Shown: piece by piece, positions 1-64,000 of the stretch
Layout of the letters: each line of letters starts with the position of its first letter
Position numbering within the stretch: the stretch's first letter is position 1
Source of the DNA: an uncultured Candidatus Saccharibacteria bacterium
GTDB taxonomy: Bacteria; Patescibacteriota; Minisyncoccia; Phycocordibacterales; UBA9973
Length of the DNA stretch: 64,000 nt
Assembly: GCA_964361705.1 (NCBI GenBank)
Contig: CAYIBP010000001.1
Span: 26,727 to 90,726, forward strand
Direction of reading: 5' to 3'
Program-made: the position numbers and the translations under genes
Notes under the pieces: model-generated
Seen by the model: the letters and a program-made list of their open reading frames with translations, nothing else
What the model was told of the DNA's origin: nothing
The model's database searches: none

Positions 1-139
1 TGACTGAAAAGAACCGCGTAGAAAGTATTAGCATTTTTTGCCAGAATTCCTAAAGAAGCAGAAATAAAAACAGCAACACCAATAAAAACCAAAAGAGAAA
101 CTATAATCAAGAAAAATTTATTTACTTTTTTTCTTTTCA
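1..139 (-). CDS. 5'-partial membrane protein (only N-terminus in window; gene continues beyond window start); possibly SEDS family FtsW/RodA-like
   Basis: Reverse-strand ATG at 137-139 gives MKRKKVNKFFLIIVSLLVFIGVAVFISASLGILAKN..., a hydrophobic TM helix with the SAS-like motif. It lies directly downstream of mraY on the same strand, where ftsW often lies in dcw clusters. Family assignment is inference. Confidence 0.3.
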
Positions 140-155
140 TTTATTATTTATTCAT

Positions 156-1214
156 TTATCTACTTATTATAGCCAAAATCACGCCCAGGATAGCAAAAGC
201 AAAAGAAAAAATCCAAAAACGCATAGTCACTTTATAAGAAGGCCAACCGATGGCTTCAAAGTGATGATGTATAGGTGAAATTCTAAAAAGTTTTTTACCA
301 TTACGCAGTTTCCTTGAAAGAGTTTGCAAGATCACTGAACCAGAAGTTATCACGAGTGCCATAGCCACTACAGGTAAAATAAGCACCGAATCAGTAAGGA
401 ATGCTAAGGTCGCCAGCGTAACCGTAAGCCCCATTATACCCGTCTCTCCCATATAAAATCTGGCGGGAGGAATATTAAACCAGAGAAATGCCAAAATGCC
501 TCCGGTGATTACGCCTGAAAAAGCCGCAATGTCTATTTGATTGTTGGTGTAGGCTATGACCGCATAAGCGCCAAATATTGAAGCTAGTACTCCACCAGAG
601 AGTCCGTCTATACCATCTATGATTCCCCCTGAAAATGTGGCAAGAGTTACGAAGATAAAGAAAGGTATGAAAAGAAAACCTAATTCAAGTTCTCCTCCGA
701 AAGGTATATGTATTGAATGCACACCAAGTTTATTAAAAAACCAAAAGGCAACCAATAAAGACATAAATGAAATCAGAAGTGCTTTCCACTTACGCCAAGA
801 CGAGTGATCATGAGCAACTTTGCCATGACCATATATTTGTATCAGATCGTCCCAAAGACCAAGCAAAGAGCCAAAAAGTAAAGTAAAAAATAAAATGATT
901 GTCTGATTGCGACTCAGAAAATTTAGCTTTTCCGTGAATGGTGAAGGAAAAAGAACAGAAAGCAGATAAAATAAAAGTGTAGTAACTAGTATGGAAACCC
1001 AAATGATAATGCCTCCTACCCTAGGGGTACGCAACTCTTCTTTTTCATTATGAATCTTCTGAAAATCAGAACCAGGGGTGACGACACTACTTCTCGAATA
1101 CTTCTTCCACATTTTGTGTTTGTAAAAAAAATGTGTCGCAAAAGGCGTAATAAAAAGACCTATGAATAAGGCCACTATGGTCGGCAAGAAAATTTTGATC
1201 AAATCTATATACAT
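156..1214 (-). CDS. mraY: phospho-N-acetylmuramoyl-pentapeptide transferase (glycosyltransferase family 4)
   Basis: 352 aa polytopic membrane protein. It has the conserved PIHHHFE motif (ISPIHHHFEAIGW) and a DDxxD-like motif (LWDDLIQIYGHGK) typical of MraY/WecA. Confidence 0.8.
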   Translation of the reverse strand: MYIDLIKIFLPTIVALFIGLFITPFATHFFYKHKMWKKYSRSSVVTPGSDFQKIHNEKEELRTPRVGGIIIWVSILVTTLLFYLLSVLFPSPFTEKLNFLSRNQTIILFFTLLFGSLLGLWDDLIQIYGHGKVAHDHSSWRKWKALLISFMSLLVAFWFFNKLGVHSIHIPFGGELELGFLFIPFFIFVTLATFSGGIIDGIDGLSGGVLASIFGAYAVIAYTNNQIDIAAFSGVITGGILAFLWFNIPPARFYMGETGIMGLTVTLATLAFLTDSVLILPVVAMALVITSGSVILQTLSRKLRNGKKLFRISPIHHHFEAIGWPSYKVTMRFWIFSFAFAILGVILAIISR

Positions 1215-1314
1215 TTAAACATTATAATACCCTCTTGGAGGGATATATCTTATATTATATCACATTATATTTATACCATTTTTTGATTAAAAAATATCCT
1301 TATGTTATCCTGTT

Positions 1315-2163
1315 ATGATGAATGGAAACACTTTCAAAAAAACCCTTATTATTTGCGTCTTTTTCTTGATGAGCGTCATCATAATCCAATTTTCATTTTA
1401 TTACTTTAATGAACTTAAAAAGGAGAAAAAGGCCGAAGCAGCTTATCAAGAAATACTCATTGAAGAGCTTGCACAAGAGGAAGAAAAAGCAAGACAAGAA
1501 AAATTCTTATATATCACGGGCAAATTTAATCCAGCAGAAAGAGAAGACTTTATACTCATACCCTCAAAATACGCTTTGTATGGAAGCAAAATATATACAC
1601 ATAAAGAAACTTATGCGGCATTTTTGACGATGGAAAGCGCGGCACGTAGAGATGATATAAAACTTATAGTGGCTTCAGCTACAAGAAATTTTGATTATCA
1701 AAAAGATATATGGAGTAGCAAATGGTCTGGCGCAACTCTCGTAGATGGCAAGAATTTGTCAAAGAGTATTCCCGACGAGCTCGCAAGATTTAAGAAAATT
1801 TTAGAATACAGCGCAGCTCCGACCACATCGCGACATCACTGGGGCACGGATATAGATATAAATGACGCTGATCCGGAATACTTTGAAACAGAACAAGGTA
1901 AGAAAGAGTATGAGTGGTTAAAAGCCAACGCTCCAGAATTTGGATTCTGTCAGGTATATAATACAAAAGACGAAGGCAGAATGTCCGGTTATAACGAAGA
2001 AAAATGGCACTGGTCTTATTTGCCTCTAGCTATCACGCTGACACAAGAATACAAAGAAATTGTAAAAGAAAAAGATATTTTTGGATTTCCCGGAGACGAG
2101 TTTGTGGCAGAACAAAATCTGATAGAGGATTATGTGCTTAGCATTAATCCTGCATGCCTTTAA
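1315..2163 (+). CDS. peptidase M15 family (VanY / D-Ala-D-Ala carboxypeptidase-like) with N-terminal membrane anchor
   Basis: N-terminal TM helix. Motif SRHHWGTDIDIND matches the SxHxxGxAxD zinc-binding signature of LAS/M15 peptidases. Confidence 0.55.
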   Translation: MMNGNTFKKTLIICVFFLMSVIIIQFSFYYFNELKKEKKAEAAYQEILIEELAQEEEKARQEKFLYITGKFNPAEREDFILIPSKYALYGSKIYTHKETYAAFLTMESAARRDDIKLIVASATRNFDYQKDIWSSKWSGATLVDGKNLSKSIPDELARFKKILEYSAAPTTSRHHWGTDIDINDADPEYFETEQGKKEYEWLKANAPEFGFCQVYNTKDEGRMSGYNEEKWHWSYLPLAITLTQEYKEIVKEKDIFGFPGDEFVAEQNLIEDYVLSINPACL

Positions 2164-2695
2164 TTTCTTTTTCTAAATTCTCTGCGTTGATATCTATAGA
2201 ATTTTTTATCTCTTTATATTCTGGCAACTCTTCTATTGATTTTATACCTAAAAACGAAAGTGTTCCAAAGGTTGTCCTGTAAATATACTTGCGGTTATCT
2301 GAAGGATCAATAATCTTCTCGACAAGACCCCTTATCGAAAGCGCCCGCAAAGTAAAACTTGAGTTTACTCCTCGTATATAATCTATCTCCGCTCTGTTTG
2401 CGCCATTTTTGTAAAGTATAATGGAAAGAGTCTCCAATGACGCTTTGGATAAATCTTTGTTCAGTTCTTCTTTCCATAGACTTTCTATTAAATCAGAAAA
2501 TTCTCCAGGTGTGCCAAGAGTGACCTCGTTATCTTTTTCTTGAAGTACTATTCCCCTACTACGCAAACTTTCTTTCAATTTTTCTATACTTTCAGATATC
2601 TCACTTTCTGAAACTTTCAAAAAATCAGAAAGTCTTTTCTTTGACATTGGTTCTCCCTTGAAAAAAAGTATTGCTTCTATTTTTTGTTCTAGCAT
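2144..2695 (-). CDS. scpB: segregation and condensation protein B
   Basis: 183 aa with typical ScpB N-terminus (EAILFFKGEPMSKKRLSDFL) and two winged-helix repeats. Immediately downstream of scpA. Confidence 0.85.
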   Translation of the reverse strand: MLEQKIEAILFFKGEPMSKKRLSDFLKVSESEISESIEKLKESLRSRGIVLQEKDNEVTLGTPGEFSDLIESLWKEELNKDLSKASLETLSIILYKNGANRAEIDYIRGVNSSFTLRALSIRGLVEKIIDPSDNRKYIYRTTFGTLSFLGIKSIEELPEYKEIKNSIDINAENLEKEIKGMQD

Positions 2696-2707
2696 ATTAT
2701 CAAAATT

Positions 2708-3493
2708 TTAAGAATAAATTATTTCTTTCTGTTCTTCGCTCGTGTTTTTATTTATAAGAATATCTCCAAAACTTCCCTCTTGCGCCACATGAAGTATCCC
2801 CTGTCTCACAAGCTCTAGCATAGCAAGAAAACTTATAATTACAATGACTTTTTCTTCTTTTGTCTTTGCCTTACCTGAAAAATCGCTAAAACTCATCTGA
2901 AGGGTTTTTTCTATCCTCTCAGTGAGCTTGGAAATCATCTCCTCAATACTTATAACCTTTTTAACTTCAACCTCTGGTAATGAGATTTTCTTTGGTATTT
3001 TGCCCAATACTTCATGAGCAAGCATCATCATCTTTTCCTTTGTGATTTGATTATCCGGTAAAAAAACAAGAAGCTCGTTCTTTTTTTCTAGTGGCGCAAA
3101 GATAATCTGTCCGCCAAATAAATCTTTGATATGAGTTGATAGTTTTGTATAAAATTCGTATTGCTTTAATCTATCTTCAAGAATTGAGATATCACCTTTC
3201 TCCTCATCAGTCAGAGCGAGATTCGGCAGAAGTGATTTTGATTTTATAAGTATTAGAGTAGCGGCTACAACTATGAAACTAGAAACTTCATGTGTTTTTT
3301 TATCTGTAGACATATCTGAATTTTCCTTTATGGAATTCAGATAATTAATATAATCTTCTGTAACCTGCGCAAGAGATAAATCATTGATGAAAAATTTCTT
3401 TTCTTCTATGAGCGAAAGAAGCAAATGGAAAGGTCCTTCAAAAACACCTGTCTTGACCGTGTACGTATTCTTTTGTATAGCATCAGCTTCCAC
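2708..3493 (-). CDS. scpA: segregation and condensation protein A
   Basis: 261 aa with N-terminal FEGPFHLLLSLIEEKK (kleisin ScpA signature). Forms a scpA-scpB operon. Confidence 0.85.
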   Translation of the reverse strand: MEADAIQKNTYTVKTGVFEGPFHLLLSLIEEKKFFINDLSLAQVTEDYINYLNSIKENSDMSTDKKTHEVSSFIVVAATLILIKSKSLLPNLALTDEEKGDISILEDRLKQYEFYTKLSTHIKDLFGGQIIFAPLEKKNELLVFLPDNQITKEKMMMLAHEVLGKIPKKISLPEVEVKKVISIEEMISKLTERIEKTLQMSFSDFSGKAKTKEEKVIVIISFLAMLELVRQGILHVAQEGSFGDILINKNTSEEQKEIIYS

Positions 3494-3514
3494 TTGTGAT
3501 TACAAAATCATGTT

Positions 3515-4210
3515 TTACTTCAAAGTAATTTTTTCCAAGACTACTGGTTTGAGAGGCCTGTCATTATCATCTACACTAACTGTATTTATAGACGTAACGA
3601 CATTCATGCCAGATGTGACTTTGCCAAAGACTGTGTGTTTTGTATCTAGAAAATTATTTGGAGCGACGTTTATAAAAAACTGACTGCCATTTGTATTTGG
3701 CCCTGCATTCGCCATAGAGATAGTGCCTACGTCGTTTTTATTTGATGCTGTTATCTCGTCTTCAAATTTATAACCCGGACCTCCTGTACCCCAAAAATCT
3801 TTCTTAGAATCATCTTTTGACAGAGGGTCACCACCTTGATTCATAAAACCTTTTATAACTCGATGAAATTTTGTACCATCATAAAAACCGCTCTTTGCCA
3901 ATTTTACAAAATTCTCTGTCGTCTTTGGAGTATTAGCATTTAATTCAATAGTAATGTCGCCTTTGTTTGTGTGTAATATAGCTATCATAACTTTTTTATT
4001 ATCTTGTGTATTATTTGTAATTTGTCCATCAACTTGACCAATAGCAATAGATTGCCCTGATCCGTCGACTGTAGCGTCATCGCTGTATTGATTATCCAAG
4101 GAAGCATCTGAAGTCATTTTGAGTGAATCCTCCACAGTATCCCCTTTCAAAAAATAATAACCAATACCTAACACGCATATAATCAAAAGAATCGTTAACG
4201 TTGTTTTCAT
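3515..4210 (-). CDS. ppiB: peptidyl-prolyl cis-trans isomerase, cyclophilin type, with signal peptide
   Basis: Signal peptide MKTTLTILLIICVLGIGYY, then HTNKGDITIELNANTPKTTENFVKLAKSGFYDGTKFHRVIKGFMNQGGDP, the canonical cyclophilin core. Confidence 0.85.
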   Translation of the reverse strand: MKTTLTILLIICVLGIGYYFLKGDTVEDSLKMTSDASLDNQYSDDATVDGSGQSIAIGQVDGQITNNTQDNKKVMIAILHTNKGDITIELNANTPKTTENFVKLAKSGFYDGTKFHRVIKGFMNQGGDPLSKDDSKKDFWGTGGPGYKFEDEITASNKNDVGTISMANAGPNTNGSQFFINVAPNNFLDTKHTVFGKVTSGMNVVTSINTVSVDDNDRPLKPVVLEKITLK

Positions 4211-4259
4211 AATTGCAAATTATTATATACTTTTTTAAAATTTTAGCGAACTATTAATT

Positions 4260-4628
4260 TTATTTTCCCGAAACAAATTTCATTGATATAGAATTCACAC
4301 AGTGTCGGATGTTTTTGTCTGTCAGACCTTCGCCCTCAAACACATGTCCGAGATGACCTCCACATCTAGCGCAGGTAATCTCTGTGCGTGCTCCGTCTTT
4401 ATCCACAGTTTTTTTAACAGCGCCTTTTATTTCATCATCAAAACTCGGCCATCCACAAGTGGATTCAAATTTATCTTTGGAATCATACAGCGGAGCATCG
4501 CATTGTCGGCATACATAAACGCCAGTTTCTTTGTTGTTCACATATTCGCCAGTAAAAGGCATCTCTGTGCCTTTGTCCACGATCACTCTCTTTTCTTCTT
4601 CTGTTAATTCATTTAGTTGCATAATCAT
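4260..4628 (-). CDS. msrB: peptide-methionine (R)-S-oxide reductase
   Basis: 122 aa with CxxC...CxxC zinc site and catalytic [17 protein letters not shown] motif of MsrB/SelR. Confidence 0.9.
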
Positions 4629-4733
4629 GTCTATACTTAATAAATAATATCATTTATACCCCTATACTACAAAACAATTACATTTTTAATGGCTTATTTT
4701 ATCTAAGATAACGGATTGAAAGCTATAGCTACT

Positions 4734-4754
4734 ATAATGTTATTATAACATTAT
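4734..4754. promoter_or_regulatory. perfect 21-bp palindrome (aTAATGTTATtATAACATTAt) upstream of msrB
   Basis: Read directly from sequence. Located ~105 bp upstream of the msrB start on the reverse strand. Operator-like dyad symmetry; function not established. Confidence 0.3.
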
Positions 4755-4788
4755 TATAATAAACATTCATTTTTTACCTTTTTAAAAT

Positions 4789-5349
4789 TTACAAATTAAA
4801 TGTCTTTTCTAACAAATCTCTATTTGTAATATCTTTCGCTAAAATAAAATGAACATATTTCGCTACTCCCCAATAATTTGCTATGAAATCAATTTCTTTT
4901 TGACACGGATACGGGTAAACCCAAACACTATCGTTGAATCGAATACAACCTAATTCTTTCATTTTTTCTCTTAAAGAATCTCTTGCTGGTTTCTTTTTTT
5001 CTGGAATATCAAAAACAATCACACGAAAAAACCTATCCCAAATCTTTGGGAATTTGAACTCCATGTTTTCATAGTTAAAACGCAAAAATATTTCTCTGCC
5101 ATTTTCTGTAAGAACAACTTTATGAAAGTCTCCTTCTTCCTTAAAACTTATAAAATTTAATTTTCTTAATTTTAAAAAATAATGTGGAATATTTTTTGGT
5201 TTTTTATTTAATCCGAAAATTTCTTTCACCAATATTTTAGTGATTTTGTAACTTGTTCTCCTATTAGACAAAGCAACAGCAATACCTATCCCCATTCCTA
5301 AAGCGCGAATTATCTTACCCGTATTTGATTCTTGATCTATTATTTTCAT
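4789..5349 (-). CDS. uncharacterised winged-helix + Cas2/VapD-like fold protein (paralog of 41081-41614)
   Basis: 186 aa. C-terminal block WDRFFRVIVFDIPEKKKPARDSLREKMKELGCIRFNDSVWVYPYP follows the Cas2 core pattern (hydrophobic-x-[YF]D[IL]... basic patch ... G-x-R-x-Q/N-SV[FW]). N-terminal helical/wHTH-like region. No CRISPR repeats nearby. Confidence 0.45.
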   Translation of the reverse strand: MKIIDQESNTGKIIRALGMGIGIAVALSNRRTSYKITKILVKEIFGLNKKPKNIPHYFLKLRKLNFISFKEEGDFHKVVLTENGREIFLRFNYENMEFKFPKIWDRFFRVIVFDIPEKKKPARDSLREKMKELGCIRFNDSVWVYPYPCQKEIDFIANYWGVAKYVHFILAKDITNRDLLEKTFNL

Positions 5350-5459
5350 AAAATGATGATAACATATTGATAGCGGTAGCGTCCAATCCGTTAGGATGGT
5401 TTATTTGAAATTATATGATTATATGGAAGAAATTGTATTTATTAAGCATCTTATTTTAT

Positions 5460-5684
5460 TTATTCAATATCTATAGACAAAAGTTTGGTCGGAGTGTGAT
5501 GTCCGTTTATAATACGCGCTTTGTTTTTAGAAATTTTAAAATGGAGAGATACTAAATCAAGTACGCGATCATTTGCCATATTATTTTTGGCTTTTTCTTT
5601 TACAGAAATTAAAAAATGATTTTGGTCTTTTTGTTCAAATTTTTCTGTTCGAGCGGAAGTTATGACTTTGATATGTATGTACAT
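5460..5684 (-). CDS. DUF167 (YggU-like) small protein
   Basis: Pattern IKVITSARTEKFEQ...ISVKEKAKNNMANDRVLDLVSLHFKISKNKARIINGHHTPTKLLSIDIE matches DUF167 (A-N-x-A-L...G-x-x-S/T-R-x-K). The listed longer ORF (5460-5717) would overlap the ABC-F gene, so start taken at internal Met (MYIHIK). Confidence 0.55.
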   Translation of the reverse strand: MYIHIKVITSARTEKFEQKDQNHFLISVKEKAKNNMANDRVLDLVSLHFKISKNKARIINGHHTPTKLLSIDIE

Positions 5685-5688
5685 AACC

Positions 5689-7182
5689 TTATTTCTCCAA
5701 ATCCAAAATCTCATCAATGCGAATCTTGGCGACGAATTCTGGCACGTGAGACACTAAAATCAGAGCTCCCTTGTATTGATTCACAGCTTCGGCAATGATC
5801 GGAATATGGCGAAAATTTATATGGTTTGTCGGTTCATCTAAGATAAGCAATCCAGGACGCTCCAAAACTAAACGCGCAAAAGCCAGCAATCCTTTCTGCC
5901 CTTCTGACAAACTCCCAACTTTTGTATTCATTAATTCCGCGGTAATCAAAAAACTCGCTGCAGTCGCGCGCATTTTTTCTTCATAAAGAGGCACACCACC
6001 TGCGATCATCGCGCTAGCCAAGGATTGATACACGGTATGTTCAAAATTTAAAGTGGAAAAATCTTGTCTATAATATCCTACACGAATACCAGATAGTATC
6101 TGCGATCCTTCAGCTGTGTCGTTTGCCAAATGTTCGAGCAGAGTGCTCTTGCCTATGCCGTTTGGACCTTTCAAAAGTAAGTGTTGATTCTTTTTTAATT
6201 TTATATTTGCTTTGTGTTTTACGAGTTTACCGGTCTTTGCATTCATCGTGGAAAAAGATGTGATGGTAATGATATCTCCATTTATGTCCTCTTGTACTGG
6301 AATAGTAAAATCTCTGATTGTTTTATCTTCTTTTCTGACATCCACCATTTCTTCTTCGAGTTCTTCGGCTTTTTCACGCATTCTTTTTGCTACGAGACGA
6401 AGTTGTCCGCCTTTGTGAGCAAAGACATTTGACTGATCTTTTTTTGCTTGAATCTCTTTTGCCAGCTGAGCATTCTTCATGTTTTCTTTCTCCACTCGCG
6501 CGGTTATTTCTTTTAACACATTTTTATAGTTACCGACATATTGCTCTACTTTGCGAGTATGCACATCGAGATATAAAACACCGTCCGAAAAAGCATTTAA
6601 GAATTCTGCATCATGAGATATCACCACCATGGTCTTTTTATAATCAACCAAGAATTTTGTCAGGTGTAAAATACCGGCATGATCTAGATTATTTGTCGGC
6701 TCATCTAGTAAAAGTAAATCTGGATCCAAAATCAAAGCCGAGGCGAGTAGTATTCTAGCGAGCTGTCCGCCCGAAAAAGTGCCCAGTGTTTTATCGTGGA
6801 GTTTCGTATGACCTTTCAGATTTACCACTTCGAGAACCTCATCTATACGCGGATCTATGTCATAAATTTTCGTAGTAAAACCATTCTCAAGAAAAGATTT
6901 CTCAAAAAATTCTCGCACCGTCAACACTAGATCTTCTCTTGGTATCACTTGCTTTGCTGTAGCGATACTCAATTTATTATTCATAATAACCAGACCGGAT
7001 TCGGGCTTCAATACTCCACGCATAAGACCAAAGATTGTCGTCTTGCCTGCGCCGTTTTGCCCCATAATCGTGATTTTTGAACCTCTTCGCAAGGGGAAAT
7101 AAACCTCTTCTAAAATAGGTTTATTGGGCCCATGTTCAAATGAAACCTTGTCGAATCGCAAGATTACTTCTTCTTTTGCCAT
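5689..7182 (-). CDS. ABC-F family ATPase (two tandem ABC domains, no TMD)
   Basis: Two Walker A motifs (GQNGAGKTT; GPNGIGKST) and two signature motifs (FSGGQLARILLASAL; LSEGQKGLLAFARLVL), with a charged linker between domains. Architecture of ABC-F translation factors (EttA/Uup class). Confidence 0.85.
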   Translation of the reverse strand: MAKEEVILRFDKVSFEHGPNKPILEEVYFPLRRGSKITIMGQNGAGKTTIFGLMRGVLKPESGLVIMNNKLSIATAKQVIPREDLVLTVREFFEKSFLENGFTTKIYDIDPRIDEVLEVVNLKGHTKLHDKTLGTFSGGQLARILLASALILDPDLLLLDEPTNNLDHAGILHLTKFLVDYKKTMVVISHDAEFLNAFSDGVLYLDVHTRKVEQYVGNYKNVLKEITARVEKENMKNAQLAKEIQAKKDQSNVFAHKGGQLRLVAKRMREKAEELEEEMVDVRKEDKTIRDFTIPVQEDINGDIITITSFSTMNAKTGKLVKHKANIKLKKNQHLLLKGPNGIGKSTLLEHLANDTAEGSQILSGIRVGYYRQDFSTLNFEHTVYQSLASAMIAGGVPLYEEKMRATAASFLITAELMNTKVGSLSEGQKGLLAFARLVLERPGLLILDEPTNHINFRHIPIIAEAVNQYKGALILVSHVPEFVAKIRIDEILDLEK

Positions 7183-7237
7183 ATTTTATGAGAATACAGT
7201 ATTTTATAATAAATAGAAAGTATGTTAAATTATACCC

Positions 7238-8464
7238 ATGCAAGATAAAGCTAAAGAGAGGAATTGGAAACTACCAAAGATCATCATCCTCTTCACTATA
7301 TTCCTAGACGCGCTCGGTATTGGCTTTATCACTCCAGTCCTCCCCTACTTTGTCGAATCCTTTGATGTGCCAAAAATAGTCGTCACCTCGCTCTTTGCCA
7401 CATTTTCTATTTTTGCTTTTTTCAGCGCGCCGATACTCGGAATGATTTCCGACAGAAAAGGCAGGAGACCGATTTTGATGTTGAGTCTTTTTTCTTCTGC
7501 TGTTGGCTGGGCAGTTTTTGCATTCTCACACTCTATACTAGGACTTTTCATCGGTAGAATCATAGACGGAGCTGCTGCAGGAAATATTTCCACCGCACAA
7601 AATTACTTGGTGGATATATCAAAAGATCAAAAAGACTTAAACAAAAATCTCGGCTGGATTGGGGCGGTGTTTGGTGTGGGATTTGTCATAGGCCCTCTGG
7701 CAAGCGGAATACTTTTTGATTTTGACAAAAGACTGCCTTTTATCATAGTGGGAATAATGGCATTACTCAATACCATTCTCGCCTATTTTTTCTTACCTGA
7801 AACCAACGGACATAAAAGTGAGAAAAAAATATCTATCAACCCCTTTGCTCCTATAATAAATGGATTTAAGAATAAAAGACTTTTACCTCTGTATCTGGCA
7901 TGGCTCTTCTTTGGAATATCCATCGCCCTCTCGCAAGCTATCTTGGGTCTATATGTGGATGCGCTGTTCTCTTGGCGAGCACTGACGGCCGGCCTGGTGA
8001 TGACGATGATCGGAGTAATAATATTTTTAAACCAAACTGTCCTGACTCATAAAGTGTGGCTCCGATATTTCAAAGAAGCTAAATTGATGGTGTATATGAT
8101 CGTCCCTTTTGCGTTAGGTTTCTTTATAATGACATTGCCCTACAAATTCGCTTTTATTTTTGGTATTATCATAGCAAGCCTTGCGTACTCTACTCTTCGC
8201 ATAATAACAAATAGTCAAGTATTGAATTTATGCCACAAAGAAGAACAGGGTGAAGTGATGGGAATATTGGCCTCTTTAATTTCTTTTTCCCTTGTTCTAG
8301 GCCCTATGATAGGTGGTTCAGCCTATGAAATATCTACAGGACTACCATTTATACTCACGGGTACATTGCTTCTGGTTACTTTCATTTTCATATTTAATAC
8401 TTACAAGCATATAAAGCCACATAGCCACACGCACGATCCAGAAGAATCCACAAATATCGTTTGA
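7238..8464 (+). CDS. MFS transporter
   Basis: 12 predicted TM helices; MFS motif A GMISDRKGRRP between TM2 and TM3. Confidence 0.8.
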   Translation: MQDKAKERNWKLPKIIILFTIFLDALGIGFITPVLPYFVESFDVPKIVVTSLFATFSIFAFFSAPILGMISDRKGRRPILMLSLFSSAVGWAVFAFSHSILGLFIGRIIDGAAAGNISTAQNYLVDISKDQKDLNKNLGWIGAVFGVGFVIGPLASGILFDFDKRLPFIIVGIMALLNTILAYFFLPETNGHKSEKKISINPFAPIINGFKNKRLLPLYLAWLFFGISIALSQAILGLYVDALFSWRALTAGLVMTMIGVIIFLNQTVLTHKVWLRYFKEAKLMVYMIVPFALGFFIMTLPYKFAFIFGIIIASLAYSTLRIITNSQVLNLCHKEEQGEVMGILASLISFSLVLGPMIGGSAYEISTGLPFILTGTLLLVTFIFIFNTYKHIKPHSHTHDPEESTNIV

Positions 8465-8520
8465 TACTTATTAATATGATTGATACAAAACAGAAAAAAT
8501 AATAGAAAATAAAAAATCAC

Positions 8521-11076
8521 ATGAAATCAGATAACAAAAAATCAGTCAGATTGCCTGATCACATAGTCCCAAAAGAATACGACATCACTCTAAAGCCAGA
8601 CCTCAAGAATTTCACTTTTGAAGGCTCTGAATATATTTACATAGATATAGAAAAACCCACGAAAACTATCACATTGCACAGTAAGGAGATAGATATAGAA
8701 ACAGTGCACATAGATATAAATAAAGAAAAAGTTTTCACTAATAAAATCTCTTACGATCAAAAAAATGATACAGCGACTTTTTATTTTCCTAAAACTATAA
8801 ATAAAGGCAAACACAAACTGCACATCGTATTCAAAGGCATACTCAACGACAAAATGCGCGGATTTTATAGCAGTAAATATTTATTACACGAAAAAGAACA
8901 TCATTTAGCCACAACTCAATTTGAATCTACCGATGCGCGTAGAGCCTTCCCTTGTTTTGATGAACCAGCCAAAAAAGCAATCTTTACGGTTTCACTGGTA
9001 GTTCCAAAAGGAAAAACTGCTATTTCAAACACATTGCCTGTCAGCGTAGAAGAGCACGAAAGTGGTTTTGAAGTTATCCGCTTTGCGCCGACACCCTTGA
9101 TGTCCACATATCTCCTCGCCTTCATTGTAGGTGATTTTGAATTTATAGAATCAAAAAGCAAAAGAAATGTAAAAGTTCGTATCTTTACAACTCCCGGAAA
9201 ATTACATCAAGCAAAGTTTGCTCTTGAATGCGCCATAAAAACTTTAGAATTTTACGAAGAATATTTCGACATCCACTATCCTTTAAATACACTAGATATG
9301 ATAGCCATACCAGATTTCCAAGCCGGCGCAATGGAAAACTGGGGCGCAATAACATATAGAGAAAATGCCATATTGGTAGACGAAACTCATTCTTCCACCA
9401 TGAACAAACAATGGGTAGCGCTGGTCATAGCACACGAGATAGCGCATCAATGGTTTGGTAACTTGGTAACAATGGAATGGTGGACCCATCTATGGCTCAA
9501 CGAAGGTTTTGCTGAATACATAGAATTCATGGCAGTAGATAAAATGTTTCCTCACTGGGATATTTGGACTCAATTTTCTACTCACGACTTTGGTGTAGCG
9601 CTACAACTAGATGGATTGACTAACACGCATCCTGTCGAGATCACAGTACATCATCCAGATGAGATAGGAGAAATATTCGATGAAGTTTCTTATTCAAAAG
9701 GCGCGTCTATCATAAAAATGCTTGCAAGTTATCTGGGAGAAAAAGATTTTAGAGATGGCTTGCGATATTATCTAAAAAAACACAGTTATAAAAATACAGA
9801 AACAATCCACCTATGGGACGCGTTTGAAAAAATATCCAAAAAACCTGTAGCGAAAGTAATGCGCAATTGGACCAGTCTCCCCGGTTACCCAATAATAAAA
9901 GCAAAGGAAGAAAAAGGTTATTTGTCTTTGACTCAAAACAGGTTCTTCTCAAGTCCTATATCGCGCAAGAAAAATAAAAAGAAAACACTCTGGCAAGTGC
10001 CAGTAGTTTTGGGCAATGAAAAAGATAAAAATGTACTGTTACTGACAAAAGAAAATGAAAAGATAGAAAGCAAAGATGGTTGGCTAAAAATAAACCTGGG
10101 TGAAAGCGGATTTTTCCGTGTTGCATACTCAAAAGAACTTTTGGATCAATTGATAGAGCCGGTACTAAACAAGACTTTGTCAGCCCGTGACAGATTGGGT
10201 ATAGCGCGTGATTTGTTTGCTTTGTCTGAATCAGGAGATATTCAAACAAGCGAGGCATTGTCATTCTTGAAAGCTTTTAGAAATGAAGAAGATTATACGG
10301 TCTGGCTTGAAATATCTACTGGCCTATCAAAATTGGAGCAAATATTTCATAACACAAAAATATCAAAGTCTTTAGACTCACTCAATATCGAATTGTTTTC
10401 TGCGCCATTTAAAAGACTTGGTTGGGATAAAAAAGAAAACGAATCCCACACTGATCCAATGCTCCGATCTCTATGTATATCTAGATTAGGCAAAGCTGGA
10501 GATAAAAAAGTAATTAGCGAAGCCAAAAAAAGATTTAATAGTCTAAAAAAAGGTAAATATCTAGAACCAGATTTGAGAAGCGCTGTATACAAAATAATAG
10601 CCAGCGTGGGAAGTATGAAAGAATACAATTATTTCATAGAAAGATACAAGCAAGAAACTTTGCACGAAGAAAAGTACAGAATAGGCGCTGGATTGGCAGA
10701 TTTCAAGCAAGATAAAATCTTGTCTCTAGTTGCCCATTTTGCAATATCTACAGATGTCCGCACACAAGACACAGTCTATTTATTGTCTGCTCTGGCACAC
10801 AACCCTCTCGGTAGAAATGTCTGGTTCAAGTGTTTAAAACTAAACTGGAAAATGTTTGTATCAAAATATGGCGACGGAGGACATACTTTAGCTAGACTAG
10901 TGAAATCAATATCAAATAGCGCAGAAGCAAAACACCTAAAATCTTTTAAAACATTTTTCAAAACTCACGAAGCCCCCGGAGCAACCCGCGCCATCGAACA
11001 AGTGATCGAAAAAATTGAATCAAATATCTTGTGGCTGGAAAGAGACAAAAAGAGTATAAAGAGGTATTTTAATTAG
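8521..11076 (+). CDS. pepN: aminopeptidase N, M1 family metallopeptidase
   Basis: GAMEN exopeptidase motif (QAGAMENWG), HExxH-x18-E zinc motif (VIAHEIAHQWFGNLVTMEWW...LWLNEGFAEY), and ERAP1-like C-terminal helical domain. Confidence 0.9.
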   Translation: MKSDNKKSVRLPDHIVPKEYDITLKPDLKNFTFEGSEYIYIDIEKPTKTITLHSKEIDIETVHIDINKEKVFTNKISYDQKNDTATFYFPKTINKGKHKLHIVFKGILNDKMRGFYSSKYLLHEKEHHLATTQFESTDARRAFPCFDEPAKKAIFTVSLVVPKGKTAISNTLPVSVEEHESGFEVIRFAPTPLMSTYLLAFIVGDFEFIESKSKRNVKVRIFTTPGKLHQAKFALECAIKTLEFYEEYFDIHYPLNTLDMIAIPDFQAGAMENWGAITYRENAILVDETHSSTMNKQWVALVIAHEIAHQWFGNLVTMEWWTHLWLNEGFAEYIEFMAVDKMFPHWDIWTQFSTHDFGVALQLDGLTNTHPVEITVHHPDEIGEIFDEVSYSKGASIIKMLASYLGEKDFRDGLRYYLKKHSYKNTETIHLWDAFEKISKKPVAKVMRNWTSLPGYPIIKAKEEKGYLSLTQNRFFSSPISRKKNKKKTLWQVPVVLGNEKDKNVLLLTKENEKIESKDGWLKINLGESGFFRVAYSKELLDQLIEPVLNKTLSARDRLGIARDLFALSESGDIQTSEALSFLKAFRNEEDYTVWLEISTGLSKLEQIFHNTKISKSLDSLNIELFSAPFKRLGWDKKENESHTDPMLRSLCISRLGKAGDKKVISEAKKRFNSLKKGKYLEPDLRSAVYKIIASVGSMKEYNYFIERYKQETLHEEKYRIGAGLADFKQDKILSLVAHFAISTDVRTQDTVYLLSALAHNPLGRNVWFKCLKLNWKMFVSKYGDGGHTLARLVKSISNSAEAKHLKSFKTFFKTHEAPGATRAIEQVIEKIESNILWLERDKKSIKRYFN

Positions 11077-11981
11077 TATCTGTAGTTATCGCCTTCTTTA
11101 AAAATAGGTTTTTTCATTTCTTTCTGTGCAGAGTGACCCATACAAGCGCGAGTTAAACCATACATTTCTAGTGAAGTCGGAGAAACTCCTGATCTAATTT
11201 TTTCTAACATATTTCTTGCAAATTCTAAATTCAATGAATCTTCTTTAGATATTGCACGGCTTATAACAACATAAGAGATGTCGAGGTCTTTTTCGCCAGA
11301 AAAATTATTTATTTGATAAATGGTATCTATCGATACATAGCTAGATTTTAAATTGGTACCAGTCACATTGGAAATATACCAGGCAAACTGCTGTCCCTTC
11401 ATTTGAATAAATTTACCATTCTCATTTTTTTCCGTGAATTTCTCTTTTTGTATTTCCCACTGGGGCTTCGCTTCATAATTGAAACCAATGAGAGCTATCC
11501 CTTTTGAATCCCTAACTATCAAACCTCTTTCAAAAGGAAATTTTTGATCACGAATAAATACTGAATCTTTTTCTGGACTCAAAAAACCAGCGAAATTAAA
11601 CTCATTCATCAACAATTCACCAAAGACACGCCCTGTCACATTTATACGTTTTGTCTTATCAAGATAATCAACATCGTTGTCTTTTTTCACACACGCAGAA
11701 AAAAATAAAAGTATAGCACATAGGTATGCTTTATGAAAAAATGAATGGTGTTCCTTCTTTAAATCTTTCCATCTTCTAGATATCAGTAATTCTATCCCAT
11801 TGATAGTTGACCCCAACTTTTTATTTTCAAATCGAGACATCTTGTGAATAACTTTTGAAATATCTTCCGCTCCGCCAATTCTTTTTACCAAACTTTCAAT
11901 TTGACTTAAAATATCATTAAATCTCTTGCGTTCGTGGTTTAGTATTGTTTCTTTGTCTTTATTGTTTCTGCTTGTTTCCAT
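11073..11981 (-). CDS. hypothetical membrane-anchored protein
   Basis: 302 aa; N-terminal charged/coiled region, one TM helix (AYLCAILLFFSACV), then a globular domain with no recognisable motif. Long ORF with good coding-like composition. Confidence 0.4.
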   Translation of the reverse strand: METSRNNKDKETILNHERKRFNDILSQIESLVKRIGGAEDISKVIHKMSRFENKKLGSTINGIELLISRRWKDLKKEHHSFFHKAYLCAILLFFSACVKKDNDVDYLDKTKRINVTGRVFGELLMNEFNFAGFLSPEKDSVFIRDQKFPFERGLIVRDSKGIALIGFNYEAKPQWEIQKEKFTEKNENGKFIQMKGQQFAWYISNVTGTNLKSSYVSIDTIYQINNFSGEKDLDISYVVISRAISKEDSLNLEFARNMLEKIRSGVSPTSLEMYGLTRACMGHSAQKEMKKPIFKEGDNYRY

Positions 11982-12139
11982 TTGCTTTATTTTTATCCTT
12001 GAACACTTCTATTTCAGTTAAAAACGATTTGATTAACTCCAAGTAATCATTGAGCACAAATAGTGCTTCTGCGTTCTCTTTAATTTTTTCTTTATTCTTT
12101 AACATCTTGTTTGTATTATTTATTACAAAGATGAATATG

Positions 12140-12469
12140 TCATAACATCACATCAATCTTCTTCGCTAAAATAAAATCGTTCTCGGAAAGGCCGTTTATG
12201 GCATGAGTAGAGAGGTCTAAGGTGACTTTGTTGTAATGAATATGTATATCCGGATGGTGAACTTCTTCTTCGGCTATATCTGCCACACGATCCACAAAAT
12301 CCATTGATTCCAAAAAATTCTTGAATTTAAATTCTTTACTTATATCTTTTGCATCAGTAGACAATACCCAAGTATGCACTTCATCTAAATAATCTTGTAA
12401 ATCAGAACCAGAGAGAGGTATCACTCCCCCTTCGCATGGCACGCATTTTTTGTTTAATAAATCTTTCAT
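12140..12469 (-). CDS. phhB: pterin-4a-carbinolamine dehydratase (PCD/DCoH)
   Basis: 109 aa with the diagnostic EEVHHPDIHIHYNKVTLDLSTH block ([E]-x-x-HHP-x5,6-Y-x-V-x-L-x-TH). Confidence 0.8.
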   Translation of the reverse strand: MKDLLNKKCVPCEGGVIPLSGSDLQDYLDEVHTWVLSTDAKDISKEFKFKNFLESMDFVDRVADIAEEEVHHPDIHIHYNKVTLDLSTHAINGLSENDFILAKKIDVML

Positions 12470-12492
12470 CTTAATTTATATTCTTTAGAATT

Positions 12493-13425
12493 TTAAGCCG
12501 TAGCAACAATTTGATTTTCTTTTTGCAACTCTGTAATTTTATAAATACTAAATACTAATGCCAATGCCGCTATCCATTGCGTAAAAGAAAGACTTTGTTT
12601 GAAAATTATCATATCCAAGAATACTGCTATAAATGGAAATGTAAGTTCTAGAATAGTAGAGATATGTACTGGGGTTTTTGAGAGCCCTTTATAATAGATA
12701 AGTAGGGCCACCATACCAGTGGAGACAGCAATCAATGCCAAGTAGCCAAACTGGGCAGTAGTCGGCGCGGACAAACTTGAACCGTATCCAAACAAAAGTA
12801 TCACTGGCAAGGCTACAATAGTGGCAAACAAGAATCTATAAAAAGTGCTGACTTGCGCGCTCACCTTTCCTAAAAGCATTTTGGAAAATGTAGTGGAAGA
12901 CCCCCAAGCAAAGGCTGCACCGAGCGCATATAAAGCCGCTATCACTGTGCCTGCGCCAGTTGATAGATTAATGTAACCATTTTTAAATGTAATAAAGTAC
13001 GCCGACACTATAGCGAGCACCGCCCAGACGGCGTACCTCTTGTCCATCTTTTCTTTCAAAAATATTCTGGCTGAAACTATCGCAAAGAGAGGCTGCAACT
13101 TTTGCAAGAGAAATACGACAGAAAGAGTGATGAAATTCACTTTGAGCAACGCTGTAGTGAACCACATAGTACCCAAGACTCCACTAAATGCTGATATCCA
13201 AATGATAAGCCAAAATTCTTTTTTTGTGAATCTAGTCGTAAAAACTTTTTTGTAAATAAAAGGAAAGAGAATCACAAGACCTATCAAATGCTCAAAGAAT
13301 ATGATCGTGATCGGTGGCAAGCTATACAAATGCCGGCGAATTATCCCATCAAACGCCCACAAAAACGCGGCGACTAATATAAGCACGGGACCCTGAACTT
13401 TTAAATTTTTTATAGTTTCTAACAT
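12493..13425 (-). CDS. EamA/DMT superfamily transporter
   Basis: 310 aa, 10 TM helices arranged as two EamA-like 5-TM repeats. Confidence 0.7.
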   Translation of the reverse strand: MLETIKNLKVQGPVLILVAAFLWAFDGIIRRHLYSLPPITIIFFEHLIGLVILFPFIYKKVFTTRFTKKEFWLIIWISAFSGVLGTMWFTTALLKVNFITLSVVFLLQKLQPLFAIVSARIFLKEKMDKRYAVWAVLAIVSAYFITFKNGYINLSTGAGTVIAALYALGAAFAWGSSTTFSKMLLGKVSAQVSTFYRFLFATIVALPVILLFGYGSSLSAPTTAQFGYLALIAVSTGMVALLIYYKGLSKTPVHISTILELTFPFIAVFLDMIIFKQSLSFTQWIAALALVFSIYKITELQKENQIVATA

Positions 13426-13778
13426 TTTTTTAAATCTTTTTTAATTTGAATAATCAATTCTTTTTCAGTTTCGAAATTCATAAACTTTCTGATGAATTTT
13501 TCAAGCCTGAGCTCTATCTTTTCTCCGTAAATATCTTTTTTGAAACCAATCAAATGCGCCTCTATCTTTGGCAGATTATTTTTATCTACTGGGCCAATGA
13601 TTATTCCCGCTTTGTATATTTTATCACTAATTTCGACATTCCCAGCATATATTCCAAGTTTAGGCTTTGTTTTTAAGTTAGCAAAACCGCGCCTTTCGAT
13701 ATTAGCCGTAGGAAAACCTATTTTTCTGCCATAGCCATCGCCTTTTATTACCTTGCCAGATATTGTATAAATTTTCAT
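13419..13778 (-). CDS. riboflavin kinase (monofunctional, RibF C-terminal-domain type)
   Basis: GKVIKGDGYGRKIGFPTANIE ... LIGFKKDIYGEKIELRLEKFIR matches flavokinase domain motifs (G-x-G-R-x-x-G-[FY]PTAN; E-x-H; PTAN). No FAD-synthetase domain attached. Confidence 0.8.
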   Translation of the reverse strand: MKIYTISGKVIKGDGYGRKIGFPTANIERRGFANLKTKPKLGIYAGNVEISDKIYKAGIIIGPVDKNNLPKIEAHLIGFKKDIYGEKIELRLEKFIRKFMNFETEKELIIQIKKDLKKC

Positions 13779-13781
13779 TTT

Positions 13782-15128
13782 CTAGTACCCTTCATTGTTT
13801 AATCTCTCATCTATTCTGTTCATATCACGAGGAAACATACAAGCCTCGCGGATATTTTTCAATCCCAATAATTGCATTGTAATGCGCTCAGCTCCAAAAG
13901 CAAAACCGCCTTCGGGCGGAACCCCGTATTTAAAAGCATCAAGAAACATTTTTATTTTTTGCGGATCCATTTTCCATATTTCGACATGCTTCATCAATTG
14001 ATCATAATCATTTATTCTTCTACCTCCAGAGAGCCATTCGACACCTCGGCAGATCAAGTCCATACCTTCATTGAATTCAGGATTTTCAGGATTCGGATAA
14101 ACATAAAAAGGTTTTTTCCTCGTAGGGTAACCATAAATAAAAACGAAATCAGAACCAGTTTCTTCTTTGATTATTTCACAAATTTCCCTCTCGTCCTGAG
14201 GATTTGTATCTTTCTCGCCTCGTACATCTCGTCCATTTTTCTCAAATATCTTCTGTTGAACTTCCGTCAAAGACAAAGTGGGTGTTTTTTCCAACATCAC
14301 AGGAAGTGTGGCATTCAAGACTTTCAAATGTTCGGCATTTTTTGATGCAACTTGTTTCAATATAAATCTCACAGTTTCTTCTGCCATATCGCGTACATCT
14401 TTCCAGGATTCAATAAAACTCATTTCAGCATCGAGAGAAACTATTTCCGTCAGATGTCTAGTGGTAGATGAAGGTTCAGCGCGAAAAACTTTATTCACAG
14501 AAAAACATCTTTCAAAAGCGGACATCACTATTTGCTTGTAAAGTTGCGGAGATTGTGTCAGGTATGCTTTTTTGTCAAAATAATCAACTTGAAAAACTTC
14601 TGCTCCACCTTCGGCTGTCGCTGGGGCGATAGAAGGCGCTTGAAATTCAAAAAAATTATTCTGCTTCATGAATTCTCGGAAAGAATCGATGATAGTTTCT
14701 TGCACTTTAAAAATAGCCTGCACTTTCGGCTGTCTCAAAACGAGAGATCTATTGTCTAACTCAGTTGTCAAATCAAGATTGTAACCATCCATTGACATGT
14801 CAAAAGGAAGAGGTGCCGCTTTTGCCAATACTACAATACCAAGCACCTCGAGCTCGAGATCACCGTTTGCCACACCAGCTTTTATATTTTTTTCTGGACG
14901 CTTGTTGACAATACCAGTCATTTTCAAAACCCATTCTGGTCTCACCTCTTTAGCTTTTTCAATTGCTTCAACATGACTAGGCAGGACCACGCACTGCACG
15001 CGACCTGTCATATCGCGCATATCAAAAAACACCATCTTGCCTTGATCGCGCCTCACATCCACCCAACCCGAAATACTTATCTCCTCGCCTATATGATCTT
15101 TGAGATCTTTGATGTATGTTCTTTGCAT
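13782..15128 (-). CDS. aspartyl/asparaginyl-tRNA synthetase, class IIb (archaeal/compact type)
   Basis: OB-fold anticodon-binding N-terminus (ISGWVDVRRDQGKMVFFDMRDMTGRVQCVV) and class II motifs (FRAEPSSTTRHLTE; GGFAFGAERI). The listed ORF extends to 15338, but the upstream 70 codons are low-complexity, so start assigned to ATG at 15126-15128 (MQRTYIKDL). Confidence 0.8.
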   Translation of the reverse strand: MQRTYIKDLKDHIGEEISISGWVDVRRDQGKMVFFDMRDMTGRVQCVVLPSHVEAIEKAKEVRPEWVLKMTGIVNKRPEKNIKAGVANGDLELEVLGIVVLAKAAPLPFDMSMDGYNLDLTTELDNRSLVLRQPKVQAIFKVQETIIDSFREFMKQNNFFEFQAPSIAPATAEGGAEVFQVDYFDKKAYLTQSPQLYKQIVMSAFERCFSVNKVFRAEPSSTTRHLTEIVSLDAEMSFIESWKDVRDMAEETVRFILKQVASKNAEHLKVLNATLPVMLEKTPTLSLTEVQQKIFEKNGRDVRGEKDTNPQDEREICEIIKEETGSDFVFIYGYPTRKKPFYVYPNPENPEFNEGMDLICRGVEWLSGGRRINDYDQLMKHVEIWKMDPQKIKMFLDAFKYGVPPEGGFAFGAERITMQLLGLKNIREACMFPRDMNRIDERLNNEGY

Positions 15129-15385
15129 AAAAATTAAATTCTTGGAGAAATAAAAAATCGCCTCTCCAAACTTAACCAACTTAAACGCACAGTTGATAAA
15201 TTTGCAGGGGCGATTTTTCAAACCGCGGTGCCACCCTACTTTATGCTTGATTCTAAATCTTTTCGCGATTTCTTCGGAGGATTCTACTCGCCAAACAATG
15301 GCTTTCCTTCCCCACCTCCCCAGTGTCAACTGGTTCAAAGGCTATGTATATATGTTAATACATTTAAAATAAATAGCAATGCCAT

Positions 15386-15844
15386 TTAGACATTGCTATT
15401 TTTGATAATGGGCAGAATCCCCACCCTGGGACTCGCCCGCCTCTCAGCATAGTAGTCATATATATCAACAAGACCATTTCTGGTCTTACCAACACATACG
15501 ACAAACCTTGCTCTCCCCAGCAGAAAAAAGGTTTGTGTCCTGGTCCATTCTCCTAAAAGACACGAATTCTCCGAAGGTCCGAGGATCAAATCAACAACTT
15601 CCTCGGCTGAAGGAACAACTGATCCCTTGGGCAAAAAGATCATTTGTTCCTTCATGACTTTATATCTGGTAACATTCAGCATGTTACCTTCATCAGGCAC
15701 AGTAAAAGATCCTTGTGTTCTAGTTTTCGAGAATCTTTTATTGTGCCACCAAGGCTTGGGACCAGGGTCAATCACAAACCTTTCTGGATTAGCGTCATAC
15801 CAATCCAGAATGCTTTTACCTGTACAAACGTGAAGGATTTCCAT
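15386..15844 (-). CDS. hypothetical protein (GC-rich ORF)
   Basis: 152-161 aa ORF, no recognisable motif. Local GC content clearly higher than surrounding genome (e.g. ccaccctgggactcgcccgcctctcagc), suggesting foreign origin. Confidence 0.4.
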   Translation of the reverse strand: MEILHVCTGKSILDWYDANPERFVIDPGPKPWWHNKRFSKTRTQGSFTVPDEGNMLNVTRYKVMKEQMIFLPKGSVVPSAEEVVDLILGPSENSCLLGEWTRTQTFFLLGRARFVVCVGKTRNGLVDIYDYYAERRASPRVGILPIIKNSNV

Positions 15845-15886
15845 GCATCCTCCTTTGTTTATTAAGAACATAGGGTCTTATAGCAA

Positions 15887-15917
15887 AACCCCTTCCCAAA
15901 CTTGGGAAGGGGTTAAA
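15887..15917. terminator. GC-rich hairpin (aaCCCCTTCCCAaacTTGGGAAGGGGtt) with flanking T/A runs; putative bidirectional intrinsic terminator
   Basis: 12-bp perfect stem read from sequence, followed by gcttttt on + strand and ttttgct on - strand. Lies between two reverse-strand genes. Confidence 0.4.
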
Positions 15918-16230
15918 TTGCTTTTTAAGTATTTATACAAAAAGAAACACAACCCTCTCTCAAGTTTGAAAGTTTGAAAGGGTTTCTTATAAATATTTCT
16001 TGTATCTATAAAAAATTTCATAAAATTAGTGAGTTAAAATAATAAAAGCCCCTTTCGAGGGCTCATCTTTGGTATCGTTTTTTGTTGGGCTTTACTTTTT
16101 AACAATAGCAAATATGGGCTCTCGAGAGAGTTTTAAAATAAAAGAAAGCCCCAAATTTATTTACCATATTTAACATCACGAATATATTGTAATCCTATTA
16201 AAAAATATGTCAATATGTCCAGAAAAATCA

Positions 16231-17217
16231 CTATTTTTGTTTACCAATACCTTTTTCTAATCCTTCATTTAATATTTGCTCCAACAATTCTCCGTTCTCG
16301 TAATTATGTAAAGCGTTTTCATCAGAATGCATCACATAACGATCAACATACTCAAAAAGTTCTCCAGCTAAATGTTCTTTTCCTTGCCTCTTAGCAAAAC
16401 CACCCAAATTATCTTCAACTATTTTGGTTGGAAATGTAGCATCTTTATTTGATGTAACAAGAGAGACTTGGGTTTTACCATGAGTATGAATATCGTACAA
16501 TAATAGCAATAGATTCATTTTTACTAATCCAGGTATTTCTTTCAAAAGTCTAAAGAGTTTATATTTTCTGCCTTCATAATATTTATTATGAGTCTGAGCA
16601 TGATTTTGCATCTTTTGTTTTTTATCTTTATCTAGTTCATTACTAATAGCTAATTTGAGTTCTTCTTTCTCTTTTAAAGATCTTTTTATCAATCCTATCG
16701 TAGAATCTTTTCCGTATAAACCCGCAGGGTTTAAAAGAATCAATTTATCAACCAAATTCGGCAGAGCTGTCGCCAACACTGTCCCCAGCACACCACCTTG
16801 TGAATGCCCTACAACATCAGCATTCTCTATGTTTAAGTGTTGAACCACAGCCAAAAGTTCATTTGTTTTATTTTTAATCACCTCAGGCAGATCTTTCATA
16901 TTACCCCTTTCTTCAAACAAAGAGCTCTTGTTTTTTATTTTTATTCCATACAAAGGATTCACAAAAATAACCTTGCGCCCAGAAATTACTAATTTCAATA
17001 TCTCTTTTTGATACGCACCAGCATCTTTGCCAAAACCACCTATGAATATGATTGGTTTTTGTGAGATTAAATCTTGTTTTGGTGAAAACTCATAATATTT
17101 TATCTCATGATTTTCAAAATCAAAATATTCTGGTTCCTTAAAATTTTTTGCGTATTCGCCACTTATCTTTTTTAATTCACTAGCAGGAAGTCCTGAAGCT
17201 TCAATTCCTGTCATCAT
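16231..17217 (-). CDS. alpha/beta-hydrolase, lipase/esterase-like
   Basis: Nucleophile elbow VVGHSQGGVLG (GxSxG). Typical alpha/beta hydrolase length and strand pattern (IIFIGGFG...). Same GHSxGG flavour as the lipase-like domain of the large surface proteins at 47-62 kb. Confidence 0.6.
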   Translation of the reverse strand: MMTGIEASGLPASELKKISGEYAKNFKEPEYFDFENHEIKYYEFSPKQDLISQKPIIFIGGFGKDAGAYQKEILKLVISGRKVIFVNPLYGIKIKNKSSLFEERGNMKDLPEVIKNKTNELLAVVQHLNIENADVVGHSQGGVLGTVLATALPNLVDKLILLNPAGLYGKDSTIGLIKRSLKEKEELKLAISNELDKDKKQKMQNHAQTHNKYYEGRKYKLFRLLKEIPGLVKMNLLLLLYDIHTHGKTQVSLVTSNKDATFPTKIVEDNLGGFAKRQGKEHLAGELFEYVDRYVMHSDENALHNYENGELLEQILNEGLEKGIGKQK

Positions 17218-17222
17218 AAAAA

Positions 17223-18173
17223 TTAGCTTATTTTTACCCCGACCTTTTCCTTAACTTCTTTCATTTTACTTGAAGCCACCAGTTTTGCTTTTTCGCTGCC
17301 TTGTTTTAAGATCTCAAAAACTCTCGGTATGTCTTTTTCAAGCCCTCTTCTCCTCTCTCGCATAGGCGCTATAAATTTCTCCAAATCTTCTATGAGCATT
17401 TCTTTCAATTCTTTGTATTTGCCTGCCTTACTCTCGTAAATAGCTAAAAGTTCTGGCGCGGAACGAAGCAGACTGTGTATCGCGTAAACATTCTTTGGGA
17501 TACCTTCGCCTGAGTCTGTAACTATGCCCATCACGCATTTTTTTATTTCTTCATATTCAGCAAAAAGAGGAATGGTATTGCCGTAGCTCTTTGACATCTT
17601 TCTGCCGTCGAGCCCAGGGACCACGGAGACATCTTGCAGAATTATTGGCTTTGGTAATTTAAATTCCTCGCTGTATGTGTTGTTAAACTTTTCTGCTATA
17701 TCACGCGCTATTTCCACATGTTGTTTTTGATCGGCTCCCACAGGCACAACATCAGTATCATAAAGCAAGATATCCGCCGCCATAAGTACTGGGTAATTAA
17801 AAGTCCCCACATCTATTTCTTTATTTTTTGCCTCGGCGTCTTTGAAGGCATGCGCTCGCATCAGAAAAGGCATCGTGGTGATGGTATCAAAAATCCAAGC
17901 GAGCTCTGTGTGTTCGGAAATACTGCTCTGTTGAAAAAAAGTAGCTTTTTCAGGATCGAGTCCAACAGCCAAGAAATCCAAGGTGACATTTATTATATTT
18001 TCCCGCATTTCTTTTGGTTTGCGTAAAGAATGAAGCGCATGATAATCCGCAATCATCATAAAACACTCATAATCGTCTTGCATATCTACGAGTTGTTTCA
18101 TCATGCTGAAATAATTGCCGATATGAGGCTTGCCAGAGGGCTGTATTCCCGATAAAAGTATTTTTTTGGGCAT
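17223..18173 (-). CDS. trpS: tryptophanyl-tRNA synthetase
   Basis: Class I aaRS with HIGH-type motif (GIQPSGKPHIGNYF) and KMSKS motif (RKMSKSYGNTI). Confidence 0.9.
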   Translation of the reverse strand: MPKKILLSGIQPSGKPHIGNYFSMMKQLVDMQDDYECFMMIADYHALHSLRKPKEMRENIINVTLDFLAVGLDPEKATFFQQSSISEHTELAWIFDTITTMPFLMRAHAFKDAEAKNKEIDVGTFNYPVLMAADILLYDTDVVPVGADQKQHVEIARDIAEKFNNTYSEEFKLPKPIILQDVSVVPGLDGRKMSKSYGNTIPLFAEYEEIKKCVMGIVTDSGEGIPKNVYAIHSLLRSAPELLAIYESKAGKYKELKEMLIEDLEKFIAPMRERRRGLEKDIPRVFEILKQGSEKAKLVASSKMKEVKEKVGVKIS

Positions 18174-18195
18174 ATGATTCTATATTAACACAAAA

Positions 18196-18310
18196 TGTAA
18201 AGTCAGGGAAATGCTATTTTTGGGTCGCTGTCTGGCGTTCCTACGCCAGCGCTGCCTCTCGGCCCGTCGGCCTGCGAGACACCCAAAAATAGCATTTCCC
18301 TGACTTTACA
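18196..18310. repeat. perfect 30-bp inverted repeat (tgtaaagtcagggaaatgctatttttgggt / revcomp) flanking a 55-bp GC-rich internally palindromic core
   Basis: Read directly. Arms 18196-18225 and 18281-18310 are exact reverse complements. Core (cgctgtctggcgttcctacgccagcgctgcctctcggcccgtcggcctgcgagac) is ~70% GC in a ~33% GC genome and contains sub-hairpins ctggcg/cgccag and ggcc/ggcc. Sits in the divergent trpS-dnaB intergenic region. Confidence 0.6.
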
Positions 18311-18362
18311 TTTCTCCACACTTTAATAACACCTTACCCACTTTTGTGGTTTTTGACATAGT

Positions 18363-19781
18363 TTGCACTGTGCTAAAATGCACTCAATGAAACAACAAAC
18401 AAGAAATGGTGATATACGCCTGCCCCCTCAACACACGACTTCTGAGCAAGCCGTTCTGGGTTCTATTATGCTCCGCAAAGATGCTGTACACGAAGTTGAA
18501 GACATGATAACTCCGGATTCTTTTTATGCTGAAAAAAATAAAATAATTTTTCAAGCGATGCTCGACCTGTCAATGAAAAGCGAACCGATAGATATGCTCT
18601 CGCTTTCTACTAAGCTAAGCGAACAAAAACTTTTAGAAAGAATAGGAGGCAATCAATATTTGGCAGAACTCGTAAATACTGTTCCCTCTTCCGCAAATAT
18701 AAAACACTACGCAAACATAGTACAAAAAAAATATGTACTGCGCAGTCTGATAGAAGCCGCAGATTATGTATCGGAACTGGCTTTTGAAGAAGGTGATGAT
18801 CATATGGACGATATTTTGGATCTAGCAGAAAAAAGAATGTTTAGCGTTGTGTCTTCGCCTAAAAATCAAAAATACACAAACTTGAAAGACGCATTGCCAG
18901 AAGCTTGGGAGAGACTCGAAAAACTGCATGAACACAAAGGCGCCTTGCGCGGACTGCCTACAGGATTCAAAGATCTGGATTCAATGCTTTCTGGATTACA
19001 AAATTCCGACCTCGTCATCTTGGCGGCAAGACCTTCAATGGGTAAGACCACGCTAGCTCTTGATATCGCCCGCATATCAGCCGTTACTCATGATAAATCT
19101 ATTTTAATATTCTCTCTTGAAATGTCTTCACAGCAACTTGTAGATAGAATGCTATCCGCTCAATCTCGTGTGAATGCTTGGAATTTGCGTACTGGGCACC
19201 TTTCTTCTGATCGAGATTTTTCACAACTCCGTGATTCTTTAGATAAACTTGCGAAAGCAAAAATATATATAGATGATCAACCAGGCAATTCTATAGTTAA
19301 AATGAAAGCTCTGGCTCGCAGATTAAAAGCTGAAAAAGGATTGGATTTGGTCGTGGTAGATTATCTTCAACTTATGACAACTTCCAAAAATTACGACTCT
19401 ATGGTCAACCAAGTTACTGAAATTTCTCGCTCTCTAAAAAGTTTAGCGAAGGAGCTTGATATACCGGTGCTTGCCCTTTCTCAGCTGTCTCGCGCAGTCG
19501 AATCCCGCGGAGGTAAACCTCGACTCTCTGATCTACGAGACTCTGGATCCATCGAACAAGATGCAGATGTGGTAATGTTTATACATAGAGAAGATAAAGG
19601 CAAAGATGAATCCGAACGCACGAACATCGCCGAAATATTGATAGAAAAACACAGAAACGGACCGACCGGCAAAGTGGATTTGTACTTTGACGAAAAAACT
19701 ACTACTTTCCTAAACCTTGAGAAAAGTAGTTTGAGTGAATTTTCTCAAGCAAAGGTCAGTGATGATTTGGAAGCATTTTAA
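18363..19781 (+). CDS. dnaB: replicative DNA helicase
   Basis: N-terminal DnaB domain (PPQHTTSEQAVLGSIM), Walker A (GKTT), RecA-like core, Walker B (DLVVVDYLQLM) and the ALSQLSR arginine-finger region. Exact start uncertain (several Met codons in first 10 residues). Confidence 0.9.
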   Translation: MHCAKMHSMKQQTRNGDIRLPPQHTTSEQAVLGSIMLRKDAVHEVEDMITPDSFYAEKNKIIFQAMLDLSMKSEPIDMLSLSTKLSEQKLLERIGGNQYLAELVNTVPSSANIKHYANIVQKKYVLRSLIEAADYVSELAFEEGDDHMDDILDLAEKRMFSVVSSPKNQKYTNLKDALPEAWERLEKLHEHKGALRGLPTGFKDLDSMLSGLQNSDLVILAARPSMGKTTLALDIARISAVTHDKSILIFSLEMSSQQLVDRMLSAQSRVNAWNLRTGHLSSDRDFSQLRDSLDKLAKAKIYIDDQPGNSIVKMKALARRLKAEKGLDLVVVDYLQLMTTSKNYDSMVNQVTEISRSLKSLAKELDIPVLALSQLSRAVESRGGKPRLSDLRDSGSIEQDADVVMFIHREDKGKDESERTNIAEILIEKHRNGPTGKVDLYFDEKTTTFLNLEKSSLSEFSQAKVSDDLEAF

Positions 19782-20392
19782 TGAACACTATAGAAAAATT
19801 AACAGAAATATTTAAGGAATTCCCTGGCATAGGAGAACGTCAAGCTAAACGCTTTGTGTATTTTTTGATGGGCAGACAAAATGGCTATACTACCCTACTC
19901 TCTGATCTCATAAAAGAATTAAAAAAAGAAGTAATGCAATGCAGTGAATGTTTCAAATTCTTTTTACTCAAAGACAATAATGCCAAAATCTGCGAGATAT
20001 GCAGTTCGAGCAACACAGATGATGCGGTATTGATGATAGTAGAAAAAGATTCTGATTTAGAGAGTGTAAATAAAAGCAGGGTCTATGCTGGTAAATATTT
20101 CATTCTTGGCGGACTCGTGCCGATAGTCGAGAAAAACACAAACAGCAGGATCAGAGTAAACGAACTTTTAAGTAAAATAAATAGAGAAAAAAATCTGCGA
20201 GAAATCATCTTGGCTTTTTCTCTTTCTCCCCAAGGCAATCATACAGATTTTTATATACGAAATCAGTTGAAAAATCTCACAGAAGAAAAAAATATAAAAA
20301 TATCCTCTCTCGGCCGAGGCCTCTCCACCGGCACCGAACTGGAATATTCCGATAACGACACTCTCAGAAATGCGTTAAAAAATAGACAATAA
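19781..20392 (+). CDS. recR: recombination protein RecR
   Basis: HhH motif (FPGIGERQAKRFVYFL), C4 zinc finger (CSECFKFF...CEICSS) and Toprim domain. Translationally coupled to dnaB (start overlaps dnaB stop). Confidence 0.9.
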   Translation: MNTIEKLTEIFKEFPGIGERQAKRFVYFLMGRQNGYTTLLSDLIKELKKEVMQCSECFKFFLLKDNNAKICEICSSSNTDDAVLMIVEKDSDLESVNKSRVYAGKYFILGGLVPIVEKNTNSRIRVNELLSKINREKNLREIILAFSLSPQGNHTDFYIRNQLKNLTEEKNIKISSLGRGLSTGTELEYSDNDTLRNALKNRQ

Positions 20393-20418
20393 AAAATTCC
20401 GCTTTAGCGGAATTTTTT
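20391..20418. terminator. intrinsic terminator hairpin aaaaaaTTCCGCtttaGCGGAAtttttt (bidirectional)
   Basis: Perfect stem with A-run 5' and T-run 3'. Located between convergent recR (+) and rplU (-). Confidence 0.6.
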
Positions 20419-20734
20419 ATTTTATAGAAATTATTTTTACTTTGAAGAAAGGCTGGCGATGGCCATTTCTGCGTAGATAACGAGATTTTTGTTTGTATTT
20501 TATCACCATCACTTTGCGTGCGCGTCCGATACCGACTATTTCTGCGTCAACTTTTGCACCTGTGATATAAGGAGCACCGATAGTAGTATCTTTGCCATTA
20601 TCAACAAGTAAAACCTGATCAAAAGACACTTTGTCTCCAACTTTGTATTCGCCTTTCATTTTCTCAATAGAAACAAGAGTGCCTGCTGACACCTTGTATT
20701 GTTTTCCCCCTGTTTGTATAACTGCAAATTCCAT
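20417..20734 (-). CDS. rplU: 50S ribosomal protein L21 (bL21)
   Basis: MEFAVIQTGGKQYKVSAGTLVSIEKM... matches bL21 N-terminus (AVIxTGGKQYKV). The listed ORF has a 12-codon upstream extension; start assigned to the MEFAV Met. Confidence 0.85.
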   Translation of the reverse strand: MEFAVIQTGGKQYKVSAGTLVSIEKMKGEYKVGDKVSFDQVLLVDNGKDTTIGAPYITGAKVDAEIVGIGRARKVMVIKYKQKSRYLRRNGHRQPFFKVKIISIK

Positions 20735-20788
20735 GAGTTTGATAATATATGATTTCCCCAAAAAAAGCAAGCTTTGCCTTGATATATT

Positions 20789-22591
20789 GTGTTACAATTA
20801 GACCCAGATATGAAAAGTATATTCAATAACCCTGTTTTATACCTTGCTCGAAAGATGTATCATTACGCCGGGAAAAGACGCAGAAAGATCTCCTGGACCA
20901 CCACTATGTTCATAATGTCCGGCTTGATATATGCTGCTCAGCCTTTGGTATTTGCCTATTTCCTAAACTCAATTCAAAAAAATGGAATAACCAAAGAAAA
21001 CATACTGACTTTATTCTCAGCATTATTACTTTTTCTCTTATGCGAGCTTGGATCTTGGGCATTTTGGGGTCCAGGCAGAATCATAGAGCAAGACACGGCT
21101 TTTACAATAAAAAAGAACTACAAAGAATATTTACTTCGCGGGGTGATGGCTTTGCCACTCTCTTGGCATACAGATCACCATTCTGGAGATACAATAGACA
21201 AAGTGGAAAAAGGCACAAATGCGATATTTTATTTTTCTGAAAGTACTTTCGAATTCATCGATGCGTTCATTAGAATCATCATTTCGTTTGTGGCTCTAAT
21301 CTTTCTAGATTTGTATTCAGCAATAGTAGTAATTGTGACATCTCTGTTTATCTTTTATATCATGATCTATTACGACAAGATGATAATTCCTGGATACAGT
21401 ATAGTAAACAAACTGGAAAATAAAACCTCCGCCAAAATATTTGACATCATCAGCAATATCACTACTGTCATCATACTGCGTATAGAGAATCTAGTCTTCA
21501 AATCCATCAGCAAAGCCATCGATCTGCCTTTTTCTCAATTCAGGAAAAATAACATAAACAACGAATTCAAGTGGTTTTGGGCAGCGGTTTTAGGTCAATC
21601 TTCCATAGTCATAGCTCTCGCTATTTATTTATTTTCAAACATTAGTACAGGCAAGGTCATACTCGTGGGTTCTATTTATATACTGTATAGCTATGCTTCC
21701 CGAGTACGAGAGACTTTCTTTAGTTTTGCACATCTTTACAACAGAGCCGTACGATGGAAATCAAACATAATAAACGCTGAAGAAATTTCGAAAGATTTTA
21801 TGCAAACTGCTTTGCTTGAAGACAGATATCTTCCAAAAAAATGGCAACACATATCCATAAACAATCTTTCTTTTTCTTACCATGATGAAGAGGGCGCAGA
21901 GTTACATCTAAATGATGTAAATGTGGACTTCGAAAGAGGTAGCAAAATAGCCGTGATTGGAGAGTCTGGAGGAGGCAAGACCACATTCCTCAAACTTTTC
22001 CGCGGGCTTTATATGCCAAAACAAATCAACCTCATGATTGATAAGAAGCAATTTGCCGAAGATTTCAATCTAATCAGCGATTCGATCTCTCTGATCCCTC
22101 AAGACCCTGAAATATTTTCTACGACAATTCGTGAAAACATAACTTTGGGTGTAGATTATACGGATAGAGAGATCAAAAAATTCATGGACATGGCTGCATT
22201 TTCTGATGTGTTAAAACGTCTACCAAAAGGCCTTGAGTCAAATATCGTAGAAAAGGGAGTAAACCTAAGCGGTGGCGAAAAACAGCGCTTGGCTCTCGCT
22301 CGCGGATTACTCGCATCAAAGGATAAAGACATCATACTATTAGATGAACCGACAAGTAGCGTAGACTTTCATAATGAACTTTATATATATGAAAATATCT
22401 TTGCCAGCTTTCCAAAGAAAACTGTCATCTCATCTATCCACAGACTCCATCTGCTTTCTCTTTTTGATGAGATCTTCTTTTTCAAAGATGGCAAGATAAT
22501 AACACGTGGCACACTGGAAGAACTGAAAACAAATTCTCCAGAATTCATGTCTCTTTGGGACAAATACTTGAAGACACAAGAAAATTCGTGA
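20789..22591 (+). CDS. ABC exporter, fused permease/ATPase
   Basis: N-terminal 6-TM domain; C-terminal NBD with Walker A (GESGGGKTT), signature (LSGGEKQRLALARGLL) and Walker B (ILLDEPTSSVD). Confidence 0.8.
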   Translation: MLQLDPDMKSIFNNPVLYLARKMYHYAGKRRRKISWTTTMFIMSGLIYAAQPLVFAYFLNSIQKNGITKENILTLFSALLLFLLCELGSWAFWGPGRIIEQDTAFTIKKNYKEYLLRGVMALPLSWHTDHHSGDTIDKVEKGTNAIFYFSESTFEFIDAFIRIIISFVALIFLDLYSAIVVIVTSLFIFYIMIYYDKMIIPGYSIVNKLENKTSAKIFDIISNITTVIILRIENLVFKSISKAIDLPFSQFRKNNINNEFKWFWAAVLGQSSIVIALAIYLFSNISTGKVILVGSIYILYSYASRVRETFFSFAHLYNRAVRWKSNIINAEEISKDFMQTALLEDRYLPKKWQHISINNLSFSYHDEEGAELHLNDVNVDFERGSKIAVIGESGGGKTTFLKLFRGLYMPKQINLMIDKKQFAEDFNLISDSISLIPQDPEIFSTTIRENITLGVDYTDREIKKFMDMAAFSDVLKRLPKGLESNIVEKGVNLSGGEKQRLALARGLLASKDKDIILLDEPTSSVDFHNELYIYENIFASFPKKTVISSIHRLHLLSLFDEIFFFKDGKIITRGTLEELKTNSPEFMSLWDKYLKTQENS

Positions 22592-22595
22592 TATA

Positions 22596-23630
22596 ATGAA
22601 ATTTATGCAAACAAAAATTATTGAGAGATATTTTTTCTTCGCTTTATTATTCGTAACTTTCGTTTTTTCTGTTCTAATCTTCCGCCCTTTCTGGGTAGTT
22701 CTTGTGTTGGGAGTATCTTTCTCTGTTGTACTTTATCCTGTATACGAGTGGCTTAAAGAAAAGATGAAAACGCCAGATTGGCTGTCTTCCGCGCTCACCG
22801 TACTTTTGTTTGTGTTTATTGTAGCCATTCCCCTGTTTGGGATAGGAGTGATGGTATTCAATCAAAGCCAAGACGCCTATCATGTCATAGTGAACAATGT
22901 CGACTCCTTGTCATTCTTGGATACTGTCAATGTTTCAATAAACAAAATTCTGCCTGAAAATATGTCCTTTGATTTATACGACAAACTTTCTGGCTTTATT
23001 TCATTTGTAGTAAGCAACATAACCGGCATTTTTACTTTTACACTTTCCGCTATTTTTTCAGCTCTGTTGACTCTGCTTGCAGTTTTTTATTTCTTGAAAG
23101 ATGGTGCAAGCTGGAAGAAATCTTTAATAACATTGAGCCCTCTTGCAGATATAGATGATGAGAAAATCATACAGAAATTATCAAACGGAATAAATGGCAT
23201 ATTAAAGCAATACCTTCTTATGGCGCTTGTTCAAGGTATCCTGATGGGAGTAGGCCTTACATTGTTCGGTGTTCCTAATCCGGCATTATGGGGATTGGTC
23301 ACAATATTTGCCGCGCTAGTGCCTACCATCGGTACAGCTTTGATATCAATACCCGCAATCATATTCCTTTATGCTACAGGCCACGCCATGGCAGCGGCCG
23401 GACTCTTGGTATGGTCAATATCTATGGTGGGAATGATAGACAACTTACTAAGCCCTGTCATAGTGGGTAAAAAAATAAATCTGCCTCCTTTCCTGATTCT
23501 TTTCTCTGTGCTGGGTGGACTGTCTCTTTTAGGACCTATCGGAATACTTATGGGTCCACTTACCGTCAGCTTATTGCACTCTTTGCTTTCTATATATAGA
23601 CATGAATTCCAGCCAAAAAGTATAACCTAA
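22596..23630 (+). CDS. AI-2E family (PerM/UPF0118) membrane transporter
   Basis: 344 aa, ~8 TM helices, topology and size typical of AI-2E family. Assignment by overall pattern; no single diagnostic motif. Confidence 0.6.
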   Translation: MKFMQTKIIERYFFFALLFVTFVFSVLIFRPFWVVLVLGVSFSVVLYPVYEWLKEKMKTPDWLSSALTVLLFVFIVAIPLFGIGVMVFNQSQDAYHVIVNNVDSLSFLDTVNVSINKILPENMSFDLYDKLSGFISFVVSNITGIFTFTLSAIFSALLTLLAVFYFLKDGASWKKSLITLSPLADIDDEKIIQKLSNGINGILKQYLLMALVQGILMGVGLTLFGVPNPALWGLVTIFAALVPTIGTALISIPAIIFLYATGHAMAAAGLLVWSISMVGMIDNLLSPVIVGKKINLPPFLILFSVLGGLSLLGPIGILMGPLTVSLLHSLLSIYRHEFQPKSIT

Positions 23631-23635
23631 CCACC

Positions 23636-25006
23636 ATGCCTCTCTCATTCTTTAATACTCTTACAAAAGAAAAAGAAAGCTTCGTTCCGATAAAAAAAGA
23701 TGAGGTCAGTATGTATACTTGTGGACCGACTGTCTACAACTTTGCCCACATCGGCAATCACAGAGCTTATGTTTTTGCTGACATCTTGAAAAGAGTACTA
23801 TTGTACAATGACTTCAAAGTCAAACATGTTATGAATTTGACTGATGTGGATGATAAAACGATTCGCGATTCTCAAAAAGAAAACAAAAAATTAGCAGAGT
23901 TTACAGAGTTTTATTCACAAAAATTTTTTGAAGATATTAAATCGCTAGGAATATTGGAACCTTCCGTGTTTACCAAAGCTACCGACAATATACAGCAAAT
24001 GGTAGATCTGACAGATATATTACTCAAAAAAAGTATTGCCTACAAGAGTGAAGATGGAAGCATTTATTTTAACATCAGAAAGTTTGAAAATTATGGCAAT
24101 CTCTCCAGACTTTCTTTAGAAAACCAGAAAGAAAATGCTTCGGGTAGAATAAAAAAAGACGAATACGAAAAAGATAATGTTGAAGATTTCGCATTATGGA
24201 AAGCATGGGATGAAAATGACGGCGATGTATTTTGGGAAACCCATCTGGGCAAAGGTCGTCCGGGATGGCATATAGAATGTTCTGCGATGAGTATGCGATT
24301 TCTAGGAGAAACTTTGGACATACACACAGGCGGAGTGGATTTGATATTCCCCCACCACGAAAACGAAATAGCTCAATCCGAAGGCGCCACGGAAAAACAA
24401 TTCGTAAAATACTGGGTGCACAATGAATGGGTATTGGTAGATGGCAAAAAAATGTCAAAATCTCTCGGCAATTTTTACACTTTGCGCGATATTGTCGCGA
24501 AAGATATTAATCCTCTCGCTTTTAGATTGTGGCTATTGATGGCGCATTACAGGACAAAAATAAATTTTGTCTGGGAGGCACTAGAAGGCGCAGATACAGC
24601 CCTAAATAGGCTTTACGCCCTTTATAATTCTCTAGGAGAAGATATGGGTACAGTTGACCAAAACTACAGAGAAAAATTTAAACAATACATCAATGATGAT
24701 CTAGACACTCCTCGCGCTCTAACAGTGTTATGGGAAGTGCTAAAAGACGAATCACTGTCTCCTTCTGATAAAAAAGCTACAGTTCTAGATTTCGATAAAG
24801 TTTTAGGTCTTGGCTTTGTAGATGCAAAAACTAAGACAAAAGAAGAAGTTACGATCCCGGACAATATTGCTATTCTTTTGGAAGAACGTAAAAAAAGCAA
24901 AGCAGATAAAGATTTTAAAAAATCCGACGAATTACGCGCGGAAATAAACAGCTTGGGATACGAAGTCAAAGACACAAAAGACGGACAGGAAATTTACAGC
25001 ATCTAA
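23636..25006 (+). CDS. cysS: cysteinyl-tRNA synthetase
   Basis: CGPTVYNFAHIGNHR (HIGH region with zinc-binding Cys), KMSKSLGN motif, and C-terminal DALR-like anticodon-binding domain. Confidence 0.9.
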   Translation: MPLSFFNTLTKEKESFVPIKKDEVSMYTCGPTVYNFAHIGNHRAYVFADILKRVLLYNDFKVKHVMNLTDVDDKTIRDSQKENKKLAEFTEFYSQKFFEDIKSLGILEPSVFTKATDNIQQMVDLTDILLKKSIAYKSEDGSIYFNIRKFENYGNLSRLSLENQKENASGRIKKDEYEKDNVEDFALWKAWDENDGDVFWETHLGKGRPGWHIECSAMSMRFLGETLDIHTGGVDLIFPHHENEIAQSEGATEKQFVKYWVHNEWVLVDGKKMSKSLGNFYTLRDIVAKDINPLAFRLWLLMAHYRTKINFVWEALEGADTALNRLYALYNSLGEDMGTVDQNYREKFKQYINDDLDTPRALTVLWEVLKDESLSPSDKKATVLDFDKVLGLGFVDAKTKTKEEVTIPDNIAILLEERKKSKADKDFKKSDELRAEINSLGYEVKDTKDGQEIYSI

Positions 25007-25013
25007 TAAGAAT

Positions 25014-25934
25014 CTAGTTTTTCTTTGGGAAAATCACAGACATCAGTAAAGATATTCCAAAGACCAGCATAATAACAGAAAAAGAAACTAATGAGGACAA
25101 ATGAAGTCCAACCATACCAAAAAGCATTTTGGCCCCAACAAATACAAGTATAAAGGCAAGGCCTTTCTGTAAATGATGAAACTTGTGTAGAACATTTTCT
25201 ATCAAGAAAAAGAGCGCGCGAAGTCCCATAACGGCAAAAATATTTGAAGTGAATATGATAAATGTGTTTTGAGTTATTGAAAACGCTGCCGGTATTGAAT
25301 CTATGGCAAAAACTATATCTGCACTTTCCACAATCAACAACACCATAAACATTATGGTAGCGTGCAGTTTGCCATTGTCTTTAATGAAAAACTTGCCTTC
25401 ATGGGGAGCTGTAGTAAAAGGTAAAAAGTGTCTGGCAAATTTTATTATTCTACTCTCGTGAAAATTTATATGCTCTTCTTTTTTTTCAAAAAACAATTTG
25501 AAACCTGTATAAATCAAAATTGCCCCAAAAACATAAAGCACAAAATGAAACTGACTGATAACCAAAGACCCGATGCCGATAAATAATGCTCGGAAAATAA
25601 TCGCTCCCAATATGCCCCAAAACAAAACCTTGTGATAGTATTTTTCTTCTAGCTTAAAAAAACTGAAAATAAGGAGTATAACAAATAGGTTGTCTACCGA
25701 AAGCATCTTTTCTGTAACATAAGCACTCAAAAATTCTATGGCCATTATCTTATCCATGAACAAAAATAAGCCTAATGCGAATAAGAGTGCTAAAACTATC
25801 CAAAATATAGATTGGCTCAGCGCCTCTTTTATGCCTATTCTGTGAGCTTTCTTGTTTAGAAATCCCAGATCAAAAACCAAGAAGCCTACAATCAGAATTG
25901 TAAAGACTATTGAAAAAATACTTTGAATTTCCAT
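25014..25934 (-). CDS. TerC family integral membrane protein
   Basis: 306 aa polytopic membrane protein containing the conserved LSVDN motif (MLSVDNLFVILLIF). Confidence 0.7.
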   Translation of the reverse strand: MEIQSIFSIVFTILIVGFLVFDLGFLNKKAHRIGIKEALSQSIFWIVLALLFALGLFLFMDKIMAIEFLSAYVTEKMLSVDNLFVILLIFSFFKLEEKYYHKVLFWGILGAIIFRALFIGIGSLVISQFHFVLYVFGAILIYTGFKLFFEKKEEHINFHESRIIKFARHFLPFTTAPHEGKFFIKDNGKLHATIMFMVLLIVESADIVFAIDSIPAAFSITQNTFIIFTSNIFAVMGLRALFFLIENVLHKFHHLQKGLAFILVFVGAKMLFGMVGLHLSSLVSFSVIMLVFGISLLMSVIFPKKN

Positions 25935-26845
25935 CGTTAGATGATAGCATATATCTCATGATAGATAAAATCATAAATACAAAAAATATAAAAGGGGCCG
26001 ATGTGGTCTTACTCAGTGCTCCTTATGAAGGAGGTATTTCTTTTATGGGAGGCACCTCAAAAGCTCCGAGAAAAATCATAGATTGTTTGGACAGCAAACT
26101 TGAACTTTTTGATAGAGATTTCCTTTGCGAACCTGCGAAAAAAATAAAAACTGCACACAAAGAGATAAAAGGATTAGAAAAACTCTCTCCCGAAAAAGCA
26201 GCCAAAAAGATCAGCACTGAATACCAGTCTGTATTAAAAGAGAATAAATTTATTATCTTGCTCGGTGGTGAACACGGAGTTTCTTTTGGAGCTCTAGACG
26301 CAATAGCTAAAAATGAAAACCCGAAAGATATCACAATACTACAAATAGACGCCCACCAAGACCTGCGTGATGATAATAGCGATTATAGTGATGAAAAAGA
26401 AAAATTCGCGCATTCTTGCGTAATCAGACGCGCGCACGAGATGGGCTACAATCTAGTCCAAGTGGGCATACGAGTTTATTCAAGATACGAATACGATTAT
26501 TGGCAAAAAAACAAAGACACTATCACGGTCTTTGAATGGAACGGAGATAAAATTCCAGATATTTCAGAAATCTTAAAATCAATAAAAACAAAAAAAGTTT
26601 ATCTGTCTATAGATGTGGATGGATTTGATCCTGCTCATATGCCCGGCACCGGTACCCCAGTGCAAGGTGGTCTGGAATGGAATTATGGGCTTTCATTAAT
26701 AAAAGAAACAATAAAACAAAGAGATGTCGTTGGCGCAGATATAGTAGAAGTTTCCCCACAAAAAGATTCCGTCATCACCGAAGCCGGCGCCGCATTTCTG
26801 GTCTACAAAATAATGGCGCAGAAATTCGCAAATAAACTCAAATAG
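25910..26845 (+). CDS. ureohydrolase (agmatinase/arginase family)
   Basis: Mn-binding motifs GGEHGVSFGALDAI, QIDAHQDLRDD and SIDVDGFDP. The first ~16 codons overlap the TerC start, so the true start may be the internal Met near 25958. Confidence 0.75.
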   Translation: MKKYFEFPSLDDSIYLMIDKIINTKNIKGADVVLLSAPYEGGISFMGGTSKAPRKIIDCLDSKLELFDRDFLCEPAKKIKTAHKEIKGLEKLSPEKAAKKISTEYQSVLKENKFIILLGGEHGVSFGALDAIAKNENPKDITILQIDAHQDLRDDNSDYSDEKEKFAHSCVIRRAHEMGYNLVQVGIRVYSRYEYDYWQKNKDTITVFEWNGDKIPDISEILKSIKTKKVYLSIDVDGFDPAHMPGTGTPVQGGLEWNYGLSLIKETIKQRDVVGADIVEVSPQKDSVITEAGAAFLVYKIMAQKFANKLK

Positions 26846-26859
26846 AAATCTATAAAGCT

Positions 26860-27963
26860 TTATATCCCCTCTTTCTTTAATTCCCCTATTATTTCTCTTT
26901 CTTTGCGGGAAAGTTTTTTGGGAAGTTTTATTTCAAGTTTTATTAGTAAGTCTCCGCGTTTACTCTTTGATACGGGCACGCCTCTGCCTCTGACACGCAA
27001 TATCTCGCCTATGGATACGCCTTCGGGAATCTTTACATCTATCTTGCCGTCTAGAGTTTCTATCTCGTATTCTGCGCCGAGCAGAGCATCTGTGAGCTTG
27101 AGGTCCAGATCCATCACCAAATCACTACCTTCTCTTTTAAAAACTGGATGACTCGCAACATTTATCTTTATATACAAGTCTCCTGCTGTGCCTTTTGACA
27201 CCGCTTCGCCTACACCTGTCATGCGCACCATTTCACCATTGCGAATACCAGATGGCACATTAATAGTTATTTCTTCTTGGCGACGCAAGACACCTTTGCC
27301 TTTACAAGTATCGCATTTTTCTTTTGGCACAGTACCGGAGCCCAGACACTCTTCGCAAAGCTTCGTACTTGAAATAGTACCTAGAATCGTGCGTTTTGCT
27401 TCGCGTATTTTTCCCTGGCCATTGCAATATTTGCAAGTTTCCATTTTCGTATCTTTCTTTGCTCCAGAACCACTGCAAGTCGCACAAGTCGAAGTCTTTG
27501 TTATCAAAATCTTTCTTGTTACACCAAATACAGCGTCAGCAAAAGAAATCTGTATTTCAGTAGAAACATCCCTGCCTCTTCGTTCTTGTGTCCTGCCCCC
27601 ACCCATACCGCCAGTGAAAAAATCACTAAAGATATCATTTAAATTTCCAAAATCAAATTCTGCTCCGCCATTTTGAAATCCCTGAGAAAAACCACCGAAA
27701 TCAAACCCTTCAAATCCGCCAAAGCCCTGACCTTGTCCACCTCCGCCCATGTTTGCATAGTTTGCGCCAAATTGATCGTATTTTGATCTCTTGCCGTCAT
27801 CAGAAAGAGTTTGGTACGCCTCATTTACTTCTTTAAATTTTTTTTCATCTCCTTCTTTTTTGTCGGGATGATATTTGTGCGCCATTTTATAGAACGCTTT
27901 TTTTATTTCGTCTTTCGATGCGCCCTTATTTACACCTAAAATTTCATAGTAATCCTTGCTCAT
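26860..27963 (-). CDS. dnaJ: chaperone DnaJ
   Basis: J domain with HPD (DYYEILGV...[11 protein letters not shown]), G/F-rich linker, four CxxCxGxG zinc-finger repeats, and C-terminal substrate-binding domains. ATG at 27961-27963 chosen over the upstream GTG listed in the ORF track. Confidence 0.9.
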
Positions 27964-27970
27964 ACGCACA

Positions 27971-29437
27971 CTATATCATAGGTTCGGCTTCTTGTGAAAT
28001 TGCTTTCTGTATTTTTTCTTCATTAGAATCTTTGCCTTTGTTGGTGATAGCGGCCTTTTCTTCCGCGCTTCGGATGATAGTAGATTCTTCTTCCTCAATC
28101 AATTTCTTGGCATCTCCTCTTGATATGGCAAACTTTTTGCGTGAAGCCGCGATGATTTCTGCTTTGTATGAAGGATGCGTTGGTGGCAATATGCGCAGAG
28201 TCTCGGCAGAAAATGGATCATAACTTTCTCCATCTATTGTCATTTTTATATATATTTCCCCCACTGCCAGATTGATCATATCCTTCACACCGAAAAGCGG
28301 ATCGAATTCTGGTTTTAGTTTTACAGCGTCCTCCCCCCCCACACGAAATGAAATAATACTTCCAGTATTTCCTAGCACCGCCTGATATATTTTCGGATTT
28401 ATTTGGCCGACATATTGGTGCGCCATGGTCAGATTGAGTCCGTATTTTCGCGCCTCTGACAAAATGTTTTCAAATGTTTGCGTCACGACATTTTGAAACT
28501 CATCAACATATATGTAAAAATCAACACGATCTTTCTCTGGAATATTGGCACGCTCCATACCCGCCTGTTTTATCTTGGTCAAGAACATAGATCCAAAGAA
28601 AGAAGAATTTTCTTCACCTATGCGTCCTTTAGAAAGATTGATAAAGATTATTTTCTTCTCGTTCATCAACTTGCTTATGTCTATGCGGTTTTCCTTTTGC
28701 CCGAAAATATTTCGAAGCAATGGATCAGATAAAAACTGCCCGAGTTTGTTGACGAGCGGTATGATAGCGTCCGTGTCGAACTTTTCAGACCAATCGGCGA
28801 ATTCGATAGCGAAGAATCTTTTCACCATATCGTCTTGGATGTACTCCACCACTTTCTGTCTGTAATTTCTATCCGTCAACATCGAAATCATTCCACGCAT
28901 AGTGGCGTATGGGTAGTCTAGGAGCGCCAGACAAGTAAAACGAAAAACGTGCTCCAAACGCGGAGTCCAGTTGGCACCGAATTGCTTTTGCAAAACTTCG
29001 ATCAAACCCTGCGTCAATTGGAATTTGAACTGCGGATCGACATTCGACAGTGGGTTGAATGATGCGGGATATTCTGTGTCAGATGGATCAATAATGCACA
29101 CATCTTCAATGCGTTCTTTGGGTATATAATCAAGCATTGCCTCTATCACATCACCGTGCGGGTCGATAAGACAAAGACCGTGCCCATAAGTCACATCTTG
29201 ACGAAGCATCAGCTCGAGGAGCTTGGTCTTGCCGACACCAGACTTGCCTATGATATACAAGTGCCTGCGTCTGTCCACGCGCTTGATACCGAAAATAAAT
29301 TTCTTTTCTTCAAGAGCCGCGACATAATTGGTACGCCCGATAAAAGAAACCTCTTCAGGCTTGACCTTGCCAAAAACAGGTAGCTCTGGCGGAGGCGGAC
29401 CGTATTTTATTATCTGCACTCGATTGGGCTTAGACAT
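27971..29437 (-). CDS. soluble P-loop ATPase of the FtsK/HerA/VirD4-TraD (T4CP-like, AAA_10/DUF87-type) superfamily, paralog 1
   Basis: Walker [12 protein letters not shown], Walker [11 protein letters not shown]-terminal TMAHQY...[16 protein letters not shown] block resembling T4 coupling proteins. No TM helices. Stop lies 7 nt from the dnaJ start. Confidence 0.6.
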
Positions 29438-29442
29438 AAATT

Positions 29443-29736
29443 TTAAGAAAACTGCCTCATAAATTTATAAGAAAAAGGTTCTGCGTATTTTTCCAAAATA
29501 TTTCTCTCGTATTTATCCAATTTATCATATCCTAAGATAAAATTCTTGATCACGCTCCATTCTTCCCTGCCCGCTGGTTTGATGTCTCTAAAAGTCAAAA
29601 TCTGATCAACAATACCTAAAGCGCGTGTTTTAGCATTATTAGCAGCTTCTATTTTTTTTGAATCAAAAAAAGAAAAAAGTCTTCCTATTTCAGGATGCAA
29701 ATTTGCCATATAAAAAAGAGAATCTTTCTCAATCAT
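29443..29736 (-). CDS. hypothetical protein
   Basis: 97 aa ORF. 4-nt overlap with upstream ORF and 5-nt spacing to the ATPase suggest an operon. No recognisable motifs. Confidence 0.35.
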   Translation of the reverse strand: MIEKDSLFYMANLHPEIGRLFSFFDSKKIEAANNAKTRALGIVDQILTFRDIKPAGREEWSVIKNFILGYDKLDKYERNILEKYAEPFSYKFMRQFS

Positions 29737-30089
29737 TTCAAATCAATATATTTATGAATAACTTTAGTTCCTTTTTTTATTACTTCCTGATTATCAATAG
29801 ACCGTGTTCTGTTGCCTTGATTCGGTTTAATATTCACCATCGAGTCAAATTCTAAAACACCATCAGGGTTTTCTTCAAAACGAATATTAAAACCCCAAAT
29901 ATTTTCAAATTTTGATCCTGTACTGGTTAGAAGTTCAGAACTTTCAATATGATAATCTCCCCCCAATGCTACCCTTTCTAGTTCTATGTCAACGGTTCCT
30001 TTTATCATCGTGCTATACCAAAATAGGGCCATTTTTTTAACTTCATCTATTGAAACCTTGTGATCTAAAACAATTATCTGTCCGTTCAT
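29733..30089 (-). CDS. hypothetical protein
   Basis: 118 aa ORF, first gene of the apparent 30089->26860 reverse-strand transcription unit ending in dnaJ. No recognisable motifs. Confidence 0.4.
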   Translation of the reverse strand: MNGQIIVLDHKVSIDEVKKMALFWYSTMIKGTVDIELERVALGGDYHIESSELLTSTGSKFENIWGFNIRFEENPDGVLEFDSMVNIKPNQGNRTRSIDNQEVIKKGTKVIHKYIDLK

Positions 30090-30136
30090 ATATAGATGTA
30101 TTTTAACACAAAATCAGGAAGCGCGCTTGCAGGATA

Positions 30137-30186
30137 ATACCAAAGGTGCCCTTTCGCACCACAGTGCGAAAGGGCACCTTTGGTAT
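30137..30186. promoter_or_regulatory. perfect 23-bp-stem hairpin/palindrome ATACCAAAGGTGCCCTTTCGCAC-caca-GTGCGAAAGGGCACCTTTGGTAT
   Basis: Read directly; followed by a 10-bp direct repeat of cctttggtat. Lies between the stop of the GC-rich ORF 30324-30899 and the start of ORF 29733-30089, so it could be a terminator, an operator, or both. Confidence 0.5.
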
Positions 30187-30323
30187 CCTTTGGTATGTCT
30201 TAGTAAATTCTAGTACTTTTGCTTTTCAAAACCATCAAGAAAATCTTGATAACTTTGAAAAGCATAAGAGAAATGAACATTCCTGTTCAAATCTCCTAGC
30301 TTTGATGGTGATGCCCTCCAACA

Positions 30324-30899
30324 TCACTTTTTGGATGAATCGGGCAGAGATCCTACCTTTTCGTCGAATTCTTGAAGCTGAAGCTCAAGGTTAGTTTTTC
30401 CCCTTATAGCTCTTTCCTTCCTTCCCAAAATCTCGATTTGGGCTTCGAGATGTTTTTCTCTCATCCGCAAAAAAGGTTTGTTGTCTTCAACAACCGATTT
30501 TCTCACCTTGTCGACAACAAAAGAGGTGTCCACGGTGGTAGCTTCAGCTTGGGGAGCTGGAGATTCGACTTGAGGGAGCGGAGCTACCGTGGTCAAAGCA
30601 GAGGTGTCGGGAAGGGCTTCGGCTTGGGGGACCGGAGAGAACGTCGAGTCGTGGGAGACCGAGGCTTTGGGGGTCAGAACCTCCTGCGTGGCAAGATTGG
30701 CCCAAAACTGCGGGCAATCCATGGTTCTGCACCATCCTTGGTGAGAGCCATGAGGTGTCGGATTCTGTTCGAATGGGTAGGCCGAGGTGGGCAGGGCGAT
30801 GGAAGAGATTTCGCGTTTCTTTGTCACGGCAAAGAAAAGCAAAGAAAACGCGAGAGCTACCATTCCAATCACTACCCAGAGTAGGGGGTTTTTCCTCAT
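30324..30899 (-). CDS. signal-anchored Pro/Ala/Thr-rich protein with C-terminal coiled coil (GC-rich ORF)
   Basis: N-terminal TM helix (LLWVVIGMVALAFSLLFFAV); repetitive PQAEA-containing linker; coiled-coil tail. About 50% GC, against ~33% background. The overlapping +strand ORF 30372-30884 is Gly/Arg low-complexity and judged less likely. Confidence 0.45.
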   Translation of the reverse strand: MRKNPLLWVVIGMVALAFSLLFFAVTKKREISSIALPTSAYPFEQNPTPHGSHQGWCRTMDCPQFWANLATQEVLTPKASVSHDSTFSPVPQAEALPDTSALTTVAPLPQVESPAPQAEATTVDTSFVVDKVRKSVVEDNKPFLRMREKHLEAQIEILGRKERAIRGKTNLELQLQEFDEKVGSLPDSSKK

Positions 30900-31074
30900 A
30901 AAATTTCTCCTAAAAAGATGGTTTGAAAAAGTTCTGAAACATTGATTAACGCGCTCTTTGCACGAAGCTTAGATTACAAAGAGCGATATGTTTGTAATAT
31001 AGCACACATCTAAGGTAAAAGTCAATAGCTGTAAACCCTTGTAAAATAAGGATTTTAGGGGTATATTTGGGTTT

Positions 31075-31770
31075 ATGAGATTACATAGGTTTATTGGGGA
31101 GTTTGATTTATCTAAAAGTGAGATCGAGATAAAAGACTCGGAAATCATAAAACAGGTCAGAAATGTCTTGCGTTTGAACGTAGGTGATTTTTTAATACTT
31201 TCAGATGGCAAAGGTATGGAAAAAGAAACCACGATCACTTCCCTATCTAAAGAAAACATAATAGTTGAGGTAATAAAAGATATACCTTTAAATGAACCAA
31301 CCAAAAAAGTCAGCTTGTATTTGGCAGTATTGAAGAAAGAAAATTTTGAGCTAGCTGTACAAAAAGCTGTCGAGTGCGGAGTGTCAGAAATAATTCCCAT
31401 CATCACAGAACGCACAGTAAAAACTGGTTTGAATAAAACTCGTTTAGAAAAAATAATAAAAGAGTCCTGCGAACAATCTGGTCGAGGGATACTTCCCCAC
31501 CTTTCTGAAACTATATCTTTCGACGACGCACTACAAGACGGCACGAAAAACGAAGAGAGGGTAGTTTTTCATTTTGTTGATAAACAATATGAATCAAAAA
31601 AGAATACAACAAACGCAAGTATTTTCATCGGTCCTGAAGGTGGTTTTACCGAACATGAAATATCTCTGACTAAAGATACCGGCTATACTGTTACCTCTTT
31701 AGGATCCCTCACCCTCCGCGCTGAGACAGCCGCGATGATAAGCACATACAGAGTAGTACAGAATATATAA
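31075..31770 (+). CDS. rsmE: 16S rRNA (uracil1498-N3)-methyltransferase
   Basis: MRLHRFIGEF N-terminus (PUA-like) and C-terminal SPOUT knot motifs (FIGPEGGFTEHEI...SLGSLTLRAETAAM). Confidence 0.85.
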   Translation: MRLHRFIGEFDLSKSEIEIKDSEIIKQVRNVLRLNVGDFLILSDGKGMEKETTITSLSKENIIVEVIKDIPLNEPTKKVSLYLAVLKKENFELAVQKAVECGVSEIIPIITERTVKTGLNKTRLEKIIKESCEQSGRGILPHLSETISFDDALQDGTKNEERVVFHFVDKQYESKKNTTNASIFIGPEGGFTEHEISLTKDTGYTVTSLGSLTLRAETAAMISTYRVVQNI

Positions 31771-31851
31771 ACACGAAAAACCGTCGAGTACATAATGACA
31801 GCTATAGCGTCTATTATGTTATTATCATTTTAGTTTAAAATCTAATATCTT

Positions 31852-33522
31852 CTAATAAACCTCCTGTTGGTAACAACTCTCGCAGTACACTATCTCTTTG
31901 TTCTCTGGTGAATAATTTGTATTTATTTCCTTTTTGCATTTATCACACTGTCGCTTCCAGAATTTATATGGTCCACGAATATTTATCCTTTCTTTATGTC
32001 TGCAATAAAAACATTTGCGCGGAATAGGCAGGATCATCTTTCTGTAAAACAAGAATTCTTGCGCTGTAATTTTATAATTCCTCTTGCAATCTATACAGGC
32101 AAGTACTTCAGCCAAAATACCATCCGTCACATCTTTTATATGGTCTGGTATTTGTTCTGATTGCACTGTTTCTTTGCCTTCCGTTTTCTGCAGATCATCC
32201 TCCCATCTAAAACCTTGCGCCAGCACTTCTTCTTTTGTCATCGGCATATTGTCCTGCCCTATCGTTTCATTATAAGCAAAGGGAGCAAGATCTGGGGGCA
32301 TCATTAAGCCATATAGATTTTTTGATTTTAATTCTTGTATGATTAGATTTTTTAACTTTTCATATTCTTCCTTGCTGTATTCTTTGTTGAATATGGCATA
32401 TTTAGTGTTTTTAAGCGCATCACATCCTACACAATCTTGGCAATTTGTAGTGTAAAAACAGTAAAGCATATTATTGCCATGCTCAAGACCATAAGAACCT
32501 ATAATATTGCTCGAATGCCCCACTGCCACTACTTCGAGCAATCTTTCGCAGGAGGTACCATAGCCTATGGTACCATAAGAATCTTTAATTTCTTTTGAAG
32601 AAAATAAATATCGGCAATCCTCACCTCTTGCCACCTCGAAAGAATCTTTGACGTTTTTACAGTTAAAAAGATAATCTCCAGAGGAATCTATACTTTTTGG
32701 ATCATTATTTTCTTTTACTGGATATTTCAAACATAAATCTTTAAACTCTTTTTTAAAAGATTTCGTTTTTGAGAAACTTCCTTGTATTTCTTTGACTTTG
32801 TTCCAGTATTCTTCTTGGGTATATGGTTCATTTAGAAAGTGATAAGACTTATTGTTTAAATTTACACAACCAAAGCAATTCATCACTCCCCTGCAATTTT
32901 GGACAAAAGCGCTATCCACCGATCCAAAAACATTTTTTCCCCATAGAATGCCCGAAGATTCTTGAACATTGACACTTTCATAACATCGTTCGGTTTTTGT
33001 GGCAAAATACATATCCGAACAATCCTTGATATCTTTCGCTCCTCTAGTATAGAGAGTTTCTTCGGCAGGCCCGGTATTGAAAACGAGATAGCAATTCTTG
33101 CATCCGCCTGCCATATTCGTATATTCGCTGTTTTGATTTGGTCCGTATCCAGAAGAAAGATATGTGGTGATCTTCGGTACTTTTATCAAAAATTCTTTCA
33201 TCTGCTCTAAAAAAGAATGGCTTGGGTCATAATCCATGGCGTAATCTTTTGGATCCCATTTGTCGGAATAAAAACATTCGTGACAATATATCTTGTAAGG
33301 AGATTTTGGATTGTACATCGATATTATGCTCTTGTCGCATAAATCACAACGTCTGCCTGAATAAAGAGTGGTTTCGTTTCTCCACAGCGCACGCATTTTA
33401 AATCTGCAAGACGGACAAACCTTTGGGTTCGGCACTTGCATCTTTTCATAAAAAGAAATTTCGTCCTGATCTAGAAAAAAATCAGTGAGGCATTTAGTGC
33501 ATTTTTTCGTTTCTGTACGCAT
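31852..33522 (-). CDS. cysteine-rich multi-zinc-ribbon protein, novel family, paralog A
   Basis: 556 aa, >45 Cys, no signal peptide. N-terminal module CxxC...FYEKMQVPNPKVCPSCR...RCDLCDKS...YCHECF. C-terminal module of the same pattern (CIDCKRNY...FYRKMILPIPRKCFYCR...QCDKCKKE...YCESCYQQEVY). Internal repeats C-x2-C-x-G-C...Y-x-KEEY. Paralogous to 35576-37288, 37255-39012 and 41611-43377. Confidence 0.6.
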   Translation of the reverse strand: MRTETKKCTKCLTDFFLDQDEISFYEKMQVPNPKVCPSCRFKMRALWRNETTLYSGRRCDLCDKSIISMYNPKSPYKIYCHECFYSDKWDPKDYAMDYDPSHSFLEQMKEFLIKVPKITTYLSSGYGPNQNSEYTNMAGGCKNCYLVFNTGPAEETLYTRGAKDIKDCSDMYFATKTERCYESVNVQESSGILWGKNVFGSVDSAFVQNCRGVMNCFGCVNLNNKSYHFLNEPYTQEEYWNKVKEIQGSFSKTKSFKKEFKDLCLKYPVKENNDPKSIDSSGDYLFNCKNVKDSFEVARGEDCRYLFSSKEIKDSYGTIGYGTSCERLLEVVAVGHSSNIIGSYGLEHGNNMLYCFYTTNCQDCVGCDALKNTKYAIFNKEYSKEEYEKLKNLIIQELKSKNLYGLMMPPDLAPFAYNETIGQDNMPMTKEEVLAQGFRWEDDLQKTEGKETVQSEQIPDHIKDVTDGILAEVLACIDCKRNYKITAQEFLFYRKMILPIPRKCFYCRHKERINIRGPYKFWKRQCDKCKKEINTNYSPENKEIVYCESCYQQEVY

Positions 33523-33526
33523 AATT

Positions 33527-35536
33527 TTATTCCAATATCTTTCTCAGCACATCTTCAGGCACTTCTTTTATTTTTGTCTTGGGTGTTTCTTCTTCTTTTA
33601 TTTCTTCTTTTTTTATATTTTTAGATTCTATAAAACTTTTCAATTTATCCATATCTTCTGCGCTCGCTGCGCGATCTTTTGATGATTTTTCTTTTTTAAT
33701 TATACTAGGTGCTTGTTCTTCTTTTAAAATACTCAGGGGCACGGGTGCATGCACAGCAGGTCTCACAAGGGTAACGAGGTCAGACTTTTTTTCTACTTCC
33801 TCTGATTTTACCTTTGATTCTTCTGCGATAGTTTTATTTAAAATATCCCTTAGAGCTGGGTTGCCATTTTCTGTACGAGCTATTTTTAGTTTGTTACCAG
33901 TAAACACCTTCTTCATTCTTGAAAATACACCCTCTCGCACAGGCGCTATATTCCTCGTCGTACTGTCTCTTTCTTCTTCTTTCTTGGGCTCGAATTCTAT
34001 ACCCAGATCGGCCAGTGGTTTATAAAACTTAGCATCATCTCTTTTGTTTTCTCTTGAAAAACCCGTAGCGACTTTTAATTCCCCTGTCTTTATTTTATCC
34101 ATACAATCCTTACAATACACAGGCCTGCCTGGCGTAGGCTTGAAAGGCACTGTGGTTTCTTTTTTGCAATTAGAACAAATGATCGGGAATTTCTCTCCGG
34201 TCATATTATCTCCATCATTGCCTAGAGACATTCCGCTCCAATCATTGATCTCTTGCTCCACTACTTCTCTTGGTCTGCAATACAGCGCGCGCGAAGACCT
34301 AATCACTTCTTGTTCTATCTCCTTGTTACCCGACTTTACTAAAGGCGATAAGGTCTTGGCTGAAAAAGGTCTCGATGTCGTACCATCAATCATAAGCTTC
34401 AAATAAATTTTGAAATTCGGTAAGTTTAAAATATCTTGCGGTGTGAATTCTGGCTCAAATTCTTTTTCCAAAAACTTTGCATCATCAGCGCCGACTCTGA
34501 AAACAATCATCGTGCCCACGTTGCCAAATACTGCATCTCGAACACTAGAATTCTTATCAGCTATCAACTGTGCCGTGTACTGATGGGCCACAGTCAAATT
34601 GAGTCTATATTTTCGAGCTTCAGACAAAATACCTGCAAAAGACTCCGTAACGAAATTTTGGAATTCATCAACATATAGATAGAAATCTTTTCTCTCGTCT
34701 TCGGGTATGCGCACACGTTCCATAGCGGCGAGCTGAATCTTGGTAATTATCATTCCCCCTAAAAGCGAAGAATTGTCTTCACCTATGCGCCCTTTTGATA
34801 CATTTACAAGAAATATTTTTTCTTGATTCATTAAATCAAAAATATCCACTGTGCTTTTAGCCTGACCAACGATATTTCTGATGATAGAGGTAGAAAGAAA
34901 CTGCCCAACTTTGTTTTGTATCGGCGCAATGGCTTCATTTCTAAATTTATCCTGCCAAGCTTCGTATTCGTGAATCCAGAATGCTTTAATAACAGGGTCC
35001 TTCAAGTTTGCTATTACCTTTTGACGATAATCTTTATCCACCAAGAGCCTCGGTATACCGAGCAATGTCGAACCTGGAGTATCAAGCAGTGCCAAGATAG
35101 CATTGTTCAAAATATATTCCATTCTGGCGCTCCAAGCATTTGCCCAAATCTTTGTGAAAATACCCATCAAACCCGAAGCTACGAGATGTTTATATTTTGG
35201 ATCCAAAAGTTCGAGAACATTAAAACCTATATGATACTCCGTATCAGCAGGATTGAAATACACCACATCTTTCATTCGATGTGGAGGAATAGCCGAGAGT
35301 ACTGCTTCGACATTTTCTCCGTGAGGATCAACCATACACACACCATCGCCATTTTCGATGTTCTGAATAATCATGTTGAACATCAGGGCGGATTTACCTG
35401 TACCGGATTTTCCAAGTATGTACACATGCTGACGGCGATCTTTACGCTTTATGCCAAAGAGAGTATTCTTGTCCCTATAAGTAGTCTGACCTACATAAGT
35501 AATCTCTTTATTTTTTGGGATTCCCAAGAGTTCCAT
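33527..35536 (-). CDS. soluble FtsK/HerA/VirD4-TraD-like P-loop ATPase, paralog 2, with C-terminal zinc ribbon and K/E-rich tail
   Basis: Walker A ILGKSGTGKSA, Walker B YLYVDEFQNF, LTVAHQY...GNVGTMIVFRVGADDA block. Extra C-terminal CSNCKKETTVPFKPTPGRPVYCKDC zinc ribbon followed by a ~200 aa lysine/glutamate-rich tail. No TM helices. Confidence 0.6.
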   Translation of the reverse strand: MELLGIPKNKEITYVGQTTYRDKNTLFGIKRKDRRQHVYILGKSGTGKSALMFNMIIQNIENGDGVCMVDPHGENVEAVLSAIPPHRMKDVVYFNPADTEYHIGFNVLELLDPKYKHLVASGLMGIFTKIWANAWSARMEYILNNAILALLDTPGSTLLGIPRLLVDKDYRQKVIANLKDPVIKAFWIHEYEAWQDKFRNEAIAPIQNKVGQFLSTSIIRNIVGQAKSTVDIFDLMNQEKIFLVNVSKGRIGEDNSSLLGGMIITKIQLAAMERVRIPEDERKDFYLYVDEFQNFVTESFAGILSEARKYRLNLTVAHQYTAQLIADKNSSVRDAVFGNVGTMIVFRVGADDAKFLEKEFEPEFTPQDILNLPNFKIYLKLMIDGTTSRPFSAKTLSPLVKSGNKEIEQEVIRSSRALYCRPREVVEQEINDWSGMSLGNDGDNMTGEKFPIICSNCKKETTVPFKPTPGRPVYCKDCMDKIKTGELKVATGFSRENKRDDAKFYKPLADLGIEFEPKKEEERDSTTRNIAPVREGVFSRMKKVFTGNKLKIARTENGNPALRDILNKTIAEESKVKSEEVEKKSDLVTLVRPAVHAPVPLSILKEEQAPSIIKKEKSSKDRAASAEDMDKLKSFIESKNIKKEEIKEEETPKTKIKEVPEDVLRKILE

Positions 35537-35575
35537 ATGTGTATATTATACAAGAAAAACAAGCTTTTACCATAT

Positions 35576-37288
35576 TTAGTATATTTCCTTCTGATAGCAA
35601 CTTTCACAATACACTATTTCTGGTCTATCTAGTGAATATGAGGTTTCAAATTCGTTAGAGCACCTTTCCTTCATGCATTTCCGATGCCATAGTTTTAAAG
35701 GATTGCGCGATTTCATCCTCCTATCATTCCGGCAGAAAAAACAATTCCTAGGCAAAGGTACCTGCATTCTCTTATAAAAAAGCAATTCTTGATTTGTAAT
35801 CTTAAAATTACGATCACAAGACCCACAAACCAGAACTTCGTTTATAATGTCTTCCACAACATCATTGATATCATCTGGTATGTTTTCTTGTGACATCGTT
35901 TCTTTGCCTACGGTACGTTTGAAATCATTCTGCCATTTCAAGCCACGAGCCTCTGCCTCGCTCTGTGTAAGAGGAAACATTGAGAGGGCCTCTGTTTCGT
36001 TGTAATTAAAATAAGACATTCGAGCGGGGAAAAATTCTCCCCACTCTTTTGTTTTTTTCATTAGCTCAATGATCTCATTTTTTAGTTTAAAATATTCTTC
36101 TTTTGTGTATCTTTTATTCAAAATTACATACTCTCCTTTTTTGACACTCGCACATCCAAAGATATTGTTGCACGAATGGCAATTGTCACAATAAGCAATA
36201 TCTTTATCCTTCCATGAATAAATACTAAAAAGATTATTATAAGATTGGTCTGGTGTTGCCGCCTCATAAGAATATTCCACCTCTCCACCACCGGACAAAT
36301 CGTAACAATCCTTAAACTTTACACCATTGTAGACGAATCTTGATTCCTCGCTAAACGGGGCAAAGAAAGAATCTCTGGTGTGTTTTGCCTCTATCAGATC
36401 ATTCCCCGTACAATTCAGACAATTACGAAACATCGCAAACCGACGCGGATATTTTAAAATAAATTCCTTAAACTCCTTCTCAGCCCTCTGCCAACCAGTA
36501 AAAGTATTCAAGGCGTAAGATTTCAAAATATCTTCATACTCTTCCTTGCTGTATTGTTTGTTACGAAAATAATATCTCTTGCTTCTCAAGCCAAAAGACA
36601 TAAAACAATCGCTACAATCACGACAGTCATAACAAAAATCACAGTTTTGTAGCGAATTACCATATATCACATATCTGCACTTATAACACTTATCAATCAA
36701 AATTGACTCGTACATGAATTCATTAAAATCATAAGCACCAAGACAATCGCACAGTTCCCTGCCCTCATTTAGAAAACAAGAATACATCACGCTCTCTAAT
36801 TTCCAAGAAATAAAAGTCATGTAACAATTTTTAGAAAATGCAACATCGTGACAATAAGGACTATTCATACTGGAAATACCATCATCGTTCATCAGGGCGA
36901 TCTTTGGCACTTTGTGATTTAGTTCCATGTACTGTTCAAAAAAAGATTTGTTCGGATCAAAATCCTGTCCGTATTTGTATGGATCCCAGTTGTCGTTCCA
37001 GAAACACTTGACGCAATAAACGACCAAATCAGAGTCAGGTTTGTAAATAGAAAGAGTGCTCTTGCCACACAGATCGCACGAACGATTGTACAGATTGTAT
37101 GTATTCCTCCAAGCCAACCTGCGTTGACTTCTACAATCTGGACAAAAAGTCGGGGGTGGCACTTTGATTTTTTCATAAAACCCAAAATCGTCAGATTCTA
37201 TAGTGAAATCTTTTTTACAGTTTTGACAATTGCGGGTTTCGGATTGCATATATTTTAATATACCTCTTTTTTGTAACAATCTTCGCAA
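35576..37288 (-). CDS. cysteine-rich multi-zinc-ribbon protein, novel family, paralog B
   Basis: 570 aa, same architecture as paralog A: N-term CQNCKKDF...FYEKIKVPPPTFCPDCRSQRR...CDLCGKS...YCVKCF; C-term CGSCDRNFKI...FYKRMQVPLPRNCFFCR...CSNEFETSYS...VYCESCYQKEIY. Confidence 0.6.
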   Translation of the reverse strand: MRRLLQKRGILKYMQSETRNCQNCKKDFTIESDDFGFYEKIKVPPPTFCPDCRSQRRLAWRNTYNLYNRSCDLCGKSTLSIYKPDSDLVVYCVKCFWNDNWDPYKYGQDFDPNKSFFEQYMELNHKVPKIALMNDDGISSMNSPYCHDVAFSKNCYMTFISWKLESVMYSCFLNEGRELCDCLGAYDFNEFMYESILIDKCYKCRYVIYGNSLQNCDFCYDCRDCSDCFMSFGLRSKRYYFRNKQYSKEEYEDILKSYALNTFTGWQRAEKEFKEFILKYPRRFAMFRNCLNCTGNDLIEAKHTRDSFFAPFSEESRFVYNGVKFKDCYDLSGGGEVEYSYEAATPDQSYNNLFSIYSWKDKDIAYCDNCHSCNNIFGCASVKKGEYVILNKRYTKEEYFKLKNEIIELMKKTKEWGEFFPARMSYFNYNETEALSMFPLTQSEAEARGLKWQNDFKRTVGKETMSQENIPDDINDVVEDIINEVLVCGSCDRNFKITNQELLFYKRMQVPLPRNCFFCRNDRRMKSRNPLKLWHRKCMKERCSNEFETSYSLDRPEIVYCESCYQKEIY

Positions 37289-39012
37289 TAAAGCATGTTA
37301 TACCCTTCTTCTAGGTTAAACACAGACTCTATCTTTTTATTGCATTTTTTACAAGAAGTCTGATATTTTTTGGCAGTCAAAAACATGGCGAGTTCTTCTT
37401 GCATGCGTATCATCGGATGCGTGTCCGGTAGCGGAATTTTCATTTTTCTTAGAAATTGAAGTTCAGATTGGATAATCCTAAACGGTCTGCCTGTGACTTT
37501 ACACTCTATGGCTTTTTCCACAATATCATCATTCACATCATCTATATATTTTGGTATATCTGCATTCGTCAGTATTTGTTCGTTTGATATATTGGTTTCT
37601 GGCTCCTCGGCTATATAACCACCTAGTTTTATAATTTGTTCCTCACTCAAAGGGAAAACAATTTGGCTCAATGAAAAATTGTATGCTTGAGCAGAAAATT
37701 CCATACCTAAACCATCGCCATACTCGCCTATCTTTAACATTTCATATTTAATTTTATCCAGTAGTTTATAATATTCTTCTGCAGAATATTGTTTATTCAA
37801 AATACAATAGGATTTATCCCTTAAACCAAAACACATAAAACAATTGCTCAAATTACTGCAATTAAAAACAAATTCGCAATCAAGAAGTATTTTTGAATGT
37901 GAAGAAAATTTCACATTGCTGGAATGATTGCCAGTATTTATAGTGCTATACAACAAACTGGAATGCCCTCCAGAAAACAGCGTATCCATAGAATCATTCA
38001 GAAAAAAACTTCCATCTATATGCCGTACATTTTCTGTGTCTTTTGAAGCAGTAGCATCAAAAATATTTTTAGCATCTCTGAGCAACACACCATTACAATT
38101 TTCTATGTTTGTATTAGCAGAAGCATTTATTGGCGAAGATTTAACGAGCAACCAAAATTTATCTTCCATATCTTTTATTTTCTCTCGCGACAGAGGATAA
38201 ATGGATTTGATAAAATCTTTGTATTCTTTTTCCGAAAGTTGTTTATTCCAAACACAATATTTCGCATTTCTAAGGTTCACTGAACCAAAACACTTGTCAC
38301 AGTTTCGACATCCAAATAAAAATATACTATCTGTGCAATCTTTTGAAAAATAAACAAAAGAAGATTTATAAATATGATCAGAATAAACACTACCATAAAC
38401 ATGATCAGATTCATCTATAACTCTGGAATCCATGCCGTCTTTGACTTTATTCATTGAATTGCAATACCAAAGATTTTCAGAAAAAAAGCAACCTGTCACA
38501 TAATAACCATTCTTTAGGTTTCTACCGCCATTTGAATATTCACTATTTATTGTCGAAGGATCTTTGTTTAGAAAAGATGGCATGGGAAAAACTTTTCGAA
38601 GCGCAAAAAGTATAGCCAAAGGACTTGCGCCGTCCTTGTACTCCAAGCCAAAAGAAAAAGCATCGAAACTATCACCCATAAAATATTTATAATCATAAAC
38701 AGGAAAAGGACACTCTTTCGGAAATATAGATATCATTGATTCGTTGTGGTTAGATACATTGCAAGATCTTTTAAAAAGTCGGGAGCTATCTTTTTGTGTT
38801 AATCTTCTGATTCTCCTACAAGTAGGACAAAAGTTTGGAGCTGGAACTCGAAGCATTTTTAAAAATTCTATATCGCCTTTTGATATTTCAAACTCTCCCT
38901 CGCAGTGTATATGCAAACCCGCCCATCTGCAAACACGAGAGTGAGGAGTAAGATTTGCCAAAATTTCGTCTAGCAACTTATCAAATCTGGGTGTTTTTGA
39001 CACTGATTGCAT
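37255..39012 (-). CDS. cysteine-rich multi-zinc-ribbon protein, novel family, paralog C (most divergent)
   Basis: 585 aa; internal CRNCDKCFG...KEY and CSNLSNCFMCFGLRDKSYCILNKQYSAEEY repeats; C-terminal ...KKCNKKIESVFNLEEGYNMLYCEDCYKKEVY. N-terminal module degenerate (HxxC...CPTCRR). Confidence 0.55.
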   Translation of the reverse strand: MQSVSKTPRFDKLLDEILANLTPHSRVCRWAGLHIHCEGEFEISKGDIEFLKMLRVPAPNFCPTCRRIRRLTQKDSSRLFKRSCNVSNHNESMISIFPKECPFPVYDYKYFMGDSFDAFSFGLEYKDGASPLAILFALRKVFPMPSFLNKDPSTINSEYSNGGRNLKNGYYVTGCFFSENLWYCNSMNKVKDGMDSRVIDESDHVYGSVYSDHIYKSSFVYFSKDCTDSIFLFGCRNCDKCFGSVNLRNAKYCVWNKQLSEKEYKDFIKSIYPLSREKIKDMEDKFWLLVKSSPINASANTNIENCNGVLLRDAKNIFDATASKDTENVRHIDGSFFLNDSMDTLFSGGHSSLLYSTINTGNHSSNVKFSSHSKILLDCEFVFNCSNLSNCFMCFGLRDKSYCILNKQYSAEEYYKLLDKIKYEMLKIGEYGDGLGMEFSAQAYNFSLSQIVFPLSEEQIIKLGGYIAEEPETNISNEQILTNADIPKYIDDVNDDIVEKAIECKVTGRPFRIIQSELQFLRKMKIPLPDTHPMIRMQEELAMFLTAKKYQTSCKKCNKKIESVFNLEEGYNMLYCEDCYKKEVY

Positions 39013-39024
39013 AAAGATATCATA

Positions 39025-39057
39025 GCAAAAAACCTCGTAAATTACGAGGTTTTTTGC
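39025..39057. terminator. intrinsic terminator hairpin gcaaaaaaCCTCGTaaattACGAGGttttttgc downstream of dnaK
   Basis: Perfect 14-bp stem (including A/T extensions) with T-run, read from sequence. Lies between the dnaK stop (39073) and the start of Cys-rich paralog C (39012) on the reverse strand. Confidence 0.55.
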
Positions 39058-39072
39058 TGAAGTTTGAGATTT

Positions 39073-40977
39073 TTATTTTTTATCCTCCCCTTCTTTAAAT
39101 TCCACATCGTGAACTTCTGGTGGTTGTTCTTCGGCAGTAGTCCCCGTATTAGGATTTGCCTGTCCTGCTTCAGCATTAGCTTTCTGCATGGCTTCGCCTA
39201 TTTTTGACATTTCAGCAGAAAGCTCTTCGGTTGCTTTCTTTATTTTCTCTCCATCAGTACCATCTTTTACTTCTTTCAAACCAGCGATCTTTTTATTCAC
39301 ATTTTCTTTTACATCTGCTGGAAGTTTTGCCTCATTGTCTTTTAGAGCTTTCTCCGCAGTGTACATCATCATCTCTGCAGTATTTTTCACATCAACCAAC
39401 TCTCTCTTTTTCTTGTCTTCCTCTGCGTGAACCTCTGCATCTTGCTGCATTTTCTTTATATCTTCATCTTTGAGTCCAGAGCTTGCCTCTATTCTGATAG
39501 ATTGAGTTTTACCGGAAGCTTTTTCCATGGCTTTCACATTCAATATTCCATTTGCATCTATGTCAAAAGTTACTTCGACTTGAGGCATACCACGTGGAGC
39601 AGGTGGTACACCGTCTAGCACAAAGCGACCGAGGGATTTGTTGTCGGACGCCATTGGACGCTCACCTTGAACTACGTGTATCTCTACAGAAGTCTGATTG
39701 TCTGCGGCGGTAGAAAATACTTGAGATTTTGAAGCAGGGATTGTAGTATTTTTTTCTATCAACTTTGTAGCCACACCTCCCAATGTCTCAATACCCATAG
39801 ATAGAGGTATGACATCCAAGAGCAAGACATCTCGTACATCTCCTGCTAGCACTCCACCCTGGACAGCCGCGCCGAGCGCCACGACTTCGTCTGGGTTGAT
39901 AGACATATTTGGTGTTTTACCAAAAAGATTTTTCACAGCTTCCACCATCATCGGCATTCTGGTCTGACCTCCGACCATGATGATCTCGTTTATTTCATTC
40001 ATTTTGAAAGGAGAAGCTTCCACAGCTCTCTTTGTAATCTCAATAGATCTATCCACGAATTCTTTTGCCAAAGATTCCAATGTCGCGCGAGACATCTTGA
40101 GTAACAAGTGCTTTGGCCCTTCGGCATCAGAAGTAATAAAAGGAATATTTACTTCCGCTTCCATCGTGGTAGAGAGTTCATGTTTCGCCTTTTCAGCTGC
40201 TTCTTTCAGTCTCTGTAATGCGAGTGAATCTTTACGCACATCCACGCCTGATTCCTTTTTGTACTCATCTGCTATCCAATCAATGATCTTGCTATCTATG
40301 TCTTCACCACCCATATGACTGTCGCCATCAGTAGATTTTACTTCGATTACATCTTCTCCTATTTCAAGCACCGACACATCGAATGTTCCACCACCGAAGT
40401 CATATACCACAATCTTTTCATTTTTCTTTTTATTAAAACCATAGGCAAGCGCTGCCGCGGTAGGCTCGTTTATTATTCTCTTTACATCAAGACCGGCTAT
40501 TTGTCCGGCATCTTTTGTCGCCTTTCTTTGCGCGTCGTTGAAATACGCAGGCACAGTGATCACCGCTTCGGTAATCTTAACACCAAGCTTTGCTTCTACA
40601 TCAGCTTTTATTTTCTGCAAGATCATCGCGGAAACTTCTTCAGGACGATAAAACTTGTCGAGCATTTTTACTTTTACACCACCATCTTCACCCGCTTCTA
40701 TTTCGTAAGGAGCGCTCCCTTTGTCTTTTTGAACTCCTGGATCGCTGAACAGATGACCCATAAAACGCTTGATGCCGTAAATGGTATTTTTAGGATTCGT
40801 GACTGCTTGCCTCTTTGCCACTTGTCCCACCACACGACCTCCGCTTTTTGTAATAGCAACTATCGAAGGCGTGGTCCTGTTGCCCTCGACATTTTCAATA
40901 ATCTTTGGCGCGCCACCCTCAATGATAGACACCGCCGAATTTGTTGTACCCAAATCTATTCCTATTATTTTACTCAT
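39073..40977 (-). CDS. dnaK: chaperone DnaK (Hsp70)
   Basis: [33 protein letters not shown] motifs and C-terminal lid with EEVD-like acidic tail. Confidence 0.95.
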
Positions 40978-41017
40978 ATTCTTAATATATTATTAATAAT
41001 GCTTGATAATTAAAGAT

Positions 41018-41053
41018 TTAGCAGGCTTTTCGCGGTCGCAAAAAACTTGCTAA
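41018..41053. promoter_or_regulatory. imperfect CIRCE-like palindrome TTAGCAggcttttcgc-ggtc-gcaaaaaacTTGCTAA in dnaK upstream/divergent promoter region
   Basis: Outer half-sites TTAGCA / TGCTAA match CIRCE half-sites (TTAGCACTC-N9-GAGTGCTAA), but spacer and inner arms differ. Located 41-76 bp upstream of the dnaK start. Confidence 0.35.
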
Positions 41054-41080
41054 AAACAGTATATATGATAAGATATCCAC

Positions 41081-41614
41081 ATGTCAAGCAAATCTGGATA
41101 TTCCAGTAAAATACTTAAAATATTGGCTGAAAAACCGGCACTTTCTCTGGAAGCTGTAAAAGAAAACTCGAACAAAAAAGACAAAAGAGAAGAGTATTCT
41201 TTAAACAGATCTGTCAAAAGTCTCACTGAAGCCGGCTGTGTTGAAATAATACGCTCAGAACACAAGGATTATTTACGACTCACTAAAAAAGGAAAAAATA
41301 GATTGAATAGTTTGCGTATCGGAGACACAGATGCCTTGGTACCACAAACTTGGGATGGGTTTTGGCGAATTGTGATATTGGATTTACCCGAAGACAGAAA
41401 AAACGAACGCGAATCTTTGCGATACCTTTTGAAAAAAGCAAACTTCGTTTGTGTGAAAAATACTGTTTGGATTTCGCCACACCCATACGAACATCTTTTT
41501 ACAAATATAAAAAAAGATTTAGGACTCTCTACAGAAATGATGATAATAACGACAAACAACCTAGATGAAGAAACTCATAAAGCATTCCTCAAAGAGATAG
41601 GTGGGCAATCTTAA
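41081..41614 (+). CDS. uncharacterised winged-helix + Cas2/VapD-like fold protein (paralog of 4789-5349)
   Basis: 177 aa; WDGFWRIVILDLPEDRKNERESLRYLLKKANFVCVKNTVWISPHP aligns with the C-terminal block of 4789-5349. Divergently transcribed from dnaK. Confidence 0.45.
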   Translation: MSSKSGYSSKILKILAEKPALSLEAVKENSNKKDKREEYSLNRSVKSLTEAGCVEIIRSEHKDYLRLTKKGKNRLNSLRIGDTDALVPQTWDGFWRIVILDLPEDRKNERESLRYLLKKANFVCVKNTVWISPHPYEHLFTNIKKDLGLSTEMMIITTNNLDEETHKAFLKEIGGQS

Positions 41615-43377
41615 TACACTTCCCTTTTATAACATTCTTCGCAATAAACTTTTTCGGTTCTGTCTGGAGAATACGGAGTTTCAAATTCGTTTGAGCATTT
41701 TTGATCGTGTCCGTGAGTGGTATTATCGCAAACACAAACTCTGTGCCATAAATTCCTAGGCGTGCGAAGCTTTTGTCTCTCTAAATATCTGCAATCAGGA
41801 CAAAATTCTGGTATCGGAACACTCATTCTTTTGTATAAATCGAATTCAGCTAAAACAATGTTGTAATTTTTGCTACATTTTTTGCAAGCAAGAACTTCTT
41901 TTGTTATTGTATCTGGCGTATTTGAAATACTATCAGGCAAAGTCTTTAAAGTTTCTTTACCAAAAGTACCTCCCAAATCATCTGCCCATTTAAAACCCTT
42001 CTCTAAAGTGTCTTCTTTAGTCAGTGGCATATATACATTGCCCTGCGTTTCGTTGTAACAAATAGGTGAATACTTCGGCGGGAAAAATTCTCCCCATTCG
42101 CCTGTATTCTTCATATGTTCTTTTATCTTTTGTACAAGTTTTTCATATTCTTCTTTGGTGTATTGCTTGTTGAATATACAATAAGAATTCTTTTTCAAGG
42201 CTACGCACCCGAAAAGATTTTGACCGTTGTGACAAGAATCGCAATAATACGCAAAAGTATTGTCGTAGGACAAATTGCAAGAAATCAGGTTAGATGAGCG
42301 CACTATCGCGTGAGAATTATACACGAGTTCTGTTTGTAGCCCCACATGATACACATCCATACAATCTTTTGTATCTGGAGACATCGCAGCAAAATGCACA
42401 TTTTCAGCTCGCTCTATATCAAACACCCTTTTGGAATTCTTGGAATTTAGCACAATATTGCCTGTGCAATCCACCGACTTATCTATCACAGCACACCTGT
42501 GCACCGCCTTTTGTTTTATCATATTTATATACTCCGCGTATAATTTATCTCGCGTAGCTCTGGAACCCAGATACATTTCTTCCATTTTTTTCTTATAGTC
42601 TTCTCTCGTGTATTGTTCATTATTTATACAGTAACTCTTATTGCGCAAGTTGTAACACATAAAACAATTTGAGCAATTCCTGCAATCATAAGAATAAAAA
42701 CAATCAGAACAATCCTTTAAAAACTTTCCGTACTGGCAATTGTAAAGATTCTCTCCATCTATACATTCATAACACATCGAGATATTCATAGGGTTGTAAA
42801 GGCAATCCACGCAGTCTCTGCCCTTCTCCCAAGTATTTGTACAGTAGAGCATATTTTCGCAATTGAACATGCAAAAAGACAGGTAGCAATCTTTATTGTC
42901 GCCAGCGTGATTTGTATAGTCAGAGTTAATAGTATTCTTATTGAGCAAAGCTATCCTCGGACACTCTAGTAACAGATCATAAAACTGTTCAAAAAATGGT
43001 TTTGTAAAATCAAAATCGCGCCCATAGTCAAGCGCGCTCCATTTGTCGCTCCAAAAACACGAAGTGCAAAAAACCTTAAAAGGCTTATCTGGAGAATACA
43101 CTGTCACTATAGACTTGTTGCATAAATTGCACACACCCCTATACAGCCTCCTTTCATTCCTAAAAGCATATCTGATCTGTTGCCTGCAATCAGGGCATTT
43201 GTCCGGCACCGGCACATCCATCTTTTTATAAAAAGCAAAATGATCCGGCTCGATGGTAAAGCTAGCCTTGCAACTCTGACAAGTCGCGGACACTGAGTTT
43301 GACGAATGTGTTTTAGTTTCCTGTTTCTCCATTGTATTCAAAAACATTGACGCGTGCTGGACGCAAAACTCTTTCAC
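41611..43377 (-). CDS. cysteine-rich multi-zinc-ribbon protein, novel family, paralog D
   Basis: 588 aa; N-term CQSCKASF...FYKKMDVPVPDKCPDCR...CNLCNKS...FCTSCF; C-term CKKCSKNYNI...LYKRMSVPIPEFCPDCR...CSNEFETPYS...VYCEECYKREVY. The 5' end overlaps the grpE 3' end, so the true start is probably an internal Met (MEKQETK). Confidence 0.6.
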   Translation of the reverse strand: MKEFCVQHASMFLNTMEKQETKTHSSNSVSATCQSCKASFTIEPDHFAFYKKMDVPVPDKCPDCRQQIRYAFRNERRLYRGVCNLCNKSIVTVYSPDKPFKVFCTSCFWSDKWSALDYGRDFDFTKPFFEQFYDLLLECPRIALLNKNTINSDYTNHAGDNKDCYLSFCMFNCENMLYCTNTWEKGRDCVDCLYNPMNISMCYECIDGENLYNCQYGKFLKDCSDCFYSYDCRNCSNCFMCYNLRNKSYCINNEQYTREDYKKKMEEMYLGSRATRDKLYAEYINMIKQKAVHRCAVIDKSVDCTGNIVLNSKNSKRVFDIERAENVHFAAMSPDTKDCMDVYHVGLQTELVYNSHAIVRSSNLISCNLSYDNTFAYYCDSCHNGQNLFGCVALKKNSYCIFNKQYTKEEYEKLVQKIKEHMKNTGEWGEFFPPKYSPICYNETQGNVYMPLTKEDTLEKGFKWADDLGGTFGKETLKTLPDSISNTPDTITKEVLACKKCSKNYNIVLAEFDLYKRMSVPIPEFCPDCRYLERQKLRTPRNLWHRVCVCDNTTHGHDQKCSNEFETPYSPDRTEKVYCEECYKREVY

Positions 43378-43966
43378 CCAGCTTGTAACCCTTTTGAATC
43401 ACTACGGAAATTTTATGATTGTCTTCTTGTTTATCGGTAGCAGTAATATCCATAGATTGATGAAGATTTGGATCAAAATCCTCGCCCACACGACCTATCT
43501 CTTTCACACCATATTCTTCAAAAATAGTATTGAGTTGAGAGTAAATATATTCCACTCCCTTGCGCCAATTTTGATCTACTTTTTCCCATGCTTCTTTGTT
43601 GGCAAAAGCCATATTAAAACTATCAATCACGGACAAAAATCTGGTCAACATGCGCTCACGCATAGCTTCTGAGAAGACTGCTTTTCTGTCTTCCTCTTGT
43701 TTCTTGAAATTCGCAAAATCTGCCCGCTCTTTCTGCCAACCTGTCAAATATTCTTCTTTTTCAGATTTTACCTGTTTCAGATCAGCTCGCAATTTCTTGA
43801 TAGTCTTTTTCAAGTCTTCTTCGCCGTCTTCATTGAACTCGAATTCGAGCACCTCTGTATCATCAGAAACACCAGAGGCGCCATCATCTGTTTCTTTCCC
43901 CTCTCCCGCGGGAGAAGAGCTTTGTATTTCATCGTCTGTTATTTCCTTAGAATCTTCGTCTGCCAT
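43313..43966 (-). CDS. grpE: nucleotide exchange factor GrpE
   Basis: 217 aa: acidic N-terminus, long paired helix, C-terminal beta domain (…HQSMDITATDKQEDNHKISVVIQKGYKLGERVLRPARVNV). Confidence 0.9.
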   Translation of the reverse strand: MADEDSKEITDDEIQSSSPAGEGKETDDGASGVSDDTEVLEFEFNEDGEEDLKKTIKKLRADLKQVKSEKEEYLTGWQKERADFANFKKQEEDRKAVFSEAMRERMLTRFLSVIDSFNMAFANKEAWEKVDQNWRKGVEYIYSQLNTIFEEYGVKEIGRVGEDFDPNLHQSMDITATDKQEDNHKISVVIQKGYKLGERVLRPARVNVFEYNGETGN

Positions 43967-43975
43967 ACAAGCATA

Positions 43976-44022
43976 TTAACACAAAAATCCCTCTTTTTTC
44001 AAGAGGGATTTTTGTGCGTTAA
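43976..44022. promoter_or_regulatory. extended CIRCE-like inverted repeat TTAACACAAAAATCCCTC-N9-GAGGGATTTTTGTGCGTTAA immediately upstream of grpE
   Basis: Read directly. 18/20-bp arms with 9-nt spacer (ttttttcaa). Outer and inner bases follow CIRCE (TTAGCAC..CTC-N9-GAG..GTGCTAA), with an 8-bp AAAAATCC/GGATTTTT insertion in each arm. Starts 10 bp upstream of the grpE ATG. Confidence 0.55.
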
Positions 44023-44065
44023 AACCAAAATATTTATCTTTACAAATCAAAGATACTTGACCTAT

Positions 44066-44710
44066 TTATTCTATTTTTACACTTTCTTTAAACACAGGGA
44101 TCACATCGAGGTATTTTGAAAAATGATTTTGACAGACATATACCCACTTGAGCTTCATTTCTTCATCACAAAGTACAGGTACGACCATGTGACCATTCTT
44201 CATGCGAGCAATAGACTTAAATAAAATTATCCTTCTGTTTTCACGATGATGTTTGAGATATTTTCTTATAATTTTAAACCATTCTATTCTTTTCTTGTAG
44301 ACTTCCTCAGGATCGCCATCTTTTGAAATGTCCTCTCCCTGCATTAAAGCGATTCCTTCTCTTATCCCGAGACATTTATCAAGCAATCCTTTATCTTTGA
44401 TATATTCATATACTTTATTGATATATAAAACTGTTAAGGCTTCCGGAATCTGACAGGTGTCAATATCTGAAAGAGAAAATTCACTTGGACCGACAGATTT
44501 AATATCTGGATGAACGAGTCTATTGATCCCAGTATAATATATGGGGTTAGGAAATAAAATTTCTGGGACTTTTAGTCTCATATTAAAAATCGCAGAGTGT
44601 TGCTCCTTTAGTTTCAACCTTCCTGCCTTTATTTTCTCTTTATTTTTAGCATCAATAATTGAAACAACGTCAATACTTTCATCCATATTGGTATAATAGC
44701 TCCGATTCAA
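44066..44710 (-). CDS. hypothetical protein
   Basis: 214 aa ORF with no recognisable motifs. Lies between the two copies of the CIRCE-like element. Confidence 0.4.
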   Translation of the reverse strand: MNRSYYTNMDESIDVVSIIDAKNKEKIKAGRLKLKEQHSAIFNMRLKVPEILFPNPIYYTGINRLVHPDIKSVGPSEFSLSDIDTCQIPEALTVLYINKVYEYIKDKGLLDKCLGIREGIALMQGEDISKDGDPEEVYKKRIEWFKIIRKYLKHHRENRRIILFKSIARMKNGHMVVPVLCDEEMKLKWVYVCQNHFSKYLDVIPVFKESVKIE

Positions 44711-44848
44711 CTATAAGGCAACGATGTCGCGGAAGTCCGACTTCCGCAAATCTTTCGCAAATTCAAAAGAATAAAAGAATAAGATAAGAGATAAGGAGAT
44801 AAGGGGACAGCCACCATTCTTTTTCCACTCTTTATTAATGTTACCCTT

Positions 44849-45028
44849 TTAAATTATTAAAAACAATGGTGGCTGACCCCAATATCTGACCCCAATATCC
44901 CCTTCCTCACCGTCTTCATTAAACTCGAAGTCCAAAACTTCAGAGTCATCTACCTCTTTTTCACTAACTTCACTGTCCTTTGCAGTTTCCTCTATTTCCT
45001 CTTCATTTGTGTCCTTTTCGTCTGTCAT
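44849..45028 (-). pseudogene. duplicated grpE 5' fragment (59 codons) fused to unrelated sequence
   Basis: Translation MTDEKDTNEEEIEETAKDSEVSEKEVDDSEVLDFEFNEDGEEGDIGVRYWGQPPLFLII*; residues 27-42 match the grpE N-terminus (…DDTEVLEFEFNEDGEE…). Preceded by a second copy of the CIRCE-like element. Confidence 0.5.
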
Positions 45029-45037
45029 ACAAGCATA

Positions 45038-45084
45038 TTAGCACAAAAATCCCTCTTTTTTCAAGAGGGATTTTTGTGCGTTAA
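45038..45084. promoter_or_regulatory. second copy of extended CIRCE-like inverted repeat (TTAGCACAAAAATCCCTC-N9-GAGGGATTTTTGTGCGTTAA)
   Basis: Near-identical to 43976-44022; left half-site here is the canonical TTAGCAC. Same distance from the ATG of the grpE fragment. Confidence 0.55.
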
Positions 45085-45115
45085 AATAAATTTAAGTTTA
45101 TAAATCCAAGTTGCA

Positions 45116-45994
45116 TTAGATAGGACAAACCGTTATTCCAGTTTTTCTTTTTAAAAGTTTCTGCATATTACCAAGTCCTTCTACTACGGCATCTATCCGA
45201 TCTTGAGAATCCTCCTCAGTTACTTTATTTTGAGCTATAAATTCTTTATACGCATTCCAACTTTCTTCGGTAAGACGACAAGAAGACGATTCGGTGTACG
45301 CCAACAAAACTCCGTTATAAGAATTCAAATTACCTTTTCTTACCAATTTACTTTGTCCTATTTTTAGATTATTTGAAGCTTGATCTACTTCATCTTGAGT
45401 ATTATCTTCTGTAACCAAATTAGATTTTATAACTTCCTGATATTCAGCCCAACTTTTTTTGGTATATCTTTCTGAAGGTAATTGATCATATTTGTAACCA
45501 GGAATTAAAGTATAATCATAATTTGCCAAAACTGCTTGGTATTCAGATAAATCTGGGATAGGTTGATCGCACGATAAACGCCTTATTCTTAATCTTGTTT
45601 TTAAATCTGCTAAACCACTAATTTCTAAATTGTTACTCTTTTGGAAAGACTTAACCGCTCTCAAAGTCATTGGGCCAAACACACCATCATTTTTACCGCT
45701 TAAATATTTTTTTGATTTAAGAAATTTCTGTAAGAAATATACAGGTCCATTGGCATTTTTGTCCCTATCTTTGTAGGTAATGTCTTGAGTAAGATCGATG
45801 CAACTCTCATCGTAACCTGAAACTACAATGTTTGACACTGAAGGATATGCAGCGCAAGGCATACCTGTCAAGTTGCTGTATTTATAACCCATGGAACAAG
45901 AATCTATTTCTGCTGCCTTTGTTTGACCAGCAAATGTGAATAAAACAAAAAGCAAAAGCACTAATGAAATATTCTTTTTCATATTATTTTTCAA
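45116..45994 (-). CDS. secreted protein with peptidoglycan-binding (PG_binding_1-like) domain and two FIVAR-like repeats
   Basis: Signal peptide MKKNISLVLLLFVLFTFAGQTKA. PG-binding-like VYFLQKFLKSKKYLSGKNDGVFGPMTLRAVKSFQKSNNL. Two repeats of type YTKKSWAEYQEVIKSNLVTEDNTQDEVDQASNNL, similar to repeats in the N-terminus of the 2367-aa protein. Confidence 0.55.
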   Translation of the reverse strand: MKNNMKKNISLVLLLFVLFTFAGQTKAAEIDSCSMGYKYSNLTGMPCAAYPSVSNIVVSGYDESCIDLTQDITYKDRDKNANGPVYFLQKFLKSKKYLSGKNDGVFGPMTLRAVKSFQKSNNLEISGLADLKTRLRIRRLSCDQPIPDLSEYQAVLANYDYTLIPGYKYDQLPSERYTKKSWAEYQEVIKSNLVTEDNTQDEVDQASNNLKIGQSKLVRKGNLNSYNGVLLAYTESSSCRLTEESWNAYKEFIAQNKVTEEDSQDRIDAVVEGLGNMQKLLKRKTGITVCPI

Positions 45995-46154
45995 TCGAAT
46001 TATTTGATAATGCGTCTGTTTTTTCTTTTTTGAGGGATTTTGAAATTATCAGAGAGAGAGAGAGCCATGTACACAAAACAAAACCCGAAAGCGATAGCTT
46101 CCTTATCTAGACTAATAAATTGATCTCTAATACTCCAAGGGGTAATAATAACGA

Positions 46155-46439
46155 TTATAATATATATATATATATATTAGTAAACCTTCTCCAGAAAATA
46201 AAAACTGATTCTTTTAATTTTAAGACAATCAAAGAAAAGACAAGAATTGGAACAGAAATCATCGTAAATATTAAAAACAAATCGAAAGCTTTATTGCATA
46301 TATTATAGATATTTGTTTTTTGACAAAAATCGAAAAAATAATATGGCATTATAAAACGAAAAACAATAAACACTATAGATAAAACAAAGGAAATTGTAGT
46401 TATCTTTTCTTTTGTAAACCACTCAAGTAATTTCTTCAT
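46155..46439 (-). CDS. small membrane protein S1 (paralog of S2/S3, truncated), C-terminus encoded by (TA)8
   Basis: MKKLLEWFTKEKITTISF... aligns with the S2/S3 N-termini (MDKLLEWFTRKRI…). Ends NIYIYIL* where S2/S3 have FIYLFIYLFIYLF. Confidence 0.45.
   Translation of the reverse strand: MKKLLEWFTKEKITTISFVLSIVFIVFRFIMPYYFFDFCQKTNIYNICNKAFDLFLIFTMISVPILVFSLIVLKLKESVFIFWRRFTNIYIYIL
46161..46176. repeat. (TA)8 dinucleotide repeat inside the 3' end of S1
   Basis: Read directly: tatatatatatatata. Confidence 0.8.
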
Positions 46440-46445
46440 AAAATT

Positions 46446-47114
46446 TTAGTTAAATATTAATGTCTGCAAATCAAAAGAAACTGGTAAATATAGTGTGGTA
46501 TTTTCTTTCGGTTCGACTTCTAATTTTTTTGTCTCTGAAATGATTCCGTTAATTTCTTTATCTACATCTAATAATATCATTTCTTGGTTGTTTCCATCTA
46601 TGTTTACTGTGTATTGAACTCCTTCTTTTACAGATATATATTTAGTATTTCCTACTTCCATATATCTTGAATTTGGTATTTCTTCAAATACTTGATTGGT
46701 AGCTTTGTCAAAACCTGTTTTCTTGCCTGTACTGTCCACGATATACATATCACCACCGGAATAGAGATTTAGAACGATGTCAGTGTTTATTTCTGAGAGC
46801 AAGGTTGTGGGACGAGAATTTATTACAATACTTTCTGGATCAGAAAAAGTGTTATTTTGTATTTTTGCCTTTATAAAATTTCTTAGGTTTGAAATTTCCA
46901 AGATATCTTTGTGAGTTCTGTCCTTTGGAAAACTATCCTCTTTCTTCAAATCCACCCACCACCTCTCTACTTTATCAGATGCATTCATCCATAGAGCAGA
47001 TGAAGTGGCTACTGTCTGATCTCCTTCAAAAGTAGTTTTTGTTTTCGAATGAAATTTATCTTTATCAACAATATAATCTATCCCCGCCAAGGTCTTTTCC
47101 CCCCCATCCACCAA
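46446..47114 (-). pseudogene. out-of-frame C-terminal continuation (222 codons) of surface protein A
   Basis: Translation VDGGEKTLAGIDY…DRTHKDILEISNLRNFIKAKIQ… is collinear with the C-termini of proteins B and C, but in a different frame from 47065-49935. Frames diverge at the C7 (plus-strand) homopolymer at 47099-47105. Confidence 0.6.
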
Positions 47115-49912
47115 CTTGTATCACTTTCGTATTTTCTGGAGCTTGCCAGTTATCAAGTATTTGATGCACTTGTTCCGCGTTGTTGTACAAAGTTTCGTTT
47201 CCATTGTTTGGATTGTCCAAATCATCTCCTGTTGGTTTTTCTCTCCCCTCTTTACCAAGAATGAAATCTTTAAACTCCGTGAAATTTGATATTTCATTTC
47301 CGTATTTTTCTGTTTGTTTTGAAAAAAGTTCGTGATTTGGGAAAGTAATTATCTTGTTTAGATTTAAACTAGGATCACCTTGAATATCGAAATATTCCTT
47401 TGAAGGAAGGAGGTTGTATGTTGTGGGCATATTTTCTGCGAGGTATCTTTGGTTTGTGGCAGTCATAACAACACCGTATACTAACCTAGTTCCATGCAGA
47501 AGAGAAAGAAATCCCTCCGGCGTTCCCACTTGTGGTGTAGCTACGAATATCACTTTATCTATTTTATCATACAGTGGATCGTTTTGATCTTTGAGTTTCT
47601 GTATTAATGCCTTGATGACTAGTCCACCATTTGAGTGTCCTATCAGTGTGACTTTTCCTGATTTTGAATTTGATTGCAAATCTCGAAGTTTCTTGAGTAT
47701 GAAAGATTCTGAGAAAGTTTGATCTTCTGTGTATGAGAGTTTGCCTCTTTCTTTTACTTTTCCGTTTGTGATAATGTCATCTAGTGATAAACGCCAATCG
47801 TAAGGAATAAAAGCATAATCATTTATGGTCTTATCTTTTTCTTTCCAGTCTCGTAGATCATCTATGAATGACTGGTAAATATTAATACCATAAGCATCAT
47901 CAACGATTCCTGTTTCATCTGAAAATGAATCGTTTACTGTATCATTTTTAGTGTAAAGGTCTAAAACCTTTTTGCCATTTTCATTCAACGCCATTCTCTT
48001 TTGTTCATCGGGTAAAATTCTGATGGAAACCCACAACTCTTTATCTTCAACGCAATTCATAAACAGATCTTCACAATAATCGGCTGATGGTCCTGGCAGA
48101 GCCTTTACCTCCTCATACAACCTCGAACCCATGATCCCAGGGAAGAACATTACATTTGAGAAACAATCTGTGGTGCAAATAACAGGTGCGACTTCTTGTT
48201 GTTTAGTTTTAAAGTATAGTTTTTCTGACAACCATCCACCTTGGTTTTGAGCGTCTTTCGCTCTGACATGCCAATAGTACAATGATCCTGGATTAAGATT
48301 TGCTGTGTATGAATTTGTGGATATGTCTTCCTTGTCTACTTCAAGGTTTCCTGTAGTCATGTTGCGGACATACAAAGCATATTTTGAAGCTCCGGGTACA
48401 GTGTTCCATGAGAATGCTTGGGTGGTACTTGATATTTCTGGAACAGATGAATTTTTTGCTGTTTCATCTGATGAGAAATACTTACCTGGGGATATTTGTT
48501 CTGGATTCGGTAAATATATATTCTTTGGAGTACAAAGACCATTTAATTCAAATTGGTTCAGATCAAACTCTGATAGAGTAGATGAACAAGCAGGTAACAC
48601 CTTGAATTCATTCGATGTTGCTGTAGCAGAATTGTATGTCGCTGTTAGTTTTACTTGATTTATAGCAGAAGTGAGTTTTACTTTTCCAGAATATTGATTG
48701 CTCTGTATTGTTACAGATTTTGGGTAGATATTTCCCATACTAGATGACAGAGAAATATTTGAACCATTTGGGATATTTTGAGTGTTCAAAATGATATCAA
48801 ATTCAGAACCATTTTGAACTTGAGAAATGTTGTTCCAAGATACTGTGGAGACTCCTGGAGGTGGTGGTGGAATTTCTTTCTTGTTCACAGTGATTGTGAT
48901 GTCTTGTGTGACAGCTTGGCTATTTGATCCTAAACATCTAAAAGTAAATGTCGTAGTCTGATACATCGGTCCGATGTTGTAAGTGGTATTGTGCAAAGGG
49001 TAATTTACTAATCCTGCCCCAGAAATATCACAGGAAGAAGTGTTGGTGCTAGAAAGGGTAAATGTTCCATTCTGTCCTTCTTCCACTGTTTGAGTGGTTG
49101 GAGTTACAGAGATGGTAGGAGTAGCAGGTTCATTGTTTACTATGTAAAAATACCATCTATCTGTGAACCATCCAGAACGACCGAGTGAGTCGTGAGCGTT
49201 TGCGTTCCAGCCGTAACTATGTCCTTTTTGAAGATTTACTGTGCAAGAAGTGGTAGCCAGATTTTGACATACAGGTAATAGTAATCCTCCGTTGTAATAA
49301 TCACGAATATTAATATCGTAAGTGGAAGCTCCTACTGAAGGAGTGATAGTGAATGTTTGGGTTGAAGTCATGACTGAAGCACCATCATCGGGAGAAATTA
49401 GAAATGGTTCCTTTAGATTTGGGTTTGCAGGAGCACAGAGGCCTTCGAGTTTGAATGTTTTCTTTTTGTTTAGATCTATTTTTAATGTTTCCTGTTCTTT
49501 GTTTAAATGTTCATATTCCCCTTCTTCTGCTAGACAGCTTAAGCTAGAGGAAGCGGTGAAGGAGGAGGTACCTACTGTTTGGCCGTTGTATTTTGCTGTG
49601 ATAGTGACGGGTCCATAGGCTGAAGTGATTGTAAACTCTTCGTAGTAGTTCGGATATGGTGGACGGATTGAATTCGGAGAAAGATTGCCCATCGAAAGGT
49701 GTAGGGTTATCTCCTCGGACTGGCTTTCATTTACGGGGATGCCTTCCGTTTTAAAATTGATGAGAAATGTGTCTCCGTTTCTTATGTTTCCAATGTTACC
49801 AAAGGTGACCTTTGGTGTGGTGTTTGAGACATTTACGGTGAAGGGTTGCTGGGCAAAGACTTGTAGTGGTGAAAGTATGAATATGAGAAGAAGGAATGTG
49901 GAAAGGAGATTT

Positions 49913-49935
<23 letters not shown>
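47065..49935 (-). CDS. secreted multidomain surface protein A (Ig/FN3-like repeats + lipase-like alpha/beta-hydrolase domain), frameshifted near 3' end
   Basis: Signal peptide MSQLPKTKNLLSTFLLLIFILSPLQVFA. Lipase-like nucleophile elbow LIGHSNGGLVIKALIQKL and FVATPQVGTPEGF. Homologous to B and to the C-terminal ~1100 aa of C. ORF terminates prematurely after …VIQVGGWGGKDLGGDRLYC* owing to a +1 G in a G-run relative to B. Confidence 0.6.
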
Positions 49936-50344
<409 letters not shown>

Positions 50345-50350
50345 AAAATT

Positions 50351-53293
50351 TTAGTTAAAAGTTAATGCTTGCAAATCAAAAGAAACTGGTAAATCTAATG
50401 TAATCTTTTCTTTTGATTCTATTTGTAATGTCTTTGTTTCTGAAACAATTCCATTCATTTCTTTATCTACATCTAATAGTATCATTTCTTGGTTATTTAC
50501 ATCTATGTGTACTGTGTATTTAGTACCTTCTTGTACAGAGATATACTTAGTATTTCCTATTTCCATGTATCTGGAATTTGGTATTTCTTCAAAAACCTGA
50601 CCTGTGGTTTTATCGAAACCTGTCTTTCTGCCGTCATTATCAGTGACATACATTTCACCCCCAGAATATAGGTTTAGAACTATATCAGTATTTACCTCTG
50701 AAAGAGAGGTTGCGGGACGGGAGTTTATGACGATGTTTTCTGGGTCAGAAAAAGAAGTATCTTGTATTCTTGCCTTTAAAAAATTTCTTAGATTTGAGAC
50801 TTCTAGAATGTTTTTATGTGACTTGTCTGGAAAACTTTCTTCATTATAACTCTTCAAATCCACCCACCACCTCTCTACCCTGTCAGAGGTATTAATCCAC
50901 AAAGAAGATGAAATAGCCACGGTTTCATCTCCTTCCTTTGTCGTTCTAGCCTTTGGATACATAGTCCTATTGGAAGGAGGACAGTTGAGAGGTAAACAAC
51001 CAGTTGATTTTGTTCCATACTCTATCCCTGCCAATGTCTTCTCCCCCCATCCCCCTACCTGTATCACTTTTGTATTTTCCGGTGCTTGCCAGTTATCAAG
51101 TATTTGATGCACTTGTTCCGCGTTGTTGTACAGATTTTCATTGCCATTGTTTGCATTGTCTAGGTCATCCCCTGTTGGTTTTTCTCTTCCTTCTTTACCT
51201 AGAATGAAATCTTTAAACTCTGTGAAATTTGATATTTCTGTACCATATTTCTCTGTTTGTTTGGAAAATAGTTCGTGATTTGGGAAAGTTATTATCTTGT
51301 TCAGATTTAATGAAGGATCACCTTGGATGTCGAAGTACCCTTTTGATGGGAGTAGATTGTATGTGGTGGGCATATTCTCTGCGAGATACCTATTGTTTGT
51401 GGCGGTCATCACAGCTCCAAAAGCAGCTAATCTAGTGCCATGTAATAAAGAAAGAAATCCTTCCGGAGTTCCCACTTGCGGAGTGGCTACTAATATTACT
51501 TTATCTATCTGATTGTAAAGAGGATCGTTTGCATCTTTTAATTTTTGTATTAAGGCTTTGATCACCAATCCTCCGTTTGAATGGCCTATCAATGTGACTT
51601 TACCTGATTTTGAATTTGATTGCAGATCTCGAAGTTTCTTAAGAATGAAAGACTCGGAAAAGTTTTGTGAGTCAGCATATGATAGCTTGTTTCTTTCCCC
51701 CACTTTTCCATTAGTGATGATATCTTCGAGTGATAATCTCCAATCGTAAGGCACTAATGAGTAGTCTGTTATCACATTACTATTTTTCAAATCCTTCAGA
51801 TCATCAGCAAAAGATTTGTAAATATTAAGACCTATGAAGCCTGGAACTTCTTCTACTAATCCTTTGTCTTCTTTTGTGTAAATATCGTAGATCTTCTTGC
51901 CATTCGAATCTAATGCCATTCTTCTATGATCATCATGCAAGGCAGCAAGAGAGACCCACAACTCTTTATCCCAGAAACATTCACTGCCGTTTAGTACTTC
52001 ACCACAATCCAATGAACCTTTCTCCTCATACAACCTCGACCCCATAATCCCAGGAAAGAACATAACATTTGAAAAACAGTCTGTGGTGCAGGTAGTAGGG
52101 ACAATTTCTTGGGATTTAGTTTTAAAGTATAGTTTTTCTGATAACCATCCACCTTGATTGTTGCTGTCTTTAGCTCTGATGTGCCAGTAGTACAATGATC
52201 CTGGATTTAGATTTGCTGTATATGAGTTTGTAGATATGTCTTCTTTGTCTACTTCAAGGTTTCCTGTTGTCATATTACGAACATACAGTGCATATTTTGT
52301 AGCTCCGGAGACTGTTGTCCATTTGAAAGTCTGGGTTGTAGAGTCTACTTCCTCCCCTGTCCAGGCCTTGCCTGGACTTAGGGGTTCCGGATTCTGTAGA
52401 TATATATTCTTCGGAGTACACAAACCAGAAAGCTCAAATTCAGATAGTTCGAGTTCTGAAAGAGAAGAATAACATGTAGGATCAATATCGAATGTATTTG
52501 AAGTTGTTAAAACATTTCCATTGTACGAGACTTTTAATTTCACTTTGTTGATAGCTGAAGTTACTTTGATATTTCCTGTATAAGTATTGTTCTGTATTGT
52601 TACTGTCTTTGGAATCACAGTCCCCATAGCAAAAAGTGGTTGGTCTTCATCATTTGGGACACCGAAAGAAGTGAGTTCAAGATTCGTTCCATCTGCAATA
52701 TTTGTGGTATTGATCGTTATCGGAAAAAGTTCGCTCGTTTTGGTATTTAAGATTTGAGAGATGATGGCTGTGGGGATGCCTGGTGGTGGTACCACTTCTT
52801 TCTTGTTCACAGTGATAATGATGTCTTGAGATACTGCTTGGCCATTTGATCCAATACATCTGAAAGTAAATATGGCAGTTCGATACATAGGTCCAATACC
52901 GTAATCACCATTAGCAAGACGGTGGTTTACGAGTCCAGCTCCTGTTATGTCACAAGAAGTGGTATTAGTGGAAGAAAGAACAAAGCTTCCGTCTGTTCCT
53001 TCCTCTATTGTTTGAGTTGTGGGAGTTACTGATATTGTAGGTGGAGTGTTGGGATTTTGAGATCTAACATTAAAATACTTTCTGTCTGCAAACCATCCTG
53101 ATCTATTTTGAGAATCAAAGGCATTAGCATTCCATGTGTAGTTGTGTCCTTCTTTTAAGACTACATCTACAAATTGACCTGTAGTTTTGTAGACAGTGAG
53201 TTCATTGTTTACAGAGATGTCTCTGATATTTACTTCATATCTGATAGCGTTGGGGACATATGCTATCTCTAGGGTTTGATTTGGTCCATACAC
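50351..53293 (-). CDS. secreted multidomain surface protein B (5'-truncated copy of the C-terminal half of C)
   Basis: Listed ORF starts at GTG, but the frame stays open upstream into the adjacent IS-like element, so there is no native signal peptide. Contains GHSNGG lipase-like domain and Ig/FN3-like repeats. Residues ~1-730 are identical or nearly identical to the corresponding part of C. Confidence 0.5.
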   Translation of the reverse strand: MYGPNQTLEIAYVPNAIRYEVNIRDISVNNELTVYKTTGQFVDVVLKEGHNYTWNANAFDSQNRSGWFADRKYFNVRSQNPNTPPTISVTPTTQTIEEGTDGSFVLSSTNTTSCDITGAGLVNHRLANGDYGIGPMYRTAIFTFRCIGSNGQAVSQDIIITVNKKEVVPPPGIPTAIISQILNTKTSELFPITINTTNIADGTNLELTSFGVPNDEDQPLFAMGTVIPKTVTIQNNTYTGNIKVTSAINKVKLKVSYNGNVLTTSNTFDIDPTCYSSLSELELSEFELSGLCTPKNIYLQNPEPLSPGKAWTGEEVDSTTQTFKWTTVSGATKYALYVRNMTTGNLEVDKEDISTNSYTANLNPGSLYYWHIRAKDSNNQGGWLSEKLYFKTKSQEIVPTTCTTDCFSNVMFFPGIMGSRLYEEKGSLDCGEVLNGSECFWDKELWVSLAALHDDHRRMALDSNGKKIYDIYTKEDKGLVEEVPGFIGLNIYKSFADDLKDLKNSNVITDYSLVPYDWRLSLEDIITNGKVGERNKLSYADSQNFSESFILKKLRDLQSNSKSGKVTLIGHSNGGLVIKALIQKLKDANDPLYNQIDKVILVATPQVGTPEGFLSLLHGTRLAAFGAVMTATNNRYLAENMPTTYNLLPSKGYFDIQGDPSLNLNKIITFPNHELFSKQTEKYGTEISNFTEFKDFILGKEGREKPTGDDLDNANNGNENLYNNAEQVHQILDNWQAPENTKVIQVGGWGEKTLAGIEYGTKSTGCLPLNCPPSNRTMYPKARTTKEGDETVAISSSLWINTSDRVERWWVDLKSYNEESFPDKSHKNILEVSNLRNFLKARIQDTSFSDPENIVINSRPATSLSEVNTDIVLNLYSGGEMYVTDNDGRKTGFDKTTGQVFEEIPNSRYMEIGNTKYISVQEGTKYTVHIDVNNQEMILLDVDKEMNGIVSETKTLQIESKEKITLDLPVSFDLQALTFN

Positions 53294-53305
53294 TATTTCA
53301 GGATT
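51112..53305. repeat. ~2.2-kb near-identical direct repeat, copy 1 (matches 55424-57617)
   Basis: Constant offset of 4312 bp; identical sub-ORFs (51229-51435 = 55541-55747; 52236-52472 = 56548-56784). Boundaries judged by eye from flanking mismatches. Confidence 0.75.
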
Positions 53306-53428
53306 GTTTTTGTCTTCTGAACCAGGACTTACTAGATATGGTTCTGCTAGATTTGGGTTTGGTGGAACGCAGAGACCTTCGAGTCCATACCGGGTATGGA
53401 CAGTGTTGGTGTTTAGGTTGATGAGAAG

Positions 53429-54156
53429 AAGGGTGTCAGGTACCCTTTCTAGGTCTCCAGGGTAAACGAATTGTCGCTTCCAATCTAAATTTCTTAATAA
53501 TCTTCATCGACCAATCATCACTTCCATAAGGCTTCCCTTTCGTCACCGAATGTCTAATAGTTTCTTCCTCTTCACTAGGTTGTGATTCATTGACTAGTGA
53601 TAGATAATTATTGGGTTTTGATATAGGCCAATCTGATAACAATTTCTTTTGTTCGGTACTTCCATGTATTTTACGCCACAAACTAGAGAATCTCCAATTT
53701 TCTGCCTTTCGTACCAATTTAGCGCGAAGAGGATTACGTTCAACATAACGAATGACTGAGAGCAGATGATTATCTTTTTCAACAATAAATGATTTGTAAC
53801 GACCTTGATAAAGATGGCCTGTACCCTTTGTGTTTTTTTCTTGGTGCCAACGCTGAGTATGTGTCAATGTAAGCCATTGCATAAATTTACATAGATCTCC
53901 GTCACTTTTTGGATAAAGGACAAGATGAAAATGATTTGGCATTAGTATGTATGCAAGAATACGCATATTATACTTATCTTTTGCTTCTTCTAAGACATTT
54001 TCAAATAGAGTGTAATCTTCTTCTTTAAAGAAGATCGGTAGACGCGCGTTTGCGCGATTGATAACATGATAACAATATTCACCAATATCTGTACGTAGAA
54101 CTCTTCCCATATTTTGATTATATCAGATTTTAATTAAAAGGGTACCTGACACCCTT
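53429..54156. mobile_element. compact IS-like unit: HUH/Y1 transposase gene flanked by perfect 20-bp terminal inverted repeats
   Basis: Left end AAGGGTGTCAGGTACCCTTT (53429-53448) and right end AAAGGGTACCTGACACCCTT (54137-54156) are exact reverse complements. They enclose the transposase ORF 53436-54110. Confidence 0.65.
53436..54110 (-). CDS. IS200/IS605-family-like Y1 (HUH) transposase, RAYT/TnpA_REP-like
   Basis: HUH motif MPNHFHLVLYP and catalytic Tyr region GHLYQGRYKSFIV; 224 aa, in the size range of REP-associated tyrosine transposases. Confidence 0.7.
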   Translation of the reverse strand: MGRVLRTDIGEYCYHVINRANARLPIFFKEEDYTLFENVLEEAKDKYNMRILAYILMPNHFHLVLYPKSDGDLCKFMQWLTLTHTQRWHQEKNTKGTGHLYQGRYKSFIVEKDNHLLSVIRYVERNPLRAKLVRKAENWRFSSLWRKIHGSTEQKKLLSDWPISKPNNYLSLVNESQPSEEEETIRHSVTKGKPYGSDDWSMKIIKKFRLEATIRLPWRPRKGT

Positions 54157-54239
54157 ACCTTCAGCAACTTGTATTATTTTGATCCATACTTTTTCATTCT
54201 AATTATTATTAATCTAAATTTATTGCAGAAAAAAGATTT

Positions 54240-54656
<417 letters not shown>

Positions 54657-54662
54657 TGTATT

Positions 54663-57600
54663 TTAGTTAATTGTTAATGCTTGCAAATCAAAAGTAGCAG
54701 ACAAGTCTAGTGTAATTCTTTCTTTTGATTCTGTTTGTAATGACTTCGTTTCTGAAACAATTCCATTTATTTCTTTATCTACATCTAATAATATCATTTC
54801 TTGGTTATTTCCATCTATGTGTACTGTGTATTTAATGCCTTCTTCTACAGAAATGTATTTTGTATTTCCTACTTCCATGTATCTGGAGTTTGGAATTTCT
54901 TCTTTCGTCTCTCCATTTACTATACCTGTAATTCTACCTGTACTATCTGATATATACACATAGCCTCCAGAATAAAGATTCAGAACAATGTCTGTTTTCA
55001 TTTCTGAAAGAGAATAATTGGGTTTTGAATTTACAATTATATTTTCTGGATCGGAAAATGAAGCATCTTTAATCTCTGCCTTTATAAAATTTCTTAAATT
55101 AGAAACCTCGAGGATATCTTTATGCGTTCTGTCTTTTTCAAAAAATCCTCCCTCTTTCTTCAAATCTACCCACCATCGTTCTGTGTTAGCATCTGTATTC
55201 ATCCAAAGGGCAGAGGATGTTACTACTGTTTCATCGCCTTCAAAGGAGGTCTTTGTTTTAGGGAAAGGTTTTATAATTGGAATCCCGCAAATACCAAACT
55301 CACATTTTTCACCATATTTTTTAGCCATATACTCTATACCTGCAAATGTTTTTATCCCCCACCCCGCAACCTGTATCACCTTCGTATTTTCTGGAGCTTG
55401 CCAATTATCTAGCATTTGATGAATCTTTTCAGCGTTGTTGTACAGATTTTCATTGCCATTGTTTGCATTGTCTAGGTCATCCCCTGTTGGTTTTTCTCTT
55501 CCTTCTTTACCTAGAATGAAATCTTTAAACTCTGTGAAATTTGATATTTCTGTACCATATTTCTCTGTTTGTTTGGAAAATAGTTCGTGATTTGGGAAAG
55601 TTATTATCTTGTTCAGATTTAATGAAGGATCACCTTGGATGTCGAAGTACCCTTTTGATGGGAGTAGATTGTATGTGGTGGGCATATTCTCTGCGAGATA
55701 CCTATTGTTTGTGGCGGTCATCACAGCTCCAAAAGCAGCTAATCTAGTGCCATGTAATAAAGAAAGAAATCCTTCCGGAGTTCCCACTTGCGGAGTGGCT
55801 ACTAATATTACTTTATCTATCTGATTGTAAAGAGGATCGTTTGCATCTTTTAATTTTTGTATTAAGGCTTTGATCACCAATCCTCCGTTTGAATGGCCTA
55901 TCAATGTGACTTTACCTGATTTTGAATTTGATTGCAGATCTCGAAGTTTCTTAAGAATGAAAGACTCGGAAAAGTTTTGTGAGTCAGCATATGATAGCTT
56001 GTTTCTTTCCCCCACTTTTCCATTAGTGATGATATCTTCGAGTGATAATCTCCAATCGTAAGGCACTAATGAGTAGTCTGTTATCACATTACTATTTTTC
56101 AAATCCTTCAGATCATCAGCAAAAGATTTGTAAATATTAAGACCTATGAAGCCTGGAACTTCTTCTACTAATCCTTTGTCTTCTTTTGTGTAAATATCGT
56201 AGATCTTCTTGCCATTCGAATCTAATGCCATTCTTCTATGATCATCATGCAAGGCAGCAAGAGAGACCCACAACTCTTTATCCCAGAAACATTCACTGCC
56301 GTTTAGTACTTCACCACAATCCAATGAACCTTTCTCCTCATACAACCTCGACCCCATAATCCCAGGAAAGAACATAACATTTGAAAAACAGTCTGTGGTG
56401 CAGGTAGTAGGGACAATTTCTTGGGATTTAGTTTTAAAGTATAGTTTTTCTGATAACCATCCACCTTGATTGTTGCTGTCTTTAGCTCTGATGTGCCAGT
56501 AGTACAATGATCCTGGATTTAGATTTGCTGTATATGAGTTTGTAGATATGTCTTCTTTGTCTACTTCAAGGTTTCCTGTTGTCATATTACGAACATACAG
56601 TGCATATTTTGTAGCTCCGGAGACTGTTGTCCATTTGAAAGTCTGGGTTGTAGAGTCTACTTCCTCCCCTGTCCAGGCCTTGCCTGGACTTAGGGGTTCC
56701 GGATTCTGTAGATATATATTCTTCGGAGTACACAAACCAGAAAGCTCAAATTCAGATAGTTCGAGTTCTGAAAGAGAAGAATAACATGTAGGATCAATAT
56801 CGAATGTATTTGAAGTTGTTAAAACATTTCCATTGTACGAGACTTTTAATTTCACTTTGTTGATAGCTGAAGTTACTTTGATATTTCCTGTATAAGTATT
56901 GTTCTGTATTGTTACTGTCTTTGGAATCACAGTCCCCATAGCAAAAAGTGGTTGGTCTTCATCATTTGGGACACCGAAAGAAGTGAGTTCAAGATTCGTT
57001 CCATCTGCAATATTTGTGGTATTGATCGTTATCGGAAAAAGTTCGCTCGTTTTGGTATTTAAGATTTGAGAGATGATGGCTGTGGGGATGCCTGGTGGTG
57101 GTACCACTTCTTTCTTGTTCACAGTGATAATGATGTCTTGAGATACTGCTTGGCCATTTGATCCAATACATCTGAAAGTAAATATGGCAGTTCGATACAT
57201 AGGTCCAATACCGTAATCACCATTAGCAAGACGGTGGTTTACGAGTCCAGCTCCTGTTATGTCACAAGAAGTGGTATTAGTGGAAGAAAGAACAAAGCTT
57301 CCGTCTGTTCCTTCCTCTATTGTTTGAGTTGTGGGAGTTACTGATATTGTAGGTGGAGTGTTGGGATTTTGAGATCTAACATTAAAATACTTTCTGTCTG
57401 CAAACCATCCTGATCTATTTTGAGAATCAAAGGCATTAGCATTCCATGTGTAGTTGTGTCCTTCTTTTAAGACTACATCTACAAATTGACCTGTAGTTTT
57501 GTAGACAGTGAGTTCATTGTTTACAGAGATGTCTCTGATATTTACTTCATATCTGATAGCGTTGGGGACATATGCTATCTCTAGGGTTTGATTTGGTCCA

Positions 57601-60600
57601 TACACTATTTCAGGATTATTCTTGTCTTCTCTACCAGGACTGACTAGATACGGCTCCCCTAGGTCAGGATTCTGTGGAAGGCACAGACCTTCGAGTGAAG
57701 ATAAGGATTTGATTTCTCCTTTTTCAAGATCAATGAAACTTGCTAGGTCTTGCCTAGCAAGATCTGTATCTGCTAGACATCCTGCTCCGCTTGAGACGGT
57801 GAAAGAATTTGAAATGCCTACAAGCTCAAATTTACTGCCAGCTGTGTTTGCTCTGTAATATGCTCCTATTATGATGCTTCCTGTAGCTGAAGTGATGGTA
57901 AAAGGAACGGTATTTACTGTACCTGTGGTAATGATATGTTGAGGGTTAATATTTCCCATCAATGGAACGATATCAATGACTGATCCAACTGGAATGTTTT
58001 GAGTTGTGAGGGTTATCGTGTTTGTGTCGCCATTTCTTGTGTTTGGGATATTGCTAAAGGTCACCTTTGGTAAGGTGTTTGAGACATTTACGGTGAAATT
58101 TTGCTGTATAGAGGAACCATTTAATCCTACACATTTCATGGTAAAGGTCTTACTCGTGAACATAGCACGTGTAGGATAGCGTCCGTTTAGCGAACCAGCA
58201 AGAGTGTACAAAAATCCTGTCGCGTCCCAGACAGAGCAAGAAGATGTGTATGTAGTCGTCAAATCATACAGAGCCTGTTCTCCATAACCCACAGTCTGTA
58301 CAGCAGGAGTAACGGACATAGTAGGTGGTTGCAGTGGAGGGGTTTTTACCGTGACATAATTACAAGGAGAATATCCCAAAGTTAATCCAGGATAGTCAAA
58401 AGCTCTGACAGAAATGCAATAGCTCCCGACAGCACTATATGTGTGTCCAGCAAACTCTGGAGTTCCGGAAGAATTGAAAGCAGTAGAACCCATAGTGCCG
58501 TCACCCCAGTTGATCTGATACCAGATTCTATCGCCTTCTCCATCTGTGGAGACCATAGAAATATTGTAGTTGTTGTTTACATTCACACTGCCCGATCCAG
58601 AGATAGTTGGCACAGAAGGTGGAGTGTTTTGTGAAGGTTGTGTTTGGAAATAGTAATAAGGTGGATAAAGAGAAGTACCGACAGCATTCACGCTTCTGAC
58701 ACCCCAAACATATCTGTGACCTAGAGCAAGCGCAGGCGAAGTGGTAGATGTGCCATACACAGTTCTATCTTTAAAAATATCTAAACCTGTAGTGAGATCA
58801 GCTATATATGCTAAATAATGAGTAGCATTTGAAACAGGATTCCAAGAAATGGTCACAGTATTTCCTGAAAGTATAGGACCGTAAGCAGAAGTATAACCAG
58901 GAGTGAGACCTGTCGGTGTCGCAGGTACTGTGGCAGGATTTATGACAGTGAAATAAAATAATGAAGAAAAAACTCCCTTTGTGCCGTTGGACTCATAGGC
59001 TACCATATTCCATCGGTATGATCTGCCGGGGATGAAAGAATAATTTGGAGTAAAATTCGTACCATAATTGCACGAAGGCCAATTGCAATCCACTATCAAT
59101 TCATTTGTTACATTATCTCTGACATGTACACCGTATTGCAAAGCACCGGAAACAGCAGACCAATAAAATGTAACTTTACCATTTGTATGTGCGACAGATA
59201 TCCCCGGCTGAACTACACTACCCGGAGCGAGGAGTTGTGGCGCAGACAATGCTTGCAGGCTAAAAGTATCCGGCACAAATGTTTTTGGATCGATTATCTC
59301 GCCTGCTTTGGATTGAGGATTTATAGAGTTGCCTTCAGTGTCTTTTTTGAGTTTTATATCTATCTCACTTTGTGAAAGTTTTGCGCCAGAGAGAGAACGA
59401 CCGCCACCGAATACTTTTCCGTTTTTAGAATAGCTGGCAAGAGTGGGAATTTTCGGTAATTGTTCTATCGCTTTTTTGGCATCAATATTGTCATTTGATT
59501 TTGCCACCAAATAAGCGGAAATTATCGGTGCGGAAAATGAAGTACCATTCATTTCTCCATATTCGCCTCCTGATTTTGCAGAGAGTATTCCCACACCTTC
59601 AGCAAACACATCCACTGTTTTTCCATAGTTTGAAAATGAAGCTATGTTTCCAGAACCATCGAGTGCGCCGACTGTAATCAGGTTGCCATTATTGAAACTC
59701 GCTGGATATATTTTTGTCTCATCAATATTGAAACCATAATTTCCAGCAGAAGTCACCATATATACTCCGTGATCCTGCGCATACCTTATCGCTTCTTCGA
59801 GTTGCTTTGAATATGTAGGCCCTGCAAAAGACATGTTTATTATTTCCGCTCCGTTGTGCACCGCGAAAAGTATCGCTCGCACTATATCATCTGTCTGTAA
59901 TAGTCCATAATCCGCCACGCGTAGAGACATTATCTTTACATTGCCTCTGGATACAGAAGATATGCCCATACCATCATCAGCCGATGCTCCGATGATAGAT
60001 GCCACCGCCGTGCCGTGTGAATATCCGTCTGTCGGATATGGGTCTTTGTCATCCCCTACGAAATCATACCCACCATCGCAAGAACCTATTGCTTCTGTTT
60101 TTTCATTTACACAATTCTGTGTCGTCCATTTTGAAAGAAATAGATCGGGGTGAGAAAAATCCACTCCAGCATCTATCACCGCCACCACAGGCAATGAACC
60201 TGTATTTGCTTTTGTATTCCAAATCTTTTTATTTGTTTCTAAAATACGATGCAGATATGTCTGCTTGTGCCACAGAGGGTCGTTGGGAGTATAGTCCCCC
60301 GCCTTCTCCGGGGCAAGTTGCAAAGCCATAAAATACGGGCTTTCCACTGCACCACCCCCTTCTTTTTCCACTTCTGTTGCAAGCTGTTGGTTGATTTGTT
60401 TTAGGGTTTCAAAGGCTCCAGCATCACTGATTTTTTGTCCTTGCGCCCTTCCCTCGATTACAGGGGCGGATCCCTCGGGCAGCAAAAAATCAGTAATGCT
60501 TGCGCTTGCCTTTATTTTCGCATTTTCTTTTATTATTTGTATTTCTTTTTCAACGCTCGCAACTTCGCTCGCTTTCATTTTGTTCACATCGAGAGCCTGC

Positions 60601-61766
60601 AAACCGTTTAAAATATTGAAAAGTCTGTTTGCTTTCTCGGAATTTATATCCCGTTCCTCTTTTGGAGTTTTCTTGTTTTTTGGAATTTTTGTTTTTACGG
60701 CAACAGGAATAGTTGGATCGTAAAAACCCTGTAGTTCACCATCACTATTTTTCACCAAAAGGCTTTGCGCTTTTTTCAAGAGATCGACAACATTGTCCAC
60801 TTCGGCTTGCGTATTCTCTGTAGTTAATTTGTTGTTAGCTTCCAATACTAATATATATGCATTCCAAGAGTCTTCTGTATAACTATTCTTGGCTTCTGTC
60901 GGCACTTGTTCTAATACTTTTCTGTATTCTGTTAGATCCGCTTTGATAACGATAGAATTTTGTGCTTCGGATATTTTTTGTGTTGCTTCATCTACCCTAT
61001 TTTGAGTATCTTCTGTGTTTACTGCGTTAGTATCTAAAACATTTTTGTATATATTCCAGCTAGTATTTGTATATAGATATGAAAAAGATTCTGGATATGC
61101 CAAGAGCACACCGTTGTATGAATTCAGGTTTGATTTTTTTAGAAGTAAGCTCTGCCCTATTTTGATATTGTTTACTGCTGTGTCTATTTCAGCTTGAGTA
61201 TTGTCTGTGGTAACGATGTTTGTATTCAAGGCTTGCTGATATGTTTGCCAGCTCGTATTGGTATAATTTACGGATGCAGTATCGGGATAATTCAAAATCA
61301 CAGCGCTATATTCTGACAAATCCCCCTTTGGTTTCGGAGGAATTATCTCTCCCTCTATTACTATGCCATCTGTTAGAACAATAATAGGAGAACCGTGGTG
61401 AGCGGTACAATCATTGCCACCGTAAGCTTTCAGTAATACAGTATATTTTCCTGGTCTAGATGGAGCCTTTATCTGAAACTTTATTGTGGCTGTAGTACCT
61501 GCTTTGTGGTTTGCTGTATCTATGCATATCCATTCGTTGTTGCCTATTTTGTATTTAGTGGAGAACCAGTTTGACGGAGAGGTGGAGGTTACCGTCATAT
61601 TCACATTTACCATAGCGTTTCCCTTTACTATTACGCTTTGTTTGCCTCCGAGGTTGGCAGAGTCTATGATGCGAGCGGCAGAAACCTGGGGAACGATGGA
61701 TACCAAAGGGCTAAAAGCTGTAATAAGCAACAAAACCGAAATCGAAAAATTCTTGAAAATACGCAT
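54663..61766 (-). CDS. giant secreted multidomain protein C (2367 aa): Ig-like N-terminal domain, 3 FIVAR-like repeats, subtilisin-like S8 peptidase domain, FN3-like and PKD-like domains, lipase-like alpha/beta-hydrolase domain
   Basis: Signal peptide MRIFKNFSISVLLLITAFSPLVSIVPQVSA. S8 catalytic triad context (VAVIDAGVDFSHPD; GYSHGTAVASIIGA; NGTSFSAPIISAYL). PKD-like YQINWGDGTMG…GHTYSAVGSYCISVRAFDY. Lipase-like LIGHSNGGLVIKALIQKL and LVATPQVGTPEGF. FIVAR-like YTNTSWQTYQQALNTNIVTTDNTQAEIDTAVNNI. Confidence 0.7.
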   Translation of the reverse strand: MRIFKNFSISVLLLITAFSPLVSIVPQVSAARIIDSANLGGKQSVIVKGNAMVNVNMTVTSTSPSNWFSTKYKIGNNEWICIDTANHKAGTTATIKFQIKAPSRPGKYTVLLKAYGGNDCTAHHGSPIIVLTDGIVIEGEIIPPKPKGDLSEYSAVILNYPDTASVNYTNTSWQTYQQALNTNIVTTDNTQAEIDTAVNNIKIGQSLLLKKSNLNSYNGVLLAYPESFSYLYTNTSWNIYKNVLDTNAVNTEDTQNRVDEATQKISEAQNSIVIKADLTEYRKVLEQVPTEAKNSYTEDSWNAYILVLEANNKLTTENTQAEVDNVVDLLKKAQSLLVKNSDGELQGFYDPTIPVAVKTKIPKNKKTPKEERDINSEKANRLFNILNGLQALDVNKMKASEVASVEKEIQIIKENAKIKASASITDFLLPEGSAPVIEGRAQGQKISDAGAFETLKQINQQLATEVEKEGGGAVESPYFMALQLAPEKAGDYTPNDPLWHKQTYLHRILETNKKIWNTKANTGSLPVVAVIDAGVDFSHPDLFLSKWTTQNCVNEKTEAIGSCDGGYDFVGDDKDPYPTDGYSHGTAVASIIGASADDGMGISSVSRGNVKIMSLRVADYGLLQTDDIVRAILFAVHNGAEIINMSFAGPTYSKQLEEAIRYAQDHGVYMVTSAGNYGFNIDETKIYPASFNNGNLITVGALDGSGNIASFSNYGKTVDVFAEGVGILSAKSGGEYGEMNGTSFSAPIISAYLVAKSNDNIDAKKAIEQLPKIPTLASYSKNGKVFGGGRSLSGAKLSQSEIDIKLKKDTEGNSINPQSKAGEIIDPKTFVPDTFSLQALSAPQLLAPGSVVQPGISVAHTNGKVTFYWSAVSGALQYGVHVRDNVTNELIVDCNWPSCNYGTNFTPNYSFIPGRSYRWNMVAYESNGTKGVFSSLFYFTVINPATVPATPTGLTPGYTSAYGPILSGNTVTISWNPVSNATHYLAYIADLTTGLDIFKDRTVYGTSTTSPALALGHRYVWGVRSVNAVGTSLYPPYYYFQTQPSQNTPPSVPTISGSGSVNVNNNYNISMVSTDGEGDRIWYQINWGDGTMGSTAFNSSGTPEFAGHTYSAVGSYCISVRAFDYPGLTLGYSPCNYVTVKTPPLQPPTMSVTPAVQTVGYGEQALYDLTTTYTSSCSVWDATGFLYTLAGSLNGRYPTRAMFTSKTFTMKCVGLNGSSIQQNFTVNVSNTLPKVTFSNIPNTRNGDTNTITLTTQNIPVGSVIDIVPLMGNINPQHIITTGTVNTVPFTITSATGSIIIGAYYRANTAGSKFELVGISNSFTVSSGAGCLADTDLARQDLASFIDLEKGEIKSLSSLEGLCLPQNPDLGEPYLVSPGREDKNNPEIVYGPNQTLEIAYVPNAIRYEVNIRDISVNNELTVYKTTGQFVDVVLKEGHNYTWNANAFDSQNRSGWFADRKYFNVRSQNPNTPPTISVTPTTQTIEEGTDGSFVLSSTNTTSCDITGAGLVNHRLANGDYGIGPMYRTAIFTFRCIGSNGQAVSQDIIITVNKKEVVPPPGIPTAIISQILNTKTSELFPITINTTNIADGTNLELTSFGVPNDEDQPLFAMGTVIPKTVTIQNNTYTGNIKVTSAINKVKLKVSYNGNVLTTSNTFDIDPTCYSSLSELELSEFELSGLCTPKNIYLQNPEPLSPGKAWTGEEVDSTTQTFKWTTVSGATKYALYVRNMTTGNLEVDKEDISTNSYTANLNPGSLYYWHIRAKDSNNQGGWLSEKLYFKTKSQEIVPTTCTTDCFSNVMFFPGIMGSRLYEEKGSLDCGEVLNGSECFWDKELWVSLAALHDDHRRMALDSNGKKIYDIYTKEDKGLVEEVPGFIGLNIYKSFADDLKDLKNSNVITDYSLVPYDWRLSLEDIITNGKVGERNKLSYADSQNFSESFILKKLRDLQSNSKSGKVTLIGHSNGGLVIKALIQKLKDANDPLYNQIDKVILVATPQVGTPEGFLSLLHGTRLAAFGAVMTATNNRYLAENMPTTYNLLPSKGYFDIQGDPSLNLNKIITFPNHELFSKQTEKYGTEISNFTEFKDFILGKEGREKPTGDDLDNANNGNENLYNNAEKIHQMLDNWQAPENTKVIQVAGWGIKTFAGIEYMAKKYGEKCEFGICGIPIIKPFPKTKTSFEGDETVVTSSALWMNTDANTERWWVDLKKEGGFFEKDRTHKDILEVSNLRNFIKAEIKDASFSDPENIIVNSKPNYSLSEMKTDIVLNLYSGGYVYISDSTGRITGIVNGETKEEIPNSRYMEVGNTKYISVEEGIKYTVHIDGNNQEMILLDVDKEINGIVSETKSLQTESKERITLDLSATFDLQALTIN
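55424..57617. repeat. ~2.2-kb near-identical direct repeat, copy 2 (matches 51112-53305)
   Basis: See copy 1. Confidence 0.75.
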
Positions 61767-61829
61767 AAATGTATTGGGTTTTTAATAATATTAAGAGCTT
61801 TTATGATAGGACTTATTCAATGAAAAGTC

Positions 61830-61856
61830 AAATGCCAAGGATTTCCCTTGGCATTT
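61830..61856 (-). terminator. intrinsic terminator-like hairpin AAATGCCAAGG-atttc-CCTTGGCATTT downstream of rpsI
   Basis: Perfect 11-bp stem; T-rich 3' flank on both strands; 8 bp beyond the rpsI stop. Confidence 0.5.
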
Positions 61857-61863
61857 TTGCATT

Positions 61864-62289
61864 TTAACGTTTTGACCACTTTGGAGCTTTGCGGGCTTTT
61901 TTGAGACCGAATTTTCGGCGTTCTTTTGCGCGAGGATCACGCTTGAGGTAACCAAGATCTTTGAGTTGAGGACGTAGGTTTATGTCAAATTTAGATAATG
62001 CTCGAGCAATACCATGTCTAACTGCTTCGGCTTGAGAATGTATACCTCCGCCGGAAACCTTTGCTTCTACCTTCCATTTGTACTCCATTTTTTCTGTACC
62101 TTCTAAACCTTTTGTGATACTGTCTGATACCAAACGACGCTGTTCTTCAGTTTGAAAATAGTCTTTTGCATCTTTGCCATTCACAGTAAAGGAAGATTTG
62201 GAAGATTGGTAAATGCGCACTCTAGCAGTGGAAGTTTTCCTTCTGCCTATAGCTTCTATATATTCCTCTTTTGATATTTTCTTTTCCAT
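61864..62289 (-). CDS. rpsI: 30S ribosomal protein S9 (uS9)
   Basis: GGGIHSQAEAVRHGIARAL core and basic C-terminus ending …KWSKR. Confidence 0.85.
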   Translation of the reverse strand: MEKKISKEEYIEAIGRRKTSTARVRIYQSSKSSFTVNGKDAKDYFQTEEQRRLVSDSITKGLEGTEKMEYKWKVEAKVSGGGIHSQAEAVRHGIARALSKFDINLRPQLKDLGYLKRDPRAKERRKFGLKKARKAPKWSKR

Positions 62290-62303
62290 TTATTTCTCTC
62301 TGA

Positions 62304-62672
62304 TTAATCTTCTATTTTTAAATGTTTCATCATTTCCTTTTTTAATTTATTGTCTGGAAGCATACTATAGACAGCCAATCTGACGAGTTCTTTCATTCCT
62401 TTCTTTTCTTTTGTCTCTGTGCCTTTCAAAATACGAAGTCCTCCACGCTCTCCTGAATATCTGACATGATAAAGACTTTCAAGTTTCTTGGCGGTAATTT
62501 TGATTTTAGAAGCGTTTATGACTTTGACATCAACACCTGAATACACATTCCTCTCAAAAGAAGGTTTGTTCTTGCCCATCAAATATATGGCGGTTTCGCT
62601 TGCCACTCTGCCTAGGGTTCTGCCTTCAGCATTTATTTTTTTTTCTTCTTTTGTTTTCTCGTCTTTTTTCAT
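62304..62672 (-). CDS. rplM: 50S ribosomal protein L13 (uL13)
   Basis: GRVASETAIYLMGKNKPSF…GVDVKVINASKIKITAKK matches the uL13 N-terminal pattern (GRLAS…LxGKHKP…). Standard rplM-rpsI order. Confidence 0.8.
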   Translation of the reverse strand: MKKDEKTKEEKKINAEGRTLGRVASETAIYLMGKNKPSFERNVYSGVDVKVINASKIKITAKKLESLYHVRYSGERGGLRILKGTETKEKKGMKELVRLAVYSMLPDNKLKKEMMKHLKIED

Positions 62673-62710
62673 TGGTTTTTATACTAAATCATTTACTGAC
62701 TAAAAACAAG

Positions 62711-63064
62711 CTATACAAATTCTATCTGTGCCATTTCCGCTCCGTCTGATTTTCTTACGCCTAATTTTAGAATCCTCGTATAACCTCCTTTTTTGTCTAT
62801 ATATTTTGGAGCTATGATATCAAAGAGTTTCTTGGTTTCTTTTGCTCTATTGGACAAGGAAGAAATAACCAGTCTGCGAGTAGCAATATCATTCTTTTTT
62901 GCCTTAGTAACAATCTTTTCCACAAAAGGACGAAGCTCTTTTGCCTTTGGCAAAGTGGTTTTGATTTTCTCTCGTACGATCAAACTCAAGGCCAAAGAAC
63001 TCATAAGGGCTTTCCTTTGATTTTTATCCAGACCGAATTTTCTTTTGTTGTTGTGGTGTCGCAT
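62711..63064 (-). CDS. rplQ: 50S ribosomal protein L17 (bL17)
   Basis: MRHHNNKRKFGLDKNQRKALMSSLALSLIVREKIKTTLPKAKELRPFVEKIVT closely follows the bL17 consensus. Confidence 0.85.
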   Translation of the reverse strand: MRHHNNKRKFGLDKNQRKALMSSLALSLIVREKIKTTLPKAKELRPFVEKIVTKAKKNDIATRRLVISSLSNRAKETKKLFDIIAPKYIDKKGGYTRILKLGVRKSDGAEMAQIEFV

Positions 63065-63100
63065 ATGTTTTTAAACTTTCTGTTTTTTATTTTATATAAA

Positions 63101-64000
63101 CTATTCCTTTAGATTAAGGCCAAACTTGCCTAAAACCTTTTTTATTTCGCTGATACCCTTTTCGCCCATGCCTTCTATCTCAAGAAGATCTTCTCTCTTC
63201 TTTCTGGCAAGTCCGCCAAGTGTGCGGATATTCGCGCCAGTGAGAGCATTTAAGGTTCTAGTGGACAAATCAAGACTATCAGTGCGAGTCTTTAGCACAT
63301 CAGTAAAATCTTCAGTTTTCTTTGTCTCGACATTTGTATCTGATGATGCACTTGAGGAGCTATGCGCGGACTTTTTTTCTAATACAACTTCTTCTTCCGG
63401 TTCTTTGAAATCGATAACTGACTTGAGTTGATTAATCATTATCTCTATTGATTTTGTAAAGGCTTCGCGAGGAGTCAAAGTGCCGTCTGTCTCTATAGAC
63501 ATCCTCAAGCGATTGTAGTTTGTATTATCGCCAACACGCATATTTTCTACTTCATAAGAAACACGACGAATCGGAGTAAAGATTCCGTCTACAGCGATAG
63601 TGCCTATATCAACCTTGTCTTTCTGTAACACTTCTTTAGGGATAAAACCAAGCCCCTTCTCTATCCTCATTTCAATATTCAAATTAACCTTGCCTGTAAC
63701 CTCAACTATATGCAAATCGCTATTTAATATCTCTACCTGACCGCCTGTCTTTATATCTCCGGCTTTGACTTCTTTTGGACCCTTTATTGAAAGAGTAACC
63801 ATTTGTGGCTCATCGGTTAGCATTTTATAACGAGCCTTCTTCAAATTTAGAATCATAACAATCACATCTTCTTTGATACCTTCCAAGGTTTCAAATTCAT
63901 GGGAAACTCCTTCTATTTTGATAGAGGTTACGCTCGCACCTGGAAGAGAAGAAAGAATAATCCTTCTTAGACTGTTGCCTAAGGTGTGTCCATATCCGGG
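63101..64000 (-). CDS. rpoA: DNA-directed RNA polymerase subunit alpha (5' end beyond window)
   Basis: Listed ORF starts at an internal Met, but the frame continues to the window edge, encoding PGYGHTLGNSLRRIILSSLPGASVTSIKIEGVSHEF (canonical RpoA N-terminal domain). C-terminal alpha-CTD (…LSTRTLNALTGANIRTLGGL) present. Confidence 0.85.
   Translation of the reverse strand, partial: PGYGHTLGNSLRRIILSSLPGASVTSIKIEGVSHEFETLEGIKEDVIVMILNLKKARYKMLTDEPQMVTLSIKGPKEVKAGDIKTGGQVEILNSDLHIVEVTGKVNLNIEMRIEKGLGFIPKEVLQKDKVDIGTIAVDGIFTPIRRVSYEVENMRVGDNTNYNRLRMSIETDGTLTPREAFTKSIEIMINQLKSVIDFKEPEEEVVLEKKSAHSSSSASSDTNVETKKTEDFTDVLKTRTDSLDLSTRTLNALTGANIRTLGGLARKKREDLLEIEGMGEKGISEIKKVLGKFGLNLKE

Follow-up and report, generated by a model that had tools for sequence, protein, structure and literature searches.

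Between trpS and dnaB of a patescibacterial (Paceibacteria/Nomurabacteria-like) genome, a short GC-rich sequence is enclosed by two long inverted arms, raising the question of whether it serves the genes beside it or came from elsewhere. The first-pass annotation of the 64-kb stretch of DNA analysed here (the window) had offered three candidates: a MITE-like mobile element, a structured RNA or riboregulator in the dnaB leader, or a protein-binding site near the replication genes. Our analysis points to mobility of another kind: the element probably belongs, as a copy lying between genes, to a hairpin family dispersed through Patescibacteria, whose members are non-coding, mobile and about 90–125 bp long, with hosts among the Paceibacteria/Parcubacteria and relatives. 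It consists of the following parts.

18193–18313, no strand assigned, 121 bp: whole palindromic element (arm–core–arm)
18193–18225, plus strand, 33 nt, 33% GC: left arm, AAATGTAAAGTCAGGGAAATGCTATTTTTGGGT
18281–18313, plus strand: right arm, exact reverse complement of the left arm
18226–18280, plus strand, 55 nt, 72.7% GC: core, forming the three-way-junction tip
18227–18255, plus strand: core hairpin 1, with the tip stem-loop CTGGCG-TTCCTA-CGCCAG at 18232–18249
18256–18278, plus strand: core hairpin 2, CTC-T-CGGCC-CGTC-GGCC-T-G-C-GAG, taken from the fold

The inverted repeat is perfect, as first described, with arms of 33 bp rather than 30 bp. Folded as a single strand, the element forms a 33-bp stem topped by a three-way junction, which bears out the earlier picture of a long stem with a branched GC-rich tip; both nested hairpins named at that stage (CTGGCG-TTCCTA-CGCCAG and GGCC-CGTC-GGCC) appear in the minimum-energy fold, whereas the outer GTCT...AGAC pairing is absent from it. 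The fold energy is −76.5 kcal/mol for the plus strand and −82.8 kcal/mol for the minus strand. None of 200 shuffled controls is as stable (z of about −14), and no other 130-nt stretch of the window folds as stably (runner-up, −59.2). The core, first put at about 70% GC, has 72.7%; the window as a whole has 37.2%, not the 33% first given for the genome. The family-defining core sequence is CGCTGTCTGG-N8-CCAGCGCTGCCTCTCGGCCCGTCGGCCTGCGAGAC, and in the left arm the inner ~15 nt (..TATTTTTGGGT) are semi-conserved family-wide, the outer portion being specific to each copy. A covariance model, R1, scores the element at 105 bits on the plus strand versus 19 bits on the minus strand.

The element is no assembly artefact, because two other Hainich groundwater samples, assembled separately, yielded contigs in which it is identical base for base (L001 and L002); a third contig (L003) ends within it. 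The flawless 33-bp stem suggests that this copy is probably young or recently ‘corrected’. A repeat search and the covariance model found no second copy in the window. As separate observations, the second most stable local fold of the window is formed at 30137–30186 by a 23-bp inverted repeat without mismatches around a loop of 4 nt (ATACCAAAGGTGCCCTTTCGCAC/GTGCGAAAGGGCACCTTTGGTAT), and a 70-nt direct repeat (43955–44024 and 45017–45086, 97% identical), each copy of which includes the terminator-like palindrome AAAAATCCCTCTTTTTTCAAGAGGGATTTTT, flanks an ORF at 44066–44710. Three tandem paralogous units of ~4 kb, 72–93% identical, occupy 46000–58100; their products are very large and include a lipase/esterase (LCAT-like) domain, and the region has (AAAT)n microsatellites at 50062–50102 and 54392–54432. 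Four paralogous genes for proteins of ~560–670 amino acids with a treble-clef zinc finger lie within 31852–43377, interleaved with dnaK (39073–40977) and grpE (43313–43966); one of the four (33527–35536) has a TraG/VirD4-like coupling-protein ATPase domain.

The neighbours had been named correctly as trpS and dnaB, and the sequence around the element carries several conserved motifs.

17223–18173, minus strand: trpS, tryptophan-tRNA ligase, 316 aa (PF00579), its ATG 20 nt from the element
18387–19781, plus strand: dnaB, replicative helicase, 464 aa as called on public contigs (PF00772, PF03796)
18182–18192, minus strand: extended −10-like motif for trpS, TGTGTTAATAT, conserved in relatives (alignment of four)
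18353–18379, plus strand: dnaB promoter-like motif TTGACA-15 nt-TGcTAAAAT, downstream of the element and ~8 nt before the ATG
18312–18331, minus strand: conserved block TGTTATTAAAGTGTGGAGAA, holding a second extended −10-like motif and the DnaA-box-like TGTGGAGAA

The intergenic region measures 213 bp here versus 107, 95 and 113 bp in three relatives (L020, L023 and L026, respectively), whose TrpS proteins are 86, 81 and 78% identical to that of the window. In an alignment, all three keep the divergent dnaB–trpS order and the flanking promoter motifs and lack the element, which stands in place of a short variable spacer between the conserved dnaB-side and trpS-side motifs. Because the orthologous site is empty in these relatives, the element is a lineage-specific insertion in the dnaB–trpS divergent promoter region. 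The block at 18312–18331 is present in the empty-site relatives and is thus host sequence abutting the element; in the alignment this conserved minus-strand block reads TGTTATTAAAGTGTGGAGAAA, contains the DnaA-box-like and extended −10-like motifs, and occurs in the window and all three relatives. On the plus strand, the DnaA-box-like TTCTCCACA matches the DnaA-box consensus, TTATCCACA, at 8 of 9 positions.

These motifs bear on what the insertion might do to its neighbours. The dnaB promoter-like block CATTTTAGCA, with TTGACA/TGnTAAAAT, is conserved in four of four sequences (the window and the three relatives) and went unlisted by a promoter scan because its spacer is 15 nt. It lies downstream of the element, which therefore falls outside any dnaB leader, and the idea of a riboregulator there is not supported. 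On the other side, TGTGTTAATAT stops ~8 nt before the trpS ATG, so that the trpS mRNA, judging from the sequence, would be leaderless-like; the −35 region of this motif is now taken up by the element. For trpS and dnaB alike, the −10-like motifs end only ~7–8 nt before the ATG, without a Shine–Dalgarno sequence, an arrangement kept in the relatives that suggests leaderless mRNAs for both genes. The insertion would leave both proximal −10 elements intact while pushing upstream sequence 121 bp away, and a trpS-sense transcript started further upstream would carry a very stable hairpin followed by UUUUGUGUU. Upstream of trpS, a search for a Trp-rich leader peptide returned only a 17-codon ORF without a Trp codon. 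At this locus the element is most likely neutral cargo.

A host palindrome or cruciform that binds a repressor or replication protein for dnaB and/or trpS would suit a site between two divergent promoters and beside a DnaA-box-like motif. Its distribution largely refutes this: the element is missing in relatives that keep all other promoter motifs, and the same core lies at other intergenic sites and inside the unrelated coding sequences of Tgt, TsaD, UvrB, UvrD and Def. We therefore give this reading, which had appeared early on as a binding site for the replication genes, almost no probability.

Copies elsewhere were found by searching metagenome contigs with an exact 20-mer from the core, which gave 34 loci. 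About 17 carry the whole 55-nt core, almost unchanged, between locus-specific inverted-repeat arms, and fold to −47 to −93 kcal/mol; the other 17 are chance matches in GC-rich coding DNA. The core is thus shared almost base for base by copies in many other genomes, and the arms (18–34 bp) differ at each locus yet stay complementary. Their inner ~15 nt are semi-conserved (TTTTnnGGGGT / ACCCCnnAAAA), and conservation across the family is lowest in the terminal 10–18 bp. When 15 copies are aligned, 91.8% of cells pair, versus 77.5% in shuffled and 35–47% in slid controls; double-sided changes affect 16 pairs overall, and 13 of 16 arm pairs covary. In hairpin 1, three apical pairs show double-sided changes with no unpaired cells, and hairpin 2 is invariant or compensated in other copies (for example, GGCT/AGCC in L063). 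Strong structural selection, suggested early on from composition, is supported in this way at the family level.

A covariance model built from the aligned copies found one further, more-diverged copy (L040:5825–5912), so the exact-20-mer search sampled only part of the family. Because copies were found with an exact 20-mer, the hyper-conservation of the core is partly ascertainment. Intergenic copies are those of the window, L029/L052, L040, L041, L057 and L058, at sites that include the upstream regions of a LexA-like gene and of rpoB and the 3′ side of ftsW. The copies on L060 and L061, contigs of one sample with similar coverage and GC, may be two in one genome.

Searches beyond these contigs gave little. 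In Rfam, with E values up to 10, the best match to the locus was mir-2831, a generic long hairpin (49.6 bits versus a gathering threshold of 90). The remaining matches, with four other copies searched as well, were also generic or due to chance (VR-RNA; CPEB3 at 19 bits), and no known family explains the element at the locus or at those copies. BLAST against plasmids and phages gave nothing past a 34-nt chance match, arm and core patterns had no match in IMG/VR, and an arm 22-mer had none in metagenome and viral collections. The hairpin-1 18-mer matched GTDB genomes 15 times, about the chance expectation and never with the element; most fall within genes of GC-rich genomes, such as a MurE-like gene matched over 25 nt (L013). 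The repeat ctgtagggCTGGCGTTCCTACGCCAGCcatggcgggcatgggaatgcccgccctacag, REP-like and from one GC-rich MAG under the label Candidatus Hebobacteria (L007:3867–3930, L009:3681–3756 and L019:~270–320), contains the same 18-mer, probably by coincidence, because the number of 18-mer matches is near chance expectation. A peptide word search with both insert peptides, at an index threshold of three shared 5-mers, gave no candidates, and HMMER with the window-encoded peptide, a query too short, returned only the short ORFs P0121 and P0122 from 1.84 billion representatives. A full-text literature search, covering mostly journals outside subscription, found no such elements described for Patescibacteria, and the family is apparently undescribed to date.

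The family data also speak to the canonical MITE, an internally deleted insertion sequence moved by a DDE transposase acting on terminal inverted repeats. Some features fit: the element is small and non-coding, its inverted repeats start with TG and end with CA, and empty sites exist. Against it, the ends vary more from copy to copy than any other part of the element, and the arm 22-mer occurs nowhere else in the metagenome and viral collections. Target-site duplications are not consistent, the candidate CACA being already present twice in empty sites, and no transposase lies nearby among the 10 window ORFs scanned. The earlier suggestion of a MITE-like element thus stands as regards acquisition and mobility, with an empty site in relatives and the core at many unrelated genomic places, but not as regards a canonical MITE, with arms that differ at every locus and no clean target-site duplication; we consider the latter decidedly improbable.

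Ten copies lie within genes, each read straight through by a long ORF, in host proteins confirmed by Pfam.

TsaD: L030, L053
Tgt: L033, L046, L061, L063, L065
UvrD-type helicase: L051
UvrB: L060
Peptide deformylase (Def): L038

Both orientations occur among them, with one fixed stop-free frame per orientation: the core plus strand encodes GSLSG..ALPLGPSACETP and the minus strand encodes GVSQADGPRGSAG..DSDP, no other frames being seen. When the geometry is worked out (33 + 55 + 32 nt), the two frames used are exactly those interconverted by inversion in place. Members of the family can thus reside in-frame in essential genes, and are filtered for doing so. Among the Tgt copies, core identity is 0.82–1.0 versus 0.36–0.68 at flanking Tgt third codon positions, and therefore the core is maintained, or propagated, as nucleotide sequence. 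In an AlphaFold model of a Tgt with the insert, only moderately confident overall (mean pLDDT 65.6), insert residues 214–243, with pLDDT below 50, form a coil between a helix and the LFGIVQ strand; the genic copies are probably translated as extra, disordered peptide loops. Two observations on Tgt stand apart: a second low-confidence segment in Paceibacteria Tgt (P0123 residues 94–133, model m27929cc21f20; ..KDISKITKITDPSLMIPERFDDSDAPRLAKIG..) has the look of an insertion specific to the lineage and conserved in sequence, with no relation to the hairpin elements, and L046 encodes at 2376–2672, ~1.8 kb downstream of its element-bearing Tgt gene, a class A bacterial RNase P RNA (105 bits).

Comparison of sister sequences gives a length difference of 102 and 111 nt between Tgt alleles with and without the insert, and the arms are part of the inserted DNA. 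No clean target-site duplication was found in these pairs, and none is consistent over 15 copies. A few host codons abutting the insert have shifted towards complementarity (AGGAGG to AGCTGG and, opposite, CAAGCT to CCAGCT; L063 versus L064), and an outward ‘creep’ of the palindrome into the host flank is possible. We also considered whether the outer arms are an inverted duplicate of the host flank, made by a fold-back template switch. The L063–L064 codon changes partly hint at this, but it is contradicted by UvrB of L060, in which both 33-nt arms are clearly inserted.

In-frame residence also weighs on the idea of an RNA-level intervening sequence, either intron-like or excised by RNase III with re-ligation, whose long stem joins the junctions. 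The base of the stem does juxtapose the flanks, and the insertions affect essential, conserved genes at sites that adjoin conserved motifs (Tgt LFGIVQGG, UvrB DESH), as do those of homing introns and inteins. However, all 10 genic DNA copies and all insert-bearing Tgt proteins are in-frame and stop-free, which would be unnecessary if the insert were spliced; with both orientations in use, one RNA structure could not be presented in every host mRNA; and intergenic copies occur too. We hold this reading to be highly improbable.

The Tgt site is a hot spot for more than one kind of insert. In a set of 118 close Tgt homologues from Paceibacteria, the loop between WAERSLxEHxK and FGIVQGG has at most 14 residues and no recognisable insert in 19 (mostly 7–9 aa, for example LGGEQAL), a short form colinear with E. 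coli Tgt. The present element occupies it in 46 of the 118, more often in orientation A (31) than in orientation B (15). Others carry at least six unrelated insert families, at times two in tandem; examples among P0123–P0242 are HGSHSNLNVVNESNIAYAEES, ALRHSHSVLEGQD..SEDS, FSSLRPSPSERDPRGQKI and QSLGPSLRSATPSEKH. On a neighbour-joining Tgt tree the insert states are intermingled, sister sequences often being unlike, which therefore indicates rapid turnover or repeated targeting. The two other insert families inspected as DNA are both long hairpins: the UvrB gene of L060 holds an other-family hairpin with 21-bp perfect arms at 2564–2710, and the UvrD gene of L051 holds two copies of another-family hairpin, at 6019–6144 and 5158–5283.

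The arms of the copies also carry a strand signal. Across 16 independent copies the arms form 402 Watson–Crick pairs, and 15 arm mismatches are compatible with G·U/G·T pairing on the core minus strand versus 2 on the plus strand (17 informative mismatches; binomial p of about 0.002 by our own calculation, from few events). Another 16 mismatches are of other kinds, 7 of them a recurrent C/U 6–9 nt from the core. About 15 nt out from the core, one particular arm has a 1-nt bulge 12 times and the other arm twice. Since host transcription crosses copies in either orientation, the asymmetry belongs to the element itself, and the wobble and bulge biases together hint at a single-stranded intermediate. 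The pattern suggests that one strand folds as the functional intermediate; in the window this would be the minus strand, the trpS-sense strand.

A rival reading is a genuine structured RNA, small or cis-regulatory, for example a 5′ leader or attenuator of trpS or a free-standing minus-strand sRNA whose functional domain would be the conserved core. The strong covariation, the three-way junction kept across copies, G·U-compatible mismatches mostly on one strand, and high GC within an AT-rich genome, typical of structured RNAs, all fit, as does the placement of an extended −10-like TGTTATTAA just upstream on the trpS-sense strand and of UUUUGUGUU after the stem. Against this stand the lack of any Rfam match, the absence of the element at the same locus in three relatives, and the other copies inside ORFs, in both orientations to transcription, in-frame and stop-free; moreover, 33 consecutive Watson–Crick pairs with no G·U have the look of a DNA palindrome rather than of an evolved RNA stem. 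We regard an RNA function of this kind as improbable.

The preferred reading, a dispersed mobile hairpin family, would have the element be non-autonomous and selfish. The family would be defined by its structure and core, terminal repeats not being decisive, and for that reason it would probably be moved in trans by a core-binding enzyme that acts on the folded core, possibly in single-stranded form. Several points tell against it. No target-site duplication, defined ends or candidate transposase was found; the scan of 10 window ORFs returned no transposase and no RAYT or Y1 HUH gene. The source genome shows only one copy in ~75 kb (the window plus L068/L069), and other contigs one per 12–21 kb. 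A fixed core with diverging arms is unusual for selfish repeats and would also suit a functional RNA or DNA structure, and the strand asymmetry depends on 17 informative mismatches.

A bolder version, which we think unlikely though worth stating, is that these elements form a new class. A folded single strand (core minus) would present a three-way-junction ‘head’ for recognition atop a long, freely co-evolving stem. The element would home to loops by ultra-conserved motifs (Tgt LFGIVQGG, UvrB DESH, TsaD, Def), flip in place in-frame and swap with other hairpin ‘cassettes’ at the hot spot, driven by a putative CPR enzyme. If so, an enzyme of CPR bacteria would act on an element specified by structure. 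The conserved tip, co-varying arms, asymmetry, flipping and shared hot spot offer a handle for finding a structure-specific mobilisation mechanism. The broader implications concern reduced genomes. Streamlined, ultra-small CPR genomes appear to be colonised by selfish hairpin DNA even within essential genes such as Tgt, TsaD, UvrB, UvrD and Def, and hairpin inserts would explain why CPR housekeeping proteins vary in length and have ‘disordered loops’. The striking parallel to Rickettsia suggests that this is a general feature of reduced genomes. The findings also counsel caution: GC-rich, strongly covarying hairpins in AT-rich genomes need not be ncRNA genes.

Comparison with known systems places the family among short hairpin repeats. 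MITEs (Correia/NEMIS, RUP, ERIC, Nezha) resemble it in size, non-coding character, inverted-repeat termini, occasional in-frame insertion and possible promoter effects. MITEs, however, keep conserved ends that correspond to those of a parent insertion sequence, and are flanked by target-site duplications; here both conserved termini and target-site duplications are absent. Mitochondrial GC clusters, double-hairpin elements and repetitive hairpin-forming elements make up another group, with an example in sponge mtDNA (PMC2800124). Yeast and Allomyces have such elements too. Like our family, these are short GC-rich hairpin or double-hairpin modules that invade compact AT-rich genomes, coding regions included, with no known enzyme, but they are organellar, shorter and without long AT-rich arms, and the likeness does not imply homology. 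Integron attC sites share recognition of a folded single strand, a variable stem and an extrahelical base that marks one strand. In attC the base of the stem (the R″/R′ core sites) is conserved, the tip varies, and the sites flank gene cassettes next to intI. None of these latter features appeared here: the arms end AAATGTAAAG / CTTTACATTT, not RYYYAAC / GTTRRRY, and copies lie in housekeeping genes.

REPs are selfish hairpin repeats thought to be moved single-stranded by HUH tyrosine transposases, some of them lying within replication and repair genes (PMC3733652). Our family likewise consists of selfish repeats that form hairpins, and its strand asymmetry would be consistent with movement through a single-strand intermediate. 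REPs measure 20–40 nt and have a GTAG or CGTC tag at one end, and in REPINs the arms are conserved and the loop variable (PMC3733652); our family has the reverse architecture, with a conserved tip and variable arms, and so departs from the REP/REPIN definition.

The Rickettsia palindromic elements (RPEs; Ogata et al. 2000 Science) are, as summarised in PMC10969869 and PMC3733652, palindromic repeats of ~100–150 bp in several families, inserted in-frame in housekeeping genes. In both cases palindromes of ~100–150 bp, in several families, inhabit small, AT-rich, reduced genomes, with many copies in-frame in unrelated housekeeping genes, others intergenic, and no associated transposase known. The present element is itself a stable palindromic hairpin found both in-frame in unrelated genes and between genes. 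It differs in that the tip (core) is conserved while the arms diverge and co-vary, in that both orientations occur at one site and in that a single Tgt hot-spot loop hosts many families; the CGTC tag reported for one RPE end occurs here only in the loop of hairpin 2 and at no end of the element. The host phylum is Patescibacteria, and the likeness, judged by description, is one of kind and not of family membership. On this comparison, the best reading is that the element behaves most like Rickettsia palindromic elements and intragenic REPs.

Follow-up and report, generated by a model that had tools for sequence, protein, structure and literature searches.

The window analysed here, a 64-kb stretch (64,000 nucleotides) from an uncultured Candidatus Saccharibacteria bacterium, carries Hsp70-system genes interleaved with two other gene families. 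On the minus strand the order is grpE, CysD, dnaK, CysC, CysB, ATPase-2, CysA, a proline-rich membrane ORF, a DUF5674 gene, a 97-aa ORF (s97), ATPase-1 and dnaJ; rsmE and a PaaX-like gene are plus-strand genes within the same region:

26860–27963, minus: dnaJ (Pfam DnaJ, DnaJ_C, DnaJ_CXXCXGXG), last gene of the DUF5674–s97–ATPase-1–dnaJ run
27971–29437, minus: ATPase-1, 488 aa, soluble VirD4/VirB4/DptH-like P-loop ring ATPase
29443–29736, minus: s97, 97-aa ORF, 5 nt upstream of ATPase-1
29733–30089, minus: DUF5674 protein, 118 aa (Pfam PF18924, 4.8e-21)
30137–30186: inverted repeat (hairpin), 23-bp perfect, between the proline-rich ORF and the DUF5674 operon
30324–30899, minus: proline-rich ORF, 191 aa, one N-terminal transmembrane helix
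31075–31770, plus: rsmE, 16S rRNA methyltransferase family (Pfam Methyltrans_RNA, 4.6e-39, and PUA_4)
31852–33522, minus: CysA, 556 aa, 31 Cys, conserved core member
33527–35536, minus: ATPase-2, 669 aa, ATPase core, C-terminal zinc finger and charged tail
35576–37249, minus: CysB, about 557 aa from the ATG at 37249, 35 Cys, accessory paralog
37255–39012, minus: CysC, 585 aa, 24 Cys, divergent paralog
39024–39058: intrinsic-terminator-like hairpin directly 3′ of dnaK, perfect 17-bp arms with A and T runs on either side
39073–40977, minus: dnaK (Pfam HSP70, 1.5e-243)
41018–41087, minus: dnaK promoter-like site and 36-bp palindrome, candidate operator
41081–41614, plus: PaaX-like regulator, winged helix and Cas2-like PaaX_M domain (Pfam PaaX_M, 3.6e-20), divergent from dnaK
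41611–43377, minus: CysD, full ORF up to 588 aa, 44 Cys
43313–43966, minus: grpE (Pfam GrpE, 3e-38)
43980–44016: inverted repeat upstream of grpE, 16-bp perfect, A/T runs on its flanks

The ORF map and Pfam matches uphold the gene order and identities given in an earlier, sequence-only reading of this DNA, together with its view that paralogous, unrecognised genes split the Hsp70 set: in a search of the window ORFs, the Cys proteins had no Pfam or NCBIfam model and fit no characterised family. The GC content of the cassette (0.34–0.42) resembles that of the remainder of the window, and thus gives no sign of a recent insertion. The proline-rich ORF (hydropathy 2.64 at residue 7) gave no family match in Pfam or NCBIfam, and s97 none in Pfam, NCBIfam or the PDB. 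The hairpin at 30137–30186 is probably a terminator or boundary element.

Several junctions are tight. The dnaJ ATG lies 7 nt past the ATPase-1 stop and CysD overlaps the 3′ end of grpE, both as had been claimed; the overlap is at least 17 nt, since CysD starts at or upstream of 43332, probably with the ATG at 43332 or 43347. The overlap also claimed between the CysA start and the ATPase-2 stop proved to be a 4-nt spacer. CysC ends 5 nt before the CysB ATG, its true start, and the DUF5674 stop and s97 start overlap by 4 nt. The grpE–CysD and ATPase-1–dnaJ pairs are probably co-translated.

The Cys proteins and the ring ATPases

The four Cys-rich ORFs are paralogous, as the earlier reading held, with 27–40% identity across their full length (tblastn E values of 1e-52 to 1e-128). 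In each protein a double zinc finger stands at either end of two beta-solenoids whose coils are 12 residues long. The finger pairs have the form CxxC-x24-CxxC plus CxxC-x17-CxxC, and a strongly conserved linker precedes the second copy; in the AlphaFold2 model of CysA (pLDDT 85.8, pTM 0.87), a helical hairpin additionally separates the solenoids. The solenoid cysteines keep a strict 3-residue register (1,730 spacings of 3 and 1,494 of 12, against 27 of 2 and 63 of 4), and hydrophobic periodicity is also 12. The Tenebrio antifreeze protein, a cysteine-laddered 12-residue beta-helix, has a similar coil period with regular cysteines, but at i and i+6 rather than at i, i+3, i+6 and i+9 as here. 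Because the Cys proteins are predicted to be cytoplasmic and lack a signal peptide, metal binding rather than disulfide formation is plausible. Neither they nor the ATPases contain a transmembrane or signal segment, and the Cys proteins show no recognisable secretion signal.

The terminal fingers match the treble-clef finger domains PF23477, PF13451 and TIGR04272 weakly, below gathering scores, and the zf_Tbcl and zf_Tbcl_2 matches of CysA are sub-threshold only. In the alignment, few ligands of zinc fingers 2 and 3 survive in CysC; we regard this protein as a maintained subtype, not a pseudogene, because a 60%-identical orthologue exists at another locus. In Patescibacteria the family comprises 5,628 clusters or representatives at 50% identity with E ≤ 1e-3, and 2,301 with E ≤ 1e-30. 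Named records come overwhelmingly from Patescibacteria, with products all labelled ‘hypothetical’ or ‘zinc-ribbon domain containing’; IMG/VR viral contigs yielded no relatives and a literature search no paper on the family. The Cys family is thus large, undescribed and restricted to Patescibacteria/CPR.

The two ATPases are likewise paralogous (46% identity, E = 2e-138), as proposed. Both exceed Pfam gathering scores for TrwB_AAD_bind, T4SS-DNA_transf, DUF87 and TraG-D_C, and they belong to the VirD4/VirB4/DptH/HerA branch of the FtsK–HerA superfamily. The structural model is only moderate (pLDDT 67.7), and DptH and VirB4 matched it as well as TrwB did. Orthologues of ATPase-1 have in common an N-terminal IIKYxPPPPELP peptide and a C-terminal E-P-[LM]-I tail. 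ATPase-2 ends in a CxxC-x17-CxxC zinc finger and a long charged tail (..EDVLRKILE), with tail motifs common to the orthologues compared. Its finger is of the type found in the Cys proteins and matches the treble-clef models strongly (zf_Tbcl_2, 52.5 bits; TIGR04272, 53.8 bits). ATPase-1 is better conserved than DnaK, at 83–88% against 78–85% in relatives and 95% against 92% in the close relative L080.

Very probably these ATPases are among the VirD4-like proteins of Quinonero-Coronel et al. 2025 (PMC12102498), termed orphan coupling-protein homologues there. Passages of that paper count 5,713 such homologues across 2,918 Patescibacteria genomes, place only 148 of them near virB4, leave their function open, and report that the Southlakia homologue was not essential although its T4SS was; the passages searched describe no conserved neighbours (PMC12102498).

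Pairing across genomes and the Hsp70 link

A VirD4-like ATPase is the commonest identifiable neighbour of the Cys family and often lies 1–8 nt upstream. The proposed co-occurrence stands as a frequent association, with an ATPase within 10 kb at 31 of 79 Cys-anchored loci (281 Cys ORFs), and falls as an obligate one. Among 42 ATPase genes of related loci, the next gene is a Cys gene in 19 cases, at a distance of no more than 8 nt in 7 of these, and dnaJ in 8. In a reciprocal, ATPase-anchored metagenome sample (n = 54 ATPases), 18 have a Cys gene in the 4 kb downstream and 23 have PF26449 in the 3 kb upstream; two thirds thus lack a Cys gene within 4 kb, again indicating frequent but not obligate pairing. 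In other CPR lineages the ATPase stands behind a PF26449 protein bearing a membrane helix, or is fused to one, beside secD and secF. Three loci carry such fusions, and the very long ATPases (885–1164 aa) predicted at five others could be further ones. The 64 kb of the window contain no membrane partner for the ATPases and no T4SS genes.

ATPase-2 with CysA, and s97 with ATPase-1 and dnaJ, form a stable core, and the other Cys copies are variable accessories. In the genome set, arrays include CutA1, a divalent-ion tolerance family, at 7 loci and ArsR-like genes at 6; CutA1 also directly follows an ATPase at three loci. DUF5674 adjoins Cys arrays at four loci and is degraded in L080. Recurring HTH regulators near arrays are TrmB, ArsR-like and PaaX-like proteins and a sigma70_r4 plus HARE-HTH protein.

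The arrangement at dnaK is conserved rather than fortuitous, in agreement with the earlier reading: the order grpE–Cys(n)–PaaX–dnaK–ATPase–Cys(n)–rsmE–ATPase–dnaJ is found at 17 other loci. A Cys gene lies directly 3′ of grpE at six loci (50–54% identical in some), the PaaX-like gene is divergent from dnaK at eight and rsmE keeps its position at five; s97 is 82–89% identical in L005 and L080. L080 lacks CysC and CysB between dnaK and ATPase-2 and has a 198-aa ORF in place of the proline-rich one, with weak C-terminal similarity (30% identity). This interleaving is kept in one lineage (Nomurabacteria/Paceibacterota in the records) and missing in most others. In the more distant relatives L056 and L072, at most one ORF separates dnaK from dnaJ, with the module located several kb downstream; other CPR classes have tandem Cys arrays of up to 12 genes with no nearby chaperone gene. 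Within 10 kb of the Cys-anchored loci, dnaK and dnaJ each occur at 13 of 79 against 31 of 79 for the ATPase, which weakens the specific functional tie to Hsp70 that had been suggested.

The regulatory signals point the same way. The earlier reading invoked CIRCE-like operators co-regulating the cassette. We find one 36-bp palindrome with CIRCE-like outer hexamers, TTAGCAAG-N6-GCGACCGC-N6-CTTGCTAA (41018–41053), upstream of dnaK only, following a promoter-like site (TTGACA, 18 nt, TATACT; 41087–41058). It occurs once in the window (0 expected by chance), and 7 other genomes retain it between PaaX and dnaK; a scan tolerating up to three mismatches found no canonical CIRCE. The palindrome serves dnaK only, and the terminator noted after dnaK holds up: a perfect 17-bp inverted repeat with a T-run separates dnaK from CysC. 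The repeat upstream of grpE is probably the terminator of the preceding gene, so a new transcription unit would begin at grpE.

Given the lineage-limited interleaving, the lack of canonical CIRCE and the strong terminator behind dnaK, we regard the module as autonomous: it does not need nearby Hsp70 genes and is not under the dnaK operator. The Hsp70 link consists of neighbourhood and two tight junctions, grpE–CysD and ATPase-1–dnaJ, and is secondary. Two functions had been proposed, stress-sensing or client-holding partners of DnaK/DnaJ and an ATPase-driven translocation or defence system; as judged from sequence, the evidence leans towards the second, as an autonomous ATPase-driven module and not a mobile or defence island.

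A candidate ATPase-driven system and its alternatives

Our best explanation, to which we give a probability of about 0.35, is a vertically inherited, Patescibacteria-specific two-part system in which ATPases handle Cys proteins and whose genes have become interspersed with the Hsp70 genes in this lineage. One part would be the pair of paralogous soluble ring ATPases, the other the set of ~560-aa cytoplasmic zinc-finger/beta-solenoid proteins. ATPase hexamers would spend ATP on handling the Cys proteins, which would be their clients or adaptors and be recognised by the conserved zinc-finger caps. In the most likely version, a coupling-protein-like hand-over to a membrane translocon would result in export, possibly delivery into the host. 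Proteins with 24–44 cysteines, presumably metal-loaded, might be demanding Hsp70 clients, which would make sense of the probably co-translated pairs.

Type IV coupling proteins (VirD4, TrwB, TraD, DotL) are among the closest known parallels. They have the helical insertion in the nucleotide-binding domain seen here, and the layout, an ATPase gene with diverged paralogs in tandem behind it that share conserved terminal modules, recalls Bartonella, where virD4 precedes tandem bep effector genes, a coupling protein with an adjacent substrate array; the membrane-helix PF26449 protein of other CPR lineages adds to the likeness. Unlike true coupling proteins, however, the window ATPases lack the N-terminal transmembrane domain and are not encoded with virB4, a relaxase or a T4SS gene, the downstream proteins carry no known translocation signal, and the module is chromosomal and extremely conserved rather than plasmid- or island-borne. 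Against export, the Cys proteins look tightly folded and presumably metal-bound, and such proteins are poor type IV substrates; CysA positional orthologues are also fairly well conserved (55–77% identical), unlike typical fast-evolving effectors. Also counting against this explanation are the non-obligate pairing, the moderate ATPase model, the lack of a membrane partner and of T4SS genes in the window, and the dispensable Southlakia homologue. ATPase-driven handling, possibly for export, is a low-confidence best guess.

An unlikely alternative is a cytoplasmic system acting on nucleic acid, in defence or DNA processing, with a ring ATPase translocating on DNA like DptH, HerA or FtsK and the zinc-finger-capped solenoid paralogs binding DNA, RNA or foreign proteins as exchangeable sensors or adaptors. 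PADLOC gave mad8 as its best match (1e-11 to 1e-14), treble-clef and zinc-ribbon fingers are often nucleic-acid binders, the variable-copy arrays with 30–40% paralog identity resemble diversified sensors of conflict systems, and HTH regulators recur nearby. Yet, unlike for the DptH/DndH, HerA and mad8-type ATPases of defence and DNA-repair systems, no DptF/DptG, NurA, Sir2, methylase, other MADS gene, nuclease or other effector was found adjoining the module, the Cys proteins have a neutral pI (6.5–7.3), and there are neither viral relatives nor a compositional anomaly. Defence islands are usually patchy and mobile, whereas ATPase-1 outdoes DnaK in conservation and holds a fixed chromosomal place amid housekeeping genes.

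We consider it improbable that the Cys proteins are redox- or zinc-sensing holdases or zinc buffers of a proteostasis or metal-stress module, with the rings as unfoldase or disaggregase partners of DnaK, DnaJ and GrpE, which corresponds to the first of the two functions proposed earlier. Each Hsp70-system gene adjoins a module gene in this lineage, ATPase-2 follows dnaK in most relatives, five genomes of different layout still have the module no more than ~10 kb from dnaK or dnaJ, and both the cysteine content and the CutA1 and ArsR-like genes embedded in arrays would fit. But chaperone genes are missing from the 10-kb surroundings of most arrays, no cassette gene shares the dnaK operator, dnaK has its own terminator, the Cys proteins give no DnaJ-type CXXCXGXG match, L080 lacks two of them beside dnaK, and we know of no FtsK/HerA-type ring that acts as a disaggregase.

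Equally improbable is that unrelated housekeeping genes were brought together by the frozen gene order of small genomes, as the conserved macro-synteny (ribosomal protein S9 through grpE to dnaJ, arginase and cysS) and the many ATPases without an adjacent Cys gene might suggest, given that ATPase–Cys adjacency recurs in the differing surroundings of Paceibacterota, Jorgensenbacteria, Staskawiczbacteria, Abawacabacteria and Peribacteria (record names), that gaps of 1–8 nt suggest translational coupling, that both families have one zinc-finger type in common and that for 33% of ATPases the 4 kb downstream include a Cys gene, against a roughly estimated chance level below 10%.

The links of these ATPases to Cys-rich arrays, PF26449, CutA1, DUF5674 and Hsp70 genes come from the present analysis. 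The module is widespread but undescribed, and may bear on how these ultra-small symbionts move proteins or DNA.

Gene order and regulation around the Hsp70 genes

ORF mapping and domain scans bear out the anatomy of the grpE–dnaK–dnaJ region described in the sequence-only reading. The three Hsp70 genes are interspersed with a cassette of four paralogous cysteine-rich zinc-finger/beta-solenoid proteins (CysA–CysD) and two paralogous soluble VirD4/VirB4/DptH-like ring ATPases (ATPase-1 and ATPase-2).

Genes of the region, with minus-strand genes in transcription order and the two plus-strand genes last
43313–43966, minus strand, grpE (first)
41611 to about 43332–43377, minus strand, CysD
39073–40977, minus strand, dnaK
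37255–39012, minus strand, CysC
35576–37249, minus strand, CysB
33527–35536, minus strand, ATPase-2
31852–33522, minus strand, CysA
30324–30899, minus strand, proline-rich ORF with one membrane helix
29733–30089, minus strand, DUF5674
29443–29736, minus strand, s97, a 97-aa ORF
27971–29437, minus strand, ATPase-1
26860–27963, minus strand, dnaJ (last)
41081–41614, plus strand, PaaX-like winged-helix/Cas2-like gene
31075–31770, plus strand, rsmE

Read directly, the junctions leave 7 nt between the ATPase-1 stop and the dnaJ ATG and 5 nt between the CysC stop and the CysB ATG, and DUF5674 overlaps s97 by 4 nt. The previously reported overlap of ATPase-2 and CysA proved to be a 4-nt spacer between the ATPase-2 stop and the CysA ATG. 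CysD overlaps the 3′ end of grpE by at least 17 nt, as there is no possible CysD start downstream of 43332. Terminator-like hairpins are found directly after dnaK (39024–39058), directly upstream of grpE (43980–44016) and at 30137–30186; the last, a perfect inverted repeat of 23 bp within the 234 nt separating the proline-rich ORF from DUF5674, is much stronger than the region's other terminators. Given these gaps and hairpins, the minus-strand genes are likely to form five transcription units: grpE–CysD; dnaK alone; CysC–CysB–ATPase-2–CysA; the proline-rich ORF; and DUF5674–s97–ATPase-1–dnaJ.

The canonical CIRCE operator is TTAGCACTC-N9-GAGTGCTAA, which has no match in the whole window with up to three mismatches allowed. 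The CIRCE-like operators proposed earlier are not borne out as described, and their only relative is a differently spaced 36-bp palindrome, TTAGCAAG-N6-GCGACCGC-N6-CTTGCTAA, found upstream of dnaK alone. It lies directly downstream of a strong promoter-like site (−10 TATACT), the two spanning 41018–41087 between dnaK and the divergent PaaX-like regulator. The palindrome occurs once in the window, with no second copy found there, and is kept together with the promoter in the PaaX–dnaK spacers of seven other genomes (loci L002, L020, L022, L031, L056, L061 and L073). As a candidate operator it could control dnaK and perhaps also the PaaX-like gene that diverges from it; control of the cassette would be out of its reach. 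Palindrome and regulator together look like a CPR-specific heat-shock operator/repressor pair replacing HrcA–CIRCE; no hrcA lies within the window. This type of regulator is multi-copy in the genome, since a second PaaX_M paralog (winged helix plus Cas2-like) is encoded at 4789–5349 on the minus strand.

The split arrangement is kept across the lineage named Nomurabacteria/Paceibacterota in database records (L001–L005, L020, L022, L027, L031, L033, L036, L061, L073, L083–L088 and L106), where grpE is followed by a Cys gene, dnaK usually by ATPase-2, and ATPase-1 by dnaJ. In the more distant L056 and L072, dnaK and dnaJ are adjacent or one ORF apart and the module lies several kilobases downstream, and around most Cys arrays no chaperone gene occurs within 10 kb. 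In the closest relative, L080, neither CysC nor CysB stands between dnaK and ATPase-2, and DUF5674 is degraded; cassette content changes even at 95% ATPase identity. Together, these layouts indicate fast array turnover around a stable core of ATPase-2 with CysA and s97 with ATPase-1 and dnaJ. "Split apart" describes the evolution of the locus fairly; what ties it functionally to heat shock comes down to neighbourhood and two tight junctions. L080 also carries a 340-aa ORF (6843–7865) in the interval from CysA to rsmE, which in the window is a short spacer only; this ORF has a hydrophobic N-terminal segment with a nearby cysteine, lipoprotein-like by eye, and no tblastn match to the cassette proteins.

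A mobile island or recent insertion, including one of phage origin, was rejected on composition, conservation and context: cassette GC content is that of the flanks, gene order is kept among housekeeping genes, and the Cys family has no relatives in IMG/VR viral contigs. The remaining window is ordinary chromosome (scpA, scpB, cyclophilin, aminoacyl-tRNA synthetases, dnaB, recR, rpoA and transporters). At 47065–61766 on the minus strand it also encodes three paralogous giant proteins of 956, 980 and 2,367 aa with LCAT-like alpha/beta-hydrolase (lipase) domains, the largest with an additional subtilase and PKD domain, and an IS200/Y1 transposase (53436–54110) lies between their genes; these proteins may be secreted enzymes against the host envelope.

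A cysteine-rich family with predicted solenoids

CysA–CysD are full-length paralogs sharing 27–40% identity, and none reaches the threshold of any Pfam, NCBIfam or PADLOC family. Against PF23477, PF13451 and TIGR04272 they score 17–20 bits (cutoffs 24–36), with no match for CysC. Sub-threshold treble-clef/CxxC-x17-CxxC finger matches are present at both termini, and the CxxC spacing is conserved despite the low scores. The DnaJ-type CXXCXGXG domain (PF00684) has no match in any Cys protein at E ≤ 0.1, compared with 1.4e-14 for dnaJ itself, and a PDB sequence search with the Cys profile returned only marginal LIM-domain-like matches to the C-terminal fingers (E about 1e-3). The proteins have a neutral pI of 6.5–7.3.

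An AlphaFold2 model of CysA, built from 48 sequences, is confident (pLDDT 85.8, pTM 0.87). It places an N-terminal finger pair (C8/C11/C36/C39 and C59/C62/C80/C83) before a helix, a first beta-solenoid, a helical hairpin, a second beta-solenoid and a further helix; a linker of high conservation and mostly non-regular structure (residues 403–472) then leads to a C-terminal finger pair (C476/C479/C504/C507 and C526/C529/C547/C550). Each finger pair is an internal duplicate of the other. Among the 256 family members compared, a protein has a median of 35 cysteines, and cysteine–cysteine distances in the central part are nearly all multiples of three (d = 3, 1730; d = 9, 1608; d = 12, 1494), off-register distances being rare (d = 2, 27; d = 4, 63). 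The hydrophobic periodicity is 12. The solenoids are therefore built of 12-residue coils, each with as many as four cysteines, as in the conserved stretch C210-x2-C213-x2-C216-x2-C219. They may represent a metal-binding fold of a new type, in which each coil would turn four cysteines inward.

In CysC, zinc fingers 2 and 3 have lost most of their ligands. The interpretation of CysC as a pseudogene was rejected on account of a 60%-identical orthologue in L051 (1040–2815). This orthologue, together with the observation that only about 55% of family members have a complete finger 2, argues that finger-poor subtypes are maintained.

Of 1.84 billion cluster representatives, all scanned, 5,628 match the family at E ≤ 1e-3, and 2,301 still do so at E ≤ 1e-30. 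Their named sources are overwhelmingly Patescibacteria, and their products are labelled "hypothetical" or "zinc-ribbon domain containing". The 79 genome loci hold 281 family ORFs, frequently in tandem, with 12 copies in 21.7 kb at L007 and 12 in about 40 kb on the single contig that underlies L037 and L059. No description of the family was found in the literature searched, and the Southlakia Tn-seq paper mentions none of VirD4, zinc and DnaK.

Orphan ring ATPases paired with Cys genes

ATPase-1 and ATPase-2 are 46% identical and, as expected of type IV coupling proteins (VirD4/TrwB/TraD), pass family thresholds for a P-loop nucleotide-binding domain of FtsK/HerA type, Walker A and B motifs included. 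Coupling proteins carry an all-alpha insertion in this domain; the AlphaFold2 model of the ATPase has a helical block at residues 135–259 between core strands, at moderate confidence (pLDDT 67.7), and is matched equally well by VirB4 and DptH. The ATPases differ from coupling proteins in two respects. First, coupling proteins have an N-terminal transmembrane domain, whereas neither ATPase contains a hydrophobic segment that could anchor it (maximum 19-residue Kyte–Doolittle values of 0.92 for ATPase-1 and 1.22 for ATPase-2). Second, coupling proteins are encoded or act with a type IV secretion system (VirB4 and others) or a relaxase, but none of the ORFs annotated across the 64-kb window shows a domain of either. 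According to one study, only 148 of 5,713 Patescibacteria VirD4-like homologues lie near virB4, and orphan homologues number roughly two per genome, their function being left open there (PMC12102498). ATPase-1 and ATPase-2 are very probably such orphans.

ATPase-1 is 83–88% identical across genomes, compared with 78–85% for DnaK and 66–79% for DnaJ; to the closest relative, the values are 95% (ATPase-1), 92% (DnaK), 84% (DnaJ), 84% (ATPase-2) and 77% (CysA). This level of conservation points to a core cellular role. A PDB search with the ATPase-1 sequence alone gave no match. ATPase-2 carries a CxxC-x17-CxxC finger above curated cutoffs (52.5 and 53.8 bits), and in the orthologues inspected LGIEF comes next, then a charged tail that ends in EDVLRKILE. 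ATPase-1 orthologues (P0272–P0390) have a nearly invariant N-terminal IIKYxPPPPELP, predicted to be disordered, and a C-terminal E-P-[LM]-I. These terminal peptides may be short docking motifs for partners.

Among identifiable neighbours of Cys genes, the ATPase leads by a wide margin, with 31 of the 79 Cys-anchored loci (dnaK and dnaJ, 13 each). A Cys gene directly follows 19 of 42 ATPase genes, with a gap of at most 8 nt in 7 cases, and the adjacency is kept amid differing surroundings in records named Paceibacterota, Jorgensenbacteria, Staskawiczbacteria, Abawacabacteria and Peribacteria. When 80 metagenome loci were sampled reciprocally, with the ATPase as anchor, 54 ATPases had enough surrounding sequence; 18 have a Cys gene within 4 kb downstream and 23 a PF26449 protein within 3 kb upstream. 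The pairing is frequent but non-obligate. No full ATPase–Cys fusion was found, the zinc finger alone being common to both.

PF26449, a protein with one membrane helix assigned from the genome collection's precomputed annotation, belongs to a recurrent block: secD, secF, a sigma70_r4 plus HARE-HTH protein, PF26449, a 172-aa membrane protein, one or more ATPases, sometimes CutA1, and a Cys array. The secD–secF–PF26449–ATPase block is seen in L008, L010, L012, L048, L050, L072, L074, L089, L092, L093, L095, L109, L111, L116 and others. In L041, L065 and L066, PF26449 is fused to the ATPase, the fused copies beginning after the membrane helix; this is a Rosetta-stone link from the motor to a protein that has a membrane helix where it is encoded separately. 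Very long ATPases in L119, L120, L122, L148 and L154 could be further fusions. The PF26449 and 172-aa proteins, all labelled "hypothetical", have no match in local Pfam/NCBIfam libraries, nor do PF26449 and f18 against NCBIfam; the window contains no homologue of PF26449, f18, SecDF, CutA1 or the ArsR-like genes.

CutA1, a divalent-ion tolerance family, repeatedly lies between ATPase and Cys genes or within arrays (L008, L012, L017, L042, L048, L052, L078, L089, L090, L096, L103, L104, L108 and L152), and small ArsR-like HTH genes are embedded alike in L001, L022, L032, L053, L055 and L060; both hint at a metal link. DUF5674 and s97, for which PDB sequence searches returned nothing, also recur next to Cys arrays.

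Candidate roles of the module

The reading we favour, with low confidence (0.35), is an autonomous ATPase–client module in which the ring ATPases act on the Cys proteins. The motors would engage their clients through the conserved finger caps, most likely handing them over to a membrane translocon as a coupling protein would, and co-expressed Hsp70 would be useful for such cysteine-rich clients. A more speculative extension, which we consider unlikely as it stands, makes the Cys arrays the missing cargo of Patescibacteria: clients recruited by the orphan ATPases through the finger caps, exported onto or into the host and kept transport-competent by Hsp70. The route in that case would be either the type IV apparatus, reported as essential in Southlakia, the one cultured species tested (PMC12102498), or a different partner in the membrane, for example PF26449.

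A cytoplasmic role in defence or in acting on nucleic acid is doubtful to a similar degree. The ATPases resemble DptH, mad8 and HerA, and the arrays are diversified, both in its favour. PADLOC returned only mad8 and weak HerA/DndH matches for the ATPases and nothing for the other cassette proteins or neighbours, Cys proteins included. Unlike HerA, DptH and MADS defence ATPases, which have adjacent cognate partners, these have no NurA, Sir2, DptF/DptG, methylase or other mad gene beside them (the neighbours' Pfam matches are unrelated), and the absence of effector genes, the extreme conservation and the fixed housekeeping locus all argue against such a role. Proteostasis or metal stress in concert with Hsp70 is less probable still: the Hsp70 neighbourhood and the embedded CutA1 and ArsR-like genes would fit, but regulation appears separate and many arrays have no chaperone genes. 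Frozen synteny alone, as an account of the arrangement, is comparably improbable.

The motor's superfamily and its orphan status in Patescibacteria are already published. Undescribed in the sources searched are the Cys family, its cysteine-lattice solenoid architecture and its systematic pairing with the ATPases, as well as with PF26449, CutA1 and DUF5674 and, for the present lineage, with the Hsp70 genes. Read as a ring ATPase with dedicated partner proteins, the finding is robust, widespread and hypothesis-generating. A regular cysteine lattice in a 12-residue solenoid would have structural interest of its own. Patescibacteria account for much of bacterial diversity and are epibionts whose genomes are tiny, yet some of them devote at least 20 kb, an estimated 2–3% of the genome, to tandem Cys copies, and the paired ATPases are more conserved than DnaK. 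These published, unexplained ATPases now gain a concrete, testable partner set (the Cys family, PF26449, CutA1 and DUF5674), and the Cys proteins are nominated as candidate cargo of type IV machinery or another translocon.

Follow-up and report, generated by a model that had tools for sequence, protein, structure and literature searches.

What are two ATPases of the coupling-protein type doing in a stretch of ordinary housekeeping chromosome? The window considered here, meaning the whole 64-kb stretch of DNA that was analysed, encodes DnaB, RecR, CysS, ribosomal proteins and the DnaK/DnaJ/GrpE chaperones, and no relaxase or VirB-type gene is present among the window ORFs that were scanned; in this respect an earlier note made from the sequence, which had set conjugation aside, judged the setting correctly. 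The results support the view that the two ATPases are T4CP-like proteins having the TrwB fold, located outside any conjugation module. As to what they do, the explanation favoured here, to which we would give roughly even credence, is that the products of the two ORFs are paralogs and serve as catalytic subunits in an ATPase system of the coupling-protein type (TrwB fold, FtsK/HerA superfamily), which is chromosomal, non-conjugative and near-universal in Patescibacteria.

The features concerned are as follows; the first entry rests on the ORF list, Pfam, NCBIfam, AlphaFold2 (AF2), Foldseek and an ortholog alignment, and the last on Pfam, NCBIfam and alignment.

33527-35536, minus strand: ATPase-zf, 669 aa
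34247-35536: T4CP-like core of ATPase-zf, aa 1-430
34091-34195: CxxC-x17-CxxC zinc finger of ATPase-zf, aa 448-482
33530-34090: K/E-rich tail of ATPase-zf, aa 483-669, with the conserved terminal peptide VPEDVLRKILE
27971-29437, minus strand: short paralog ATPase, 488 aa, without zinc finger

Sequence and fold of the two ATPases

Each ORF has an intact Walker A motif (GKSGTGKS in ATPase-zf, GKSGVGKT in the short paralog), the Walker B sequence DEFQN and the block AHQY...GN(V/T)G..I.FRVG..DA, all as originally described, and the two proteins share 46% identity over 427 aa (E 2e-138), establishing them as paralogs. Their proposed resemblance to coupling proteins is well borne out. Both pass the Pfam gathering cut-offs for TrwB_AAD_bind (37.7 bits against a cut-off of 20.5, the match covering residues 31-349), T4SS-DNA_transf (27.6 against 20.1), TraG-D_C (25 against 22) and DUF87 (34.5 against 23.2). 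AAA_10, also among the models that the earlier note had suggested searching, fell short (18 bits against 27.5), and a match to the models for VirB4-type C-terminal ATPase domains (AAA_10, CagE_TrbE_VirB) is accordingly lacking. A single-sequence search of the PDB returned TrwB as its sole match, while a profile search returned TrwB (1.2e-7), DotL (1.1e-4) and HerA (6e-3), with neither VirB4 nor FtsK among the matches. When the model of ATPase-zf was submitted to Foldseek, TrwB was again best (E 4e-14; TM 0.62-0.66 normalised to TrwB), ahead of Cag-beta, HerA (E 5e-12), DotL and the VirB4 C-terminal domain, the last of these only at rank 48 (E 3e-9); DndH-C was likewise among the fold matches. 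The closest match of both ATPases, in sequence and in fold, is thus the coupling protein TrwB.

The AF2 model of the ATPase-zf core has pLDDT values above 90, and these extend to a group of eight helices (residues 113-237) lying between strands 101-103 and 241-245. In the predicted structure this all-helical insertion appears to lie at the position of the all-alpha domain of TrwB, and the general plan is that of T4CPs such as TrwB, VirD4 and TraD, in which a P-loop nucleotide-binding domain is interrupted by a domain made only of helices. There are also clear differences from these proteins. Identity to TrwB is only about 14%, and the proteins lie far below every NCBIfam T4CP cut-off: the best scores against the TraD, VirD4 and TraG models are 45-54 bits, where cut-offs of 250-650 apply, and the VirD4-like CD1115 model, although it matches residues 54-368 of the short ATPase with E 1.8e-14, is likewise far under its family cut-off. 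Unlike T4CPs, moreover, the ATPases described here carry no N-terminal TM domain in their own polypeptides, have no relaxase or mating-pair genes nearby, belong to a chromosomal family that is near-universal in one phylum and, in the case of ATPase-zf, possess a zinc finger.

The zinc finger and the C-terminal tail

The zinc ribbon that had been recognised on the longer paralog is confirmed by matches of residues 448-482 to zf_Tbcl_2 (E 3.8e-14) and to the CxxC-x17-CxxC family TIGR04272 (E 1.1e-14), and a finger is present in 61 of the 77 species loci of the ATPase family. What follows it had been described as a low-complexity, lysine- and glutamate-rich tail. The composition is indeed as stated (K 16% and E 14.5% over residues 483-669), and the region is mostly disordered, with AF2 confidence that is low over most of it, but the tail is not without conserved features, as it contains conserved islands and ends in VPEDVLRKILE, which is invariant among the 120 orthologs listed. 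The short ATPase also ends in a conserved peptide, EAEPMI, and in other lineages the ATPase tails carry different conserved C-terminal peptides; the peptides of interest in the two tails studied here are KFYKPLADLGIEFE, VPEDVLRKILE and EAEPMI. TraD of the F plasmid, too, has a C-terminal extension that closes with a short conserved peptide, and its tail binds TraM.

Membrane anchoring and the partner protein

It had been claimed that both ATPases lack the transmembrane helices by which coupling proteins are anchored, and for the polypeptides themselves this holds. On the Kyte-Doolittle scale, with windows of 19 residues, the two proteins reach no more than 1.22 and 0.92, the usual threshold being 1.6, and upstream of the two starts a stop is met after just 3 and 9 in-frame codons, so that a wrongly assigned start cannot hide an anchor in either protein; even allowing for re-annotation, therefore, no TM helix in cis is possible. 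However, the further step of regarding the proteins as soluble motors without any anchor does not carry over to the family. In 57 of 77 species loci a gene for a membrane protein lies no more than 700 nt upstream of the ATPase gene, the median gap being about 9 nt. Its product, covered by the precomputed Pfam accession PF26449, comprises an N-terminal TM hairpin and a cytoplasmic domain, and matches, from one end to the other, the extra N-terminal region of those ATPases that occur as fused forms (E 6e-45); about half of the representatives with a long N-terminus have a TM helix at the start. The absence of an anchor is therefore true in cis only: the anchor is normally encoded in a separate upstream gene or in a fused one, and in view of this the ATPase family is most likely membrane-docked.

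When the structure model of the partner (pLDDT 83) was submitted to Foldseek, the nine top matches were TrwK/VirB4 without exception, with E values from 1e-5 to 1e-3, this being a weak similarity (TM about 0.36 when normalised to the query). That it is the N-terminal domain of VirB4 which is matched we infer from the absence of a P-loop, none of the 120 partner homologs listed having a Walker A motif, and from the position of the partner in fusions. TrwK thus provides the sole significant fold match of the partner, and the order of TM hairpin, non-P-loop domain and ATPase resembles that of VirB3-VirB4, VirB3 being an optional fusion to VirB4. The differences are that in the present family the two halves are mostly separate genes, that the locus lies outside T4SS loci, and that the ATPase half, as seen above from both Foldseek and AAA_10, is nearer to T4CPs than to the C-terminal domain of VirB4.

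Neither the TM partner nor the HTH protein that often accompanies the family (see below) was found when the 64-kb window was searched using tblastn. If the partner has been lost in the clade to which the window belongs, these two particular ATPases could be truly soluble.

Distribution of the family and its relation to known secretion systems

Homologs of the ATPases number more than 8,000, and every named one is from Patescibacteria; clustering gives 22,737 clusters at 50% identity, of which 6,357 match at E<1e-30. The family is near-universal in the phylum, at about 70% identity, with the single-locus distribution typical of housekeeping genes. These proteins have not gone unnoticed, as “T4CP homologues” of Patescibacteria are already in the literature, where they are seldom linked to virB4. 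A T4SS is present in most Patescibacteria, and it is the first for which a requirement in growth has been demonstrated; T4CP genes are frequently unlinked from virB4 (PMC12102498; PMC12857230).

One alternative to the favoured explanation is that the ATPases are ordinary T4CPs serving a Patescibacteria T4SS (VirB4, VirB6, VirB8 and pilins) whose genes lie in another part of the genome, and that the ATPase gene is just not linked to them. That TrwB, VirD4 and DotL are the nearest relatives in sequence and fold would fit this well, as would the frequent separation of T4CP genes from virB4 just mentioned. Set against it are the published findings that no more than 148 out of 5,713 homologues have virB4 nearby and that the T4CP homologue is non-essential in Ca. 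S. epibionticum, where the T4SS genes are essential (PMC12102498); the same study left exaptation of the homologue possible. The family is also served by a VirB4-like membrane partner of its own and occurs in a secDF/HTH context that is conserved, while in the present case there are two paralogs, accompanied by arrays of Cys-rich proteins, within a chaperone operon, and 64 kb of sequence without any T4SS gene. Taking both sides together, we consider the ordinary-coupling-protein explanation unlikely, though worth keeping in mind.

Association with the dnaK operon

In the clade to which the window belongs, both ATPase genes and four genes for Cys-rich proteins (here designated Cx) are interleaved with grpE, dnaK and dnaJ. 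That the ATPases lie inside a grpE-dnaK-dnaJ operon had been missed by the earlier note. The neighbouring features are:

26860-27969, minus strand: dnaJ, directly downstream of the short ATPase
29443-30089, minus strand: DUF5674 gene (29733-30089) and 97-aa ORF (29443-29736), the pair immediately preceding the short ATPase
30140-30183, no strand assigned: perfect 20-bp inverted repeat with 12 G-C pairs
31852-33522, minus strand: Cx556, Cys-rich, each end having double zinc-ribbon modules; ATPase-zf lies 4 nt upstream
35576-37288, minus strand: Cx570, Cys-rich paralog directly upstream of ATPase-zf (true start may be an ATG at about 37249)
37255-39012, minus strand: Cx585, Cys-rich paralog that has lost several otherwise conserved cysteines
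39073-40977, minus strand: dnaK (Hsp70; HSP70 match E 1.5e-243), heading the unit dnaK-Cx585-Cx570-ATPase-zf-Cx556
41058-41087, minus strand: promoter-like sequence TTGACA-18-TATACT upstream of dnaK (11 of 12 consensus positions; a consensus match only)
41081-41614, plus strand: PaaX_M-domain protein, divergent from dnaK
41611-43377, minus strand: Cx588, Cys-rich paralog between grpE and dnaK (likely ATG start at 43332)
43313-43966, minus strand: grpE

Intergenic gaps within the dnaK unit are tight, a terminator scan between dnaK and Cx556 gave no convincing candidate, and the stop codon of the short ATPase is 1 nt from the start of dnaJ. The inverted repeat probably separates the upstream genes from a second unit consisting of DUF5674, the 97-aa ORF, the short ATPase and dnaJ. 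No match to a CIRCE/HrcA operator was found in the 64-kb window; the PaaX_M-domain protein, which keeps its position in relatives, is a possible regulator. Among related loci the gene order of the dnaK unit is kept in L001-L010, L084, L090, L105, L116 and L118, and L125 retains it with one additional Cx gene between dnaK and ATPase-zf; the DUF5674/97-aa pair recurs in L105, and the short ATPase adjoins DnaJ in every DnaK-type locus that reaches that far. An apparent DnaK next to a Cx gene in L098 was discarded, as the match is probably to a 348-aa actin-like protein.

Such an arrangement might suggest that the ATPases are truly soluble protein-remodelling motors, whether disaggregases, unfoldases or factors for assembling the Cx proteins, that work with DnaK, DnaJ and GrpE, which comes close to the idea put forward originally. 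The location of both genes in dnaK and dnaJ transcription units speaks for it, as do the absence of a TM segment in cis and of a partner gene in the window, and the ATPase loci of L029 and L031 are also near grpE and dnaK. Some T4CPs, for example DotL and Cag-beta, do handle protein substrates. However, the embedding in a dnaK unit is clade-specific, being seen in just 9 of 77 species loci, whereas the context found across the family is the TM partner with secDF and an HTH protein. In 80 species loci the recurrent neighbours to which a name could be given are SecD/SecF, the HTH protein, MnmA and ribosomal proteins (identified using Pfam or BLAST against the window proteins), together with AlaS and SecA (read from the sequences). 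In addition, the ribosomal-protein operon that precedes grpE here is near the ATPase locus in other lineages, so that the linkage to dnaK could be a neutral result of local gene shuffling. The fold, finally, is neither AAA+ nor Clp: no AAA or Clp-type Pfam model matched the ATPases, there being just generic P-loop models under their cut-offs, and this separates them from ClpB/Hsp104. A soluble remodelling function must on these grounds be regarded as rather improbable.

The Cys-rich proteins

The earlier suggestion that the motor is paired with zinc-ribbon proteins has proved sound, since Cx paralogs flank the ATPases both here and in relatives. The four paralogs are each of roughly 570 aa, and orthologs of Cx556 are 63-77% identical; a joint profile search using all four retrieved at least 4,337 proteins. 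An ATPase is present in 17 of 35 Cx-centred loci, compared with an estimated few percent by chance, although half of these loci have no ATPase nearby, and the Cx proteins are therefore not obligate neighbours. In L102, L134 and L141 the TM partner, ATPases and Cx arrays form one same-strand run. In the search for structural homologs the double zinc finger at the C-terminus gave LIM-domain-like matches, which are weak (E 4.5e-4), and there were no others.

Possible function

The best reading of these results is that the ATPase system represents a coupling-complex-like translocase or substrate receptor. In such a scheme an ATPase hexamer would be docked at the cytoplasmic membrane via a separately encoded anchor, where it would receive substrates or be the motor of their translocation; a recruitment arm might be made up of the zinc finger and the tail, by analogy with the C-terminal tails of TraD and of Legionella DotL, with the Cx proteins as its adaptors or clients, and in the present clade the whole would be co-expressed with the Hsp70 machinery. 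The Legionella coupling complex (DotL, DotM, DotN, IcmS/IcmW and LvgA) offers a precedent, as it has a separate membrane partner and the DotL tail binds DotN and IcmSW, thereby docking a zinc-binding protein and chaperone-like adaptors. DotL is itself a T4CP ATPase, and both a fold and a profile match of the ATPases studied here. The corresponding roles would fall to the ATPase, the TM partner, the Cx proteins and DnaK/DnaJ, but the analogy is organisational only, there being no detected homology of the Cx proteins or TM partner to DotN or DotM, and no Dot/Icm channel.

The embedding in the dnaK unit, which hints at protein remodelling, is confined to one clade; as cargo we would place nucleic acid slightly before unfolded protein. 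We consider it very unlikely that the ATPases form a translocase of nucleic acid that serves in handling the chromosome, in DNA repair or in defence, in the style of FtsK/SpoIIIE, HerA-NurA or MADS/Dnd: the common superfamily, the DUF87/HerA match above cut-off, the HerA and DndH-C fold matches, a PADLOC match to mad8 (E 1e-14), the zinc finger on the ATPase and the DNA-binding domains (Sigma70_r4 and HARE-HTH) of the conserved HTH neighbour could all be cited in its favour, but T4CPs are consistently nearer than HerA or FtsK, neither ATPase has an FtsK_SpoIIIE match at E<=0.01 or a gamma domain, ftsK is annotated in at least one Saccharibacterium (PMC10768705), partners such as NurA, Sir2, Dnd and further MADS components were looked for in the window without success, and a near-universal, single-locus family of this degree of identity is unlike a defence island. 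The specific defence assignments (MADS mad8, HerA-Sir2, DndH) were rejected, as the mad8 match is limited to the ATPase fold and PADLOC gives no matches for the Cx proteins, the TM partner or the small neighbours. A crude motif scan for FtsK in the loci of relatives, which are pre-selected regions, gave nothing.

Returning to the coupling-complex-like system, its possible importance follows from the biology of the organisms. Patescibacteria are obligate epibionts having tiny genomes, and interest attaches to how macromolecules pass between them and their hosts. The presumed coupling protein of their T4SS is unlinked, and was dispensable in the sole organism tested. To what was known of this “orphan T4CP” family can now be added its own VirB4-like membrane partner, split or fused, a conserved tail comprising a zinc finger and peptide motifs and, in one large clade, wiring into an Hsp70 operon together with an expanded zinc-ribbon family. 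The set of TM partner, ATPase(s) and Cx proteins is in consequence a testable candidate for a second machine of translocation or remodelling, one that does not depend on the T4SS, although if the system proves to be no more than the coupling protein of the known T4SS, encoded apart from it, then the finding is an ordinary one. More speculatively, and with a good deal of doubt, the TM partner and zinc-finger ATPase might constitute a self-contained, T4SS-independent membrane translocase universal in Patescibacteria. It would rank as a third lineage next to those of VirB4 and VirD4, perhaps as an evolutionary intermediate between the two, and would carry polymers, either nucleic acid or unfolded protein and either from the host or from the cell itself, across the single membrane, with Cx proteins as cargo adaptors and Hsp70 as a chaperone arm in the Nomurabacteria-like clade. 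The family may also throw light on the divergence of VirB4 and coupling proteins.

A smaller point concerns the zinc finger itself, which is of a type identical to that of the small CxxC-x17-CxxC zinc proteins (TIGR04272/zf_Tbcl_2) of Methanosarcina. To our knowledge, no member of this group has a known function. For two such proteins of M. mazei zinc binding has been shown by experiment (PMC12704099). Unlike in these small proteins, the finger here is one domain added to a 430-aa ATPase, and the same type also makes up the modules at the ends of the 570-aa Cx proteins.

Sequence and fold of the two ATPases

The two ORFs concerned are the following:

33527-35536, minus strand: ATPase-zf, 669 aa, with zinc finger and tail
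27971-29437, minus strand: the short ATPase, 488 aa

The products are paralogs (46% identity across 427 residues), and both the ORFs and their motifs are as the earlier note described: Walker A reads GKSGTGKS in ATPase-zf and GKSGVGKT in the short ATPase, while Walker B (DEFQN) and the AHQY...FRVG..DA block are common to the two. Among the models named there, T4SS-DNA_transf, TraG-D_C and DUF87 are matched by both proteins above their Pfam gathering cut-offs, as is TrwB_AAD_bind, with AAA_10 scoring under its cut-off and the NCBIfam coupling-protein models (TraD, VirD4-like CD1115) only far under theirs. The C4 zinc ribbon claimed for ATPase-zf is borne out by a match to zf_Tbcl_2 / TIGR04272 ('CxxC-x17-CxxC', E ~1e-14) at residues 448-482.

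An AlphaFold2 model of ATPase-zf calculated from a 90-sequence alignment (mean pLDDT 83.7) has a core, residues 1-440, at pLDDT >90 and a confidently predicted zinc finger on a flexible tether; eight helices (residues 113-237) are placed between strands of the P-loop domain, at the position of the all-alpha domain of TrwB. Compared with the PDB using Foldseek, the model matched TrwB (E 4e-14; TM 0.62-0.66 normalised to TrwB, 14% identity), Cag-beta (E 8e-13), HerA (E 5e-12), DndH-C (E 5e-11), DotL (E 3e-10) and the C-terminal domain of VirB4 (E 3e-9), while a profile search of PDB sequences returned TrwB (1.2e-7), DotL (1.1e-4) and HerA (6e-3), and neither VirB4 nor FtsK. By sequence and by fold, both ATPases are nearest to type IV coupling proteins (T4CPs). 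They might on that basis simply be ordinary, unlinked coupling proteins of a Patescibacteria type IV secretion system (T4SS), a reading that is considered unlikely.

The ATPase-zf tail, described earlier as low-complexity, is mostly modelled at pLDDT <50 (three short helices excepted); 120 orthologs share conserved islands (KFYKPLADLGIEFE and KDRAA.AEDMDKLKSFI) and an invariant C-terminus, VPEDVLRKILE, so that, judged by its sequence, the tail is more than low complexity. The short ATPase ends in a conserved EAEPMI, and C-termini in distant lineages read (I/L)KPG(E/Q)x(I/V)(K/R)F(D) or form an amphipathic ..DL..LR..LKE.L.. peptide. Short conserved motifs within a disordered arm are typical of docking sites, and among coupling-protein tails that of F-plasmid TraD binds TraM and that of DotL binds DotN and IcmSW; alternatively, the putative amphipathic C-terminal helix may itself target the membrane.

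Extent of the family and prior knowledge

ATPase-zf has more than 8,000 homologs, the best 120 of which are 67-78% identical over their full length, and when 50%-identity representatives were searched exhaustively with HMMER, 22,737 clusters matched (6,357 with E<1e-30). Among the matches listed, all named homologs are from Patescibacteria (Paceibacterota, Nomurabacteria, Berkelbacteria), annotated as 'CxxC-x17-CxxC domain-containing protein' or 'type IV secretion system DNA-binding domain-containing protein'. The family is thus already annotated, and it is also flagged in the literature, so that orphan T4CP-like ATPases of Patescibacteria must be counted as known: in Ca. Southlakia epibionticum the T4CP homologue is non-essential and the T4SS genes are essential, and its exaptation 'cannot be ruled out' (PMC12102498). 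What the searched literature does not describe is a split or fused VirB4-like membrane partner, a motif-bearing tail, linkage to the Cx proteins (see below) or embedding in an Hsp70 operon. In three representative proteins of ~1,200 aa (P0207, P0220, P0243) the ATPase core occurs twice in tandem, both copies being 37-38% identical to the query; with an apparently G+C-rich amino-acid composition, these proteins may originate outside Patescibacteria.

A membrane partner

As the earlier note stated, neither ATPase polypeptide contains a hydrophobic stretch of transmembrane (TM) strength. An anchor hidden by a wrongly assigned start can be dismissed, since only 3 (ATPase-zf) and 9 (short ATPase) in-frame codons lie upstream. 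Nevertheless, the conclusion drawn from this, a soluble motor without membrane anchor, is not supported for the family: the likeness to T4CPs stands, but the anchor is absent only in cis. N-terminal extensions of 300-490 residues occur in ~56 of the 150 closest representatives, about half of them starting with a TM helix, and gave no match in a Pfam set that lacked PF26449. A scan of one genome per species yielded 80 loci from many candidate phyla, with the ATPase identifiable in 77.

Features of the 77 species loci
Zinc finger on ATPase: 61/77
TM partner <=700 nt upstream: 57/77
Sigma70_r4 + HARE-HTH protein: 43/77
SecD/SecF: 40/77
Two ATPase paralogs: 13/77
Cx genes: 10/77
DnaK: 9/77

The TM partner, a gene product of 420-560 aa, has a TM hairpin at its N-terminus and lacks Walker A; its gene is separated from that of the ATPase by a median of ~9 nt, frequently with overlap. 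The partner can be aligned from end to end with the extension seen in fused members (residues 42-461 vs 6-427, E 6e-45), so that the family shows gene fission and fusion, and it carries the precomputed Pfam accession PF26449. Its AlphaFold2 model (pLDDT 83.2) pairs a helical hairpin at the N-terminus with an alpha/beta domain; the model's top nine Foldseek matches in the PDB are all TrwK/VirB4 of the R388 T4SS (E 1e-5 to 1e-3, probability 1.0, TM ~0.36, ~435 columns aligned), those ranked lower being noise. As Walker A is found in 0/120 partner homologs, we infer from the model that the partner corresponds to VirB4's N-terminal, non-catalytic portion. The ancestral unit looks like a VirB3/VirB4-style protein (TM hairpin, N-terminal domain, ATPase), mostly split into two genes; it has the domain order of VirB3/VirB4, but its ATPase half resembles coupling proteins.

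The partner gene was not found in the 64-kb window. If it has been lost in the window's clade, the ATPases there could be a truly soluble, Hsp70-associated remodelling motor, which is rated as distinctly unlikely.

The commonest gene order is secD-secF, the Sigma70_r4 + HARE-HTH protein, TM partner and ATPase-zf, often with mnmA, alaS and the alpha r-protein operon downstream. In 43 of the 77 species loci (within L014-L083, loci of relatives) the Sigma70_r4 + HARE-HTH protein, of ~360 aa, is directly upstream of the partner/ATPase pair, usually after secD-secF; it could either regulate the system or form a third component.

The Cx proteins

The four Cys-rich Cx paralogs of the window (556-588 aa, mutual identity 27-40%) have a double zinc-ribbon module at either terminus (weak matches to zf_Tbcl and zf_Tbcl_2), two internal Cys-containing repeats and an invariant C-terminus, ...YCExCYxxE(V/I)Y; matches in the PDB are weak, LIM-domain-like and limited to the C-terminal module. 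At least 4,337 proteins belong to the family; since orthologs of Cx556 are 63-77% identical, its members are conserved, unlike fast-evolving effectors. In a Cx-centred sample of 35 metagenome loci, each of at least 12 kb, an ATPase of the family is present in 17 (chance expectation being estimated at a few percent), dnaK in seven, and two or more Cx genes in 25, with up to nine in tandem. The linkage of Cx proteins to the ATPases is real, then, but not obligatory.

In some Patescibacteria the Cx family is massively expanded; metagenome contig Ga0210057_1000004 (L132, 756,668 bp) has nine paralogs in 21.7 kb (1-21668) and no ATPase there. Cx585 (37255-39012) has lost, from both terminal modules, several cysteines invariant in its three paralogs, and is probably a degenerate, partly zinc-free copy. 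P0391, on a 2,386-bp ENA contig, is 99% identical to Cx556 (the best ATPase match is just 78%), indicating that an organism very close to that of the window is represented in a public metagenome, as a short contig only.

Embedding among grpE, dnaK and dnaJ

In the window these genes are arranged as follows:

43313-43966, minus strand: grpE
41611-43377, minus strand: Cx588
41081-41614, plus strand: PaaX_M gene, divergent
41087-41058, minus strand: predicted strong promoter-like site
39073-40977, minus strand: dnaK
Down to 31852, minus strand: Cx585, Cx570, ATPase-zf, Cx556 (gaps from a 34-nt overlap to 60 nt)
Between Cx556 and the hairpin: rsmE (plus strand), then a 191-aa ORF
30140-30183: perfect 20-bp inverted repeat (12 G-C pairs, 4-nt loop; hairpin on both strands), between the 191-aa ORF and the DUF5674 gene
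Minus strand: DUF5674 gene, 97-aa ORF, short ATPase, dnaJ (26860-27969) (genes 1 to 5 nt apart or overlapping by 4 nt)

All the close relatives that were examined share this interleaving of grpE, Cx genes, dnaK, ATPase-zf, further Cx genes, short ATPase and dnaJ (assemblies or genomes L001-L010; metagenomes L084, L090, L105, L116, L118); metagenome locus L125 does so too, apart from an additional Cx gene located between dnaK and ATPase-zf. Such conservation argues for at least co-expression of the ATPase and Cx genes with those of Hsp70. In other lineages the ATPase locus adjoins the very r-protein operon found ahead of grpE in the window's clade, so that proximity to dnaK could stem from local rearrangement. 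Somewhat more distant Paceibacteria (L018, L021, L022, L102, L134, L141) have TM partner, ATPase(s) and a Cx array without dnaK, which suggests a series: an ancestral partner + ATPase pair, then ATPase duplication and Cx gain, and lastly a move of both ATPase and Cx genes to the Hsp70 operon.

Proposed role

We give an even chance to the ATPases being a chromosomal, non-conjugative machine resembling a coupling complex. In this scheme a hexameric motor of TrwB fold would dock at the membrane through the VirB4-like partner, the zinc finger and tail would form an arm recruiting the Cx proteins as clients or adaptors, and in the window's clade the machine would be co-expressed with Hsp70, Hsp40 and GrpE. 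As to cargo, T4CP ancestry, the all-alpha domain, the zinc finger and the neighbouring DNA-binding HTH protein favour nucleic acid, while the secDF/secA and dnaK contexts and the Cx arrays favour protein. A translocase of HerA/FtsK/MADS type, serving DNA handling or defence, is improbable, with no partner nucleases found in the window, PADLOC matching the ATPase fold only, and an annotated ftsK existing in a Saccharibacterium (PMC10768705).

Other features of the window

The DUF5674 gene and 97-aa ORF (29443-30089) directly precede the short ATPase; the pair recurs in L105 and may thus belong to the short-ATPase unit. Two PaaX_M proteins (Cas2-like middle domain) are encoded, at 41081-41614 (plus) and 4789-5349 (minus). 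The former, divergently upstream of dnaK, has a conserved position in all DnaK-type relatives; since the window contains no CIRCE element, it may be the local heat-shock regulator. Finally, where rpsI is followed directly by grpE in L001, L005, L006 and L008, the window has ~17.9 kb inserted (44066-61766), encoding three LCAT-like lipase/esterase proteins of 956 aa, 980 aa and 2,367 aa (the last also with subtilase S8 and PKD domains), a PG_binding_1 protein, several ORFs without family match and an IS200-like Y1 transposase (53436-54110).

Follow-up and report, generated by a model that had tools for sequence, protein, structure and literature searches.

A hairpin and promoter duplicated with a grpE 5' fragment in a candidate Saccharibacteria genome: probably a terminator joined to a leaderless promoter

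Organisation of the locus

We analysed a 64-kb stretch of DNA (64,000 nt, referred to below as the window) from an uncultured Candidatus Saccharibacteria bacterium. On its minus strand, an intact grpE is preceded by a promoter and a long palindrome, and a second copy of both lies further upstream, where it heads a 59-codon ORF (Table 1). A structured spacer and the gene ORF214 lie between the two copies, as an earlier note on this DNA had described. The distal copy is followed, still further upstream, by a PG-binding-domain gene and the rest of an accessory block, while the other side of grpE carries a gene for a Cys-rich protein, a PaaX-like gene on the opposite strand, and dnaK.

Table 1. 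Features of the grpE locus and their positions in the window
Feature	Position	Strand	Remarks
dnaK	40977-39073	-	
PaaX-like winged-helix gene	41081-41614	+	conserved, between grpE and dnaK
Cys-rich 588-aa protein gene	between grpE and PaaX-like gene	-	
Intact grpE	43313-43966	-	217 aa; PF01025, E=3e-38
grpE promoter core	43967-43983	-	TGTGTTAATAT, TRTG-extended -10, plus 6-nt GCTTGT right before the ATG at 43966
Proximal palindrome	43976-44022	-	stem of 17 bp and loop of 5 nt (43980-44016), with A- and T-tracts; 44 nt past the ORF214 stop
ORF214	44066-44710	-	likely start ATG at 44686 (206 aa)
ORF214 promoter-like site	TTGCCT 44721-44716; TATTAT 44698-44693	-	17 nt between the two boxes, then 6 nt to the ATG
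Structured non-coding spacer	44711-44848	-	between the fragment stop and ORF214
59-codon ORF	44849-45028	-	first 43 codons correspond to the 5' end of a diverged grpE (MTDE...DDSEVLDFEFNEDGEE)
Distal extended -10 promoter copy	45029-45045	-	TGTGCTAATAT plus GCTTGT before the fragment ATG
Distal palindrome	45038-45084	-	17-bp stem at 45041-45079; 31 nt past the stop of the PG-binding-domain gene (45116)
PG-binding-domain gene	45994-45116	-	
Accessory block, about 16.7 kb	45116-61863	-	separates rpsI (61864-62289) from the grpE module

The two palindromes sit in a 70-nt direct repeat (43955-44024 and 45017-45086) that comprises the hairpin, the promoter and the first four grpE codons. Its copies are 68/70 identical (97%) and lie 1062 bp apart, which bears out the near-identical pair that had been reported. 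A second repeat stretch of 49 nt, 78% identical, pairs 43816-43864 with 44902-44950, and the homology of both copies begins about 35 nt upstream of the hairpin. One point needs correction: the palindrome forms a 17-bp stem with a 5-nt loop, at about -25 kcal/mol, and not 6 bp with a 9-nt spacer. Its core pattern has two matches in the 64 kb, against 0.00 expected from shuffled sequence, and both copies, the only two in the window, are attached to grpE sequence. Independent assemblies of several metagenomes from Hainich groundwater yielded contigs with the same arrangement, which is therefore not an assembly artefact.

The 59-codon ORF has MxDE... and DDSEVLDFEFNEDGEE in common with the GrpE N-terminus and diverges from it thereafter, again in agreement with what had been noted. 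Its tail is junction sequence that includes a perfect 13-nt tandem repeat (44873-44898). A hairpin with 22-nt arms (44880-44803) joins this ORF to the spacer, the 5' arm lying inside the fragment ORF and the 3' arm (44824-44803) in the spacer. A pyrimidine-rich tract (TTATCT) and, at 44747-44729, a hairpin of 9 bp lie in the spacer as well. Neither the relatives nor Rfam gave a match to the spacer, and no further copies of its hairpin or of the 13-mer were found.

A conserved promoter element before grpE

For comparison we used 80 metagenomic loci whose GrpE is 66-81% identical to this one; they provided 70 distinct upstream regions from genomes of the Paceibacteria type. Relatives of this GrpE carry the annotations Paceibacterota, Nomurabacteria or Parcubacteria. 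The 70 regions share a conserved element composed of a T-tract, TRTG, one further nucleotide, TAATAT, 6 nt and the ATG. Its positions are strongly constrained, with T at -19/-18 in 93-94% of the regions, TG at -15/-14 in 83%, A at -11 in 97%, T at -7 in 86% and T at -1 in 87%. The regions show no Shine-Dalgarno motif, and such motifs are almost absent across the 64-kb window. In both copies of the palindrome, a promoter scan picked out the loop sequence TTGAAA, 18 nt from a TAATAT that is preceded by TG. The pattern of an extended -10 box followed by an ATG has four matches in the window against 0.37 expected: the two grpE copies, the start of the PaaX-like gene, and a near-match with longer spacing before a tRNA-synthetase gene at 18173.

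Promoters with a TRTG-extended -10 box (the '-16 region') have been described in Gram-positive bacteria, and leaderless genes in Actinobacteria and Deinococcus. Judged by its sequence, the conserved grpE element is a promoter of the extended -10 type that would give a leaderless mRNA, and transcription of grpE probably starts at the ATG itself. Since the ATG is 6 nt past the -10 box, the grpE mRNA would have no leader and the hairpin would lie outside it. A literature search found no transcription-start mapping for this lineage. We also considered whether the hairpin could be an RNA thermometer and rejected this, because the inferred transcript starts at the ATG and leaves the hairpin outside the mRNA, and because a perfect 17-bp stem would not melt at physiological temperatures.

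Conservation of the hairpin

An A-tract/stem/T-tract hairpin that ends at most 14 nt before the -10 hexamer is present in 39 of the 70 upstream regions; about 18, or roughly a quarter, have no hairpin. Among the 39 hairpins there are 17 different inner arms related by compensatory changes (ACCCCT/AGGGGT, CCCTCT/AGAGGG, GCCCTT/AAGGGC and TTCCAAG/CTTGGAA, for example). We measured structure conservation through the stems of individual sequences set against controls: perfect stems of at least 10 bp occur in 39% of 50-nt upstream windows and in 0% of coding or shuffled controls. RNAalifold, run on a MAFFT alignment of the upstream regions that had register shifts, gave no structure.

The closest relative, with a GrpE identity of 72%, has the same hairpin core (AAAAATCCCTCTTGAAAAAAGAGGG) starting 4 nt past the rpsI stop, which points to a terminator of the upstream operon. 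The 27-nt core was also found in 57 unrelated genomes, including Acinetobacter, Bacteroidia and Saccharibacteria; it is intergenic in 55 of them, and in 49 it follows a stop codon at a distance of no more than 80 nt. The earlier note had itself named occurrence after unrelated genes as the mark of a generic terminator, and this is the distribution that we observed. The inner stem, TCCCTCTT/AAGAGGGA, is followed by the T-run TTTTTGTG, and the palindrome has the properties used to recognise intrinsic terminators: a stable stem-loop with a T-run, a position just past a co-directional stop codon, and pairing that is kept where sequence is not. A simple terminator scan did not list either palindrome, which we assume is because the maximal stem absorbs the T-run.

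A second fusion of a terminator to a promoter follows dnaK at 39060-39013, where an unrelated hairpin runs into a TGCTATGAT box; the next gene has its ATG 6 nt past this box. Rfam searches gave no gathering-level match across the whole window and nothing in the loci of six relatives, and permissive thresholds applied to 43800-45200 returned generic hairpin noise only. No tRNA or tmRNA was found in the window.

Could the palindrome be an operator?

The palindrome had first been read as an extended CIRCE element. If HrcA bound it, grpE would be under heat-shock control, as would ORF214 by way of the distal copy. Several features invite this reading: grpE is a classic HrcA target, the outer ends TTAGCAC and GTGCTAA resemble CIRCE half-sites, and the palindrome overlaps a promoter in the manner of operators. 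However, the canonical site (TTAGCACTC-N9-GAGTGCTAA) has no match with three or fewer mismatches in the 64 kb, and the palindrome fits it only after 8 nt are deleted from each arm, its half-sites being about 20 bp further apart than those of CIRCE. GTGCTAA belongs to the conserved extended -10 box (TRTG-n-TAATAT), which stands 6 nt ahead of the ATG, and the other half-site is simply the complement of these -10 bases at the base of a long stem. Across relatives the arms vary and about a quarter have no hairpin, and only the -10 part is conserved. In addition, dnaK lacks this palindrome and bears a different one, and members of unrelated phyla use this core as a generic terminator. On this evidence we regard a CIRCE operator as very unlikely and do not retain the claim. 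Among 25 window ORFs scanned against Pfam, the ten of 282-369 aa included, none matched the HrcA family, in keeping with the previous statement that the window has no hrcA. The window does not contain groE.

A different repressor of this lineage, for example the PaaX-like protein, might instead use the grpE palindrome as its operator and occlude the -35 region and spacer, both of which the palindrome spans. The regulator gene is conserved in the locus, and the few closest relatives (loci L144, L104 and L114) share the sequence of the hairpin core, which is identical in the closest ones, L104 and L114 included, so a protein-binding role is possible in that sub-clade. Across the clade, however, pairing alone is conserved, with the 17 arm variants and the regions devoid of a hairpin described above, and an A-tract/T-tract hairpin right past a stop codon is the signature of a terminator. 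The region upstream of dnaK contains a different conserved palindrome, the candidate operator TTTCGTGGTCGCGAAA flanked by CAAGT/ACTTG, which is unrelated to that of grpE and absent from it. We therefore find repression through the grpE palindrome improbable. The dnaK palindrome (41013-41050) is located just downstream of the dnaK promoter and beside the divergently transcribed PaaX-like gene, and it may be the true seat of heat-shock control in this clade.

Gene order and the accessory block

Relatives have the gene order rpsM-rpsK-rpsD-rpoA-rplQ-rplM-rpsI, hairpin, grpE, and past grpE they carry one or two genes for Zn-ribbon proteins, the opposite-strand PaaX-like gene and dnaK. Their hairpin directly follows the rpsI stop codon. 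Of 71 relatives with a detected upstream S9 gene, 68 have a gap of 20-310 nt between rpsI and grpE. In our window the accessory block intervenes between the two; it encodes three subtilase/LCAT-like giant proteins, an IS200-like Y1 transposase (53436-54110) and the PG-binding protein. Its genes are missing from the relatives' loci, save that the Y1 transposase has two distant counterparts there (26-27% identity). The rpsI gene of this genome has its own, different hairpin. Other small genes have been inserted between rpsI and grpE in a few relatives (L107, L119 and L122), which makes this junction a hotspot of insertion. We considered whether the palindromes could be ends of the IS200/IS605 type, given the Y1 transposase, and rejected this: the hairpins of the transposase are unrelated, and the repeat reaches into the promoter and coding sequence.

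ORF214

ORF214 matches no family in Pfam, PHROG, NCBIfam or PADLOC, and a k-mer-indexed search retrieved only the protein itself. An exhaustive HMMER search found 24 weak relatives that share the motif VDR..P.YPDWV..LHPELE.TGP.EF...IYEYLK...CLGLRDG..IQKKG...LWKSVV, and the domain also occurs as tandem modules in proteins of 500-800 aa. ORF214 is a member of a small uncharacterised family. A single-sequence AF2 model was useless (pLDDT 35); an alignment-based model reached pLDDT 77, and a Foldseek search of the PDB with it returned nothing below E=0.78. All homologs are on short contigs with uninformative context, and nothing in ORF214 marks it as mobile-element machinery. The proposal that the distal operator controls ORF214 need not hold, since the gene has its own promoter-like site and two strong hairpins (z = -5.1) intervene between it and the distal promoter.

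Origin of the duplicated block

None of the 80 related loci has a second copy of the promoter and start, and none has a homolog of ORF214 or of the spacer; on this comparison, only this lineage has the duplication that brackets ORF214. For 43 codons the fragment reads as an open, acidic frame resembling GrpE, and its differences from intact grpE fall 10:9:25 on codon positions 1:2:3. Over a conserved 16-codon motif the fragment and the intact gene agree at 37/48 nt, while the median identities of the two copies to 71 orthologs from other lineages are 37 and 36 of 48 nt. The 70-nt core behaves differently, with 68/70 identities between the copies against a maximum of 51/70 to any relative. We infer that the fragment is not a recent in-situ copy, that it comes from a grpE which diverged while functional, and that the two copies shared their core more recently. 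The near-identity takes in the normally variable 6-nt spacer before the ATG; this goes beyond what function would account for, and our explanation needs an extra event such as gene conversion. No donor lineage for the grpE fragment was found.

The earlier note had attributed the duplication to insertion of ORF214. That a copy of the promoter and 5' end brackets this gene is correct, but with the coding flank diverged to the level of orthologs, a simple recent event fits poorly. A plain tandem duplication in situ, after which the distal copy decayed as a pseudogene and ORF214 either was inserted or was already present, would produce direct repeats 1062 bp apart with homology that starts at the same point upstream of both hairpins. 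Under such a history, however, neutral decay should have hit frame and core equally; instead, the core is still 97% identical, while the fragment has an open, acidic frame with differences biased to third positions and is as distant from the resident gene as orthologs of other lineages are. We give this history a small chance.

The combination of a near-identical core with ortholog-level divergence on both sides would also be expected if the 70-nt cores were attL/attR-like junctions of a small, non-autonomous, CIME-like unit that targets the grpE promoter and start. Such a unit would consist of the grpE' fragment, the spacer, ORF214 and U2; it would have captured diverged target flanks and left grpE intact after integration. 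The direct repeats do bracket a unique 1-kb insert missing from all relatives, at a site of recurrent insertion. On the other hand, neither an integrase nor a recombinase lies within the unit or next to it, the window's one transposase is 8 kb away and has unrelated hairpins, and the homologs of ORF214 show no mobile-element context. Nor did any dataset searched contain an empty site, a circular junction or a second instance. We regard such a unit as the main alternative to recombination followed by gene conversion, though with a slim chance of being right.

The distal copy might alternatively be retained for its product, a leaderless 59-aa peptide that could modulate DnaK. Either this or an att-like core in a tiny non-autonomous unit would, if true, explain the intact promoter, start codon and frame and the codon-position bias of the divergence; we hold it unlikely that one or the other applies. 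The proposed peptide bears the conserved acidic GrpE N-terminal motif EFEFNEDGEE.

Discussion

The anatomy of the repeat, its conservation pattern across relatives, the synteny and the pattern of divergence are probably best explained by a terminator hairpin fused to a leaderless grpE promoter and duplicated together with the relic of a second, diverged grpE. Each palindrome would be a Rho-independent terminator of the bidirectional type (A-tract, C-rich arm, loop, G-rich arm, T-tract) that ends the gene upstream of it; the distal one would thus serve the PG-binding-domain gene. The loop would provide the -35-like TTGAAA, the 3' arm and T-tract would form the 18-nt promoter spacer, and the outermost stem bases, GTGC, would be part of the TRTG-extended -10 box (TGTGyTAATAT).

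From the comparison with relatives, we propose the following order of events. Ancestrally, the hairpin would have ended the rpsM...rpsI ribosomal operon immediately upstream of grpE, and accessory DNA would have entered between rpsI and grpE in this lineage. The distal module would still head 43 codons from another grpE allele, one that was a working gene while it diverged and is most likely a relic of recombination with foreign or old DNA, one end of which would be illegitimate and fall just past the conserved EFEFNEDGEE motif. Short-tract gene conversion may later have homogenised the 70-nt core.

The chief value of this analysis is corrective: what looks temptingly like an extended CIRCE would be a terminator with bases in common with a leaderless promoter of the extended -10 type. 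Such a compact arrangement of terminator and promoter appears to recur in these streamlined groundwater genomes of the Paceibacteria type, and annotators should recognise it. The mosaic repeat, though small, also illustrates cleanly the scars that recombination leaves at a syntenic hotspot, the rpsI-grpE junction, together with probable gene conversion. Overall the feature is ordinary, and its sole real curiosity is the near-identical core beside a coding flank diverged to the level of orthologs.

Comparison with known systems

Like a CIRCE/HrcA operator, the palindrome is an inverted repeat over the promoter of a chaperone gene, and seven of its bases (GTGCTAA) equal one half-site. It differs in that the second half-site is imperfect and lies about 20 bp too far from the first, in that sequence is not conserved across relatives, and in that dnaK has no copy and no hrcA was seen in the window.

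There are also parallels to extended -10 promoters and leaderless genes. The grpE element has the TRTG-n-TAnnnT box, the ATG 6-7 nt past the -10 hexamer, a pyrimidine at -1 and no Shine-Dalgarno motif, though in contrast to those systems it is deduced here from sequence conservation.

The duplication recalls the gene-end duplications where genomic islands and CIMEs integrate and the scars of homology-facilitated illegitimate recombination, in which direct repeats containing a gene end bracket foreign DNA and the target is left intact. Here, however, it is the 5' end and not the 3' end that occurs twice, a recombinase is lacking, the unit measures no more than about 1 kb, and a near-identical core has flanks diverged to the level of orthologs.

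Finally, the palindrome resembles bidirectional Rho-independent terminators in its perfect stem between A5 and T5 tracts, its location 4-44 nt past stop codons, its compensatory changes, and the presence of the same core after unrelated genes in many phyla. What sets it apart from them is that the T-tract runs directly into an extended -10 box and that the stem pairs with part of that box (GCAC/GTGC), so that hairpin and promoter share these bases.

Gene content and non-coding elements between rpsI and grpE

In the relatives, which are metagenomic loci designated by L-numbers, the interval between rpsI and grpE is 20-310 nt long, compared with ~16.7 kb in the window. The accessory block found here contains three paralogous cassettes, in each of which a small ORF (94-143 aa) comes after the gene for a giant secreted protein of the LCAT/alpha-beta-hydrolase type, and the sequences 5' of the small ORFs are near-identical. 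One of the giant proteins (2367 aa) has subtilase and PKD domains as well. The IS200-like Y1 transposase gene carries its own hairpin and a TGATATAAT box 6 nt 5' of its ATG; distant homologs of the transposase are present in L087 and L118.

Conserved non-coding elements, ~60-130 nt in length (for example ...TTTCCGATGCGAGCTTGCGAGCAGGAAATAGCGGGAGACGTAGTTTGACCAC), are found in this gap in many of the relatives. Rfam gave no match for them at the gathering threshold, and they are possible small RNAs that have escaped annotation. The same gap in L087 and L121 seems to contain the rpsI 3' end a second time, in degenerate form.

Features of the grpE-dnaK region, the accessory block and the relatives' rpsI-grpE gap
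Feature	Location	Strand	Remarks
Second terminator-promoter fusion	39013-39060	minus	AGCAAAAAACCTCGTA-ATT-TACGAGGTTTTTTGCT, then ATGATATCTTT, then ATG
dnaK promoter and palindrome region	41013-41090	minus (for dnaK)
Cys-rich protein gene	41611-43377	minus	overlaps grpE 3' end
Junction repeat and hairpin	44803-44898	minus
Accessory block	45116-61863		~16.7 kb, inserted between rpsI and grpE
IS200-like Y1 (HUH) transposase	53436-54110	minus	224 aa
rpsI-grpE non-coding element	L065 4842-4979; also L069, L091, L096, L098, L111, L120, L127, L128, L134
rpsI-grpE non-coding elements, other types	L080, L094, L095, L115, L138, L142; and L081, L084, L088, L092

The grpE fragment junction and the ORF214 domain

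Exactly where the grpE homology of the 5' fragment stops, 13 nt are perfectly duplicated in tandem (ATATTGGGGTCAG, twice). This repeat leads into a hairpin (22-nt arms, 34-nt loop) and then into a TTATCT-rich pyrimidine tract. No further copies of this junction sequence were found in the window or the relatives searched. The domain of ORF214, the 214-aa ORF between the two copies of the grpE start block, represents an uncharacterised family without a Pfam model, and it recurs as two or three tandem modules within 500-800-aa proteins from other metagenomes (P0123, P0125, P0129).

Probable leaderless starts and the dnaK promoter

The second terminator-promoter fusion appears to end dnaK and to provide a leaderless start for the gene that follows (37255-39012). 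In its hairpin, as at grpE, outer stem bases pair with TGCT from the extended -10 box. Among the 54 ORFs inspected across the whole window, Shine-Dalgarno motifs are nearly missing 5' of the ORFs, and the occurrence of TAnnnT at about -12 from the ATG in many operon-first genes suggests that leaderless initiation is widespread in this genome.

Conserved Cys-rich proteins, 550-590 aa long and with numerous CxxC zinc-ribbon motifs, are encoded between grpE and dnaK by one gene or two paralogs (L086, L072, L104, L121, L144), and they overlap the 3' end of grpE. Their sole Pfam match, weak and below threshold, was to PF23477 (E=0.004), a C-terminal treble-clef zinc finger; a role as clients or co-factors linked to the chaperones is possible.

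The dnaK promoter is strong and highly conserved (TTGACAT...TATCATATATACT), and at about +5 to +40 it is followed by a palindrome conserved in sequence, approximately (G/T)ACAAGTaTTTCGTGGTCGCGAAAaACTTGyTAAA (compared across L063, L069, L072, L081, L082, L089, L091, L100, L105, L120, L128, L129, L131 and L138). This type of palindrome was not found at grpE. The PaaX-like winged-helix gene is divergent from dnaK, and its own extended -10 (TATGATAAGAT, then 6 nt to the ATG) is located within the dnaK promoter, on the other strand. The palindrome and the PaaX-like protein are candidates for the actual operator and regulator of the heat-shock response in this clade.
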